Origin: Heterodontus francisci
Taxonomy: Eukaryota
DNA: 64,000 nucleotides
NCBI RefSeq assembly: GCF_036365525.1
Contig: NC_090399.1
Coordinates: 31,404,430 to 31,468,429, forward strand
Direction: 5' to 3'
The notes under the pieces are model-generated. The model was given only the letters and a program-made list of their open reading frames with translations, did no database searches and had not been told where the DNA came from. This document shows, piece after piece, positions 1-64,000 of this stretch (position 1 is the first letter of the stretch; each line of letters begins with the position of its first letter). A program made the translations under genes and the position numbers.

Positions 1-299
1 TTGCTGAGATGAGCTTCCGACCATATATTTGTGCCATCAATTACATCAAGGATTTCCCCACATCCACAACATCACCCAGACAACAGAAAAGGGAGCCATG
101 GGAATGGAGAAAGAGGTAGAGAGCTAGTCTTACAGAAATTTCTCTTGATTTCTGTCTCCCCCCTCTCATTTCCACATTTCTCTCTTTATCACCATTTTTC
201 CCCAGGGTGGAGTGGATTTTGGGATTGAGACTGGGATCTACGTCGCCAGATACATCCTGAGTGCGCTGATTGCAAACTCCATCACGTAACCAAAGTCCT

Positions 300-1090
300 A
301 TACATATGCAGCAAGACTTCCTTACGCATGTTCCAATCCCCTTGCTATATAAGCCAACATACCATTTGCCTTCCTAATTGCTGGCTGCCCCTACATGTTA
401 AGTTTTGGTGATTTGTGTACAAGGACACCCAAATCCCTTTGAACACCAACATTTAATATAAAAGAAAAATACTGCTGATGCTGGAAATCTGAAATAAAAA
501 CAGAAAATAGTGGAGAGACTCAACAGATAAGGCAGCATCTGTCGACAGTTAACGTTTTAAGTCTGTTACCTTTCATCAGAACCAAGTTTCCGTTTCTCTC
601 TCCACAGATGTGCCTGACCTATGAAGTATCAACATTTAATAGTTTCACACTACTTAAAAATATTCTTTTTTTTCATTCTTCCTGTCAAAGTGAGTAACCT
701 CTCATTTATACACGCTAAGTTCCCAGCTATCACTTTCTTTCCCATTCACTTAAACCGTCCATATCCCTTTCCAGCCTTTCTGTGTCCTCCTCACTTTTCC
801 CACCTAACTTTGTATCATCCCCAAACTTGGATACATGACACTCAATCCTTCATCTGAGTCATTGATATAGATTGTAAATAGTTGCAGCTTTAATACTGAT
901 CCATGTAGCAGCAACTAGGACCAGCCTGCCAACTTGAAAATGATTCATGTATTCATACTCTCTATTTTCTATCCTTTCGCCAATGTTCCATTCAAGCTAA
1001 TATATTAGCTCTGAGCCCAGGAGCCATTATCTTCTTCCATAATGTTTCAAGAGGCACCTTATTGAATCCCATTCAAAAATCCAAATATCC
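300..1090 (-). mobile_element. Degraded CR1-type LINE RT-region fragment
   Basis: The reverse complement resembles the + strand CR1 RT pieces at 3715-4200 and 15050-16392. It is interrupted by the Penelope insert at 459-629. Confidence 0.65.
459..629. mobile_element. Penelope pLTR-end insertion with inverted segment and 12-bp TSD
   Basis: A minus-strand pLTR 3' end is followed by a partial plus-strand copy. CAACATTTAATA flanks it at 447-458 and 630-641. Confidence 0.75.
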
Positions 1091-1644
1091 TTCTGTAACT
1101 CGCTGGCCCTCGGTCACCTTCTGGATTATGATCAGATGCTGCAAATATTGTTACAGTCAGTACACGTGGTAGCTTAATGTTACAATAAGATATTATAATC
1201 TCTATTCAGATAACTGTCATCCCACAGGGGCAAAATTTCACTCTGTTAACATTCTCACCAAACACTAAAGCATTCCGCAATGCAAGGTTCACAAATGCAA
1301 CACAAGTTTCCTTTTAACGGTCTCCGTGGTCTGTTTTGATTCTTTGATAGATTATTGGTTCTTATCCTCCACCTGAGCAGTCGTCCTAATCTCGTGTGCC
1401 TGTCTGGTCCCATACACGGCATCAGGTTACAATAAGACAAGTAACACAGGAGCGTCTCAGTGACTGAGGCAGGTGAGTCTTGAGCTTGACGTCTGAGTGA
1501 ACCGAGTTAATCCAACACGCCCAAGTGCCGTTTCTAGCCCGAGGTTTCCTTGTCCTACCCAGTGAATTTCCAATGCTCCCAAACCAATAGTGAGAAATGT
1601 GAGGGTGAATCCATTTTGCCTGGGAAATGGGGTAGTTCTGTAAG

Positions 1645-2000
1645 TTTTTTTTCCAAAAATATACTTTATTCATAAAAATGTATTCATGAAAATACACTAC
1701 ATAACAGTTCAAATTTGACTTTACAGAAAGCACAATACAGATCAGTTTCTTTCAATGCAGTACATGAGGTGGCTTATTGCACTTTGCCATTACAAGTTAT
1801 ATTTACAATGTGCATTTACTTGATATGTCATACATTCTTTGGTGCATACAGCCGTGGGGTTTTGCACAAGTTCCAACCCCTCAGTTCACTATGGCGGGAG
1901 GACCTTACAAAGTGGCCTTTCCCCATTGAGCCTTTGTGGCGGCTACCCCAAGCTTTAGTGTGTCCCTCAGCACGTAGTCCTGGACCTTGCAATGTCCCGG
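1645..2000 (-). mobile_element. Tx1/L1-like retrotransposon 3' end
   Basis: Reverse complement of the 3' ends at 21180-21500 and 38820-39150. The same GLRAEGHTKAWGSRHKGSMGKG-like peptide appears in the ORF track. Confidence 0.75.
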
Positions 2001-2439
2001 TCTGCAAGTGGGTGGGGTTAAGCAGCTGCAAAGCACCCTTCCTATCCACATTTTAAATTGCAGCCCTGGTAAAGGTAGCAGGAGACATACCACACATTAA
2101 ACTAGTTTTTTAAAATTATTTACTTAACCGATTTTGACTGCAAGATTAACAAGTAAGCAACTTAACTGGCACCAAGGTTCCTACATCTATCCGAGCTAAT
2201 TTCACAGATTATCCAATTCGGAAGATAAGCCTCCTGCTAAGAGCCCTTCTCCCCCTTCACCTACTTTCACTTTCATAATATCGCCTGACTTCATCACTTT
2301 CTCAGTTCATCCAGGCAGTTGTTACCTCAAGACTCCACTATTCCAATGCTCTCCTGACCGGCTTCCCACATTCCACCTTCCACAAACCTGAGGTCATAAC
2401 CTCTGCTGCTTCGACCTTTGCTCACACCAAGTCCCACCT

Positions 2440-3014
2440 GCTAAGTGGCAAGTAACATTTGCACCACACAAGTGCCAGGCAATGAATATCTCTAACAAGA
2501 GAGAATCTAACCATCTCCCCTTGGTATTCAACGGCATTAGCATTGCTCAATCTCCCACTTTCAGCACCCTGGGGTTACCATTGACCAGAAACTGAACTAG
2601 AGTAGCCATATAAATACTGTGGCTACAAGAGCAGGTCAGAGGCTAGGAATTCTGCGGCGCGTAGCCCACCTCCTGACCTCCCCAAAGATTCTCCAACATC
2701 TCCAAGGCATAAATCAGGAGTGTGGGAATACTCTCCACTTGCCTGGATGGGTGTAGCTCCAACAACACTCAAGAAGCTCGACACCATCCTGGACAAAGCA
2801 GGTCGCTTGGTTGGCATGCCATGCACAACATTCACTCCCTCCAACACTGACGCACAGTGACAGCAGTGTGCAGCATATACAAGATGCACTGCAGCAACTC
2901 ACCAAGGCTCCTTCGACAGCACCTTCTAAACCCTCAACCTCTACCACGTAGATGAACAAGGGCAGCAGATGCATGGGAACACCACCAACTGGAAATTCTT
3001 TTCCAGGCCACACA
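2440..3014 (+). mobile_element. CR1-type LINE (family B) RT C-terminus and 3' region
   Basis: Colinear with the reverse complement of copies at 31268-33065 and 43375-45600 (AWMGAAPTTLKKLDTIQDKAA-like segment). Confidence 0.8.
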
Positions 3015-3250
3015 TGATCATATGACCATAAGAAATAGGAACAGGATAGGCCATTCCACCCCTCGAGCCTGCTCGGCCATTTAACAAGATCATGGCTGAT
3101 CTGATTGTGGCCTTAACTCCACTTCCCCGCTTACCCGCCCCCGCCCCGGCGCCCTCCCCATAACCTTTGACTCCCTTGCAGATCAAAAATTTGTCGAACT
3201 CAGCTTTTAATATGTTCAATGACCCAGCTTCCACTGCTGTCTGGGAAAGA
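3015..3250 (-). mobile_element. CR1-type LINE (family A) 3' tail
   Basis: Reverse complement of the tail at 16200-16392 (atcagccatgatctt...gaatggc...cctattcctatttcttatg). Confidence 0.75.
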
Positions 3251-3404
3251 GATGTCTTATTACACTGGGTTTATCAAAGGTAATTTAAAGTGATAGTTCA
3301 TCTTCCGTTGATCTGGATAACGCCCGGTTAAACTGGATTCATTCAACTTGATTGAAAGAGCCACCACCTCTTCTGGTGACCTAGATTGAATACCATGAAA
3401 AAAG

Positions 3405-3535
3405 TAAAATACTGCAAATACTGGAAATCTGAAATAAAAACAAAAAATGCTGGAAATGCTCAGCAGGTTTGGCAGCTTCAGTGGAGATAGGAGCAGAGTT
3501 AATGTTTCAGGTTCATGACCTTTGATTAGAATTTT
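3405..3535 (-). mobile_element. Penelope pLTR 3' fragment (degraded)
   Basis: Contains the motif gctggaaatctgaaataaaaac...ctcagcagg...gttaatgtttcagg shared with the other pLTR copies. Confidence 0.7.
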
Positions 3536-3714
3536 TTTTAATTTTTATTATGTAACCCACAATATACAGCAACCGTGAAATTACCGGTCCAGTCAAACAC
3601 ATGATATTCATTCAGGGAGAGTATAATTCTCATCTTGCCAGTCAAAGCTAGACCAGGTCCGCTGCCACTAAGCTTTTTTGTGCTGTATCTTTTATAGTCT
3701 TAATAATATTATGT

Positions 3715-4572
3715 TAATTGTAGAGGATGTTGCAACTAGACACTTAGAAAATAATATGATTGGGCTGAGTCAACATGGATTTGTGAAAGGGAAATCATGT
3801 TTGACAAGTCTTTTGGAGTTTTTGAGGATGTTACTTGTAGCATTGATAAAGGAGAACCAGTGGATGTGGTGCATTGGGATTTTCAGAAGTATTTTGACAA
3901 GGTCCCACACAGAAGGTTAAGAAACAAAATTAGAGCACATGGGATTTGGGGGAATATAAAGAAATGGATCGAGACTTGGTTAACAGACAGAAAGCAAAGA
4001 GTAGGAATAAACGGGTCATTCTCTGGATGGCAGGCTGTTCCACTAGGGGTACCACAAGGATCAGTGCTTGGGCCACAGCTGTTTACAATCTTTATAAATG
4101 ATTTGGGTGTGGGGATCAAATTTAATTTCCAAATTTTTTGGTGACACAAACTAGGTGTGAATGTAAGTTATGAGGAGGTTGCAAGGTGGCTTCAAGGGGA
4201 ATTGGACACCTTGCAGGACAATGCATCCCTCTTGATCGGCACCCATCCACCACCTTAAACATTCATTCCTTCCACCACCAACATACAGTGGCAGCAATGT
4301 GTACCATCTACAAGAAACACTGCAGCAACTCACCAAGGGTCCTTCAACAGCATCTTCCAAGCCACACACCATCCTGTCTTGGAACTATATCCTTGTTCCT
4401 TCACTGTGTTGGGTCAAAATTCTCCCTCGCAGCACTGTGCTTGTACCGACACCACATGGACTGCACCAGTTCAAGAAGGAAGCTCACTACCACCTTTTCA
4501 AGGGCAATTCAGGATGAGCAATAAATGCTGGCCTTGTCAGCAATGCTCACATCCCATGAACGAATACAAAAT
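3715..4572 (+). mobile_element. CR1 RT fragment (3715-4200) joined to a family B LINE 3' tail (about 4200-4572)
   Basis: ORF-track peptides QHGFVKGKSCLTSLLEF, DFQKYFDKVPH and GVPQGSVLGPQLFTIFINDL. The tail ends gcaataaatgctggcc...cacatcccatgaacgaata. Confidence 0.85.
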
Positions 4573-4584
4573 AAGAATGTATAT

Positions 4585-4725
4585 AACTATGCTACCAGTT
4601 CCAGTAGGCATTTCCTGTTGGCGGGACAGGGCATACACTGGTATGATGGTGGAGGTGTCAGGGAAATTGGCTGAAACGTATGACTCAGTGAGTGTGACTA
4701 TGCCAGGCTGTGGGACAGCCATATG
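4585..4725 (-). mobile_element. CR1-type endonuclease fragment abutting the truncated Gypsy
   Basis: The peptide GIVTLTESYVSANFPDTSTIIPVYALSRQQ resembles the N-terminal APE motif. Confidence 0.5.
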
Positions 4726-4729
4726 AGTT

Positions 4730-6413
4730 CCTATGAGTAGATCAATTCCCTTTACTGGTAAACTGTGGACAACACCTACAGTTACTATCCCAGATTTTTA
4801 AGTCACTTTAGTGGTGTACTTTATACAAAGGTACAGGTATACATACCTCGCCAATTCCATTAACTAAAACTTTAGAGCTCAAGTCGCTCTCTGGTGGAAA
4901 CCTCATATCTTTCCCCAGCTAGAGAGTTTGGGTTGCTCCTGTGTCCCTGAGTATAATGATAGGTTTTCCTGCCTCACTTACAGGATACGGAGTTACTCTC
5001 CCCTTTGACAAAAATTCATTATAACTCTCAGGTATTTTATTCTTAACCTTTACACTACTGTTAGTTATGGTATCTGGTTTTGCATTTGCAGCTGTCATTA
5101 ATGTTATAGCCTGGCCTGCTATACTCTCAGTCAGAGTCTTTTCCTCTGCACTAACTTTGCATACCCTAACAAGTCCTATGGGTTTACTTTGCAGTTTACA
5201 GCACTCTGAACGAAGATGACCCGCTTTGTTGCAATGATAACACATTGGCTTGTGAACCTTACTTCTACCCTGAGCACCTTCTTTTCCGATCTGAGGAGGT
5301 AATCCTGGGGCATTCCCAGCAGCTCCTTCTTGCCCCTGGCTACTTGCCTTCCTTTCAATCTCCCCCTTTCTATCCTTCTCGGGTTTATAGGGGTGATGGA
5401 CAAAATAGGTTGGCTTATTCACACACTCAAAATCATCAGCAATCTCTGCTGCGTGCCTCGCTGTTAAATCTTTCAGGTTATCTATATGAGTTCTTACTAC
5501 TGAAGGAATGGAGTTTTTAAACTCTTCTAAGAGAAATAATTTTCAAAGGTTCTCATATGTGGTTTCTATCTTTAATGCCCGTATCCAACAGTCAAAATTC
5601 ATTTGCCTCACCCTCTCAAATTCTAAATATGTCTGCCCAGCCAATTTCCATAAGTTCCTAAACTTCTGTCGGTAAGCTTCAGGGACTAACTCATATGCAG
5701 TGAGAATAGCCTTTTTTGCCATCTCATAATCTGCAGAAGCCTCTTCAGAAAGCATGGCATAAGCTTCATGAGCCCTGCCTACCAACCTGCCCTGCATGAG
5801 TAATGTCCAGCCATTTCATCTGTTTGGCTATTGTTTCAAAAGATATGAAAAATGCGTTTACATCCCTTTCCTTAAACATAGAAAGACCCTTTATAAATTG
5901 AAACAACTTCTCACTGGGTCCTGATCTAAACTCAGATTCTTCCTGACCCGATGTTTTTCTGGATTCAAGACTACCCTTTTGTCTTAGTTCCATCTCATTT
6001 AACATAAATTCCCTCTCTTCTCTTTCACTTTCTCGCCGAAATGCTCTCTCTTTCTCCTTTTCCCCTTTTTCCAATTCAAGTTTTCTTAATTCTTCATCTA
6101 CCACAATTTTGTTCGCTTCCATCTGAAACCTAGAGAATACCATTACATCTCTTTCGGACCAGCTACCTTCATGTCTCTGGTATTCCCTTTCTTGTTTCTC
6201 ATATTGCCCTTCATCTGTATTATCATCATCATCTTCTACTAATTCCAGATGTTCGGCTATTATGTCAATTATCTCTGCTTTTTTGGCACCTTATTTCAAC
6301 TCCAATCCCAATTTCGCTGCCATGTCTTTTAATTTGTTCTTAGTTAAAGTTATCAAGTCACTCATGGAAACATTCTGCTTTCCCAAAAACTCTGCTATAG
6401 CTAAGAATGCCAT
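4730..6413 (-). pseudogene. Frameshifted gag-protease of the Gypsy element
   Basis: Coiled coil, then the SCAN/capsid-like AYELVPEAYRQKFRN...LLEEF, the zinc knuckle CYHCNKAGHLRSEC and the protease motif ILRDTGATQTL, spread over several frames. Confidence 0.85.
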
Positions 6414-6486
6414 TACAATTGTTTAGACTGTACCTTATTATACAAGAGACCTGGTTCTTTTAATTTCTTTGCAATAGTTGTCAGAT

Positions 6487-6803
6487 TTTGATCACAACAA
6501 TCAAGTTTCCAATTTATAAGATCCCAGACTCGAGAGCAATTAATTTGATGCCAAACGCAGGACCCCAATTTAGATATGTTATCCCAGAGACGAGTAATTA
6601 CTATGATTCCAAATGCGAGCCCTCCAGATTAGTCTGATTCTGATCCCAGATGCGGGCCACCAAATTAAATATGATTTAACTGCAAGTGAGACCCCAATTA
6701 AGATATGATTCAAATCCAGAAACCCGAATATATGTGATTCAAATCTTGAGTAAGCCCCCAATTACTATGCTTTTCCAATCCCAGACGAGAAACCCAATAA
6801 ATA
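6487..6803 (-). repeat. Tandem array of about 10 degenerate tRNA-Pro PBS-like units in the Gypsy leader
   Basis: Units of about 27-40 bp with approximate consensus AATTGGGGGCTCG(nn)TCTGGGATTTGAATCATAT. The + strand 6738-6760 TTCAAATCTTGAGTAAGCCCCCA matches the tRNA-Pro 3' end TTCAAATCCCGGACGAGCCCCCA at 17/23, and all mismatches are transitions. Confidence 0.7.
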
Positions 6804-7143
6804 TATCACGACTGACCGCTCCAGTCAAAGCCCCCAATCAAAACATACAATTCTGATTGTGGTGGGAGGAACGCACTGTTAATTCAATCCCATTGCTCCA
6901 AAGATCGCCTGAAATATCATTTATAACTTTCAAAATTAGAGGAAGACCAGCCAAATTGTACCATCTATTAACCCCCGAATGAGACTAACCATACCAGGTG
7001 TCTTTAAATCAACAAATTGACTGTTTAATTAGAAAAACTAAATTCTTAAGCACTATGAAGATGTAAACAATATTTAAAATACAAAAAAATAGAGTCCTTG
7101 CAAATTTACAGTCCAATGTTGTTTGAAGTCCTCAAAGACATCC

Positions 7144-7859
7144 TGCAGAACCAGTAAAACACATACAGTAAAAACACATATACCAAAAACACGTAAGAAC
7201 TTAATTAAAACAATGGGGCCAGTCACACAACAAAGAACAGTGCATTGAAGCGAGATGAGTAGAAAGGGGCACAGCACACAGATGAATTGCAGATATGATT
7301 ATAGAAAAGGTATTGAGGAGGATTCCAGAAACTGTCCTTGGACTTAGCAGATAGAGGGAGTCGTTATGGACACCAGATATGATTAAACTCTGAATAGACA
7401 ATGGGAAACTGTGAAGTTTTGAACAGGTTCTCACTGAGCCAAATAAGGAATTATCATTATGTCATTATACCCGACCTTTATGAGTAGGTAAGAGGGGCGG
7501 GTCTTAGAAACAAGATTTAACCCCTGACTGAAACTGAAGAAGGTACGAGAACCCAGGGGAGGAACACTCAAGAAGATACCCTCAGACAGGGGCTCAGAGA
7601 ACAGAAGAGCAGCCGCAAGTCCAAGACTGATCACCTCGTGTCTTGACGGGTAGTATACTGTACAGCTAGTGGGAGATTGTACTTTGATGAGTTTTGAGAC
7701 TGTACAACAAGTGAGAGCTTGTACTTTGATGAGTTTCGATACTGTACAAGTAGTGAGAGTTTGTACTTGATGAATTAGTGTGTGAATAAAATATTGATGT
7801 ACCTATCACCAATTGGATTCCATGGATTCTTTAAGAGTAAGTGTATATTAGGCACAACA
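7144..7859 (+). mobile_element. Probable solo LTR of another family nested in the Gypsy LTR
   Basis: Absent from the homologous LTR at 53047-53987. It has TG...CA ends, AATAAA near 7785 and three 42-bp tandem units at about 7657-7775. No clean TSD. Confidence 0.55.
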
Positions 7860-8162
7860 GTTTGATGTGGAAAAAAAGTTCTTCCACAGTAGAACAGTCC
7901 GTCGTCTAACTCCAGCAGTTCTTCTATGATGGATTTCAATAATTAACATCTTGAGAACACTTTCAATAGAATCAATCTGAATTTAGATTTTTTGCGGGAT
8001 AAAAGATTGTCACTGTCTAACTTCCCTTTCTTCAGTTCAAATTATCAGAGATTTTCCTTAGGCTTGTTTTTTTTTTAGAATTTGTGAGATAATAATAATT
8101 AAACAGACCAAAATTCTCTTCCTTCAGTTTAAATGCCTGAGTACTATTTTTCTGGTCCTAAC

Positions 8163-8470
8163 CAGGGTTCGATTTCAGGGTTCGATTCTGGGTACTGCCT
8201 GTGTGGAGTTTGCAAGTTCTCCCTGTGTCTGCGTGGGTTTTCTCCGGGTGCTCCGGTTTCCTCCCACAAGCCAAAAAGACTTGCAGGTTGATAGGTAAAT
8301 TGGCCATTATAAATTGTCACTAGTATAGGTAGGTGGTAGGGAAATATAGAGACAGGTGGGGATGTGGTAGGAATATGGGATTAGTGGAGGATTAGTATAA
8401 ATGGGTGGTTGATGGTCGGCACAGAGTCGGTGGGCCGAAGGGCCTATTTCAGTGCTGTATCTCTAATCTA
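8163..8470 (+). mobile_element. V-core tRNA-derived SINE (HE1-like), 5'-truncated
   Basis: B box gggttcgattc and V core tgtgtggagtttgca...ccggtttcctcccaca. Nearly the reverse complement of 49750-50096. Confidence 0.85.
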
Positions 8471-9897
8471 ACACGACAGCTGTCTGTTTGTTTGTGTTCC
8501 CTGTTCGAACAAACTGTCTTCAACTACAAAGCCAGTCCACAATTGAATTGCAACAAATGTATCACTTGATACTCACTCCAAGTGGCCATGTCCATGGTCA
8601 TGACAGTGCACCCTTTGAATCGCAGTTTCCAAATGGTTGTATCCAACGGCAACTGAAAATGCATTTTCTCTAACTCCGGAAGCCTGCTGGTTCTTAAAGC
8701 AGTACTGATCCTTTGCAAGCCTTAAAGGTACACCACATATTCCCGGGGAAAAAAACTACAGGACCATGACAATATGCATCAAGATGTTCCACCTACCTCT
8801 CTGCAACTCAACGCTTTCATTCTGATGCCTGTAGTCCCAACTATAACACACTGTTGTTTAGGGTAATTAAGGCATAGAATATACCATTATGGTTAGTTAC
8901 AAATAATCTCTAAATGCAAATAATATGTGACCTGATTTATATACATGCCTCTTTTGACTGCTGCACAGGAACTGCGAACTACATTGTCTGGTATATTGGC
9001 AGACTTTAGGCCTAAGATTGTCGAGCTTAATATAAAATGAAATTTGATTATAAATTAAAGTACAAGATGGATTCTCTTACTCTTGATATTGAAGTCGAAC
9101 ACTACAGAGATTGAACTACTCAGTATGACATTTTGCTTTCTGAATTATTTGCGTTAGAGTGGAGCCTGGATTGTCAATGCCTGCTGAAGCTGATTTGGGT
9201 ATTGAAGTAATATATTACATGTTAGAGCTAGATGAATATCTTGGGAAATGTTTCGATAAAATATAGACATATTGTGCCTGAACACATTGTAGAAGATGTT
9301 TATTAAATAACAGATGACAAGTACAACTAACTTCAGAACAGATGTATATGCAAGGTAATCAATTATTAGCAACTTTCCGATAAACTTATCAGTTCTGTTT
9401 ATTTGCATCAGCTTAGACTACTTGTGATAGATTATGCTGGTTTTCTTACAAGAGACAGCTGAAATGTGCATCTATTTTTGCATGATACTGAAAATGATTC
9501 ATATGTGATGTTAGTTATTGCATATCCAGCTTATGCAGAGTTCAAATAATTTACTTTCCTGTCCAAACATTGCAACACATTATTTGGCCAATGCTACAAA
9601 CTGGGAGAGGATTATACCTTCTGGGCACTATGTAGCGACATCATAAACGTGTGTGAACATTTCCTCAGATTACAGTTTCTCGGGAAATTGTAGAAATTGC
9701 TAGGAAAGAAACATTGAATTCTTCCTCATATGTTTCGAATGACTTTATTATACAACAACCAAAGCGAATGTATGTAGTCTCAAATAGCTACATACAAGAG
9801 AATTTGTTTCACTTAATCACAACAGCACTGGAAACCTTGCAGAAAGGTAAGAATCCCTTTGGTTTCTATGAGAAAATTTCGTTTCAGTAGAAAGCAA

Positions 9898-10050
9898 NNN
9901 NNNNNNNNNNNNNNNNNNNNNNNNNNNNNNNNNNNNNNNNNNNNNNNNNNNNNNNNNNNNNNNNNNNNNNNNNNNNNNNNNNNNNNNNNNNNNNNNNNNN
10001 NNNNNNNNNNNNNNNNNNNNNNNNNNNNNNNNNNNNNNNNNNNNNNNNNN
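9898..10050. other. Assembly gap (153 N)
   Basis: Run of n. Confidence 1.
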
Positions 10051-10675
10051 TCTTCTAAATGTGGAAAAATGTATAGTACTGGAGGCCAGCATACTAAATG
10101 GCTTCAAGATCAAAGCTGTAATTCCGCCAAACCACACTCAACCTTATCTTTATCTATGGATGATCGCGGTTTTCATTCTCTTTCATTGAAGTTCAGTGCA
10201 GAATATTGCACATAATCGACTTCATTTGCCTGTTTGAAGAGAAATAAAGTACCTTACTAAATATAATAATTATAGGCTAATAAACGTTTGCTTCTTTTGT
10301 TTTAATCGAACAACACATAAATATTAATTCATACATTAGAAATGTTTGTTGTGCATTTCCTGTCCAATTTCCTTTGTCACTCTTTTCCCTCGGCTTTTCT
10401 GTCAACATTTAACACTGAACTTTAAAATGGCATCCGACAGTTAAGCAGTTGCAGGAAACCATGTAGTTGCCAACACTAGCTACTCAGTGAATTCGATTTC
10501 TATCATGTATATAAAAATATATTCATTAACTTACAGTCCGCAAAGTCACAGGCAACTTACTAACCTTGTTTCACTTTTTCTTTCTTCCTTGCATTCATTA
10601 TAAAATGACAATAATATGGTTAGAATTTCATCTGAATAATCCTGGATTGATTTATTATCAAAATTATTGTTATTG

Positions 10676-10820
10676 TGCAGCACCTGTGGAAGAGCCTGTC
10701 ACTCCAGAATTGGCGTTTATAGCCACTCCAGACGCTGCTTCACAAACCACTGACCACCTCTAGGCGCGTATCCATTGTATCTCGAGATAAGGAGGCCCAA
10801 AAGAAAAGAAGAAAGAAGAA
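10676..10820 (+). mobile_element. Short 5'-truncated RTE copy with (A)AGA tail and TSD
   Basis: Near-identical to the reverse complement of 40339-40470. ATTGTTATT flanks it at 10666-10674 and 10820-10828. Confidence 0.9.
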
Positions 10821-11889
10821 TTGTTATTTATAATATTTTACAATTAAACATTTTCAGATGTTACAAGTGCATTCCTTGATGCAGTAGTAAATGATAGAAA
10901 ATAAAAGGGTCCTGGGCTGATTCTTTTAACTGAGCTGTTGGGCTAGCTGAACGAGCGCTACAAATTACTCAATTACCCTTCGGCTATAGTGGTAAAAATA
11001 AGCAGTAGAGCTTTCATTGTTACTGAAGGCCTGCTTGAAAGTGCAATTACAAAGGGCTTCGCTCTGATGTTCATTATCGCTCGAGAACCCGACGACGCTC
11101 TCTCAAGAGGCTCACAGCTAATGGTTTAACGCTACTGTGCGCTTCAGGACAACAGGCAACACTGGACCCATAACTCAATATCAAAGCAGAGATGAAGAAA
11201 AATATTGAACAATATCGATTGTTCAGAATTTTTATTGGAACCTCGATTGTAATCAAATTAAGCTGGACTGATTAACACTAGGATGAAATTGATACAACTC
11301 GTTTGAAATTGGAAAACATGTAGGCAAATTATTACAGAATTGTTACAAGTGTGGAAAAGGTTAATCAGACTGACTTTTAATCTGCTAGAGTAAGAGTGCT
11401 GTTGATTTTCTTTATATTGTAGCAATATTATCTTCTAACTTTTTTGTGAAGGAGAGAAGAAAAAGCAAGTTTTAAATTAAACGTTTGAACTGAGACTGAC
11501 CAGAAGGCATTGGTTGCATTTAACATAAAGTAACCATTGTCATAATGAGGAATCTTAATTTCAGTGGCTCATAAGTTTCAAGAAGCTGTAATTAATAATA
11601 TGGGTGCAAGGACAACAGTTCACACACCTCCCACCCCCCCCCCCTCCCCCCCCAACCACCCCTAAAAAAAAGAACAGGGCAAATATCATCTTCTCAATTC
11701 GGGTTTGTAGAGCGTGAGGGAATTAATTGCTGTTCAAATGCGAAAGAATGAACATAAACATAATTAATCATTTTCCCTTGATGAAATTGCAATTGTATGT
11801 AACAAGAGAGACATGAGCGATAAGATAATGAACTAGGAAAGTTATCACAATGGAAATAGCTTGTTAATAAGGAAACCAGTGTATTAATT

Positions 11890-14431
11890 GAAGCAAAAAC
11901 AAGAAATGCTGGATTCACTCAGCAGGTCTGGCAGCATCTGTGGAAAGAGAAGCAGAGTTAACGTTTCGGGTCAGTGACCCTTCTTCGGAACTGACAAATA
12001 TTAGAAAAGTCACAGATTATAAACAAGTGAGGTGGGGGTTGGGCAAGAGATAACAAAGGAGAAGGTGCAGATTGGACCAGGCCACATAGCTGACCAAAAG
12101 GTCACAGAGCAAAGGCAAACAATATGTTAATGGTGTTTTGAAAGACAAAGCATTAGTACAGATTAGGTGTGAATATACTGAATATAGAACATCAGCAAGT
12201 GCAAACCTGAAGAAAAACAACCTGAAAAAAACAGTGGGTAAGCAAACTGAACAAACTAAGATGAAATGAAATAAATGCAAAAAATGTAAAAAGGAATGCA
12301 AAAAAAAAAGGAAGAAAAAATAACTAAAAATGACTAAAAATGAAAGTAAAGTGGGGGGCTGTCATGCTCTGAAATTATTGAACTCAATGTTCAGTCCGGC
12401 AGGCTGTAGTGTGCCTAATCGGTAGATGAGATGCTGTTCCTCGAGCTTGCGTTGATGTTCACTGGAACACTACAGCAATCCCAGGACAGAGATGTGAGCA
12501 TGAGAGCAGGGGGGAGTGTTGAAATGGCAAGCAACCGGAAGCTCAGGGTCCTGCTTGCGGACTGAGCGGAGATGTTCCGCAAAGCGGTCACCCAGTCTGC
12601 GCTTGGTCTCCCCAATGTAGAGGAGACCACACTGTGAGCAGCGAATACAGTATACTACATTGAAAGAAGTATAAGTAAATCGCTGCTTCACCTGAAAGGA
12701 GTGTTTGGGGCCTGGGATAGTGAGGAGAGAGGAGGTAAATGGGCAGGTATTACACCTCCTGCGATTGCAAGGGAAGGTGCCCTGGGACGGGGACGAGGTG
12801 GTGGGGGTAATGGAGGAGTGGACCAGGGTGTCGCGGAGGGAACGATCCCTTCGGAATGCTGACAGGGGAAGGGAGGGGAAGATGCGACTGGTAGTGGCAT
12901 CACGCTGGAGGTGGCGAAAATGGCGGAGGATGATCCTTTGGATATGGAGGCTGGTGGGATGAAAAGTGAGGACAAGGGGAACCCTGTCACGGTTCTGGGA
13001 GGGAGGGGAAGGGGTGAGGGTAGAGGTGCGGGGAATGGGTCGGACATGGTTGAGGGCCCTGTCAACCACAGTGGGGGGAAATCCTCGGTTGAGGAAAAAG
13101 GAGGTCATATCAGAAGCACCGTCATGGAAGGTAGCATCATCAGAGCAGATGCGTCGGAGAAACTGGGAGAATGGAATGGAGTCCTTACAGGAGGTAGGGT
13201 GTGAAGAAGTGTAGTCGAGGTAGCTGTGGGAGTCAGTGGGCTTATAATGGATATTGGTAGACAACCTATCCCCAGAGATGGAGACAGAGAAGTCGAGGAA
13301 GGGAAGGGAAGTGTCAGAGATGGACCATGTAAAGGTGAGAGAAGGGTGGAAATTGGAAGCAAAGTTGATAAAGTTTTCCAGTTCGGGGCGGGAGCAGGAA
13401 ACGGCACCGATACAGTCATCAATGTACCGGAAAAAGAGTTGGGGGAGGGGGCCTGAGTAGGACTGGAACAAAGAATGCTCGACATATCCCACAAAAAGAC
13501 AGGCATAACTAGGACCCATGCGGGTACCCATAGCGACACCTTTTACTTGAAGGAAGTGCGTGGAGTTGAAGGAGAAGTTGTTCAATGTGAGAACAAGTTC
13601 AGCCAGGCGGAGGAGGGTGGTGGTGGATGGGGACTGGTTGGGCCTCTGTTCCAGGAAGAAGCGGAGAGCCCTCAAACCATCCTGGTGGGGGATGGAGGTG
13701 TAGAGCGATTGGACGTCCATAGTGAAGAGGAGGCGGTTGGGACCAGGAAACTGGAAATTGTCAAAATGACGTAGGGCGTCAGAAGAGTCACGGATGTAGG
13801 TGGGAAGAGACTGCACCAGCGGAGAAAAGGTAGAGTCTAGATAGGAAGAAATAAGTTCAGTTGGGCAGGAGCAGGCTGACACAATGGGTCTCCCGGGACA
13901 GTCCCGTTTATGGATTTTGGGAAGGAGATAGAAGCGGGCTGTCCGGGGTTGCGGGACTATGAGGTTGGAAGCTGTAGAGGGAAGATCTCCAGAGGAGATG
14001 AGGTCAGTGACAGGATTCATTGAGGTGGGGGCGGAAGGGGATAAAACTGAGTCCTTTGCTGAGTACAGAACGCTCAGCATCAGAGAGGGGGAGGTCAGAG
14101 GGTATAGTGAATACACGGCAAGGGGTCAGATCAGAAGGGGTGGGGTCAGAGGGAAGTGAAGCGGAAGGAGGATCTGGAGGGGCATTAGTCCCCATCAGCT
14201 GTTGGAGCTTGCGTTCCTTAACACCTGAAAGGAAGAAAAAAAGTTTTTTGTTAATGCGTCGGATGAGACGTAAGATGAGATGAAACTGCGGAGTAGAACA
14301 GATTTGAGATAAGGTGAGACGGTGCTGCTGGAGAGAGAGGTCCAGTGTGTGCATATGGCGGCGCATAGCACTGAGTGTAGATCTCAGGATGCGGCGAGAG
14401 TAGCAGTCCGATTGAAGCTGTTGTGAAGGTC
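11890..14431 (-). mobile_element. Penelope-like element (RT + GIY-YIG) with 3' pLTR
   Basis: Motifs FYLLPKIHK, GRPIVS, TMDVQSLYTSIP, GVAMG, FRYIDD and VVYCIRCSQCGLLYIGETKRRLGDRFAEH. The pLTR spans about 11890-12360. Confidence 0.95.
12362..14431 (-). pseudogene. Penelope ORF, disabled
   Basis: Premature TAG at 12470-12472; the frame continues CSSEHQRKLEEQHLIYRLGTLQPAGLNIEFNNFRA* to 12362. There is a frame break or internal deletion near 14015, and the 5' end is truncated. Confidence 0.85.
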
Positions 14432-15049
14432 AATTAGACTCGCCTTGTATGGAGTTGCATTTTGGGGAGAATCATAGTGGTCAAAGTAAGGGAATTATAT
14501 AAAAAGTGAAAATTTGTAATGAGCATTTTGATTTGAAAGGTTTTCAGAAGCCTAAGGAACAAAGATCGGGAACTGTATTGCACTTAATCATCAGTTGTGA
14601 TTGTACCTATTTTCTGTTCAGTGGATATTTTGGTACTTTTGCAAGGGCTGTATGCTTAATAAGACTACACGTTTTATTCAACGGCTCAAGAACCTTTTTG
14701 ATTTTTAGGATATATATTGAAAGGTATAATTATAAATATCATCAACTGTCGTGGAATATCACTGTGGTTAAGAAGATAAGCATGGACGAGCTCATTTTGA
14801 GGTGCTATGTACCTGATTGCCAACCCAGCAGGAAGATCTTTCAACAAGTTTCTCTATATAATGTGTCTGAAAGAAAATGTAGAATGTCAGAAAGATCAGG
14901 GTCCAGAAATCGCCACTCAGCATTCCCAAGCGCGCCCACTGTTATGATTCTAACTCGTCCAGTTTACTATCCAACTGTAGCACCACAAAATATGAAGCAC
15001 GTCCATAATTACGAGATTATTGTATTGATATAAAAAGGGATAGGAAAAA

Positions 15050-16392
15050 TGGTGGAATCCATCATTAAGGAGGTTATTGCAGGTCATTTAGAAAACCTTA
15101 ATGCAATCAGGCAGAGTTAACATGGTTGTGCGAAAGGGAAATTGTGTTCGAATAATTTATTAGAGTTCTTTGAGGATGTACCAAGCAACGTGGATAAAAA
15201 GGGGAATCTGTGGATGTGGTGTACTTGGATCTCCAGAAGACATTTGACAAGGTGCCACATCAAAGATTGTAAAAGAAAATAAGAGCCTATTGCATAGGGG
15301 GTGACATATTAGAATGGATAGAGGATTGGTTAGCGAACAGGAAACAGCCAGTAGGCATAAATGGGTCGTTTTCAAGTTGGCAAGCTGCAACTAGTGGATG
15401 CCACAGGGATCAGTGCTGGAACCGTGACTATTTACAATCTATATCAATGGCTTGGATGAAGGGACAGAATGTATGGTTGCTAAATTTGCTGATGACACAA
15501 AGATAGGTCGGAGAGTAAGTTGTGAAGAGGACATAAGGTGGCTGCAAGGGATATACATAGGTTAAGTGAATGGGCAAATATTTGGCAGATGGAGCATAAT
15601 GTTGGAAAGTCCACTGTCCAGTTTGGCCAGAAAAATAGAAAAGCACCATATTCTTCAAATGGAAAGAGATTGCAGAACTCTGAGATGCAGAGGGATCTGG
15701 ATGTCCTCGTCCACGAAACACAAAAAGTTCATATGTAGGTACAGCAAGTAATTAGGAAGGAAAGTGCAATGTTGTCGTTTATTGCAAGGGGAATGTAATA
15801 TACAAGTAGAGATGATTTGCTATAGTTTGCCAGGGCATTGCTGAGACCACATCTAGAGTATTGTGTACAGTTTTGGTCTTCTTACATCAGAAATGATATA
15901 ATTGGAAGCAGTTCAGAGAAGGTTCCCTCGACTGATTCCTGGGATAAGAGGAAAGGCTGGACAGGTTGTGTCTTAATTCATTGGAGTTCAGATGAATGAG
16001 GGGTGATCTTATTTAAACATATACGATCCTGAGGGGACTTGACAGGTTGGATGTTGAAAGGATGTTCCCCCTGTGGGAGAGACTAAAACTCGGGGGAACA
16101 TTTTAAAAATAAGTGCTCTCCCATTTAAGACAGAGATTAGGAGAGTTGTTTTTCTCTCAGAGGGTCGTGAGTCTGTGGAACTCTCTTCCCTGGAGAACAG
16201 TGGAATGACCATTGAATGTTTTTAAGGCAGAGGCAGCCAGATTCTTGACAAAGAAGGGAGTCAAAGGGTATCGGGGGCAGGCAGGAAAGTGGAGTTGAAT
16301 CCAAAGCACATCAGCCATGATCTTATAGAATGGCGGAGTAGGTTCGAGGGGCTGAATAACCTGTTCCTACTCCTACTTCGCATGTTCGTATG
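15050..16392 (+). mobile_element. CR1-type LINE (family A) RT and 3' UTR, degraded
   Basis: Decayed QHG..KGK.C..NLLEFFE, FDKVPH, PQGSVL and KFADDTK motifs, followed by the family A tail. Confidence 0.85.
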
Positions 16393-16748
16393 TAGGGTTT
16401 AGCAGTAAGTGTGTAAGCAGATGATTATGTATACCCATATATACTTCGATTTTATTTTAGTGGGGATCGATAAATAGTAAAACTTATGCCAATTTGGGAC
16501 GCTGAGGGGAGATGATTGGAGCACAGCAATATAAAATATTGGCGAGGCATTGTGTGATGCAAAACTGATATGTGACTAATTCACCGCGACAAGTAGGTTA
16601 AACTAGTTTCCATTTAAATGAATGCAAAAAGAAGTGCATAATCAGAAAACTTGACCCAAATTTGTGACAGAAATGTGAAAACAGAAATTCAGATGTTTCA
16701 AAAGGAAAAGGCACGCGGAGGTATGAAGATAATATATGGAGGATGAAG

Positions 16749-16864
16749 TCATATGACCACGTATATAAAACAACTGTCAACCTAAACCTATAGTCCTGCA
16801 ATGCTACTGCCCTATCAAGGGTGGCACTGTAGCTCCTCACTTCTGGACCTCCCAGTTCCTCAGA
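16749..16864 (-). pseudogene. Putative cytoplasmic exon of the minus-strand NKp30-like pseudogene (ITIM-like relics)
   Basis: Acceptor ttttttcctgcaatacAG is in phase with the TM exon. It reads V*GTGRSRSEELQ/ATLDRAVALQDYRFRLTVVLYT/VI*, which requires two assumed small deletions. Confidence 0.45.
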
Positions 16865-17432
16865 CTGTATTGCAGGAAAAAATATTTTTCAAAATCTTAT
16901 ATCTGTCTATTTATCTCGCCTTTCTAACTCCAATGCATCTGAAGAGTAAGCTTGTTCTTAACTAGCCGTTTGTTGATATTTATTATTAAGCAAGATAATG
17001 GACAATTTCTTCTGATTGTAGTGAAATTACAAAGATAGGCACGTTTCTCTTATCAGAATAAATAGGGAACAGTCAAACCCACAATGATAGGGTGAAATGC
17101 AATTTTTTTCTTCTCTTACTAGAAATACCTTTGGAATCGTGGACACTTCCGGTCTTTGTATAAAAATGTCTTCAGTGATTTCACGTTCCTATCTAAATAA
17201 ATGGGGAAATTGGGAGGATTAAACGTTATCGTCAATTTCAAAATGAAAACATACACCAACACAAGGGAACGGATTTGTATAATTTCACAATTTGTGATTG
17301 TTGAACTTCCATGTTGGGAGAGTGGGGGGTTCAAAAATGTTCGCATAAAGTTGGAGTACTATTTTATAAAAATACAGTTGATACGATTACCACAGTGAAA
17401 GGTTTGGGATTGTATATAGAAACGATAAATAC

Positions 17433-17570
17433 CTTTGGCTTTGTTTCTGCAGGAAATGACAGTCGTTATTGCTGAGAACAGCGCCAGCACAAATGAAGTT
17501 CCTATTATAAACAGGGCTGTCTGTACACCCATGGAACTGCCCGGCTGTTGCCCTGAATTTCTCGTCCTCA
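17433..17570 (-). pseudogene. Stalk + transmembrane exon of the NKp30-like pseudogene (no charged TM residue)
   Basis: cttatcgcAG / 138 nt, phase 1-1 / GTattt. It reads RTRNSGQQPGSSMGVQTALFIIGTSFVLALFSAITTVISCRNKAK and aligns with the + strand TM exon (LFIIGT vs LYIVRG). Confidence 0.8.
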
Positions 17571-17981
17571 CTGCGATAAGAAGACAGATGTTATTTTCTC
17601 CTTCTTTCTTCACGCTCGCCTCCCCCCGCCCCCCTCCCCAACCACAACTACGTGGACCAAGTAACACTTCAACCCTGCAAGAGTTAAATATAAAAATGCT
17701 GCTTATGGGAGATAATTTGAACCTAACCCCTCTCTCTGGGAACTGTCATGATCCGCTGAACGTATTATAATTCGCCCCATTTTACTCTCTATTAAATTCA
17801 ATGGAGTATAATATTGACGCGGTGCAAACCGGAGTTCCACCTTATCCTGTTCATTTCCAGCCCCGCAAGTAATTTCAAATTACATCCGATATTCGCAAAT
17901 TTATTTTTACTTCAACGCTGAAGTGCTTCATTTAATCTTTTTAAACAAAAACATAAAACCAACAGCAGGTAAAATGCTCAT

Positions 17982-18309
17982 CTGTCACAACAAGTGTTGT
18001 TCCTTGCTTATAACATTCACCAGAGGCTATAAATCCCACTTTGCAATAATACGTCGCGAATCGCGCACTGTCACGTTTGTTAATTGAATCGAAGCGCCAG
18101 TCTTTCCGTCGAATTGCTCCCTATTTGGCCCAATTACCTGGCCTTTGTATTCTGGTGTACTGTTGGAAAGTTCAGTTCCACCTCTACTGTTCTTGTATCA
18201 CCTAGTGCCCTAAGTCCTTTGTACACACAGTAGAGAACGGCTATCTTTCCCTCAGTTATATGAATGAATGCTGGGCTTTGAACAATTGTAACGCTCTCAA
18301 CATTCACTG
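17982..18309 (-). pseudogene. NKp30/NCR3-like VJ-type Ig V exon, inactivated
   Basis: Strong acceptor ttttttgctcttttacAG. It reads VNVESVTIVQSPAFIHITEGKIAVLYCVYKGLRALG/*YKNSRGGTELSNSTPEYKGQVIGPNREQFDGKTGASIQLTNVTVRDS/ATYYCKVGFIASGECYKQGTTLVVT. The conserved Trp is TGA, there are two frameshifts, and the donor reads ATgagc. Confidence 0.9.
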
Positions 18310-18497
18310 CTGTAAAAGAGCAAAAAACGTTTCACACTGAATACAGAAACTTACACTGTATTTAGACATGTTTGAGATTCCGCTCCTAAATTAAGCAGTG
18401 GACTGCTGACGGAGCAATGCTAATGTGCGCTGTCTCAAGACCGGTCTTCGCTATTACTGACATTAATCGACTAAAATAAAGTGATTAACTCTATCAC

Positions 18498-18541
18498 TAT
18501 ACTAGCGCACCAGGAAATATCATACACAACTTCAGTTTTAT
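18498..18541 (-). pseudogene. Possible decayed leader exon
   Basis: IKLKLCMIFPGALV lies about 190 bp upstream of the V acceptor. It needs ATA to be a former ATG, and the donor phase is unclear. Confidence 0.25.
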
Positions 18542-19084
18542 TTTCAAATATAAGAATAAAATTTGTGTTTTTTTGCTGAGGGAGAAAAATAACAAACACT
18601 TTTCGGGAGGACAATCATGAAAATGAGCTGATTTATATTTATAAATGTTAAATTTTGTAATCATCAAATTGCAGTAAACTTTAAGTAGTGCCTTTAAAAG
18701 ATAAATAATATGCGATTTATTCCTTCCATAGTAATGTTGAGCACACGACGTTGCTATGGCATTCCAGTTATATATTTGCAAGTATAGCCATAAATGTGCA
18801 GTTTAAAGGCGCAAAGAGGAAGTACAGGCGATATAAAAATATCTTCAAGCTGATACAAAATGCATCACGGTTCTACACAACGTTCTCATGAGCACAATGC
18901 CAAGTGCCTGCCATTAACAGAAACGAAGCAATGTGCAGGACTCCAAGATATAAATGCAGTCTAACTGCTCAATCCCACCGCGAAGGAAGTTCTTTAAATG
19001 CATTACAACTATCGCTCATCCATTTAATTGTTATTTTGCATTTGCAAAGCGATTCTAGAGTTTACTTCTAGCTTTATCTATGCT

Positions 19085-19243
19085 GGGGATAATTTTAACT
19101 TTTCGCCAAGTGTAAAACCGGCGATATCGGATGGGTCGCCCGTTTTCCACCTCCCCCTTTTTCCTGGTTGAAATTAATGAAAGAAAAATTGGGCGGTATG
19201 TATAACGGGTGACCCATCCGATATCGCCAGTTACATTATCATC
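19085..19243. repeat. Palindromic MITE-like hairpin element
   Basis: Arms 19116-19144 and 19204-19232 are reverse complements at 27/29, around a central ttgaaattaatgaa. Confidence 0.7.
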
Positions 19244-19254
19244 AACAGTTACTT

Positions 19255-19985
19255 CGTTCTCACGAAGTTCAATGTGTTAACAGCGCAAGTAGAGATGAAT
19301 AGGTATGATTTAGTGGCAATTATTGAGACGTGGTTGGAGGGAAACCAGGTTTGGGAATTGAATAACGAAGGGTACTCAGTATTTCGGATTGATAGGCAGG
19401 AAGGAAAATGAAGTGGTGTAGCTTTGTTAGTAAAGAAAGAGATCAATGCCGTAGTGAGAAATGATATAGGCACTGGAGATCAAGATGTAGAATCAGTCTG
19501 GGTAGAAATAAGAAATAACAAGGGAAAGAAGACTCTGGTGGGAGTAATCGATAGGTTCCTAAACAGTAGTTCCGCATTGGGGCACAATATAAACCAGGAA
19601 ATACTGGGGACTTGTAAGAAAGGTACGGCAATAATCATGGGCGATTTTAATATGCATATAGGCTGGATTATTTATCTTTGCAAGGGTAGCCTCGAGGGAG
19701 AGCTCATTGAATGTATTAGAGATTGCTTTTTGGAGCAATATGTTATGGAATCAACTAGGAAGCAGGCTATTCTAGATTTGGCATTGTGTAATGAGGTGGG
19801 GTTAATTAATGATCTCATAGTTAAGGATCCTCTGGGGAAGAGTGATCATAGCATGCTAGAATTTCAAATTCAGTTTGAGGGCGAGAAACTGGAGTCCCAC
19901 ACTAGCGTTCTGGAGTTAAACAAAGGTATATAGACATAGACATGAGGTCAGATTTGGCCCTAGTGGACTGGGCAGGAATACTATC
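19255..19985 (+). mobile_element. CR1 endonuclease fragment
   Basis: DLVAIIETWL, ESVWVEIRNNKG, IIMGDFNMH, ILDLALCN and LGKSDH motifs. Confidence 0.9.
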
Positions 19986-19994
19986 AATATCAGG

Positions 19995-21500
19995 CAGTGT
20001 AGGCACTCAGGTCAAAGCCTCTCTATACATGAACAATATTGGATCTGCTGCTTAGATCTGCTGTCAGTTCGCAGACCGTTGAGTAGTTTGAACTAACCTT
20101 GGGAGCCAAGATAAACTGCAGCAAGAGTGAGGCCATGTTCTTTGGGAACTGGGCCGACCAATCCTTTGTCCCCTTTATCGTCAGGTCAAACTGTCTGAAG
20201 GTTCTACGGATATGGTTTAGAGGGACTGGGCTGTGTGCCAAAAACTGGAAGGAGTGATCAGCTATGGTAAACGGAAATTGGGCATGTGGGAGTGGTGCTC
20301 CCTTTCCGTTCCGGCTAACAATCTGATCATTAGACGTTGCTGTACGTGATGTAGGTCTGGCTCTTACCCTACTCTAGTGCTGTGCCAGTCACCTAAGCCA
20401 AATTCCACTTTATTTGAAGATCAACATTTCGTTGTGTCCACAGGTAAACGATCTTCAAACCTCTAGATGAAGGAGGAACAAATGTACTAACGTCACCCTA
20501 CTGCTGATGGTCACCATTGTGTGCAGTTGGATCAAGCTGTGCGTACGTCCCCAGTATGCAAAACACAAATGTGATGAGACTCTAACTGCTTCCGGTGTTG
20601 TGAAGGATGGCCACGTTGCCCTGGAATGCTGCATTCAGTTGGACTGTCCCATACCATCGTTCCTCATGGAAAATTTTGTGTAGAAACCACCTTTGACCAC
20701 GAATCCACAAGGCAGTGATCTGCACATAGCGTCCTCAAGGCCGTGTGGGAAATGGAGATGGAAGATTCTGTCAGATAGTTTCCTGAGCAGACTGTCAAAC
20801 TCATTTGGCAGAATGCCTCATTGCCAGAACATTCAAATAAGCACCAAGATATTGTTTGGTTGGCAGTGAGAAAGGCTCTCCCTGTCAGATCCTTCCTGCA
20901 TGCCCAGAGTCTCACCACCTCGGCACACTGCCCTTGAGATGGCTGTGGTGGGGAAAAGATCATCATCCACCTCCTTCTGGAATGTGCCTTCACAAAGCAG
21001 GCCTGGAAAGGGAGGCATTATTTTTTGTTGAGGTTCATCCGTGGCAACTGTGTAATGCCAGGGGCACACACCGAAATAACATCAACTGCTGCTGGTGGAC
21101 CATCAACTCAATGAGAGACGCCCATTGGTCTGCCTGAAACTTGCTGATCTTCCAATGCAAAGAGCTGACCACCAGTACATTCCAAGGTCCAGGGCTAAGT
21201 GTTGAGGGATGCACTAAAGCTTGGGGCAGCCACCGCAAAGTCTCACTGGGGAAAGGTCACTCTGTAAGGTTTTCCCACAATCGTATACCAAGGGGCTGGA
21301 AACCATATAAATCCCCTGGGACTGTATGAACCAGAGAATGGTTTAGGTACGTAATTCAAATGTGCATTACAAACATACCTGTAATGGCAAGGGTAACGAG
21401 GTATCAAAAAAAAACTGATATTTATTAACTTTATGAAATGTCAAATTTGAATTGTTTTGTGATGTATTTTTACCAAATGTTATGAATAATGTATATTTTT
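19995..21500 (+). mobile_element. Tx1/L1-like ORF2 C-terminal remnant and 3' UTR
   Basis: GAKINCSKSEAMFFGNW, plus the WLAVRKALPVRSFLHA..C...GCG...HLLLEC zinc-binding region. Colinear with 37655-39150. Confidence 0.8.
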
Positions 21501-24500
21501 TGGGGGGGGGAGGGGAATAAAACTACGCAACAGACCAAATATTCACGCCATGATCACGATGGTTCTGAAACTATACCACGGGGAATATTTCCCATTTATA
21601 TTTTAATAAATGTACAAAGTAAGTGTTTGCACAATATGGTTTTTTCCCCTGAAAATAGTGATTGTTGGTACGTTGCATTTTTCACATGATGTCACTAAGC
21701 CATTATAGAGTACTTTTCCAACTTGCCATCGAGGCGTAAAACTGACATTGCGCATTAATTGCCTGTTAGAGACACAATTTACGTTTCAGTTGAAGTGTTA
21801 TTTTTGATCCAATGCTGCACTGAAAAATTAACTTGCCCATTTTCACCTCGGATGCTGATTAGTCAACTCAATGTTTCGAGTGTTTCTGTTTTGCTTTCAG
21901 CTTTCTGGCACTTGCCAAGTGTTTGTATTTTTCCCTGTGTTACATACAGCCAATTTTGGAAACAAATTGAAGTTACAACCACATGCTCGCAATCTTAGTT
22001 TTTTTCTGGCAGTAAAACCGCATTAAACGTCAAACTAAGCGAAGTAGTTAAAAGCTACGTGCAACATTTCAAGATTTCAATAGCACTGACCCAGCTACCG
22101 ATCTTCAGGAAATCTGATATCTGACACATACTGCAAAAATAAATTTGAAAGCTTAAAAAGACAAAAAATAGATGTTCTTTGCTAATGAAGATTATCTGCG
22201 ATAATTATATTCTGACTTGTATTTAATTGGATTATTGAACGATGTAACCGAAGTAATTTACAAGGTGAATAATTAATAGTTAATTCAATATTTGATAACC
22301 GACAGCGAGAAGATTAGAGTTTTCTACTGGTTAAAAGCAATGATGGAATATTTTTGGAGACTTGCAGTGGCGGGAGATATACATCTATATGTATATATAG
22401 CTTTAATTTTTGTCTACTTGTAATTTATCTATCTGGAGAAATGTTTCCTATTGTACTCATTTTTCAATGCGCATTTATATTTATCATCACGATTTTAAGA
22501 AAGTAATTTAAATGGACTGATCATTAACGATGAATGAGCTTCTGGGTGAGTTACTAGAAGCCCATCTCCTGGAAGCATTAATAATTGAATATTTTGGTTC
22601 AAAACAAAGCCGCAGAGTCTTTTTGAATTAGTGAGACTGCATGGACTTTCCTCGCTGGTATCTCTCTTGGGTTGGAGCGAATCGTTTTCACATTCTGCTC
22701 ACAAGAGGTGTAATTCATAATTATACGTCACACACTAACTTCCGTTATCAAGTAACATTGACAACATATAGTTTCATTCCTAACTTAATCTAATATGAAC
22801 CTTGGTTCTGCTTTAGATGCGTAAGGTGAAAAGTGCCCCTTTGCCATTTGGGACAGTTAACCCTGTGGCCGTTTAATAGTTTGGATGAAGAAGCCCATTC
22901 GTCTAAATAATGCCACTCTCTCAGCACCAGACAATCAACAGTGGTTAAATTTCTTGTTCAGGAATGCCTTTGAACTTCAAACTGTTACTTCAAACATTGC
23001 ACCTATGTATATGCATGCGAGCGCCGAGCAATGGAATATGCAAAGGCTTCACAGAATATACCTACGCATGTAAATTTCTGGTATGAACGTTAGTGGGATA
23101 TATGTGACTCTGCAAGTTTACCCGCAGCACAAAAAAGGACAGGTCTATACCAGGAGTCAACCCGAACCTGCTCCGTTCTGGGACGCGTTAGTTTATAACC
23201 TGAGCGTTTTATACCTGCACAAGAACAACAGAGGCTGCTTTTAAAATGAATGTGTTAACTAGGTAACATTGTCAGGACACCGTGGAGTAAGTTTCAACTT
23301 TCGGTGGGGGCGGAAAGCTGTCGGTATCTGTTCCTTTTGCATCGCGGCCGATTTCTTTTCTTTTATCCCTTACCCACTAACCGCCAGCAATACGCACCCA
23401 CCACCACCACCCACCACCACCAACACCCCCCCCCCTCCCCCGCCCCCCACCACCCCCCCCCCCCCCCACCCGCCCAAGCACCCCGCAACGTCCAAACTCC
23501 CACCCTCGCATAGTTCCTCCTCTACTTTTTGTTATGATCCAGATCAAATTGTCTGAATGACAACATGTAACGGAATATGCAGCGCAAAATTTAATCGTTG
23601 CAGCACAAAACACTTAACTGAAGAAAAATGTATTATATTACCATGAGCAGATGTCATGATAAACGCAGTCTAAAGGCTTTGAGGAATTACCACACTCACC
23701 CAAGAGTCCATTACAATGACTGGTGCACTAACAGAGCTCGTGGGAGGAATTTTCAAATTGATACCCGGATTAAAAACTGTTGCGGATTCTGCGTCCGTAC
23801 CAATCACCCGCTATTCATTGCTAATGAAAATCGGTCTTTTCTAACCTGGGGATGGGAAGGAGGCGAAGTAGAAATTTGCCTCAGGCGGTGGTTGCAGTGG
23901 AACAGAATATCAAGCACTGCTTATAAAAGGCGGCCCTTTTTTTGCACCAGCAGCTGAGACGCATTCTTATCCCGAGAGAGCGGCAGATCCGCTCTGCAGA
24001 AGTATTTTTGACTGTTGGCCATAGTTAAAAATGGACGGTATGGAAATAGCCACAGATTATAAACAACGTATGACTTCCATCACATTGAGATCACCGAGTG
24101 TGGAAAGCAGGCGGAATGTATAATAGAAGGCCACTATGTCCATTTTACACCCTCACCAAAGTTAAAATTGATCCCCCTCCACAAGTGTTGATGGTGAAAA
24201 TTACTCGCTGTGTGGTTAAATGCAAAGTAGCTGGACAAGTATTGCTGTTCTGCTTTATTTTTAGCAACCTTGACTTCAAATGTTAGCTGCTTGAATTAAC
24301 CAGCGACTACATAAATACAGTTTTAGCCTGATGATATTTCAAAATAACAGCAACATACTTTTGTGTCTGCTCTGCCTTGACACATTCGTTTATCTGTGCT
24401 TTCACTATAAGTGGATCCTCTGATATTCGTATATTGAAGAGGCAGAGATATGTGCAGCATATTCGGAATGGCTTTCACCTTCATAGCTTGAATGAAATGT

Positions 24501-24562
24501 CTCCTTTTCTGGTTTTGCCTGTTTACTTCACCTCGTTCTCTAATTTAATTACTACAGGAAGA

Positions 24563-24605
24563 ATGAACCCAATCTGCATCCTGTGCATATTAATTCTACT
24601 CTCCA
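24563..24605 (+). CDS. Signal-peptide exon of the plus-strand NKp30-like gene
   Basis: MNPICILCILILLS + 1 nt, then GTAAGT (phase 1). An upstream acceptor actacAG near 24557 suggests a 5' UTR exon. Confidence 0.75.
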
Positions 24606-25513
24606 GTAAGTACATGCTTCATTTTTTTCCCATTTGTTATAATCACCCGAATGTTTCCACATAGTATTTCGAAATACCTATTAAAATGCCAGTATTTTTA
24701 TTAGAACTTAGGACTTTCTGTAGACGGACATCCTGTACTCTGATCTTCCGTCTCTCACAGGTGCAGTGGGGGTGAAATTTTACATTACGTAGGATTTAAA
24801 ACAAGGGTAAGCATGAGTCTCCCGTTTCCGCCCCTCCTGAAATTCAGTTCTATTGTTTTCTATAGAACTCAGCACCGGCTGTGTGTTATAATGGGCGGTA
24901 AAAGCGATTTCATCTGGAGTGCAACCTCAATCATGTCCAATTTAATCTCCAATATATTCAATCTGTAGTCAATGCCAATCAGAGTTGTTCTTTTTTTTTA
25001 TTCCGATGTCCTAAATACGTCTAAACACTGGAAAGCAAATCATGTTGCTTGTAGATTTACCCCTGGTTTTTTAATCGACCGCTCGTTATAGAAACCCGCC
25101 CGATTTTCATCTGCATTGAAATCAATGGAATTAAATTGGTCTTGAACGGTAGCATAAAGTGGGAGATAGAAAAAAGGTAGCCAGTTTTACGTCCTGCCCG
25201 ATTTCCTTTTGCAATAACTTCAATGGGAAAAAACAGGCGCCCAAAACCAATTGTACTCCAAATAGGATGAAAATCAGGCACGTTCTAAAAAAAAAAGCGA
25301 TGGATTGACTCCACCAGGCATTGAACATGAACATTATCCTCTAGTAATCCATAAAACTGGGCATGTGAATACATTCATGCCGTTTGATTGTAAACTTTAC
25401 TGTTTGAATTTTAACGATAGAAAAACAACAGCACAGATTAATCCTCCAATAAAAGAGTGGCTAGCGAACCAGGATATTATGTGCATTGTGATAGAATTTC
25501 AGCTTTCCACTAG

Positions 25514-25811
25514 GCATAAATCTGGCATTGCGAATCTGAAGTCAATGTAACTGCCCACACAGCCAACGTCTCCAAGGCGATAGGGCCTTTTAGCTGGGAC
25601 AAGGACAGCAGGAATAGCACAGAAGTTTCCAATGGAACAGCAGGGTACACAGGACGGATCTACAGACACGAAGAGGATTTATTTCATGCCAGAGATGCGT
25701 CTATGATCATAAAGGATGTTAGAGTGAAAGATACCGGGGTGTATTACTGCAAAGTGCGAATGATGCAACTGGGCAAGGAATATGGAGCAGCAACAAATTT
25801 CACTGTGAGAG
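25514..25811 (+). pseudogene. NKp30-like V exon 1: splice sites intact, internal frameshifting lesion
   Basis: tttccactAG|..INLALRI*, then in another frame HTANVSKAIGPFSWDKDSRNSTEVSNGTAGYTGRIYRHEEDLFHARDASMIIKDVRVKDTGVYYCKVRMMQLGKEYGAATNFTVR|GTAAGT. 298 nt; the first Cys region is lost. Confidence 0.9.
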
Positions 25812-26251
25812 GTAAGTGATTCTCCTGTCTGCAATGTCATGCGACCAGTGGGTGGAATATCTAGCCCCATAATGTTGTGCCTCTTTCTCCGACTGGCACC
25901 TTTGCCCACAACGGCTTCCATATGGTAAATTCCGATTGTGGAATTGTGTCCGCTGCCGGGGAGAGAAAATGTAATCATTTGAAATAACCGGTTACTGACC
26001 AGGAGTGAATTTGACTTGGCAAGAATGCAAAACAAGCCGGATAGCTTTTAGCGCCTCTTATACCACACATCTGATATTCCCTGCTACTGAAGTCAATTGA
26101 ACTGAATATAGGGCCCGTCCATGCCTAATTTCACTCCCATTTGTGTTTAAACAGCAGAAGAATCTGGTGAAAAGGGGGTATGGGATTGGCCGCCCATTGT
26201 ACCCAGAGCCTGATATTCAGCACCACTGCAGTCAATGATATGCAACCTCAA

Positions 26252-26563
26252 ATAAACACAAGAAATGCTGGAACCACTCAGCAGGTCTGGCAGCATCTGT
26301 GGAAAGAGAAGCAGAGTTAACGTTTCGGGTCAGTGACTCTTCTTCGGAACTGACAAATATTAAAAATGTCACAGGTTATAAGCAAGTGAGGTGGGGGTGG
26401 GGCAAGAGATAACAAAGGAGAAGGTGTAGATTGGACAAGGCCACAAAGCTGACCAAAAGGTCATGGAGCAAAGGCAAACAATATGTTAATGGTGTGTTGA
26501 AAGACAAAGCATTAGTACAGAAAAGGTGTTAACGGACTGAATATTGAATAGCAGCAAGTGCAA
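26252..26563 (-). mobile_element. Penelope pLTR fragment
   Basis: Closely matches 11895-12205. Confidence 0.9.
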
Positions 26564-26756
26564 AGGCTGTGTTTGCTGACAAGGCAACCACGAGATGGCG
26601 CAGCACTTGCACATGCGCAAATTCAGGCTCTTCAACAGGAACGTCGCTGTCTGCCACGTTCAGGCAGCTGCCAGGATTAAAGATGGCGCTGCTCAATTTA
26701 TCACAGGACATGCTGATAGCTAGACGGTTCCAGCAAACTAATCCCCCTTACATTAA

Positions 26757-27034
26757 CAAAAACAAGAAATGCTGGAATCACTCAGCAGGTCTGGCCGCAT
26801 CTGTGGAAAGAGAAGCAGAGTTAACGTTTCGGGTCAGTGACCCTTCTTCGGAACTGACAAGTATTAAAAATGTCACAGGTTATAAGCATGTCATAAACAT
26901 TCTGAAGAAGGGTCACTGACCCGAAACGTTAACTCTGCTTCCCTTTCCACAGATGCTGCCAGACCTGCTGAGTGATTCCAGCATTTCTTGTTTTTGTTTC
27001 AGATTTCCAGCATCCGCAGTATTTTGCTTTTATT
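26757..27034. mobile_element. Inverted Penelope pLTR pair with 13-bp TSD
   Basis: A minus copy is followed by a plus copy. CCCCTTACATTAA flanks the pair at 26744-26756 and 27035-27047. Confidence 0.9.
26897..26936 (+). ncRNA. Minimal type-I hammerhead ribozyme motif (Penelope pLTR)
   Basis: CTGAAGA-A-GGGTC-act-GACCC-GAAA-CG-TT: core boxes, a 5-bp stem II and the palindromic AACGTT stem III. Confidence 0.65.
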
Positions 27035-27884
27035 CCCCTTACATTAAGTTGGATGGAAGCCCAGGAATATGCTACTATGTAGTTATACAATACTAATGCA
27101 ATCCTCAGAGCCATTTATTATTCCTGTAATCCTATTAAATACAAAAGGAATTTTATGATTGAATTTCCATTAGAAGATAGTGAATTTGCACCCCGATCAA
27201 TGGAAAGGAAAATTGGGCAGAGTATAAATTGTGCTGCTAATTCATTATTCTGATTTGTTTATATGACTGACCAAGACTGATTTCACCCGAACTAGGCTAC
27301 TCACTCCCGCCCCATTGGCCGCTCTCCCCACCTGGCAACTCACTTTCTCCCCCTCATCCCCACCGGCCGCTATCCTGCTGACCCCCCCCCCCCTCCCCAA
27401 ACATCAGCTGCTCACTCCAGACCTTGCTGCACGCACCCACACCGCCCCCCACTTCATGGCCAATTGTTCCCCGCTCTCCGGTCTCGCGCTCACTTCCAGC
27501 CACCACCACCACCCCCCCCCTTCAGCCACTAGCTCTCGGCCCCCACCATTTCCCTCCTCTCAGCCACTCACTCCCACATTTGATCAGTCTCCACACGACA
27601 CCTAAAGAAGCAAGGCAGACAGCAAGCGGTGACAGGGTGACGTAGGCATGAGTGGCTGAAAGGAGGAAAGTGGCATGGCCTAGTGCTAGCGGCTGGAGGG
27701 GGTTGGCATGGAAGTGCAGAGTGAAGAGCCAGAGAGCGGGGTGGCGTGAAGTGAGGAACAATCAGCCAGGGGAGTGGGGGGAGCAGCGAGGTCTGGAGCG
27801 AGTGGCTGAGGGGAACAAGTGTCATGGCCTGGAGTTGCCGATGGGGGGAGGGCTCCAACCTCAAAGTCTCCCATTCCACCTGCT

Positions 27885-28180
27885 GAACTTGCAACCTCTA
27901 CCAACTAGAAGGAGCACAGCATCAAATGCATGGAAACACCACCACCTGCAAGTTCCCCTCCAAGTCAAACACCATCCTGACTTGGAACTATATCACCGTT
28001 CCTTCACTGTTTCTGGGTCAAAATCCTGGAACTCCCTTCCTAACAGCACTGTGGGTGTACCTACCTCACATGCACTGCAGCGTTTCAAGAAGGCCCCCAT
28101 CTTCTCAAGGGCAATTGGGGATTGGCAATGAATGCTAGACAGCCAGCAATGCCCACATACCATGATTAAATAAAAAAAAA
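27885..28180 (+). mobile_element. Family B LINE 3' tail
   Basis: Same tail as 4200-4572, ending in an A run. Confidence 0.8.
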
Positions 28181-28362
28181 TTCAGCCCCTTCCTCCTGCC
28201 GAGTGGGGGAGGGGGGAGTGCGGTGTGGACACCCGATGATGCTTAATTGCGCATGCACGATGATAGATCAGACGTTGGCGCTGCGAGATGACGTCATGCT
28301 GCGCATCCACTTCTTAGGCCTGGTGCCATGCAGCTGCGCATGTGCGCCACTTGACGCATCAC

Positions 28363-28445
28363 GAGCTCTGATGAAAGGTCACTGACCTGAAACGTCAACT
28401 CTGCCTCTCTCTCCCTAGATGCTGACATACCTGCTGAGTTTATCC
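28363..28445 (+). ncRNA. Hammerhead motif in a short Penelope pLTR fragment just upstream of V exon 2
   Basis: gagct-CTGATGA-A-AGGTC-act-GACCT-GAAA-CGTC-aactc, with a GUC cleavage triplet and imperfect stem I. Confidence 0.6.
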
Positions 28446-28529
28446 TTCATAACCGTTCCTGCATGGCTGTCTCAGGAAGCTCCAACCCGCAGTCATAAAA
28501 TAGCATTTTTTAATTTATTTGGTTTCTGG

Positions 28530-28862
28530 GAATTAACACCGAGTTCAGAGTTATTCAGAAGTTGCCGAGTATTCAGGCGGTGGAAGGGCATTCAGTGCTC
28601 ATCCCCTGTACCCACACAGTCAATGTGTCTATTGGGAAGGTGAGTTATAGCTGGTACAAGAATGCCAGAAATGGAACAGAAGTTTCAAATGGAGTAGCAG
28701 AATACAGAGGACGGATCTTTTGGCCCAAAGAAAAGGATTTTGTTAACGCTTCCATTGAAATAAAGGAGGTGAGAGTGAACGATTTCGGGATGTATTACTG
28801 CAACATGAAAATGAGAGGACACGACAAGAAATATGGAGCAGGAACATATCACACTGTGAGTG
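28530..28862 (+). CDS. NKp30/NCR3-like V exon 2: open frame, both splice sites degenerate
   Basis: INTEFRVIQKLPSIQAVEGHSVLIPCTHTVNVSIGKVSYSWYKNARNGTEVSNGVAEYRGRIFWPKEKDFVNASIEIKEVRVNDFGMYYCNMKMRGHDKKYGAGTYHTVS. C, W, YYC and GxGT are intact, and EVSNGVAEYRGRI resembles the human NKp30 EVRNGTPEFRGRL as I recall it. The acceptor position reads GG (28528-28529) and the donor reads GTccat. Confidence 0.85.
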
Positions 28863-29259
28863 GTCCATCATTATGTCTGCAATATCGTGCAACTGATGAG
28901 TGAGAGATCAGGCCGCACAATGTGGCTCTTTATCTAACTGGCACCACTGCCCAGAACGGCTGCCATGTGGCAAATTCCGATTGTAGAATTGTGTCTCCGC
29001 TGCCTCGAGGAGACAATTAAATCATTTAAAATAACTAATTACTGACCAGGTGCGAATTTGACTTGGCGAGAGTGCAAAACAATGGCCTTTAACAACTGTT
29101 ATACAACTCACCTGAAATTCAGCTCGACTAAGTCAATGGAACTGAATGTCAGTGGGCCGTATAATGGGCAACTGATGTCACATCACCTGTCTTGCATCGC
29201 TGCTGAACCGTCACGGTGGGTGAGGATGAGGCTAAATTACATAGCCCCCAAAAATACGC

Positions 29260-31010
29260 TCGTGATGCGCGATTGCCCCACGCCCACTCAATGTTCTGCA
29301 GGAATTATGCCAGCTTCCCGCTCCCGTCTCATTACCGAGTTTGTAGCATGCAGCTCGTGCCAAGCATGCTGTTGCAAGGCTGCACACCTCAGCAGCGGGC
29401 CCTACATTGTGAGGAGGTACCAGGAGTGAAAGCTTGCCTACACTCTTTAAATGGGAGGAACATTGAGGCTGGAACAGAAGGTGGAAGTCCTTGTACATCT
29501 CACTGTGACATGGAAAAAACGGAATAATGCCGCAACATGGGAGAAAGTGTATTCCAACTGTTCCCGGATGCTGTGTTGGAGACCTTGGGGGAGGAGGTGC
29601 AAAGGAGGAGATAAATTATGTATCCACAGCAGGCCAGGAGGCCTCTAGACAGCATCTCAGATGGCAGTGTACCCATTAGCTATGGCGATGAATGCCAGGG
29701 GTCCAGCCCCGAGGACCTGGATGTCATTCTGCAAATAATACAATGACCTCACATGAGTGGTCGAGGTGAATGAATTCATCTTCAAAGGCCATATCCCACC
29801 AACTTCACCATTACCGTCAAACACTGCTTAAAGCACCACAATCAGCGACCAACAATCTCTATCAGTCAGGATACTACCTAACATTCATAGCTGCACCTCA
29901 CCCTCAAAGACTTAACACGGCTGCATGCCTAACACCAACATCTCACAGCTTTAACACACTGCCAGCGATGACACTATGGCAGGTACATCGTCCAAACAGA
30001 TTGCACCCCATTCGTTGGCACAAATCCCTCTCTCTTGCAGGACAAGGTTGCACATAACCAGAGGCAGCAGGTGTTAACTGGCGGAGGGCAGGCCTGCCCA
30101 CATGACCTTACCCCATTGAGGAGATAGTGTTTGCCATCATTCGAGTTGTCATTGTTGACATTGAAGCCAGCCGTGGGGTTAAAACCATAGGCCATGATGA
30201 TATAATCATACCAAACCCACCTCCTCAAATCCCACTTCCCCTTCATCTCACAACCTCTCCTAATTTATAAGCTTCAGATGGTGTAAGCATGCAACTCTTG
30301 CTTTCCCACAACTTTACCCTTGTGCTTTTCTCCTTTCAGATACCTGAGTACTGTCACGTGTCCAGACAGCGATGAAAGAGCAAAACAACACCATCACTCA
30401 GTTTCACACTTGCAGTCCTCAACTCAGATACTGGCACTGCACAGAATTTATAGGATAGCATAGAGGTGGGGACTGGACTTGGTAAGATACCGGGCATGAG
30501 TACCCTGCAGCCAGGACAGGGAACACAGGTTGTGCAGGTGCTAACTCGCTGGAGGGTGAGGTTGCACATGAGTTCTGCAAAGGAAGCAGGTGAGCTGTTC
30601 GATGGGGCAGGGTACAGAAGAACGTTAATGGGTAGACGCAATGGAATTCTTCTAACCAGAAAGCCAGCATGCACTGCCAAGGAGTATGGAAGAGTCTGGC
30701 ACAAACTTTACACTGAGCTTTGCACAGAGCTTGGAACCCATCCTTTCCAAAATAAACTGGTGGCCAACTCCATTAGCACACCAGTGCACCGAACCATGAT
30801 GCAACGTCTGATGGCCAATGACTCAGCTTCAAGCAGAAGCCATCTAAATACTGAAGTAGAAACTCAGATTTCCATCATGTAAGCTGAGATTGCTGCCATG
30901 CAACCACAGACTGCTGCCCTCCTGACTGTGGACATGGGTGTTCAAAGGGGCTTGCAGGATGTCATCAGGTCAACAATCTGCCCTATAACAAATTACTAGG
31001 ATTACTCGAG
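29260..31010 (+). mobile_element. Harbinger-type Myb/SANT-like gene remnant
   Basis: Decayed LFPDAVLETL.EEVQRRR...AMNARGPAPRTW...YNDL exon, and a second exon after the acceptor at 30040 (DKVAHNQRQQVLTGGGQAC). Same layout as 47060-49088. Confidence 0.6.
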
Positions 31011-31267
31011 CTCGGGAAGGGGAGGGGGGTGGTTTGTGATGATGAGGATAGCGATGGCTCCTTGGCGAATGAACCTCATAACACCCAAAACTGCGTCCGA
31101 ACTTTGCACTGGACGGGGGGTGGGGGTGGGGTGGTGGAGGAAGGGGGAGGAAATTGGACTCTTCAGGAATGCGAAAGAGGCAGGTTGTATGTTTTGATAG
31201 CTGGTGAGTATTGTCATAAATCGGGATTTCACTTTGAAGGGTGGTCCTTCACAACCATTCCTGCAAG

Positions 31268-33065
31268 TTTTTTTTTAATTCATTCGTGGGATGTGGCATC
31301 GCTGGCTAGGCCAGAACTTATTGACCAACACTAATTGCCCTTGAGAAGAAGATGGTGAGCTGCCTTCTTGAACTGCTCCAGTCCTTGTCAGGCAGGTACA
31401 CCCACAGTGCTGTTAGGAAGGGAGTTCCAGGAGTTTGACAAAGTGACAGTGAAGGAGCAGCGATATCGTTCCAAGTCAGGATGGTGTGTGGTTTGGAGGG
31501 GAACCTGCAGGTGCTGGTGTTCCTATGCATCTGCTGCTCTTGTCCTTCTAGGTAGTAGGTGTCTCGGGTTTAGAAGGTGCTGTTGAGGAACCTAGTTGCA
31601 TAGCTGCAGTGCATCTTGTAGGTGGTACACTCTGCTGCCACTCTGCATCGGTGGTGGAGGGTATGAATGTTGAAGGTGGTGATGGGGTAGCAACAAACAG
31701 GCTGCTTTGTCTTGGATGGTGTCGGGCTTCTTAAGATTTGTTGAAGCTGCACCCATCCAGGCAAGTGCAGAGTTTTCCATCACACTCCTGACTTGTGCCT
31801 GGTAGATGGAGGACAGACATTGGGGAGAGAGGAGGTGAGTTTATCACTGCAGAATTCCCAATCTCTGACCTGCTCTGGTAACTACAGCATTTATATGGCT
31901 GATCCAGTTCAGTTTCTGGTCAATGGCTACACCCAGGATGTTGATCGTGGAGGAATCAGCGTTGCTAATGTCATTGCACGTCAAGGAGAGATGGTGTATG
32001 AGATCTCATGTATGAGATAGCCATTGCCTGGCACTGTGTGGCGCGAATGTAACTTGCCACTTATCAGCCCAAGCCTGGATGTTGTCCAGGTCTTTCTGCA
32101 TATGGACATAGGCTGCTTCAGTATCTGAGGAATTTTAATGGTGCTGAACATTGTGAAATCATCAGCGAACATCCCCATTTTAACCTTATGATGAAGCAAC
32201 TGAAGATGGTTGGGCCTAGGACACTACCATGAGGAACTCCTGTAGTGATGTCCTGGAACTTAGATGATTGACCTCCAACAGCCACAACCATCTTCCTTTC
32301 TGCTAGGTATGACTTCAGTCAGCAGAGAGTTTTTCCCCAATTCCCATTGACTCTAGTTTTGCTAGGGCTCCTTGATGCCATACTTGGTCAAATGCTGCCT
32401 TGATGTTAAGGGCACCCACTGTCGCCTCACCTCTGGGATTCATCTCTTTTGTCCATGTTTGGACCAAGGCTACAATGAGATCCAAAGCTGAGTGACCCTG
32501 GCGGAACCTAAACTGAACATCAGTGAGGAGGTTATTCCTGAGTAAGTGCTGCTTGATAGCACTATCGATGACACCTTCCATCACTTTACTCATGATTGAG
32601 AGTAGACAGATAGGGTGGTAATTGGCCAATTTTCCACATTGTCAGGTAGATGCCAGTGCTGTAGCTGTACTGGAACAGCTTGGCTCGGGGTACAGCTAGC
32701 TCTGGAGGACAAGTCTTCAGTACTAGTGCAGGGATTTTGTCAGGGCCCATAGCCTTTGCAGTATCCAGTGCCATCAGCCATTTCGTGCTATCACGTGGAG
32801 TGAATCAGAATGGCTGAAGACTGGCATCTCTGGTGTTGGGGAACTCAGGAGGAGACCGAGATAGATCATCAGTTGTTTAATTGTCCACCACCATTCACAC
32901 CTGAGCGTGGCAGGACTGCAGAGCTTAGATCTGATCCATTGGTTGTGGGATCGCTTAGCCCTGTCTACTGCATGCTGCTTCCGCTGATTGGCATGCAGGT
33001 AGTCCTGTGTTGTAGCTTCACCAGACTGACACCTCATTTTTAGGTATACCTGGTGCTGCTCATGC
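31268..33065 (-). mobile_element. Family B CR1-type LINE, 5'-truncated
   Basis: KAMGPDKIP, NYHPICLLSIMSKVME, AAFDQVWH and MFADD motifs plus the 3' tail. Confidence 0.9.
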
Positions 33066-33771
33066 TGGTGACTGTCTTTCAAATTTCTAATTGCCAGTCA
33101 GATCGCAGTGATGTTTACGTTTTTATACATAACATTGACAATTAGCTTGGATGTTTATGTAAAATTGGGACTGGAATTGGTCAGCATCACTGATCCTCAG
33201 TAACTAAATCTGGCTGGCACAATAACCTGTAGCACCGAGACAATGAGAGACACCCCCCTGTCCATCTCTTCAGCCCAGGTCTACTGCAGTGGCAATCACC
33301 CCTCTGCATTGGGGGACTAAACAAGCATTCCTCCACAAACTAGATGGTATAGTGGATGGGCAAATGTGCTCAGTGTTTCAATTATAAAATCAAGGAGAGC
33401 TTCGGAGCATATCAGCCATTTCACGTCTCTGTTCTGCTGTGTCTTATCTAGGGAAACAGCAGAAATATAGTTAATTTCATTCCTTTGCAAGTAAATGTTA
33501 AAATTCAGAGAGGATAATATGTATTTCATATGTTAGCCAGTGAACTATATGGTCCTTTTTTAGTTAAACCACTGGTTACCACCGTTTATTTGATTTCTCA
33601 CTAATGTCTGATTGTGTTGTTCACCTGGAAGTTCGTCAAGATTTCAGGACCCGATCCATTCTCAGCTGGGTAACTGAGTGCGGTCATTGTTAAATATTCG
33701 AGACAGGCGTCGCTCTTTTATTAAAAACGGCATGCCTCCAGGAAAATGCGCCTTGTTTCTTTTATTTTCTG

Positions 33772-34822
33772 GGATTGTTCCTCAGACTTTCTCGATTATT
33801 CAAAGTCAGCAGAGGATATGGAGGCACTGGTGAAGATGCAGAAGAGATTTACGTAATTACGCCAGATGGGCACTACTATCAGAAACGAGTCTGTGTCTCT
33901 TTTCTCTTGGAAACAGAAGGCTGAGGACGGGTCTTTAAAATTATGAAGGGGTTCGATAGGCTAGATGTTAAAAAGATGTTTCCACTTGTGAGGAAGTCCA
34001 AAACCGGGGGCCATAAATATGATTACATACTAATATATAGCAATTAATCCAGTAGGAAATTCAATAGAAACCTTTTCATCCACAGAGCGATGAGCTTGTA
34101 GAACTCACTATCACATTAATTTGTTAAGACAACTGACATAGGTGCATTTAAGGGAAAGTTAGATAAAGGAACAGAAGAATATGCAGATGAGATTAGATGA
34201 AGAGCGGCAGGATATGGCTCTTGTGGAGCATTTGTTTTTATTCGTTCTGGGATGTGGGCATCGCTGGCTAGGTCAGCATTTATTGCCCATCCTTAATTGC
34301 CCTTGAGAAGGTGGTGGTGAGCCACCTTCTTGAACCACTGCAGTCCACGTGGGGTAGGTACACCAACAGTGCTGTTAGGAAGGGAGTTCCAGGATTTTGA
34401 CCCAGTGACGGTGAAGGAACAGCAATAAAGTTGCAAGTCAGGATGGTGTGTGGCTTATAGGGGCACTTGCAGGTCGTGGTGTTCCCCTTCATCTGCTGCC
34501 CTTGTCCAGCTAGATGGTAGAGATCGCAGGTTTGGAAGGTATAACACTGGCACACAGCAAGCCTGTTTCCGTGTTGCAAGTTCAACCTATTAAATTCGGC
34601 ATTAATAAAATGGAAAGGCCGGTTACCAATCTGTTCCATATCTGTGTCAGGAGCGAGTACAAGGGGCTAGAACTTATGCACAGACCAAATAATGCAGTTT
34701 TGTGACAAAATATAGGAAATCTGGTATTTAGATTCTTACATTTTGAAATATATTCAGTTACAATGGAAACTGTTTTACCCAAGCATAACATAAAAGGCAA
34801 CAGCTACTCTTGGATGTGCGGG
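33772..34822 (+). pseudogene. Heavily decayed third V exon split by LINE insertions
   Basis: 33772-33818 reads IVPQTFSIIQSQQRI. 34541-34822 reads ITLAHSKPVSV/CKFNLLNSALIKW...EYKG...NNAVL...SGI*...GNS/LLDVR. Q, C and W spacing matches the other V exons. Confidence 0.5.
33813..34540. mobile_element. Family A LINE 3' end (+, about 33813-34230) and family B tail (-, about 34232-34540)
   Basis: Similar to 15900-16300 and to 31268-31580 respectively. Confidence 0.75.
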
Positions 34823-35220
34823 ACAATATCCGATTGGCTGAGCGAGAAATTCGTCACCCATCGATAAATACCTAAAAATGGACAACGTGTAAGAACCTGC
34901 TCTTTAGAATTCAATCATATACTTCGGATAACTTTAACTTGACTCGCCGGGCGGGAAATCCAGAGCGGTTGGAATGCCGGATTTGCACCCCGCCCAATAT
35001 TGCACTTCATTGCCCTCAATCAGACAGTAAGGTCAGCACTGCATCCGATTCTATCAATTTCCAGATGGGTAGATTAGGTTAAAATTGCCCCGTGATCTGT
35101 ATTGCTAATTCATTATCGACCATTTTGTGTTCCCGACCAAGACGAATTTTTACCCCAGAGTCAGGCAACAGCAGAGAGTAAGAATGATGCCGTTACCGAG
35201 TTTTGACTTGTTCTCCATAG

Positions 35221-35331
35221 GTTCTGTGGCTGAACCGAACACGGGACTGAGTGCAAACGCAGTTCTGTATATTGTACGAGGAGTTGTTGTCATCACAATG
35301 ATCATCAGTATTTTATTCTGGAGAATGGGAG
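35221..35331 (+). CDS. Stalk + TM exon with Arg (activating NKp30-type)
   Basis: ttctccatAG / 111 nt, phase 1-1 / GTaaga. It reads GSVAEPNTGLSANAVLYIVRGVVVITMIISILFWRMG. Confidence 0.85.
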
Positions 35332-36109
35332 GTAAGATTATTCAATATCTTTTCAGTAAATAGTCGACAGTTCTGAATTGAAACTGCTTTCTCTGAATGT
35401 TGCCATCATGGAAGCGACAGGTGTTAACACTGGATAGTACAACTCTCTCGTTCTACAGACGGATAACAGCGCATGCATATATTCACATTTGTCTGAAATT
35501 TCTTCGCCTCCACTTTAGAGGAGAAATTATCCAATTGAAAATAAATGGTTTAACACTTCCAGTAAAAAGCAGAGGGGGAAAAAATTCACACGAACACCTA
35601 ACACATTAAGCAGCCCAGGTGTAATTTCAGTCTGGAATCTCCCCACCTACACGGTACTTTTCCCCAACAATGCACTCCAGCAGCAACTTGAACGAACACT
35701 GTCTATTGTTTCCAGGTGACTTTTCCGTTGCCCACATTAGCTAGCATTGCACACTGTCTGGGTCACATTGCGACCTCAGGCGTAGAAGTTCATCTCGGGT
35801 CTTCGTGCTAACTGAATTGAATAGGTTGGTTGTTTGCTCCGCACAGAACCTGATACTCAGTTCCATTGCAGTCAATAGATATCAGACGCTATGTACAACA
35901 GGCAGCCAATCCGATATCGCCCACTTTCAGCCACTGCCTGAGATGAATTTCCAACCCGAATTGCCAAATTAGGAATTGCTTAATGTTATTTACTGTTTAA
36001 AACATTTCAATTTAGAAGTCACGTTATATTGTGTCTATATGAAACATTTGAAATACTAAGGTTAATATGGTTAATATGATTCTGCATTTTTGACTAGCTT
36101 GACGATTTT

Positions 36110-36275
36110 GGGGGAGACTGTGGCGTACTAGTACTGTCACTGACCTAGTGATCCAGAGGCCCAGGTTAGTGCCCTGAGGCCAAGAGTTCAATTCCCACTA
36201 CGACAGCTGAACAGCATTTAAATTTAATAAATAAATTCAATATATTAAAGGAAAATCAGTCATGGTGCCATCGAT
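36110..36275 (+). mobile_element. tRNA-derived SINE head (degraded)
   Basis: A-box-like gtggcgtactagt and B-box-like gagttcaattccc. Confidence 0.55.
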
Positions 36276-37654
36276 TGCATTTCCATGACTGATTCTGGAG
36301 ACAGACTGCACAAGTTCTTAAATATCTCAGTCACACGTGTGATGTTCTTTCGTTGTTTTATCTTTTGATTTCTTAGTTTTTCCTGGCCAATTAGTCCTCA
36401 CTGCTTGTATACACCAAAGTTAAATGGAAATTTTAATCATTTTCTGTAAGACGGTATTTTGGTGATTCATAGTCTCATTAGAGAACATTAGCAATTAATT
36501 AACTAGTAATTTCCTAGAGGAAAGAGGCTGACAGGGAGATTTAATAGAAGTGTTCAAAATCAGGAAGGGTCTTTAATATAGTCCACTGAGAGCCGAGTCG
36601 ATAACAAGAAGACACAGATTTCAAATAACTGACTAAAACAGCCAGGGGGAGATGAGAAGATTTTTCTGTACTCAATGTTGATCAGATCTGGAATGCAGAA
36701 TACAAACACACTGACTATTTCACAAAGGGTAAGTCACTTATTTTATAACCTGGGTTCTTTTAAATTGATAGAAGGAAATATAAGGGCAGATGTCCTTGTT
36801 CTCGTGTCTTGGGCTATTGGATCGCCTGAGCACAGAGGGTAAAGGAAAACTGAGGGTGGAAGAGCACACATTCGAAGAAGAGCCTCATTCCACCGGGCCA
36901 CCTCGGCCCACCTCCACAACTCCCCCCTCCCCACCTCTCCCCCCCGCACCCCGCCCCTGCTCCCGTCCCCACGACCCTTCCTTGCCGCCCGTCGCCACCT
37001 CCAGATTGCCCGAGTCCAGGTGCTGGGACAGAAAGATTGTGCCCCTGTTTGAACTCCTGCTCACTGTCTGACCCCAGTCAGAAGCATGATGGTCCGGATA
37101 AGCTACTAGAGAGCTGTCCATGGAAGGATATTCCAGCTAGATGGAAACTGATAGAATACGAGAAGGAAGCAAGGGGGGGGGGGGGGGGCGGGGGGCGCAG
37201 GTATCAACTACAGGGCAAGACTGTATGAAAAAACATAATAATAATGTTGCGTCAATTATATTTGCAGCAGTTCGCAGCATCTGCCCTTCATTTGGAGTGA
37301 AGAAGGTTCGTACACAGCGGTTTTGATATTTTTTGTTGTGGAATATTAATGTGAAGCAAAGTATCATGGACTTCAAAGAAATAGATTACCATATGCGTTA
37401 GTCATTGATGCCGGTGCTGGGGTGAATAAAATGCTCCAAAAAACAGTGCTGGCCTTACAGGTAAACAGCAGTGCCATTTATAGTTTGTATTTGTTGAGTG
37501 AGGAAGGGGTTAAGCTGGTGGGTGCATTAAAAATTAAAACAGTCTCTGCCAGCTCCATCATTGTCACGTGCAGAGTAGAGCTCCCTCCCGAAGTATCATG
37601 ACCATAAGGTGATGATTCGAGTTTAGCTGGCATCAAAGTTACCAATCATGATCT

Positions 37655-39150
37655 TTTTGACTGTGACAGAATGCGCTATCTCACACATTGGCTCTTTGGC
37701 CAAAGTAAATCACAGCCAGATCGAGGCCTTGCTCTTTGGGAACTGGGCCTACCGATTCATTGTCCCCTTCACCGTCAGGTCAGACTACCAGAAGGTGCTG
37801 GGGATATAGTTTGGAGGGGCCAGGGCATGCGCCAAAAACTAGAAGGAGTGAATAGAAACTAGGCATAAGGGAGCAAAGCTCCCTCTCCATTATGGTTAAG
37901 AACCCGATCATCAGGTGCGAAGTGCTCTTGGTGCTGTTCTACATGGCACAGATTGGTCCACACAACACTCCTGCACGGTGGTAGTCACCCAAGCTATCTC
38001 CATTTTATCTGGAGATTGAAAATGGACCATGTGCATAGAGCCACAACATTCAAGCCTGTAAAGGAGGAAAAAACGTACCAACGTCGCTGTCATCCTGATG
38101 GCCACATTTGTGTGCTGCTGCATCAAGCTATTATTAAGCCTGCGGTACGCAAACAACAAGTAGCACTACGTGCTGAGGTTCTATCTATCCCTCGTGTTGC
38201 AAAGGATGGGGCTGGCCACATTGTTATGGAACGGTCCATTCAGTTGGACCGTGCCTTACCACCTGACCCTCACGGAATTTTTTTTTACAGAAAAGCACCC
38301 TTGACAACAAGCCCATCAGGCAGTGGTCTGCACATGACGTCCTCGAGGCCCTGTGGGCAAAGAAGATGGTGGATACTGTTGGATGGTTCCCCGACAAAAC
38401 TGTCAAAGTCATTTGGCAGAATGCCTTATCGACAGAACATTCAACCAAGTACCAAGATGTAGCTTGGCTGATGGTAAGAAGGGCCCTCCCTGTCAGATCC
38501 TTTCTGCACATCCAGAGCCTCACTGCTGCCCTTGATGAGCTATGGTGGGGAAGATATTGTCATCCACCTCCTTCTGGATTGTGCCTTTTTAAAGCAAGTG
38601 TGGATAAAGATGCAGCCGTTTTTTGTCAAGGTTTACTCCGAGTAGCTCTGCAAAGCAAGACTCAGTGCTCTACAGGTTGTTTCAAAGAACCACACTGAGA
38701 GAAGCATCAGCTGCTCCTGGAGGACCATCAACTCAGTGAAAGACACTCTTTGCTCTCTCCAAAACCTGCTGGTCTTCCAGTGCAAAGAGTTGTCGATGAC
38801 TGTGTGTTGCAGACTGGCACATTCCAAGGTCCATGTTGGGGGATGCACTAAAGACTGGGGCAGCTGCCACAAAGGCCGAATGGGGATAGGCCACTGTGTA
38901 AGGTCCTACCAGTATAGTATATTGATGTGCTGAAGCCCATGTGAAACAGCTCGGGTTTTATGCACCAGAGAATGTTTGACATGAAATATAAATGTACATT
39001 TTAAACATAACCTGCAATGGCAAGAGTAGTGAGGCACCTCATGTACTGTATTGAAAGAAACTGATCTGGATTGCACTTTAATGTCAAATTTGAACTGTCA
39101 CGTGATGTATTTTTTACAAATTTTATGAATGAAGTCTATTTTGGGGGAAA
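37655..39150 (+). mobile_element. Tx1/L1-like ORF2 C-terminal remnant and 3' UTR
   Basis: QDVAWLMVRRALPVRSFLH; colinear with 19995-21500. Confidence 0.8.
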
Positions 39151-39185
39151 GGTATGCTCTCTGACCTCTTTTTTGCTTTGCACAG

Positions 39186-39214
39186 TTATCACCTGGAGGT
39201 TCGAGGCACATTGA
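39186..39214 (+). CDS. Candidate terminal cytoplasmic exon (VITWRFEAH*)
   Basis: Strong acceptor ctcttttttgctttgcacAG, in phase with the TM exon, giving a short tyrosine-free tail. No canonical AATAAA seen nearby. Confidence 0.45.
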
Positions 39215-40338
39215 TATTCAGGAAGGTGGAACAGAACACGGGGCACTAACTTCCTGGTGGAGATCGAACAGGATGACTTCAATCTTGCTGATGTTACAGA
39301 GGATTCCGGGACATCTAGGGCTTCATGCCCAATGGATAGTCAAACAACATGGGATGGCCTTGCAGTGTGAACAATTAAGGCAATGTCTCACTGGAAATTA
39401 TATGAAAATAAGCTCTATTTTTTGTGAATGATATCACGACGTATTCGTATGCATGCGAGGATAAGAAGACAGTCAAACAGGGAGCATTGCCACTCCTTGG
39501 GCGTAACTATAGGGAAATGGGAGAAAAATGCATTAGAGGATCTGTACCGTTACATTGGGAAGGTTACCAACATGAACAGCGCCACAGGTGTAAATCGGAG
39601 AGGAGAGGTAGTGCTCAACTGTGTTAATAACTGCCGATGATGAAGGATATCGCGCCATGACCACAATCGGCTGTCACTGGTGTCCTTAAGCATGGTGGTG
39701 TGGGCAGGACAGAGATAGTGATACAAACGGGGATGGTTAGAGAGTTAGGTGAAGCGTTGGGTGTTGAGATGCGTCGCGGTATCTTGAACAGAACGAGAAT
39801 TTTACATATAGATCCACAACTGAAGTGAATAGTAACATGGAAGCCGGGTTTTTTGTGAAAGAGGAAGGCAACGACAATGATTTAAGGAGGTACCATGTCT
39901 GAGGAGGAGGAGGAGCAGAACTCCATTGAAATAAGTTAATTGAGTAGGCTTTAGAGGGACACCTAAAGTTAGATAGTAAGTCTCAGGGAGGCCCTGATTC
40001 TGATTAGAACAAGGTGGGATATATGGGTAACAGTAGAGCATTGCGGAGCGGGAACTGGAGTGGGTAGGACTTGAGGTAGAGAGAAAGCAGGAAGCAAAGG
40101 CATACGAGAGGATAAACATTAGGGAGGGTTTATTCACATTCAGTGACTGTTGCCAATTTGGCTAAACATTTCTATTCTCTGTTATTTCATGGATCTACGT
40201 ATTAAAACATAATCTGCGACATTAATACGAAAAAGTGATATGGACCGAAGAAAGCTCAGCGATTTGATAATAATACCACTTAAGATGCAACTCCAAGCAC
40301 CACTGGCTGAAGGAAAAGTGACAGGCGGTTGTATACAG

Positions 40339-42085
40339 TCTCTTTTGGGCCTCCTTATCTCGAGAGACAATGGATACGCGCCTGGAGGTGGTCAGTGGTT
40401 TGTGAAGCAGCGCCTGGAGTGGCTATAAAGGCCAATTCTGGAGTGACAGGCTCTTCCACAGGTGCTGCAGAGAAATTTGTTTGTTGGGGCTGTTGCACAG
40501 TTGGCTCTCCCCTTGCGCCTCTGTCTTTTTTCCTGCCAACTACTAAGTCTCTTCGACTCGCCACAATTTAGCCCTGTCTTTATGGCTGCCCGCCAGCTCT
40601 GGCGAATGCTGGCAACTGACTCCCACGACTTGTGATCAATGTCACACGATTTCATGTCGCGTTTGCAGACGTCTTTATAACGGAGACATGGACGGCCGGT
40701 GGGTCTGATACCAGTGGCGAGCTCGCTGTACAATGTGTCTTTGGGGATCCTGCCATCTTCCATGCGGCTCACATGGCCAAGCCATCTCAAGCGCCGCTGA
40801 CTCAGTAGTGTGTGTAAGCTGGGGGTGTTGGCCGCTTCAAGGACTTCTGTGTTGGAGATATAGTCCTGCCACCTGATGCCAAGTATTCTCCGAAGGCAGC
40901 GAAGATGGAATGAATTGAGACGTCGCTCTTGGCTGGCATACGTTGTCCAGGCCTCGCTGCCGTAGAGCAAGGTACTGAGGACACAGGCCTGATACACTCG
41001 GACTTTTGTGTTCCGTGTCAGTGCGCCATTTTCCCACACTCTCTTGGCCAGTCTGAACATAGCAGTGGAAGCCTTACCCATGCGCTTGTTGATTTCTGCA
41101 TCTAGAGACAGGTTACTGGTGATAGTTGAGCCTAGGTAGGTGAACTCTTGAACCACTTCCAGAGCGTGGTCGCCAATATTGATGGATGGAGCATTTCTGA
41201 CATCCTGCCCCATGATGTTCGTTTTCTTGAGGCTGATGGTTAGGCCAAATTCATTGCAGGCAGACGCAAACCTGTCGATGAGACTCTGCAGGCATTCTTC
41301 AGTGTGAGATGTTAAAGCAGCATCGTCAGCAAAGAGGAGTTCTCTGATGAAGACTTTCCGTACTTTGGACTTCGCTCTTAGACGGGCAAGGTTGAACAAC
41401 CTGCCCCCTGATCTTGTGTGGAGGAAAATTCCTTCTTCAGAGGATTTGAACGCATGTGAAAGCAGCAGGGAGAAGAAAATCCCAAAAAGTGTGGGTGCGA
41501 GAACACAGCCCTGTTTCACACCACTCAGGATAGGAAAGGGCTCTGATGAGGAGCCACCATGTTGAATTGTGCCTTTCATATTGTCATGGAATGAGGTGAT
41601 GATACTTAGTAGCTTTGGTGGACATCCGATCTTTTCTAGTAGTCTGAAGAGACCACGTCTGCTGACGAGGTCAAAGGCTTTGGTGAGATCAATGAAAGCA
41701 ATGTAGAGGGGCATCTGTTGTTCACGGCATTTCTCCTGTATCTGACGAAGGGAGAACAGCATGTCAATAGTCGATCTCTCTGCACGAAAGCCACACTGTG
41801 CCTCAGGGTAGACGCGCTCGGCCAGCTTCTGGAGCCTGTTCAGAGCGACTCGAGCAAAGACTTTCCCCACTATGCTGAGCAGGGAGATTCCACGGTAGTT
41901 GTTGCAGTCACCGCGGTCACCTTTGTTTTTATAGAGGGTGATGATGTTGGCATCGCGCATGTCCTGGGGTACTGCTCCCTCGTCCCAGCACAGGCACAGC
42001 AGTTCATGTAGTGCTGAGAGTATAGCAGGCTTGGCACTCTTGATTATTTCAGGGGTAATGCTGTCCTTCCCAGGGGCTTTTCCGC
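40339..42085 (-). mobile_element. RTE-clade LINE, 5'-truncated, young
   Basis: Open RT-to-C-terminus frame plus a short 3' UTR shared with 10676-10820. Confidence 0.95.
40392..42085 (-). CDS. RTE reverse transcriptase and C-terminal C2H2 (no endonuclease, no native start)
   Basis: KAPGKD, NYRGISLLS, QCGFR, FIDLTKAFD, GVKQGCVLAP, LLFADD, YLGS, RLRWLGH and CSTCGRACHSRIGLYSH, all uninterrupted. Confidence 0.9.
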
Positions 42086-43374
42086 GTGATTTGTCAAAAG
42101 CCAGGGACAATGTTTTTTTTAATTCACTTCAGTCTAAATAGTGATTGCTTGTTTTATTTCCGTTTTATTCTTTTCGGTACACCCCTTAATTCTTCTAAAT
42201 GTTACGCTTTTTGCCGAATTTGGTCATTTCTCACATAAGGTTTTCTTAGTCTTTTGTGGAAATTATGTATATTACGTCAATACAAATTTGCATCCTACCT
42301 ACTCAGCTTTCCACCTTATTCAGTTAGTTTTCCGACAGACCAACTGTGTTAGAATCGCCCCATTGTTTTGATAGCGACACTCATTAGACATTCTCCTGCC
42401 TTGTTTCATTGCTCCTCAGGCCCAACGTCTGATTATTATCCTTGAACAAGGGCACATAACGGGTTTATTTGACATGTCTTCCGAGGGAAAATTGGAACTG
42501 AGCAACCTGGTTCAGGCCGGTCTCCATACACCAGAACACTATTGAGAGACGGCCGTGAACCTGGCTCATTAATTACAGATACAGATCTGGCGCTGGGTGT
42601 TGGAACTCTACCTGCTGTGTCCAGGAATCCTGAAAACCATCCTTTCAATGGACAAAATGGTTCTGGTTGAAAAGTAGCAAGGAGATTGTCGATGCAATGT
42701 GCTTGGATGTAGTTTTAGATGGCTTAGCACACAGCAGCACTCTTGCATACACTTGAGTGCAACAAAATCTTGCTCTTGCCGATTTGTACTTGGGAAACCA
42801 GGATTGAGACAGAGTTTGCACTCATCACTGGGTAAACAAACCCTCCTGGGATGGATTTCTCTAGTTTGGATTGTAGATTTTTCAGTTTAATGATTGACAT
42901 CTACATGTCAGACACTTGTCTGACCAAAAGTCAGTCCGAAAAACAAATTATGCCTTCTCCAGCCTTGTCTACCTCTTACAATCTATAGTCTCGTAGAGCC
43001 CAAGTTGTAGATCATCTAACATGACATATCGATTTTTTTTTGTCTCAGCTGTTACTTGAACTTTGAAAGTTTCCATTATTAAGTTCCTTGGGCCTTAGCA
43101 TTGGTTTATTTCAATTTTTAAAAAGTAAAGTTCATCATTATAACAGAATGGTATAATTGGTGATCTTCGTCAACAAAATGCTAGGTAAAACCTGTATGTT
43201 CACGGATTCCTGAATACTTCTCGCAGACAGGAAAAATAAGACAGCACAGAGGGAATATTGCTAGCCGAGTTGTGATGTATTGAAAGGATTGCTTTTATTT
43301 CCACGGGGAAACTGCAAGGGTTTAATGAGAGCAGGTCCATATTCCCCGACTCCAATAACCCCAGGAGAACTGTT

Positions 43375-45600
43375 TTTCTTTTTTTTATTCATTCATGGGA
43401 TGTGGTTTTCACTGGCTAGGCCAGCATTTATTGCCCATCCCTAATTGCCTTTGAGAAGGTGGTGATGAGCTGCCTTCTTGAACCGCTGCAGTCCAGGGCA
43501 GGTAGGGACAACCACTGTTGTTAGCAAGGGCTTTTCAGAATTTTGTGCCAGCGACAGTGAAGGAATAGCGATATAGTTCCAAGTCAGGATGGTGTGTGGC
43601 TTGGAGGGGAACTTGCAGGTGGTGGTGTTCCCATGCATTTGCTGCCCTTGTCCTTCTAGTTGGTAGTGGTCACGGGTTTGGAGGATGCTTTCTACGGAGC
43701 CTCGCTGTGTTGCTGCAGTGCATCTTGTAGATGGTACACACTGCTGCTACTGTGCGTCGGTGGTGGAGGGAGTGAATGTTTGTGCTTGGGGTGTCAATCA
43801 AGTGGGCTGCTTTGTCCTGGATGGTGTCGAGCTTCTTGAGTGTTGTTGGCGCTGCACCCATCCAGGCAAATGGAGGGTATTCCATCACATTCCTGACTTG
43901 TGTCTTGTAGATGGTCGGCAGGCTTTAGGGAGTCAGGAGGTGAGCTACTGTCCTCAGGATTCCTGGCCTCTGACCTGCTCTTGTAGCCATGGTATTTATA
44001 TGGCTACTCCAGTTCAGCCTCTGGTCAATGGTAACCCCTAGGATGTTATTGTGGGGAATTCAGTGATCATAATGCCATTGAATGTCAAGGGGAGATGGCT
44101 ACAATTTCTCTTGTTGGAGATGGTCATTTCCTGGCACTTGTGTGGCACGAATGTTACTTGTCACTTATCAGCCCAGTCCTGGATATCGTCTAGGTCTTTC
44201 TGCGTAACTACACGGACTGCTTCAGTACCTGAGCAGTCACGAATGGTGCTGAACATTGTGCAATCATCAGCGAACATCCCCACCTCTGACCTTGTGATTG
44301 AAGGAAGGTTATTGATGAAGCAGCTGTAGATGGTTTGGCCAAAGACACTGCCCTGAGGAACTCCTGCAGTGATGTCCTGGAGCTGGTTTGATTGACATTC
44401 AGCAACCATAACCATCTTCCTTTGTGCTTGGTATGACTCCAACCAGCGGAGGGTTTTCTCGCTGATTCCTTTTGACTTCCGTTTTCCTGTGACTCCTTGA
44501 TGCCATACTCGGTCAAATGCTGCCCTGATGTCAAGGGCACTAAATCTCACCTCACTTTTGAGTTCAGCTCTTTTGTCCATGTTTGAATCAAGGCTGTAAT
44601 GAGGTCAGGAGCTGAGTGGCCCTGGTGGAACCCAAACTGAGTGTCACTGAGCAGCTTGTTGCTAAGCAAGTGCCATTTGATAGTACTGTCGATGACACCT
44701 TTCATCACTTTACTGATGATTGAGAGTAGACTGATGGGGCGGTAATTGGTTAGGATGGACTTGACCTGGTTTTTGTGTACAGGACATACCTGGGCAATTT
44801 TCCACATTGCAGAGTAGATGCCAGTGTTGTAGCTGTACTGGAATAGCTTGGCTGGGGGCACGGCAAGTTCTGGAGTACAGGTCTTCAGTACTAATGCCGG
44901 ATTATTGTCAGGGCTCATAGCCTTTGCAGTATCCAGTGCCTTCAGTTGTTTCTTCATAGAACGCAGTGTGAATCAAGTAGGCTGAAGTCTGGCATCTGTG
45001 CTGCTGGGGATTTTGGGTGGAGACTGAGATGGATCATCAACTCGGCACATCTGGTTGAAGATTGTTGCAAATGCTTCAGCCTTATGTTTTGCACTGATGT
45101 GCTGGACTGCCCCATCATTGAGGTTGAGGATGAGGATAGTTGTGGAGCCACCTCCTCCAGTTAGTTCTTGAATTGTCCACTACCATTCACGGCTGGATAT
45201 GGCAGGACTGCAGAGCTTAAATCTGATCCATTGCTTATGGGATTGTTTTTCTCCATCTATCGCATGCTGCTTACGCAGTTTGGCACACAAGTAGCCCAGT
45301 GTTGTAGCTTGACCAGGTTGATACCTCATTTTGAGTTATGCCCTCCTGCATTCGTCATTGAACCAGGGTTGGTCCCCCAGGTTGATGGTAATAAAAGAGT
45401 AGGGGATATGCCAGGGCATGAGGTTATAGATTGTGGTTGAATATATTTCTGCTGCTGCCCAATTTTGCATTGCTAGATCTGTTCGAAATCTATCCCCTTT
45501 AGCAGACTAGTCATGCCACACAGCACGATAGGTGGTAATCAGCAGGAGGTTTCCTTGTTCATGTTTGATCTGAAGGCTTGCGAATTAATGGGGTCCAAAG
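43375..45600 (-). mobile_element. Family B CR1-type LINE, 5'-truncated
   Basis: NYRPISLLSIISKVM, AAFDRVWH, GVPQGSV and MFADD motifs plus the tail. Confidence 0.9.
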
Positions 45601-45739
45601 TCGATGTTAAGAATGCCCAGGGGAACTGGCCAGACCACCCAGCACTGACTGATGCACCAGAAATGGCAACAGCAAATCCAGCCCTGTCGACCCTGCAGGG
45701 TGGTCTGGCCAGTTTCATTCACTTTGTCATGGTTAGATA

Positions 45740-45962
45740 CAACTGATTGGCTTACTTGGCCATTTTAGAGTCAACCACATTGCTGTGGATCTGGAGTTAC
45801 ATATAGGCCAGACGATTTATTTTCCTAAAGGACAGCAGTTAACCAGATGGGTTTTTACAACAATCGACAATGGTGTTACGGCCATCATTACACTATTTTT
45901 TTAAACTCCAGATTTTATTAATTGAATTTAAATTTCACCTTTGGTTGGGGTGGGATTCGAGC
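45740..45962 (-). mobile_element. tRNA-derived SINE fragment
   Basis: The reverse complement has a B box (ctcgaatccc) followed by gaaatttaaattcaattaataaa, as in 36110-36275. Confidence 0.55.
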
Positions 45963-45966
45963 CCTT

Positions 45967-46703
45967 GGCCGGAATTTTACGCCGCCCCAACGGGTCGGAT
46001 GGTGACGTGGGGACGGCGTAAAATTGAGTGGCAGGCTCCAGGAGGCCTAACCGCCCTGATTCTGCCTGCAACCAAGTTTACAGAGGTCTTGCGGGGGGAG
46101 CAGGGGGGTGAGAAGCGGCCCGCCCACCCAAGGCCAACCAAGTCCCTTAAGTGGCCATTTAACGGCCACTTAACGGCCCTTGCCTGCCTCCATGGGTATT
46201 TTACCCGTGACAAGCGTGTGTGCCGGGGACATGAAAGGCCACCCAGCTATAGCTGCCGGTGTTTCCGCACCCCGGGGATGCTGGCAATCGGACACAGGGT
46301 CCCCCACTTCCCAACCCAACCCCAGGATCCAAGACGCCCCTCTCCCCCCAAACGACCACCCTAGCCTCACCAGGGTACGACCGATTCCCCTGGTGAGGCA
46401 ACCCAAAGTTACCTTCAGTCCCGGCTCCTTGGTATCCTCCTCCGTCGGCTGGGCTATAGTCCCAGCAGTGGCCACAGCTCCCAGTGGCGCTGCTGAGACC
46501 AGGAGCTGCCGGCCGCTGATTGGCCAGCAGTTCACAGAGGTGGGACCTACCTCCCTCATGGAGGTGGAAGTCCCGCCTCGGGACAATTAAAGCCTGGGGA
46601 TCCGTAAAATACAGGATGAATTCCCAGGTTGGGCGGAAGCGGGTTCGGCACCGACTATTATGTCAGAGTCTGGCTCCCATCTGCCCAGTGTAAAATTCCG
46701 GCC
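45967..46703. mobile_element. MITE with 14-bp perfect TIRs (Harbinger-associated)
   Basis: GGCCGGAATTTTAC at 45967-45980 and GTAAAATTCCGGCC at 46690-46703. No clear TSD. Confidence 0.8.
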
Positions 46704-46725
46704 CACGTCTCCGGAAAAATACCTT

Positions 46726-49700
46726 GGCCGGAATTTTACCTTAATCGCTGGCTCCGGTACAGGTGGAACTCAAACTGATGTGGCCTCCGATCCCGTGCTG
46801 CATATCCTGTCCACCGGCATCACGTGCTGGGCAGCCAATTAGCAGCCCCGCAGCGTAACTGAGACCTGAATCGGCTCGTGCGGGCGGGAAGATATACATC
46901 ATTGGGGGCAGAGCCACATCCGGGAATGTCTGATGCACGCCCCTGAAAAATGTTTAGTTCAATGAAATTGACCAGGTACTTATTCATTGTTTGTAAATTT
47001 GCTGTATTAGTTGTGTTGCACTGAGAGGCTACAGTTCTGTTAGGGCAGAAGGAGTTAGAGATTTAAACACTGGTGGAGGAAGTCACGGAGGGGAGAAGCA
47101 CTCGCTCAGCCCCCTGTTTTTCGGATGCATCACTACAGGCAGCTGAGGAGAGGCGTGAGATCCTGATCAACCCAGACGGTAGAAGGCAATCATCGAAAGT
47201 GACAAAGAGGGCCTGGCTGGAGGTCGTGGAGGAGGTCAGCAGCCGTGGCATCGTTAGGCACATATGGATACAGTGCCGCAAGTGCCTCAATGACCTGCTT
47301 CGCTCTGCCCGGGTAAGGGGCATCCCTCATTCATCTAATCGATATTTTGTTAAGGGAGGGTGTATCTGTATTCATGATGCAATGTGGAACCCCTCTGTGA
47401 TCATTGCCTGGCTGCATCCTTGCATTGGGATGCAAGATGGGCATATGTGAGATGAACATTGAGGAGGGATTGCTGAGGGCGCGCTCAGCAATGGCACAGC
47501 AGTTAAATGCCACAACAACCCATTTGGGTGATTGCGTGACATGCCCACAAAAATGTTTGAACTAATTTTTTTTTCTTTCATTAGGAGAGAGGTCCCGGAC
47601 AGGTGGTGGCATGGCCTGTCCTGCATCAAATGGAGGAGGATGCACTGATCATAGTAGGGGAGGAAGGAGGGTGAGCCGTAGCAGATGGCGAGGCCGGTGG
47701 ACATGAGAGTGAGTGATACAGAAAGTGGTGTATTAGTGCATTTCGCGGGGGAGGGGGCAGGGCGGGGGAGCGTTGGTGGGCCAATGTTGTGATTATTGAC
47801 TAATGAACATAATTTTGCCCTCAAAAGTCACATCACACTGATGTGACCATAATGGAGTCAAATACATTTTCTCAACTCTGGCTTTCTGATCAAACTAATC
47901 AATATGATTTTCCCATCAGGTGACCAACAGCATAGACCAGGAAGCATCTCCATTGTACCACCATCAACCTCTGAGGTTGAGGAGGCCGCCTCAGAGGAGG
48001 CACTGTCACATCCTCGCGACACACCAAGCACCAGCGCAGATATAGACACCTCGGTTGGAATTTGCGTGTCCGTGGAATTGATTTCACATCCAGATGTCAG
48101 CACAGCATAGTTGCCAGGCCAGCCACCGAAGGCAGAATCGGCCGATGCCTCACATAGTCGGAGGAGTGTGGGAGGCCAGGCCAGTGCAGAGCAGCAAGCT
48201 GATGACATGCCTTTGAGAACATCCATTCAGCGAGAGATGCTGCAGGTGCAGCAAGCAGTCCTTGAAAATCTGGTGGAGTTGCCTGAGACAATCAGACTCT
48301 GGCTACATCCAAGTAATGCTGGAAATACTCAGCAGGTCTGGCAGCATCTGTGGAAAGAGAAGCAGAGTTAACGTTTCAGGTCAGTGACTCTTCTTCGGAG
48401 TTCCAGAGAAGAGTCACTGACCTGAAACGTTAACTCTGCTTCTCTTTCCACAGATGCTGCCAGACCTGCTGAGTATTTCCAGCATTTCTTGTTTTTATTT
48501 CAAATTTCCAGCATCCGCAGTATTTTGCTTTTATTCTGGCTACATCCATCCAGGAGTATGACTTCTGCTCACTCTCAGGCAATTGAACATCTGGCTTCCT
48601 CCATTGACAGATTGGCGGCTGCAGTGGAGGGGCCAGTTCTGGATGCACTTCGTGATGTCAGATAAATTGTGGCCTCCCTGGACCAGAGCATCAGAGATCA
48701 GAATCTGATGTGCTGGCACCAGGTCAAGGCCGCTCATCCTTCTGATGTCACCATTGAGGATCGTCTGAGCCTCACGAGGGCACAGGGGCAGCAGAGCGCA
48801 TATGGGAGCTCCTCTCAGGGTGCCTCTGATGCATCCTCCAGCTCCTTGCTCCCTCAGCCAGAGACATGTGATCAGCGAAATCCCAGGGTGTTACATGGTA
48901 CTCATGAGATTTCTCAGGAGAACCCTGAGATGCCGGGGCCCTCACGGCTGCAAGCAAGCAGAGGACATCCGCCAAAGTCATCACAAGCAGGGCAGCAAAC
49001 AGTTCAGCCACCTGCCTCTGGTGTGTCTGGTGGCGAGGGATCATGCACCCGAAAGAGCACTCGGAAAAGATTTAAGAAATCACTTTAACATCACTAATGG
49101 TTCACAGGGTGAATTGAAAGGTTTTTTTATTTGAATGTGTTACAAAATATTGTAATAAATTGGGTTATCTGAGATTTTGTCATGGCTTTCCTCAAATCAA
49201 ATCCAACATCGTTGCTCAACAAAAGTAGTTCAACATGTGAGGTCTCACACTTGGGTTGCGTTCCTCATGATGTGAAGGAATGCATTGTCGCATTCTCTTT
49301 CCCTGCAAAGGTGAGTGATTTTGCCCTTTCAGAGCCTCACAATTAGTCTTGTCAGACAGTAATCCCAATCGTGCGGAAATTTACAGACACTCAATGGAAA
49401 GTCTGCCTCTTAAAGACACCCTTGCCTCTCAAGCACTTAGATCCAAATTACATTCAGCTTCCTCTCCATGACCATTAAGTCAGTGGTGTCCAGCTTCATC
49501 ATCAGAAACATCATCGTTATCTGATGACACATCGTGCTGGCATTGATCCTCCTCCAGTGCCTCTCCATTTTCAATCGCCAGGTTATGCAAGGCACAGCAG
49601 AGGACAAGTATATTTGAAACCCTTGAGGGTGTGTGCTCGAGTGCTCCACCTGAGCGGTCAAGACACCTAAACCTCATCTTAAGCAGGCCTACGGTTTGTT

Positions 49701-49735
49701 CGAAGGTCACTGTTGTGGCCGCATGGCTGTGTGTT
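46726..49735. mobile_element. Harbinger transposon remnant: Myb/SANT-like gene (+) convergent with a transposase C-terminus (-)
   Basis: Left TIR at 46726. The + strand reads APCFSDASL...KRAWLEV...QCRKCLNDL then GTaagg, with the last exon ending KSTRKRFKKSL* at 49088. The - strand reads FEQTVGLLKMRFRCLDRSGGAL...CCALHNLA at 49480-49735. Confidence 0.85.
48312..48534. mobile_element. Inverted Penelope pLTR pair with 14-bp TSD
   Basis: Near-perfect arms of about 85 bp. TCTGGCTACATCCA flanks the pair at 48298-48311 and 48535-48548. Confidence 0.9.
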
Positions 49736-49749
49736 GCTTTCAGAGGTCA

Positions 49750-50096
49750 GTTTAGTTTAGTTTAGTTTAGAGATACAGCACTGAAACAGGCCCTTCGGCC
49801 CACCGAGTCTGTGCCGACCATCAACCACCCATTTATACTAATCCTACACTAATCCCATATTCCTACCACATCCCCACCTGTCCCTATATACTTCCCTACC
49901 ACCTACCTATACTAGGGGCAATTTGTAATGGCCAATTAACCTATCAACCTGTAAGTCTTTGGCGTGTGGGAGGAAACCGGAGGAAACCCACGCAGACACA
50001 GGGAGAACTTGCAAACTCCGTACAGGCAGTACCCAGAATCGAACCCGGGTCCCTGGAGCTATGAGGCTGCGGTGCTAACCACTGCGCCACTGTGCC
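49750..50096 (-). mobile_element. Full-length V-core tRNA SINE (HE1-like)
   Basis: A box gtggcgcagtgg, B box gggttcgattc, V core and a (TAAAC)n tail. Confidence 0.9.
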
Positions 50097-53046
50097 AGTA
50101 TCTCCAGCGACGCCAAAAAGCTCTAAACTGTTAACGCCGCAGACATAAATTTTCACCAAACGTTAAGCAAGAAAACCGCCGTCCGAAGTTTCTCCTCTGG
50201 AACATTAATGGAATCTCCCCAAGCCCAGTACACAACTTTCAGAAAAGCATGTCTCAAAGAAACTTGATAATTAAAACTTTTTTTCCTTTAAAATAAAACC
50301 GGCTGGATATCGGGCAAAAATGTTCACATATTTAACTATCCGTTCCGTAACTCACAATTGTATTTTATAGTGTGGTGCTGGGTTATGAAACCAGGAAGTT
50401 CCCAGTTCGGGTCTCCAGTCCCGATTGAGTTAAATGTTCAGGAGTAGCCATTGAAATGGGAAATGAATCACCCATGCTCGCTACATTTCTAAATTGGTTA
50501 AATTTAAAAAGAACCGAGCTGGCCCTCCTGGGAACTTTGCAGCTACATTCGATGTCATTTAGACAGCAACTGGAAGGAAAAACATACCCTCCTCCAGGGA
50601 TTTCATTCCAGAGTAAGATCGGGTTTGACTCCTGATTTCCACGCCAGTTTTAGCAAAATTGGGAAGAGTTTCCGAATTCTGGAGCAAATTCACCCTGGGC
50701 TGCCCCCAGTTCCGGGCTGCAACTACGTCTTCATTATCAGCTACAAAGTCAGAGAAGACTCGGTGCTGACACTACAGTTGCAGCATAAATATGCCTTAGG
50801 CCTGTTGTCTCAGTACCCCAGGGGACTTCAGTGCCTCTGGATGTATATCAGACAGAAGCACCCAAGGTTGCTGTCGCTGATTATTATCTGATTGCGGTGA
50901 CCTCTACTAGATCTGTGTAGACATGGGGTGATGGTGGGGCAGAACTGTGATGGTTTACCCCTACGGTGATACTTAATGCACACTTGGGTAGTGGTCACAA
51001 AAGATTGGCGGTCTCCTGTGCAGCCAGCCCTAACTAAACTCAAAAACTTTAGGAAACGATAAGACAAAACTGGAAGGAGAAATAACATTGTTGAGCATCT
51101 AGTTCAAACCAATGTTTCTCTAACAGAGAATACTATGTTTTTTCATATTTGCAGCAATCAATCTTCTCTCTCTTTATTTATACCCAAAGATCCCAAATTA
51201 CCTGCATAGCTGTCATGAATGAAACTGATGATTTACCAATTCACAATTTGTATGTTTCTCCTATCTGTTGCTTATCCACTGGAAGATGTTTGCGGTCACA
51301 GCTTTGGAAACAACCTTAGAATTAACTGATAGGGCAAATTAATTGAATCCTAATTATAAAATGCAGTAATGTATTTTTTTTTACTATTCATATTGATCTT
51401 TGATTAGTCAGTTTATGAATATGTGTGTCGGGTCGCCTCTCCGTCTTAACTTTAGCAGGGCTTTGAGTGTTCAATGGTGGAGGCATAACCGGGAAGTTAG
51501 TGAGACTTCTCTGCCATGAGTTGAGTAGGACATGTTATGACCTAATGAAGTTATCACACCCAACTTCTGCATTCTGAAAGGATTTGTTCTAATGAAATGT
51601 TAATCGTAGGGCACAGCCACCTTCACTGTTACCCTTTCGGCTGAAGCCTGAACTTCAAGTTAATGTGCTGGATGAGGCAACAGCTTTCGGCTAACCTGCC
51701 CATTGGAAAACTGCCGAGAACGGGCCAAATACTGGTTTTACATCCCGTCCGATTTTGCTGTCCACTGAAGGCATTAGAGAGCAATTTAGGGCGAAGTGTT
51801 CCACTCCTGTGGGCTTTCTGCCCACCCACACCCTCCCCCCGAGTTAGGTTGAAAGCACCGGGTTGACAGTGGCTTAAACACGCTTGACAGTTTCAAGAAA
51901 TTGGAATATCTGGGGCAATCCGTTCCATTCTGCTTTTTAACAAAATCATGGGCCTACTGGCTGATGCATTGAATTACCATATTCTCCTCTCCGCTTTGGG
52001 AGGTAGGTTAAAAACTCAGCACAGTCTTATAAAACACCAAAATTGCAACAAAAAAAATCACCACAACATTTATATGTAACAAATCCCACGATAATTTGCA
52101 CAGCTCACGTTGAGTGTTGTTAAAATAATAAGACAGAAATTTGCATTGATCTGATGCCTCTCACGATCTCAGGGTTTCCCAAAGTGTCCACTTTACAGCC
52201 GCTTCGTTGGCTGTGAAGCACTTTGGGACGTCCTCAGGTCGTGACGGCAGCTGTACAAAGGTAAGTTGTTTATTTTACAAAAGGACATTAAAAAATAAAC
52301 TGGAACTGCATCACACCAGATTTGCTGTTGCGTTTAAAGCCGAAGATTGGCTCCGAGACAGATCTTCGTTGAAACATTCGCTCAGCAGCCCAGCGCACTG
52401 GTCAGAATCTATTCCGCTTTTCTGCGTAAATTATGAAAATAAAAAGTGTAATACACTCAACTCGTTTAAGCAATACAGCTTGAAACCTGCTGAAAGTGCT
52501 CCTGCTTAATGTCATCGTATAACTTACAAGGTTAACACAAAGTATCAAGCAACGTATTTTAATTACAAACTTCGCCAACAAGTCGATAATTGTTCCTACA
52601 TTTTAATTATAGTGGCAGAACCTGGTCTGCAGTGTACTAGGAGACTCCATACGACTATATGTGTATCGCCCTGGTGTTTGCATTAAGCGCACTCCGGTAT
52701 ACACTCAATCAGACATTTGGGTGACCACAAAACGTATATTGCTAAATTGTTTGCTATTTTAGCCCATGCCCAATTTGGAGGAGGTGGTGACAGTAATTAT
52801 GCACAGTTGCTATCATGTTAATTTATAAAATTAATTTCATTTGGCAGAAAACATATAAGTGCCACATGGTCACCAGATAGCTTTAAATGAAGCTATTCCA
52901 TCTCTTTATTCCATCTGATCTCCTCCATCCTTAATATCATCTTTACAGCCTTCCGGTAACACTATCCAGCTGTTCCCTTATTGAATCTACCAGAACCCTT
53001 CCTGACCATATGTTCCAGCTGCTGATTACTGTCTGTACAGAAATAC

Positions 53047-55397
53047 TGTTATGATCCCGTAGTTTTCTTGTTCGGGAAGAATGTGGTGTGCCTTTAAGGC
53101 TGGAAAGGGAGCAGTACTGCTTTAAGGCAGCAAGCTGCAAAAAAAAGAGTCAAAGAATGCATTCTTGTGGCCCTAAGATACAGCCATTCAACAACAGAGA
53201 TCAAGAGATACATTGTTACAATTTAATTTTGAACTGGCTTATAGTGGAAACAGACTGTTCTAATTCAGAGAAACAGACAGACAGCTGTGTGTTAGCAACG
53301 GAAAGGAGTGCTCTCAGATAATTTAAACTGAAGGAAGAGAATTTAGTCTGTTTATTTACTATTCTCTCTCAAAAATTCTAAAAATGTCAAGCCCAAACAG
53401 AGATCTCTGATAATTTAAACTGAAGGAAGGGAAATTAGACTGTGACAATCTTTTATCCCTCAAAAAAGCTAAAGCCAAATTGATTCAATAAAAGTGTTTG
53501 ATTGTTGAAATTCATGGCTGGAGAAGGAAAGCATCAATTTTAACTTCTGAATTAGACTATGGACAGTTCTACTGTTGAAACTCCCGCCCCCCCCCCCCCC
53601 CCCCCCCATCGGACAGCTGTGAGGACTTCAAGCAACCTCGGATTGGTCCACATCCAGCAGGAGCGTAAATCTGCAAGGACGCTAATTTCTTTTCTATTTT
53701 AAATACTGTTTATAGCTTAGTAGTGTTTAAGAATGTAGTTTTTCTAATTAAACAGTAAATTTGTTGATTTAACGACACCTGGTTTGGTTAGCCTCATTCA
53801 GGGGTGAGGGTGGGGGTGGGGTTAATAGAGGGTACAATTTGGCTGGGTCTTTCTTTAATTTGGAAAGTTTAAAATGATATGTTAGGCGATCGGTGGATGG
53901 ATGGGATTGAATTAGCATGTTTCGCCCACCACAATCAGAATCGTATATTTTGATTGGGGGCTGTGATTGGAACGGTCAGTTGTAACATATTAATTGGGTT
54001 TCACATCTGGAATTTGAATTATATCTTACTTGGGAGCTCGTGTCTGGACTCAGAATCGGACTAATCTGTAGGGCTCGCATTTGGAATCATATTAATTACT
54101 CATTTCTGAGATAACATATTTAAATTGGGGTCTTGCGTTTGGCATCATATTTAATTGCTCTCGAGTGTGGGATTATATCAATTGGAAACTCCATTGTTGG
54201 GATCTAAATCTAATGCCAATTACAAAGAAGCAAAAGAACCAGGTCTCTTGTATAATTAAGTACAGTCATTGCCATTGTAATGGCAATAGTGGTTGTAGCA
54301 GAGTTTTGGGGAAAACAGAATGTTTTCCTGAGTGATTTGATGACTTTAACAAGAATAAATTAAAAGAATTGGCAATAAAAGTGGGGTTGGAATTGAAATC
54401 TGATTCCTAAAAAGCAGAGATATTTGACATTATCACTGAACATTTGGAATTAGAAGATGATAATGATTATGATGACAAAGCTGAAGGGGAATACGAGGAA
54501 CAACAAAGGGAATATGAGTGACAAGAAGGTAGTAGGTCCGAGAGTGATGCAGTGGTATTGGCTAGGATTCAGTTAGAAACGAAAAAACTTGAGGCAGAAA
54601 AAGAATTAAGAAAACTTGAGTTGGAAAAGAGGAAAGGGAAAAGAAAAAGTAATAGCAACAAGAAAATTTGAATTTTAAAGAGAAAGTGAAAGAGAAGAGA
54701 GGGAATTTAGGTTAAAAGAGATGGAACTACGACAAAAGGGTAGCCTTGAATACAGGGAAAATTTAGGGCCAGGATGAATCTGAGTTTAGATCAGGACCTA
54801 GCGACAGTTGTTTAAATTTATACAGGCTCTTCCTAAGTTTGAGGAAAAGGACGTAGGCGCATTTTTCATATCTTTTGAAAAAGAAACCAAACAGATGAAA
54901 TGGCCAAAAGAAAGCTGGACACTGCTTATACAGGGCAGCTTGGTAGGCAGAGCTCAAGAAGCTTATGCCACACTTCCTGAAGAGGCTTCTGCAGATTATG
55001 AGATGGCAAAAAAGGCTATTCTCGCTTAGTATGAGTTAATCCCTGAAGCTTACCATCAGAAGTTTAGGAACGTATGAAGATTGGCTGGGCAGACATATTT
55101 AGAATTTGAGACAGTGAAGCAAATGAATTTTGACCGTTGGATACGGGCGTTAAAGATAGAAACCACATATGAGAACCTTCAAGAATTGATTCTCTTAGAA
55201 GAGTTTAAAAACTCCATTACTTCAGTGAGAACTCATATGGATAACCTGAAAGTTTGGAAATTTAGGCAAGCAGCAGACATTGCTGATGATTTTGAGCTTG
55301 TGAATAAGCCAACCTATTTTGTCCATCACCCCTATGGACCCAAGAAGGATAGATATATTTTGAATTGGGGCTTTGACTGGAGCGGTCAGTCGTAACA
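53047..55397 (+). mobile_element. Gmr1-like Gypsy, internally deleted (5' LTR 53047-53987, gag from 54280, last about 45 bp of the 3' LTR)
   Basis: TGTTA...TAACA ends, ATAC TSD at 53043-53046 and 55398-55401, and gag homologous to 5370-6413. Confidence 0.9.
53988..54210 (+). repeat. Tandem array of about 7 PBS-like units
   Basis: The units correspond to units 1 and 5-10 of the array at 6487-6803. Confidence 0.7.
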
Positions 55398-56568
55398 ATA
55401 CCTATTGCTAATCAGATACTAATCTTTAACTTCAACTAGTTCAAATTCATTAACTTAAATGCCAACTTAGATATACATAAATGAAGGGTGCAACCATTGT
55501 CCTCCTACCTGAATCATTGACATGCTTTGAGGCTGAGGATCATATCTCGCTGCGAATTGAATGAGAAAGATGTGTATGTAAATAGCATAACATGTCAACC
55601 CAACAAAGAAACAATCTGAGAATATAGATTTTAAATTCTAATTTATTTAACCTTGCATCGATATAATGTTGCCATTTGAAAAATAAAACGCACCAGAAAT
55701 TTGATTCTGGTCATTGACAATAAAATTGTTCATGAAAGTTTGGCTGCACATTGCGGGGAAAGAGAAGGGGAGTTTGGTGTATTGGATAGCTCTTTCAAAG
55801 AGCCAGCACAGGCGCAAAGGGATGAATGGCCTCCTGTGCTGGATAATTCTATGATAGTAGCAAGATCGTGAGAGCAGAACAGCCTCAGTTCCCTCTCCAA
55901 GGGATGTGTCATTCTCACTTGGGTATATGCCACGGGTCTTTTATATGTGCTGTGTCAAAATCCTGAAATTACCTATCCAGTATCATTGTGTTAGCTCTAT
56001 CGCCAGAAGGACTGCAGATGCACAAGAAAAAGATTTACTATTACGTTCTCAGAACAGCTAGGGATGGATCAAAAATGTGGCCCTGTTCACATTACCAAAC
56101 AAATTTAAAAATCACACAGTGCCATTACATAGAATCTGTTGTATTTTGCAGTGGCAATGCTGACTAAACCGTTAGTGCTGACCGTCATTACTCCACTGAA
56201 GCTGACAACAACTTTGGAGACCGCACACGTGCAGAGTAACAGAAATCCAAAGTTGCTGCCAGTAATTCTGCACTTCTCCAGAGGGTGTGCTATTGAGGCT
56301 CCCTCAGGCTGCAATTAAGGGGAAATCACTGAAATGACCAGAGATTCCACTCTTCGGCTTTTACTCTCCTGTGTAAAGGCTTTTGAAAAGTTACACCTTG
56401 TTGAATGAGATGTACTTGGGTTTTAACGGGGTACTAACTTCATATTCACTGCTAAAATCCTTCACTGGCCCTGAAAACCTAATTTTGTATTTATGCAATG
56501 TCAAATTTCTCCATAATGATAAAATTAAAATAATATTTTCTTAATGCATTTATCTTTATTTTATCTTT

Positions 56569-56678
56569 TGTCATAAACCTTCTGAAGAAGGGTCACTGAC
56601 CTGAAACGTTAACTCTGCTTCTCTCTCCCCACATGTTGCCAGACCTGCTGAGTATTTCCAGCATTTCTTGTTTTTATT
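56569..56678 (+). mobile_element. Penelope pLTR fragment with hammerhead core
   Basis: tgtcataaaccttCTGAAGAagggtcactgacctGAAAcgtt; same 5' start as the copy at 26889. Confidence 0.8.
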
Positions 56679-57564
56679 AGTGCTTTTAACTTCCTGGTTT
56701 TCTGTCTGCGAGAATACTTCCATGCGATTGGTTGCTTACCTTGCCTGTTGCTATCACTGCAGTTGCACGTCCGAAGTTCATTTGGATTTGGCGCCAGATT
56801 CAAACTGACAAATAGAAATTTGGTGCCACAGAGATCGCAAGAGCCGGACAGTTTCATTTGAAGGCAGCAAAATATGAACCAATGAATTATATGATATTGT
56901 CATGCAGCACAAGCTGACTCAAACGTTTCTTTAGACAAACCTCTGGTGAGCTCTCCAAAGCCAGCATTGCTATTTGAGCCTCCAGCTATTTTATGGTCTC
57001 TCTGAGTGAGAATGGAAACTAGGACTCGATTTGTACCAAATTACAGATCGTTTTGACCACCTGAGATGACGGGGTAGAAACTCATCTGGGGGGTGGGGGA
57101 AGGGTAGCACAAAATATTGGGAGTTTTGGATCGACCTGTGGTTTCCTCCATTGACCTCAAGAAAACTTAATGTTAGGCAGGGTGTATAATTGTTGGCTGT
57201 TCGGACACTGCCTGTTCTGTCCAAGATGAAATTGTACGCGGATAAAAGGTCTCGGTACTTACAGACATTAGGGCTGGCAAAGGCATATTCAATTAGTAAC
57301 TGTTTGACTCAAATTCATGAGGTTACAGGATAAAGCTGATAATAAAGCACCCAGTTCTCCCCAAAGGATGCTCTTTTTGTGTATTATTCACCTGTTGTGT
57401 TAAGCTCTTCATATTCATAATCTTGCCTGCAAAAATAAGGGGAACATTTTACATGGCTTGAGAATAAAATATACATCAAGAAAATAGGTCTAATTTGATT
57501 GTTTGGTAAGTTCCAGCAAGTTGGATATAAACAAATAATCTTTAGAACCTCAATGTAAGTTTGC

Positions 57565-58425
57565 TTTTATTTGTTTGGGGTATGTGGGTGTTGCTGGCAA
57601 GGCCAGCATTTATTGCCCATCTCTAATTGCCCTTCAGAAGATGGCGGTGAGCTGCTTTCTTGAACCACTGTAGTCCTTGGGGTATAGGTACAGTGCTTTA
57701 GGAAAGGAGTTCCAGGATTTTGACCCAGCAACAGTGAAGGAAGAGCAATATATTTCCAAGTCAGACATAAGCAGATATGAGGAGAGTGTGGGGGAAAACA
57801 TTGAAGTGGATGATTATCCATGATCATACTGAATGGCAGAGCACGCTCGATGGGCTGAATGGCTTACTCCTGCTCTTATGTTCCTATGTCCCTATGTTCC
57901 TAAGTTATTATGGTGTGTGGCTTGGAGGGGAACTTGCAGGCGGTGGTGCTCCCATGCATTGCTGTCCTTGTGCTTCCAGGTGGTAGAAGTCACGGGTTTG
58001 CAAAGTGCTGTCAAAGGAGCCTTGGTGAGTTGCTGCCGTGCATCTTGTTTATGATAAAACACTGTTGCCACTCTGCGTCAGTGGTGAATGAAGTGAATGT
58101 TGAAGGTGATGGATGGGGTGCCAATCAACAAGGATGCTTTGTCCTGGAAGGTGTCGAGCTTCTTGAGTATTGTTGGAGCTGCACCCATCTAGGCAAGTGG
58201 GCAGTATTCCATCATACATCTGACTTGCGCCTTGCAGATGGTTGAGAGGCATTGTGGAGACAGGAGGTGAGTTATGCAGGCTCTGAATTCCCAGACTCTG
58301 GCCTGCTCTTGTAGTCACACATTATATGTGGCTGGTTTAGTTCAGTTTATGATCAATGGTGACACCCAGTATGTTGATAGTGGGCGATTCAGTGATGATA
58401 ATACCATTGAACGTCAAGGAAAAAT
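57565..58425 (-). mobile_element. Family B LINE 3' part, interrupted by a family A tail (+, about 57765-57909)
   Basis: The family B sequence resumes at 57910 (atggtgtgtggc). Confidence 0.8.
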
Positions 58426-59684
58426 GGCCAACACAGATAAAAGACTTTAATCTTGACGAACACATACTATATCATTGCCTGCAATAACAGCAACAGGCAC
58501 ATTGGGAGAAATGTTACACTGATGGAAGATGCACCACATCAGAGGGAATGCCAGTTTTGCGTCCTGCCCAATAGTACGCTCCAAGGAATGAAATGGGCAG
58601 TAAAATTAGGTGTTGTGTAAAAGTTGCTTTATCCTGATGGGTAGGTCAATTGCACCACTAGTTTTAAACCCTGTTTGATTAAACTCCCTATTGAAGAGTA
58701 ATATAGGGCATGATATAAAAGTTGCATTCCACCTGATCCTGTGTGTTTCCCGCCTTAGGTTAAAATTAGCACCTATTTCATCTATCTGTGCCGCTGCATA
58801 AAAAAAATGGTGCCAACTCAGAAAATTAGTGTAATATTCAGGAAGACGAAATCAAACATAAAGTGGAATGCGGAATAAAATGAAACAGATTTTGTGCATT
58901 TCGGTTAAAAGATAGAGTAAAATGGTAGGGGTGAAATTCAACTTCCTCAGAGGTGTACAACAGCAGCCTATTCTACCTGCATTGATCTCGATAGGAATAA
59001 AAGCTGGCGGAGTGTATTAACGGGTGGCTGAACATTTAGTACCCATTTTAAGACCCCATGGGTAAATTTTATGCCCAAGTGTCGGAAACAGGACAAAGAG
59101 ATGCACAGTTATGACTGTTGGAATCGTGTTGCACCATATAAGTAACCCACATGCTACCCAGCTCCTATGAACATCCCTGATTTCTCTGAACTAAAATAGT
59201 GAACAATCTTTCATAAGAATGTGCCAACATGCTCAACACTAACAGCACAGAACTCGTGTTGAACCCACTGGGACAGAAATTTGCCTTGATCCATAGTGTT
59301 AAACGGATGGTATCACCTCGCCTGCCTGTATAAAGCCCATTTGATATTAAAAACTATTGAGGGCTATCGCATGCCTGTAATATTGCTTTGCCCACTTTTT
59401 AACAGAGCAATTAGCCAAGTTAAAATAAAACAATTAATGCTTCACTGTGTTCAGATGAAAGAGATAAATGTTGGTCTGTCAATAGTGGAAATAATAATTT
59501 CTAGGCTATATATTTTAAGATAATACAAAAACGTTGAGGTGTCTTGATATATTTTGGAGCATTCTGTGTGTAAGTAATGCAAAATCCTGGCCAATGGAAC
59601 ATTATTTTATATCCCTCCCCCATGATGCAATGTTCCACTGGTATATCGGGGTACAGCAGCAGCTGGAGGTGCTGTAAATGCAAA

Positions 59685-60620
59685 AACACAGAGGAAATAG
59701 GAGCAGGAGTAGACCATATGGCCCATAGAGCCTGCTCCACAATTCAAAATGATATTAGGATCCAACTGCACTTTTCCGCCCCCTCAATGCCCCCTTGATT
59801 CCCTGACAGACCAAATATCTGTCTATGCCAGTCTTAAATGTATTCAACGATGGAGCATCCACAACCCTCTGGGGTAGAGAATTCCAAAGATTCACAACCC
59901 TTTGAGTGAAGTAATTTCTCCTCATCTCAGTCCTAAATTATTGGTCCCTTATCCTGAGACTGTGCCCCCATGTTTTAGATTCCCCGATCAGCAGATGTAA
60001 TCTCTCACTGTCTACCCTATCCAGCTCCTTTAGAATGTTATATGTTTCAATAAAATCACCTCTCATTCTTCTAAACTCCAGAGAATACAAGCCCAATTTA
60101 CTTAGTCTCTCATCATAGGACAACCCCCCGCATCCCAGGGACCAATCTAGTGAACCTTCACTGTACTGCCTCCAATGCAAGAATATCCTTTCTTAAATGT
60201 GAAGACCAAAACTGTGCACAATATTCCAGATGTGGTCTCAACAAAACCCTGTACAATTGTAGCAGTAAATGCCCATTCACTGCAATACAAATAATTGGCT
60301 GTTTCTCCCAGATGGACAGTCTAGACCTAGGGGTCATAGTCTCAGGATAAGGATGGGAACATTTAGGATTGAGAAGAGGAGAAGGTTATTCACTCAGAGG
60401 GTTATGAGTCTTTGAAATTCTCTACCCCAGGGAGCGTGGATGCTCAGTTATTGGACATATTCAAAACAATGGTCGACAGATTTTTGAACATTACAGGAAT
60501 CAAGGGAATTGAGGATAGTGTGCAAAAGTGAAGTTGAAGTAGAAGATCAGCCACGAATTTTATTGAATGGAAGATCAGCCTCGAGGGCCATATGGTCTAC
60601 TCCTGCTCCTATTTATGTTT
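59685..60620. mobile_element. Two family A CR1 3' ends in opposite orientation (- 59685-60260; + 60300-60620)
   Basis: GLSYDERLSKLGLYSLEFRRMRGDFIETY peptide, with tails at both outer ends. Confidence 0.8.
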
Positions 60621-61320
60621 TTAGTGACCTCAATCCCAAAGTGGAGATATTATTACCAGTGAATTCAGTGTCAGATTTTCCTGCATTTCATATGTTGTCT
60701 TTGGGACTGACATTGCCAATTTACTGCCAGCTTGTGTCAAATTATGCTCGGATCCCTGCTGTAGACCTTTTCACACTGAGACCTTGCTGAAGACTACACC
60801 AGGCTTGTTTCACTCAGGATGCCTGCAGCTGACAGATACAGAAGAATTCCATCCCATCAGACTGGGTTCCAATTTGCCCTGTTGATGAAAGGACAGGCTA
60901 TTCCACCACCGTGCCCTTTGTCTCCAGAACCAATCAAGTTTTATTTCATTTGACAATATTGAACAAAGGTGAGGGGTGACTTGAAACATCTGATGCCCAG
61001 GTAGGTGCAGAGCTACTTTCTCTGGTAATGCTGCTAAACATATAGCGAGTATGCTGACGCAACCTTAATGCTCAGCAAATACTAGTCTCAAATCAGTTGC
61101 TTCTATTTTTAGACCACCCTGCCCCTTACGTTGCTTACCTTACATCATTACACAGCCCATATCAATTCACTGCAACTGTCCCAACGTTTGTACTGTTACT
61201 CTGACAGAATGCCTGAATAATATAAACTTAGGCGGGAACTAGCGGAGATCCACAAAATATTTTCCATCAAATTATTATCATTATTGCAACAGTACTTCTT
61301 TAAACATAGGATTTCTAGTA

Positions 61321-61950
61321 TAAAAACAGGAAGTGCTGGAAATACTCAGCAAGTCTGACAGCATTTGTGGAGCGAGAAACAGAGTTAACGTTTCGGGTCT
61401 GTGATTTTTCATCAGAACTGTCAAAGGTTAGAAATGTAATAGGTTTTAAGCAAGTGAAGCTGGTGGTGGGGGGGGGGGTGGGGGGGTGATGAGAGGGAAC
61501 ATAAAGGAAGGTATATGGTAGGGCAGCGGACAGGAGAGATTAACTGACAAGGAGCTAATGGGCAAAGGTAAGTGTGGTGTGGTAAAAGCCAACGCATTAG
61601 TGCAGAGAGAGTGTTAATGATAGAATAATGAACAACTCTGTCAAAAGCACAAACATGAAAAACCAAGTTTAAGGCAGGAACTTAAAAATGCTAAAACTAA
61701 ACAAAAAAATTAAATAATAATAATAATAAAAAGGCCAGTGTTCAATGACTCAATGTTCAATCCGGAAGACTGTAGAAAACGAGGTGCTGTTCCTGGAGCT
61801 TGCATTGATGTTCACTGCAACATGACCTCATTTTCCGATTAGGACAGCTTTTGCAGAATAGGGGATCAAGGGACTGAACATTTAATTCAATAATTTAAGA
61901 GCATGACTGGCCCTTTTTATTATTATTTTATTTTATTTTGTTTTGCTTTA
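61321..61950. mobile_element. Older Penelope pLTR and ORF end (-) with a short inverted ORF-end segment (+)
   Basis: Similar to 11895-12470. 61870-61905 reads GLNI*FNNLRA* on the + strand. Confidence 0.7.
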
Positions 61951-64000
61951 TCATTAACTGCTCCTTGTTTGAGTCTAAGTTTATGTGGTGGCATGCCCAT
62001 TGGAGTTAAGCTGTGTAGAAACTGTGGAGGGTATAGACTGTTATAATCTTCTTTGTCTTTAGAATCAATTCTTTTAATTCAACTGACAGTTTTTGATTCA
62101 AATCTAGTTAATCTTCATTTTTAGCGCAAAGAATAGCTTTTGAATGTTAAGCTGTATCAAATAAGTGTCCCCACCATTTTACCACACTTAAGCAATTATA
62201 TCATCACATCTACCCCCAAGCCATCCCCTCCCTCCCATGCCATCCCCAACCCATGCCATTCCGTCCTTACCATGCCATCCCTCTCATGCCACCCCATCCC
62301 ATTCCTTCCATCCCTCTCATACCATCCCTATCCCGCTCTTTCCACCCCCATCCCTCCCATTAATGTCATCCTATCCCTCACAGACACAAGCTCTCCAGCC
62401 AGGGTATCATTGTTGATGTGCTCCCTTTACCATGCACTGTTTTTGTTCTCCACCAACGACCCCACCCCCAACCCGCCACTGCCAATGACAGCCACATGAT
62501 CATCTGTGCTCCAGTCCTCCCGGTGCCCTATGTGCCTCACATCCCACCAAATAAACTGACCAACAGACGTGCCTCCTAAACTGACCAATGAAAACAGTCT
62601 AGACAGCCCAAGCGCTGAGTATTATTACTATAGATGTGGCTCTGATTAGGGTCAACTTCTGCCTTGGGACTACGTTGAGGTACATTGGACTTCTCGGAAC
62701 ACCCAGTAATGTGTAAGTGCATGAGAAGGTTGATAAACCGTTTTTGCATGTGTCAGTAGAATACCTGTTTGATCCACGGTTGAATGCAGAGCATAAAGCC
62801 AAGTGATGTGAGATAACCACCAGGGCTTAATCTCAAATTGTTGCAATAGATTGGCATCGTGGTGCCAAGCTGTGTTTCGTTATGTTCAGTATATCCATTC
62901 GACCCCCAATAACGCTTAATGTCACGAAATAGCGAATTCTGTCACTCTAACCTAAGTCTAAAGGTCAATTGCTAGTGCAACATGAAAGCCCATATACGTC
63001 TTTGTCACTGACCTCAATGCCACCCGTAACAACAGGATAAATCAGTTCTGCTGACTGCACATGGTACTCCACAGGCACTGGTGAGAGACTAATAGCTGCA
63101 AACTAACTGTAATTATAGTGCTTGGTGAATTGGAACGTACCTTTCCATAGGAGTGTCGATCGATTGCTCTTCTTGGTTTACATCCTTTGGAACACAAGTT
63201 AAGCTCAGTCAGTGATTACTTGCATAAACGTTTTATATAGCTAAACAAAATGGAACATAATTCCTTACCATGCATAGAGGATCCGATTCAAGTAGATTCC
63301 CATCTTGATTCTGCCACAAAATAAAATATTTATCTACTGAAATATATATTTATATAGAACAAGAAATCCTAATTTATTACAGGAAGGATTCCTCTACGAG
63401 CTACCACTAGAGAAATCATAACTGTCTAATCTTAGAGTTAAAAACATTTTTTTTCAATTAGCATTGTAGCGAACAACTGGAAACTTTCTTCTGGCTATTA
63501 AGAGATAACAGCACAGAAAATAAAACTGGATAGATGAATGTTTCAAGCACACCCTCCCCGCCCGCCCACCTCCCCCCCCCCCACCCCCCACCCCCCCCCC
63601 CCCCCCACCCCACACCACCTAGAATAATTTGACTTACATTATACATCAATGGAAATCTTCTCGCTATCTTTAACATGTCACGAGCACAGAGGGAATAAAG
63701 GAAATATTCCCACTATGTTTAACATATCACTAACACATAGGAGCAAACAAATCCCCTTGGACTCAATCTTTACCATATCACCGAAACATTGGGACCAAAG
63801 GAATGTTCCCATTATGTTTACCTCACATTGAGACCAGAGGAAACTGTCTTACTATTTTTCTGCTTATGCTGTTGTCAACATACAGCAATACAATTAAATC
63901 TTGCTTCATTGTAGTCACGCCCATGCAGATATACATTGCCACATTCAAATAAAATTTCTGCATATAACTGGAAATACCAGAAATATTTTGGATACAAGCC

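What the first reader, a model, noticed from the sequence alone, without database searches (positions are those of the whole stretch)
6487..6803. Gypsy leader made of a tandem array of tRNA-Pro primer-binding-site copies, with variable unit number
Seen: between LTR and gag there are about 10 units here and about 7 at 53988-54210. The six gag-proximal units match one-to-one, while three LTR-proximal units exist only here. Known: TGGGGGCTCGTCCGGGAT is the 18-nt tRNA-Pro PBS, LTR elements normally have one PBS, and copying of the primer stops at m1A58. Several units continue the complementarity into TTGAA (T-loop), past that stop. One unit starts TGGTGGCCCG, like a tRNA-Ile PBS, which may be chance. 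Inference: the array records repeated primer capture by faulty plus-strand transfer. It might provide spare priming sites or act as a decoy for 3' tRNA fragments that target PBSs. I do not know whether this is described for this family.
Basis: partly seen in the sequence, partly recalled or inferred. Interest (0 to 1): 0.7.

Follow-up and report, generated by a model that had tools for sequence, protein, structure and literature searches.

The report
Growing stack of retrotransposon primer sites
A shark jumping-gene family carries a stack of one to eleven worn copies of the site where a tRNA starts its copying, with intact sites only at the front and more copies in younger lineages, likely because copying errors kept adding units at the front; no function for the extra copies is shown.

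Summary
The array is real (minus strand: 10 units here, 7 in the second copy) and is a trait of a whole family. It belongs to a Gmr1-like Ty3/Gypsy family (SCAN gag, integrase before RT, 4-bp TSD), mostly non-autonomous, with hundreds to thousands of copies. Each unit is the LTR end, a spacer and a tRNA-Pro PBS. Across 152 parsed copies the arrays form a nested ladder of 1 to 11 units, longer in younger subfamilies. An intact PBS occurs in 27 of 152 first units and 0 of 1048 inner units.
One copy holds a 39-nt tRNA read-through, so faulty plus-strand transfer does occur. But 5 of 7 recent gains were re-copied from element RNA, not from the primer. The Ile-like unit is private decay, the extra units are not unique to this copy, and no 3' end shows priming from an inner unit (0 of 33, 0 of 11). 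A decoy role is untested.
Single or few extra PBSs are known in HIV-1. This scan noted similar stacks in other genomes. Verdict: new variant of a known kind, likely a neutral reverse-transcription by-product.

The parts
6804..8771 (-). 5' LTR of copy 1, interrupted by later insertions at about 7144-7863 and 8178-8467; its terminal CA reads TA
   Evidence: blastn to copy 2 and to L215
6804..6860 (-). Array-like insert in U5: unit tail, spacer and PBS-like unit F followed by the LTR end; present in both LTRs of younger subfamilies, absent from short-LTR relatives
   Evidence: F in 134 of 152 copies
6762..6803 (-). LTR junction spacer (6798-6803) and unit 1, the likely functional PBS position; here the non-canonical allele A
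6665..6761 (-). Units 2-4 (types B, a, B'), the younger block
6471..6664 (-). Units 5-10, the six gag-proximal units shared by most copies; unit 10 keeps the flank found after the single PBS of sister copies L066 and L067
4716..6413 (-). Broken gag (SCAN-type capsid, zinc knuckle) and protease region of copy 1, in several frames; start codon inferred from sister copies; no 3' LTR found in the window
   Evidence: SCAN hit in relative L215; no Pfam hit in 4 of 4 window pieces
53047..53987 (+). 5' LTR of copy 2 (TG...CA)
53988..54223 (+). 7-unit array of copy 2: allele A first, then the six shared units; the head of its second unit looks chimeric
54224..55352 (+). Rest of leader and broken, 3'-deleted gag of copy 2
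55353..55397 (+). Last 45 bases of the 3' LTR of copy 2, including unit F; 4-bp TSD ATAC at 53043-53046 and 55398-55401

Best explanation
The array is a stack of LTR-end/spacer/tRNA-Pro-PBS junctions in the leader of a Gmr1-like retrotransposon family, and it likely grew at its LTR-proximal end through strand-transfer errors of reverse transcription, likely as a neutral by-product. Inferred steps: (1) tRNA-Pro primes at unit 1 only, and the plus strand copies its last 18 nt, so unit 1 is repeatedly reset to the tRNA sequence while inner units are not. (2) The first duplications probably joined the 3' end of plus strong-stop DNA to the end of the minus strand, which stops a few bases into the LTR end; this gives PBS|(AA)CA-spacer-PBS joints. 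(3) Once two or more junctions exist, that minus-strand end can re-anneal at an inner junction of a co-packaged RNA and copy one or two more units in front (gain), while the plus strand can land on an inner unit (loss). (4) Occasional read-through to the second stop near U54 probably pulled the unit tail toward TTGAA.
For: Shown: unit anatomy. Nested ladder of 1-11 units with core order kept in 141 of 148 copies. Intact PBS in 27 of 152 first units and 0 of 1048 inner units. The same downstream array carries either a canonical or a mutant first unit (7-unit class: 11 canonical, 21 B-type of 43; 10-unit class: 12 canonical, 10 A, 10 C2, 9 D of 49), as expected from PBS inheritance (PMC4549124). 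Younger classes have more units: gag terminal branch against unit number rho -0.60, n 57; LTR-LTR identity 86.7% (n 15), 89.8% (n 7), 90.8% (n 8) for up to 7, 8-9 and 10 or more units. Units 6-9 and copies L081 and L276 break right after nt 18. In L223, L247, L231 and L278 the spacer typical of the LTR junction lies inside the array, so the crossover fell at the donor's 5' end. In L223, L247 and L272 the added unit is an allele with no tRNA gene match. L178 holds 39 nt of tRNA-Pro complement joined to an inner unit, in an insertion with both LTRs and a TSD (locus L275).
Against: All mechanism is read from dead copies; no intermediate was observed. The gag tree is star-like and weakly supported above 7 units. 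Older copies also lose units by decay (18 of 62 long-LTR copies lack a core unit), which inflates the age correlation. The gradient beyond unit 1 is not significant. All 7 copies of the commonest 8-unit layout have the mutant allele A first and none is tRNA-corrected, which the 50:50 model explains only if corrected products shortened the array. L278 and L279 fit direct primer capture equally well. Successive subfamilies lengthened although losses are common among progeny, which neutrality does not obviously predict. The seven gain cases were picked by eye.
Confidence: 0.68

Rival explanations
1. Each unit is an independent capture of the primer tRNA end: plus strong-stop DNA (18 or 23 nt of tRNA copy) is joined in front of the old PBS every time.
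For: Oldest joints at nt 18; L278 and L279 gained a canonical unit with a TTGAA-TAACA joint; L178 proves read-through; first-unit allele C2 matches 13 variant tRNA-Pro genes at two positions.
Against: 5 of 7 recent gains need an RNA template; alleles A, B and D match no tRNA gene; the young block alternates A-B-A-B; units 5, 6, 8 and 9 share a 2-nt insertion relative to the tRNA (seen by eye).
Confidence: 0.12
2. Ordinary tandem-repeat turnover (polymerase slippage, mid-array copy choice or unequal exchange in DNA) after one chance duplication; polarity comes only from tRNA resetting of unit 1.
For: L062 has adjacent B units sharing a private change, L133 and L180 have inner duplications, and chimeric units and deletions are common.
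Against: Subfamilies differ almost only at the LTR-proximal end and the core order is kept in 141 of 148; the junction-type spacer appears inside the array only directly behind unit 1 (2 of 152 parsed copies, plus L231 and L278).
Confidence: 0.12
3. The array was kept by selection: as a decoy for 3' tRNA fragments, as extra landing sites that rescue plus-strand transfer after read-through, or to help a non-autonomous RNA compete for primer tRNA. Not exclusive of the best explanation.
For: Net growth over successive subfamilies; inner units still pair with the tRNA end at median -11 to -23 kcal/mol against -5 to -10 for shuffles; L178 was completed by landing on an inner unit; at least 27 of 53 long loci are of a non-autonomous type; 3'-tRFs can repress imperfect PBS-like 5' UTR sites (PMC12853362, passages).
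Against: No inner unit is intact (0 of 1048); no part of the PBS is consistently kept; sites in cis on the same leader would be expected to add repression rather than divert it (inference); sister families spread with one PBS; the leader folds no better than shuffles (z -1.45).
Confidence: 0.15

Closest known systems
HIV-1 MAL-type partial PBS duplication (PMC3185550, passages)
   Same: A natural, inherited duplication of PBS sequence just downstream of the functional PBS (23 nt, 14% of isolates).
   Different: One partial copy. Here up to ten extra junction copies, ordered in time, in a germline retrotransposon family.
HIV-1 PBS-mutant revertants with multiple PBSs (PMC1084362, passages)
   Same: Several PBSs arise when the PBS mismatches the primer in use.
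   Different: Transient culture products with different tRNAs. Here all units trace to tRNA-Pro and were fixed stepwise over evolutionary time.
tRNA read-through in plus-strand transfer: second stop at m5U54 and extended genome-tRNA complementarity (PMC8599865, passages); tRNA inserts of 7-54 nt in defective HIV-1 proviruses (PMC12657518, passages)
   Same: Complementarity beyond 18 nt into the T-loop; a long tRNA copy at a deletion junction (L178).
   Different: Here the tail reaches one base further (pairing with position 54), appears to have arisen stepwise within the family, and is repeated in four units.
PBS polymorphism by variant primer tRNA (PMC4549124, part 1 of 2 read)
   Same: Progeny inherit either the tRNA copy or the RNA's PBS; variant tRNAs leave variant PBSs.
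   Different: Here several strongly mutant first-unit alleles persist at high frequency, and only one (C2) has a candidate tRNA gene.
Gmr1-like Ty3/Gypsy elements (10.1101/2025.03.03.638093, passages)
   Same: SCAN capsid followed by PR, IN, RT-RH.
   Different: No PBS array mentioned in the passages seen; most copies here lack RNase H and often the integrase core.

Membership tests
Gmr1-like Ty3/Gypsy LTR retrotransposon | SCAN-type capsid domain in gag | tested here: met
   PF02023 E 1.5e-7 in gag of relative L215; best protein hit of the window gag piece carries PF02023; no hit in the window's own pieces
Gmr1-like Ty3/Gypsy LTR retrotransposon | Integrase upstream of RT-RNase H | tested here: met
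   L229 rve, RVT_1, RNase H in that order; order kept in 4 of 4 loci that hold all three, of 53 examined. RT hits in L215 and L255 are LINE insertions and were discarded
Gmr1-like Ty3/Gypsy LTR retrotransposon | TG...CA LTRs with short TSD | tested here: met
   LTR about 0.9 kb; exact 4-bp TSD in 12, one mismatch in 2, none in 10 of 24 copies where a start was placed; ATAC for window copy 2
Gmr1-like Ty3/Gypsy LTR retrotransposon | RT phylogeny within the Gmr1 clade | not tested
tRNA-Pro primer binding site | 18-nt complement of a genomic tRNA-Pro 3' end plus CCA, just after the 5' LTR | tested here: met
   tRNA-Pro genes L123-L126; 55 exact LTR-end plus PBS matches genome-wide; met at unit 1 of relatives, degenerate in the window copy
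Array of spare, working priming sites | Insertions whose right end extends through a unit | tested here: not met
   0 of 33 3' ends; 0 of 11 candidate junctions (the 126 followed by T were not inspected)
Array of PBSs for different tRNAs | Units matching distinct tRNA isotypes | tested here: not met
   Ile-like start in 1 of 138; A, B, D alleles match no tRNA-like gene. Only Pro, Thr, Lys and Phe genes were seen, so a scan against all isotypes was not done
CRISPR-like polarised acquisition array | New units added at one end in time order | tested here: met
   with the decay caveat
CRISPR-like polarised acquisition array | Foreign spacers, dedicated acquisition enzyme, guide function | tested here: not met
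   Sequence between PBS copies is LTR end and spacer; only retrotransposon domains found
3'-tRF decoy | Binds tRF-Pro and relieves repression | not testable with these tools
   No run on record as RNA

The most novel reading that the evidence does not exclude
The stack is a selected device of a non-autonomous retrotransposon: extra PBS junctions let it finish plus-strand transfer after tRNA read-through and compete for or buffer tRNA-Pro and its 3' fragments. It also forms a time-ordered germline record of primer use, including a shark-specific variant tRNA-Pro and stops at positions 58, 54 and 37.
Probability: 0.15. Interest if true: 0.75.

Novelty: new variant of a known kind. Interest (0 to 1): 0.5.

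Why it matters
LTR elements are defined and annotated by one PBS. This family shows, across a population of copies, how a PBS stack is built one junction at a time, which single-copy sightings cannot show. It preserves in vivo fossils of reverse-transcription errors (tRNA resetting of the PBS, read-through to tRNA position 38, switches between co-packaged RNAs) known mostly from HIV culture. The natural series of 1 to 11 sites is a ready substrate to ask whether extra PBS-like sites increase or dilute 3'-tRF repression.

Tried and rejected
tRNA-Ile unit: rejected. tRNA genes for alleles A, B, B' and D: none; the 2 hits for B were element copies. C2 as proof of repeated variant-tRNA capture: only suggestive. 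G59 is the majority state of at least 547 tRNA-Pro-like array genes (first 100 rows seen), yet the G59-only allele occurs in 2 first units against 10 for C2. C2 is not one clade on the LTR tree (at least 5 changes forced), but that tree includes truncated LTRs and recombination. Priming at unit F in L162 and L249: rejected, their 3' LTRs keep F. F as proof of inner priming: not needed, since L231 shows a unit inserted into U5 of the 5' LTR only. More long read-throughs: only L178. Special RNA fold: z -1.45. Monotonic decay by match count: rho -0.42, p 0.23. RT hits in L215 and L255: LINE insertions. Identity with the Myc-carrying family noted by others: pieces of 5 copies read as integrase and RT remnants by eye, no family scan run. 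Expression: no RNA holder listed; contigs of 4 runs from two labelled organisms cover parts of the array, none spans it, so no conclusion on expression. Rfam tRNA search returned only Thr and Lys genes at the match sites. Literature: 9 searches found no paper on a PBS array in a retrotransposon family; one search was swamped by phosphate-buffered saline. Repbase/Dfam entries, subscription journals and supplements were not seen and may describe this family. PMC10886601 and PMC4131045 (passages) had no bearing.

Full report
Observation. The stretch 6487-6803 is the leader of an LTR element on the minus strand; a second copy lies at 53047-55397 on the plus strand, 82% identical over 1.4 kb. Parsing against units cut from real copies gives 10 units for the first and 7 for the second, the six gag-proximal types in common. 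The exact 18-mer is absent from the window within 4 substitutions, but the array pairs with the tRNA-Pro end more often than any of 200 shuffles (9 sites against a maximum of 7).

The family. A search of the 6.0-Gb genome gave 3791 candidates, 40 scored, and a 25-nt pattern at the last unit has 588 exact matches. The element is Gmr1-like: SCAN capsid, integrase before RT and RNase H (definition from 10.1101/2025.03.03.638093, passages), LTR about 0.9 kb, 4-bp TSD. The two named protein hits are horn-shark annotations, so the host is likely a shark. Of 53 ten-kb loci, 6 hold RNase H; 27 share a shortened RT running into the 3' LTR, 21 of them also lacking the integrase core; the other 20 are truncated or interrupted. 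Most copies were therefore probably mobilised in trans.

Sample. I examined 205 loci: 60 chosen by likeness to the two window copies, 30 by an intact PBS, 25 by the LTR end, 90 by the gag-side anchor. 157 had both anchors, 154 were distinct, and 152 were analysed after dropping L246 (too long) and L002 (99% duplicate of the window copy). The 48 misses include single-PBS sister families and interrupted copies. The sample is not random.

Anatomy. Each unit is PBS, an optional tail, then CA and a spacer like the one at the LTR junction. Unit counts: 1 (4 copies), 3 (1), 4 (2), 5 (12), 6 (11), 7 (43), 8 (12), 9 (14), 10 (49), 11 (3), 13 (1). Longer arrays are shorter arrays plus units at the LTR side, and the last unit keeps the flank that follows the single PBS of L066 and L067. 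Core order holds in 141 of 148; 18 of 62 long-LTR copies of the anchor sample have lost a core unit.

Polarity and time. An ungapped PBS, CpG decay allowed, is found in 27 of 152 first units and 0 of 1048 inner units; unit 1 is the strongest site in 98 of 148 multi-unit copies. Further inward the gradient is weak (rho 0.64, p 0.048 with unit 1; 0.50, p 0.17 without; by match count p 0.23). A gag tree of 120 copies nests 1, then 4-8 units with short LTR, then 7 with long LTR, then 8-11, with poor support in the upper part. Within-class distance falls from 0.176 to 0.090. Terminal branches shorten with unit number (rho -0.60, n 57; intact 7-unit 0.092, n 8, against 10-unit 0.052, n 10), and LTR-LTR identity rises (rho 0.53, n 30). 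Loss of units in old copies inflates these correlations.

Unit 1 is reset by the primer. On an unchanged downstream array the first unit is either canonical or a mutant allele, as retroviral PBS inheritance predicts (PMC4549124, part 1 of 2). In the long-LTR class with up to 7 units, 11 of 22 scored first units keep a tail one T short of the tRNA complement, so resetting usually stops at 18 nt. Allele C2 matches 13 intron-bearing variant tRNA-Pro genes at two positions; this is suggestive only. Alleles A, B and D match no gene. The Ile-like start is private.

Read-through. The tail after unit 1 is varied in old copies and TTGAA in 37 of 46 scored copies with 8 or more units. It ends at tRNA position 54 by standard numbering, close to the second stop and the extended complementarity reported for lentiviruses (PMC8599865, passages). 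L178 carries 39 nt of tRNA-Pro complement (37 matches, the 2 misses at one CpG), ending just before G37 (m1G37 in tRNA-Pro is recalled, not from a call) and joined to an inner unit. It has both LTRs and the TSD CTTT (locus L275) and is the only such case in two pattern searches. HIV-1 proviruses show the same kind of insert (PMC12657518, passages).

How units are gained. The oldest joints (units 6-9; L081, L276) break right after nt 18, which fits joining of plus strong-stop DNA to the minus-strand end, though a plain duplication on one base of homology is not excluded. Seven recent gains were found by eye. In L223, L247 and L272 the new front unit is a non-tRNA allele; in L231 and L143 its tail is an inner-type tail; L278 and L279 fit either route. 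In L223, L247, L231 and L278 the displaced unit keeps the spacer typical of the LTR junction. I infer re-annealing of the minus-strand end at an inner junction of a second RNA; a two-unit jump would also explain the A-B-A-B block.

Spare priming and U5. None of 33 3' ends and none of 11 candidate junctions ends beyond a unit. A PBS-like unit F lies within U5 of both LTRs in 134 of 152 copies and is missing from the older short-LTR copies. It may record one ancient inner priming, but L231 shows that array units can enter U5 by template switch.

Comparison and verdict. Extra PBSs are known as one partial duplication in HIV-1 MAL-type isolates (PMC3185550, passages) and as multiple PBSs in culture revertants (PMC1084362, passages). 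Nine searches found no paper on a family-wide array; repeat databases and supplements were not seen. Unchecked notes of this scan report similar stacks in other genomes; none was found by sequence. The parts of the mechanism are known; a fixed, time-ordered ladder up to 11 units appears not to be described. Function is unshown, and a neutral origin is most likely.

Noticed in passing
L002 (G000:C29:31371665-31372225): A 99% identical copy of the window element's leader lies about 33 kb upstream of the window start: a segmental duplication or an assembly duplicate.
   Followed up: no
L182-L196; G000:C35 16.4-26 Mb and unplaced contigs: Large tandem arrays (about 4.6-kb period) of intron-bearing tRNA-Pro-like genes, with a tRNA-Phe gene about 1 kb away in 13 of the 15 loci read; at least 547 pattern matches, most of the first 100 with G59, and 13 with a T-stem mismatch.
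   Followed up: partly
L280-L287 (G000:C45:2595700-2596500): A 35-bp minisatellite whose unit contains the exact 18-nt tRNA-Pro PBS, many copies, with no LTR context seen.
   Followed up: no
L145-L149, L151 (C28 and C894): Six near-identical loci in which LTR plus three units are joined to another repeat; amplified as part of a larger duplicated block.
   Followed up: no
L256, about 4.8 kb past the 5' LTR: The 3' LTR end keeps the spacer and four more bases, then joins what looks by eye like an inverted LTR piece; possibly an unprocessed end or autointegration.
   Followed up: partly
L231 5' LTR: An array unit of type B is inserted in U5 of the 5' LTR only, at a GGGAT-TGAAT-like motif of the LTR.
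   Followed up: partly
window 6825-6866 (-): The U5 insert is predicted to form a hairpin with the preceding CCCACC tract; could be selected or chance.
   Followed up: no
window 53047-55397; also L069, L201, L234: Internally deleted copies join gag or leader to only the last 30-70 bases of the 3' LTR yet, in the window copy, have a TSD.
   Followed up: no
L061-L090 single-PBS sister families: The PBS is followed by degenerate forms of the tRNA T-loop complement (for example CTGAACC in L077, L080), suggesting old extended complementarity in the clade.
   Followed up: partly
window 7144-7863: An insertion in the 5' LTR of copy 1 with a 42-bp tandem repeat (7657-7773), possibly a solo LTR of another family.
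   Followed up: no

Follow-up and report, generated by a model that had tools for sequence, protein, structure and literature searches.

NKp30 (NCR3) is, to our knowledge, the one natural-killer receptor that can be traced from sharks to humans, and how its family came by activating as well as inhibitory members is relevant to the way in which balanced innate recognition arose. The receptor carries an Arg in the outer part of its transmembrane (TM) segment and a short tail without motifs, a short tail being normal for receptors that are coupled to an adaptor. In sharks, NCR3 (NKp30) is said to have been described by Kinlein et al. in 2021 as an MHC-linked multigene family of eight divergent subtypes. 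The horn shark locus that we compare with these systems lies in a window of 64 kb (the whole stretch of DNA that was analysed), and we read it, with a probability of about 0.7, as a decaying stretch of an NKp30/NCR3-like multigene cluster in which two genes are head-to-head neighbours and not a matched pair. Both genes are further, decayed members of the already known NKp30/NCR3-like family. A sequence-only reading of this DNA had proposed two divergent genes about 6 kb apart, and this arrangement was confirmed, a gap of 6.25 kb separating the minus-strand V exon from the plus-strand start codon at 24563. The exons identified, in window positions, are given below.

10143-10229, minus strand: ITIM exon (VQYSAL at 10211-10194), 80% identical to P0095 and 84% to P0007
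14813-14866, minus strand: tail-type exon (..SSCWVGNQ) of 54 nt, with 75% identity to part of horn shark P0007
17129-17192, minus strand: first cytoplasmic exon (DRNVKSLK..) of 64 nt, with a counterpart in P0095
17433-17570, minus strand: uncharged TM exon (..LFIIGT..), 73% identity to P0095 over 45 residues
17982-18309, minus strand: V exon of the NCR3-like pseudogene, 80% identity to P0095 over 109 residues
24563-24605, plus strand: leader (MNPICILCILILLS), phase 1, donor CCA/GTAAGT
about 25532-25811, plus strand: V1 relic, 70% identical to P0008, donor G/GTAAGT intact
28530-28862, plus strand: V2 exon, an open reading frame, with 82% identity to V domain 3 of a neighbouring triple-V gene (P0002)
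35221-35331, plus strand: Arg TM exon (..LYIVRGVVVITM..), 63% identity to basking shark P0018
39186-39214, plus strand: tail exon, VITWRFEAH and then TGA (39212-39214), a homologue of the first part of the P0018 tail

The V-exon matches are far above chance (tblastn E 1e-55 for V2 against P0002 and 2e-31 for the minus V against P0095), and all three V exons run through a J-like motif (family pattern G-x-G-T-x-L-x-V) to the donor in a single exon. V exons had been proposed on both strands and do exist there, except that they are three in total and not two, the third being the 5′-truncated relic V1. A tblastn search with 9 family proteins matched these three sites only and gave no additional V exon; throughout, exons were searched separately and not as a joined spliced model. 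Also, no MHC gene was found in the window, and its remaining long open reading frames are transposon-derived.

The minus-strand gene, as judged from its exons, is a dead copy of what would be an inhibitory-type receptor (VJ-type V, uncharged TM and ITIM tail exons), and it is a paralogue of the intact two-ITIM horn shark protein P0095. Its V exon and the TM exon reading LFIIGT were both confirmed. In the V exon the acceptor (acag/cag) is retained and the reading is spread over three frames, with losses of about 11 nt near 18199, where the Trp41 region is gone, and of 1 nt near 18056; the J motif is YKQGT (KQGTTLVV) with its first Gly lost, and the donor position is AT (17981-17980), so that the donor is lost. 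The TM exon has good-looking splice sites with phase 1 at both ends, and in the first cytoplasmic exon a T run is one T too long, which gives a +1 frameshift. Going by exon order only, the exon at 14813-14866, mismatched in phase with the exon upstream of it, is perhaps part of this gene, and we infer on the same ground that the ITIM exon belongs to it, which has an in-frame TGA at 10175-10173. The lesions total three frameshifts, a lost donor and the deleted Trp41, and on the tree the minus V branch is about three times as long as that of the intact paralogue (0.15 vs 0.053).

A longer tail had been claimed for this gene, and tail exons are indeed present (17192-17129, perhaps 14866-14813, and 10229-10143, the last two falling outside the range 16749-39214 to which that claim was confined), but the site proposed for it was wrong. 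The candidate at 16749-16864 was rejected as none of the roughly 160 family proteins compared resembles it; the candidate is also unlike the ITIM exon DNA and holds no clean ITIM. No convincing minus-strand leader came from a BLOSUM scan with five family leaders, from a scan with the P0095 leader, or from a scan for an ATG with a hydrophobic core and a phase-1 donor, and regex searches for leader motifs returned nothing useful. The best P0095-like leader match (minus strand, 14795) was rejected because it lies downstream of the V exon and is without a phase-1 donor; it also scores no higher than the best matches of the scan with five family leaders. When intact, a receptor of this type would, as its motifs indicate, recruit phosphatases via VxYxxL.

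On the plus strand the leader is the top hydrophobic ATG-plus-donor candidate in 18314-28560 on either strand. Splicing signals are good in the leader, TM and tail exons (acceptor ccatag/ and donor G/GTAAGA for the TM exon, with phase 1 at both ends), and the phases of the gene are all compatible (1-1-1-1). The Arg in the TM (LYIVRG) and the tail of 9 residues, both of which had been noticed earlier, were confirmed exactly. This gene is the putative horn shark counterpart of the basking shark P0018 gene, whose tail continues for about 40 residues beyond the point where the plus tail stops; a search with the P0018 TM and tail gave P0018 itself as the sole match (1 of 13 candidates). In the NKp30 design the gene would signal via an acidic ITAM adaptor such as CD3zeta or FcRgamma, if mammalian NKp30 is a guide.

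The V exons of the plus gene are less well preserved at their ends. V1 has lost its 5′ portion together with the first Cys, and is closely preceded by stop codons; its J motif is GAATNFTV. In V2 there is GG at 28528-28529 where the acceptor AG is expected, the position of the V-exon acceptor being set by two P0095 isoforms that differ by a cag/cag acceptor, and an in-phase cryptic AG is present at 28549-28550, 21 nt inside the exon. The V2 donor is G/GTCCAT, 3 nt shorter than the V1 donor (GTAAGT), and a strong out-of-phase GTGAGT is present at 28856, 7 nt upstream of it, the use of which would shift the frame of the TM exon. With V1 a stump and V2 deprived of the usual acceptor and of most of the donor sequence, the plus gene is probably dying and probably no longer made into a receptor, and in the horn shark the Arg TM module of basking-shark type seems to be decaying. 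Decay had been claimed for this locus, and both genes do carry lesions (frameshifts and a lost donor in the minus gene, the V1 stump and the V2 splice sites in the plus gene).

The body of V2 is nevertheless what a live gene would have, since it is open, keeps 6/6 invariant and 11/11 nearly invariant family columns, and is predicted to fold as a confident, NKp30-like V domain (pLDDT 90.4). A plus gene that is spliced from the leader, V2 (via the cryptic acceptor and the weak donor), the Arg TM and the 9-residue tail, and expressed in cells or tissues outside the three runs that we used, would also agree with the clean and in-phase leader, TM and tail exons, with the in-phase AG, and with the short tail usual in adaptor-coupled receptors. 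We consider this unlikely, as the canonical acceptor is absent, the donor GTCCAT has a stronger out-of-phase donor just upstream, and the V2 J motif (GAGTYHTV) has His in place of Leu in the J strand. Contig depth also speaks against it: in bins 24400-24799 (leader), 25400-25999 (V1) and 28600-28999 (most of V2) it is 0 in 3/3 runs, which are probable (guessed) RNA assembled to contigs of one sample, from a tissue of unstated origin, so that a depth of 0 is not proof of silence. There is depth in the bin 28400-28599, into which the first 70 nt of V2 fall, and we tentatively ascribe it to a repeat copy ending near 28453. No annotated product of the plus gene was seen in the 50%-identity library, where it could sit under another representative, and no protein of 62-198 residues has three 5-residue words in common with the V2 open reading frame.

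That the two genes have opposite signalling designs, as the sequence-only reading held, is borne out by an uncharged TM and an ITIM exon in the minus gene and by an Arg TM and a 9-residue tail in the plus gene. The statement that their TM exons can be aligned survives in part: Arg does lie opposite Gly in the alignment, but the score is only modestly above that of shuffled sequences (25 of 2000 shuffles reach it). With the TM of the intact minus-type paralogue in place of the minus TM, 2 of 2000 shuffles reach the score, and tblastn gave no link between the plus and minus TM exons at E<=10. The Gly of the minus gene was taken as original and not as drift from Arg, and this holds, since in intact horn shark P0095, white shark P0157 and catshark P0158 the TM is likewise uncharged and the tail has ITIMs; for the inhibitory type an uncharged TM is therefore native. 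An Arg TM with a short tail is found in the intact relatives P0018 and P0017 (bamboo shark). Of these, P0017 keeps the Arg while belonging to the same V clade as the inhibitory subfamily, so that one V clade includes ITIM-type and Arg-type members across species. The TM alignment suggests that the uncharged exon of the inhibitory subfamily may go back to the Arg-bearing TM exon of NKp30, the Arg having been lost. A single gene with two signalling modes was also considered and rejected, as no additional, uncharged TM exon like that of P0002, P0007 and P0008 was found in the window between V2 and the Arg TM.

The V exons of the two genes had been described as related, and both are NCR3-like, but the minus V and V2 are only 35% identical over 100 residues. 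On the tree the two are in separate clades: the minus V groups with P0095 (100), and V2 groups with domain 3 of P0002 (94) and with domain 2 of catshark P0003 (95). An AU test rejects the minus V and V2 as sisters (p 6.45e-05). The two V subfamilies each occur in several shark orders, and they are predicted to have split before those orders diverged, neither gene having been made from the other. The low identity of the ectodomains, their separate and old subfamilies and the AU rejection together mean that the genes are not a matched pair, and the proposal of a paired-receptor locus in the KIR/LILR sense was accordingly dropped. Likewise, a paired system was not built at this locus, as the on/off design belongs to the whole shark NCR3-like multigene family. 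Nor are there two functional and expressed partners here, the minus gene having its frameshifts and lost donor and the plus gene its two splice-site lesions and zero contig cover over leader and V exons.

A closer relative of V2 belongs to a neighbouring gene. The triple-V gene P0002 is on the minus strand from about 57 kb onward, and segments of the tails of P0002 and P0151 align at 63310-63143 and 57425-57390 of the window. V2 is at most 60% identical to the other family V domains compared, as against 82% for domain 3 of P0002, its sister on the tree (94), and the order of a V1-type domain followed by a Vc-type domain is common to the plus gene, P0002 and catshark P0003. The plus gene could on this evidence be alive, or have been so until very recently, as an activating partner formed by exon shuffling from a copy of the third V of the triple-V gene and an ancestral Arg TM, the latter being retained in the basking shark as well. 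We regard this as rather improbable; if true, a paired receptor would have been caught forming, and then failing, in cartilaginous fish. It is very doubtful that the true pairing is of the plus gene with the triple-V gene itself, V2 being a copy of its third V exon placed before an old Arg TM module. Such a placement is the classic route to an activating partner, and the identity of V2, its sister position, the shared V order and the tail parts in the window all agree with it, but the match covers a single V domain out of the partner's three, and the plus gene looks splice-defective and unexpressed. That the lesions are assembly errors, with both genes intact in the animal, is barely credible, as only two breaks are single-base (the 1-nt loss in the minus V and the extra T in the first cytoplasmic exon) and the others are unlike these (the deletion of about 11 nt, GT to AT, AG to GG, the 3-nt donor loss, the missing 5′ exon part and the in-frame TGA).

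For the reading of two decaying neighbours in a multigene cluster, the locus adds little that is new, namely that both designs are present in the horn shark cluster and that its members turn over by decay. It is modestly useful for the dying Arg TM module, the V clade with mixed ITIM and Arg members, and the V twin of the plus gene in a neighbouring gene.

The assignment of the V domains to the NKp30/NCR3 type, which had been made from the letters only, was upheld. Among solved structures, the best sequence match of V2 is human NKp30 (E 3.6e-09; next family 3.3e-05), as is that of V1 (E 9.9e-08; next 6e-05), and Foldseek places NKp30 at ranks 1-3 for V2 (TM-score 0.79-0.80; PDB 3NOI, 3PV6 and 6YJP). 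The intact minus-type paralogue P0095 matches NKp30 and SIRP-alpha about equally (1.1e-08 vs 1.6e-08). Both V types lie inside a cartilaginous-fish clade that holds NCR3-named proteins of nurse shark and elephant shark (support 94), in a tree that was drawn without TCR, Ig, CD28 or SIRP domains and so cannot set the minus V type apart from those families. Of the relatives looked up by name, 14 of 29 are NCR3 or NCR3-like. A literature search for XMIV gave nothing immunological among the matches listed.

Compared with the shark NCR3 family, the locus has the same single-exon, non-rearranging VJ-type V domains in a multigene cluster, except that the horn shark copies here are decayed. The plus gene shares with human NKp30 the Arg in the outer TM and a short tail without motifs, but identity is about 31% and the plus gene formerly had two V exons; the minus type differs further in its ITIM tails and in its equal match to SIRP-alpha. 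As in the paired receptors (KIR, LILR, SIRP, PILR, CD300/MAIR), halves of opposite signalling are neighbours in one cluster. In those systems, however, very similar ectodomains are expected, whereas here they are 35% identical and not sisters, and at least one partner is dead. The nearest comparisons are therefore with single genes. Basking shark LOC144695539 (P0018, XP_078422539) shares with the plus gene the Arg TM exon (63%), the start of the tail and a V1-type V domain, and differs in being an intact gene model with one V domain and a tail of about 50 residues; the Arg of P0018 lies in the outer third of the TM, and its short tail has no motifs. Horn shark NCR3-like X2 (P0095, XP_067865381) shares with the minus gene the V (80%), the TM (73%), the first cytoplasmic exon and the ITIM exon, and differs in being an intact gene model with two ITIM exons.

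V exons were counted by tblastn with the plus-strand V ORF as the query, which gave three matches in the window, at 28562-28903 (+), 25556-25846 (+) and 18197-18060 (-), and a tblastn search with nine family proteins gave no further V exon in the window beyond these three sites. The exons proposed in the sequence-only reading were largely right; its V exon count was wrong, there being three, and so was one tail exon, 16749-16864, which is without homology support. The remaining long ORFs of the window are transposon-derived:

12470-14116, minus strand: open frame of 548 aa, reverse transcriptase with a GIY-YIG-like end (..LLYIGETKRRLGDRFAEH..)
40392-42110: long ORF, reverse transcriptase
near 5 kb: gag-like ORF

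The first of these looks like a Penelope-like element. The minus gene, of the inhibitory receptor type, is a pseudogene; its exons, with the last two as putative members, are:

18309-17982, minus strand: V exon, acceptor acag|cag upstream of 18309
17570-17433, minus strand: TM exon, splice sites good, 73% identical to P0095
17192-17129, minus strand: first cytoplasmic exon, 64 nt, an extra T in a T run shifts the frame
14866-14813, minus strand: 54-nt exon farther downstream, like the horn shark family protein P0007, phase misfit
10229-10143, minus strand: ITIM exon farther downstream, VQYSAL and an in-frame TGA

The V translation matches P0095 (XP_067865381, 'natural cytotoxicity triggering receptor 3-like isoform X2'), the intact horn shark paralogue with an uncharged TM and two ITIMs, across three successive frames, with 80% identity over 109 residues when X is placed at both breaks. 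About 11 nt are gone between the first two pieces, taking the invariant Trp codon, and one more base is lost ahead of TYYC. The J motif has Lys in place of the first Gly, and the donor is lost because the base following the last G of the exon is A instead of G. Scans with the family leaders, with the P0095 leader and for an ATG, hydrophobic core and phase-1 donor found no leader exon of this gene. That the Gly in its TM might be drift after inactivation, an alternative raised beforehand, is not borne out, as ITIMs and an uncharged TM are combined in intact minus-type proteins from three species. Of the putative tail exons of this gene, those at 14.8 kb and 10.2 kb flank the Penelope-like ORF. 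Also, the annotated isoforms of the intact paralogue, P0095 and P0155, differ by one Ala, which fits an alternative use of the tandem acag|cag acceptor; this acceptor is retained in the pseudogene too (18309-18313, minus strand).

The plus gene has a leader starting at 24563 (MNPICILCILILLS) with the phase 1 donor CCA|GTAAGT, and this is the best signal-peptide exon within 18314-28560 on both strands. From the leader start to the minus V exon is 6.25 kb, in agreement with the previously noted spacing of about 6 kb. The first of its two V exons, V1 (~25532-25811, plus strand), is alignable with the second, V2, only from about 25554 onward; its first Cys is missing and stop codons lie immediately upstream, and the donor is perfect. 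V2 (28530-28862, plus strand) has an open frame and, compared with a family alignment of 26 sequences, retains 6 of 6 invariant and 11 of 11 nearly invariant columns; it is predicted to fold with confidence (pLDDT 90.4). GG is present at its expected acceptor position, which is fixed by the P0095 isoforms, since these differ by one residue at the cag|cag acceptor that is still visible in the minus V exon. The donor is G|GTCCAT as against G|GTAAGT in V1, a loss of 3 nt, and with the stronger donor GTGAGT, located 7 nt farther upstream, the reading frame into the TM exon would not be kept. Its J strand has His in place of Leu. The exons that follow are:

35221-35331, plus strand: TM exon, good sites, phases fit
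39186-39214, plus strand: tail exon, good sites, phases fit

The TM exon is 63% identical to that of the basking shark Arg-TM protein P0018 (XP_078422539), and the tail starts in the same way as in P0018, which continues for about 40 residues past the horn shark TGA; relative to P0018, the horn shark DNA has this TGA and then a frame change farther on.

Two direct copies of a 1.4 kb element, 68% identical, are present at 20105-21506, in the space between the minus and plus genes, and at 37699-39147, ending 39 nt before the acceptor of the plus-gene tail exon, with more fragments at 1653-2007. Matches to the tail of P0002/P0151, the neighbouring triple-V NKp30-like gene, place 3′ exons of that gene at 57390-57425 and 63143-63310 on the minus strand, and therefore it and the plus gene are arranged tail-to-tail. 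Across the intron, ..NQDGNLLESDPLCM / DVNQEEQSIDTPME is an exact match to its tail, and QDYEYEELNTT in these exons fits isoform X1.

Three runs of one sample, stored as contigs, with RNA status only guessed and each at 0.03 of sampled words, were placed on 23400-29399, which covers the leader, V1 and V2 region. Depth was 0 over the leader, V1 and the 28600-28999 bins in all three runs, and 14, 13 and 14 of 30 bins had any depth, limited to repeat copies at 26.2-28.45 kb and a few low bins. This zero depth over the leader and V exons is no proof of silence. The short repeat copies (26244-27035 and 27877-28453, with an inverted pair at 26755-26998, 87% identical) recur at 11.9, 48.3-48.5, 56.6 and 61.3 kb. 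Their summed contig depth in the three runs exceeds 100,000, and therefore they form a SINE-like family that is very abundant and probably transcribed. Reads are cut at a long low-complexity run between both genes (23400-23480), C-rich on the plus and G-rich on the minus strand.

In a phmmer search of V2 against 1.84 billion representatives, 370 proteins reached E<=0.001, of which 70 reached 1e-10 or lower and 5 reached 1e-30 or lower. Names of NCR3 or NCR3-like were carried by 14 of the 29 relatives whose names were looked up (nurse shark, elephant shark, zebra shark, horn shark, lungfish, frogs and turtle). Among solved structures, both V2 and V1 match human NKp30 best, and NKp30 takes Foldseek ranks 1-3 for V2; P0095, of the minus type, matches NKp30 and SIRP-alpha about equally well. 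A tree was built from 58 rows and 116 columns, namely 55 of 181 extracted domain envelopes (126 omitted) and three window rows, and in this tree, which includes no TCR, Ig, CD28 or SIRP domains, the cartilaginous-fish rows all lie in one clade (support 94). The minus V is next to P0095, within a starred clade that also includes proteins of white shark, catshark and bamboo shark; V2 is next to the third domain of P0002, together with a catshark second domain. In the bamboo shark protein P0017 (XP_043533794), two V domains that belong to the minus-gene clade are joined to an Arg TM and a short tail, and therefore both designs coexist in one V clade across species; P0017 looks like an activating member within an otherwise ITIM-type subfamily.

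When the TM exons of plus and minus type are aligned, the Arg faces Gly or Ala, and support for the alignment is modest: the plus TM score was reached by 25 of 2000 shuffles against the minus gene, 2 against P0095, 545 against P0017 and 357 against frog NCR3. The sequence-only reading had taken the locus for a paired-receptor system built from NKp30-type domains. This holds for the family and fails for the minus/plus pair, as the log-likelihood falls by 130 units when both V domains are forced to be sisters (AU p 6.45e-05) and the ectodomains are 35% identical. Paired receptors, as defined in PMC3533184, have very similar ectodomains, and by that definition this locus does not belong with them; it is two decayed members added to a known family.
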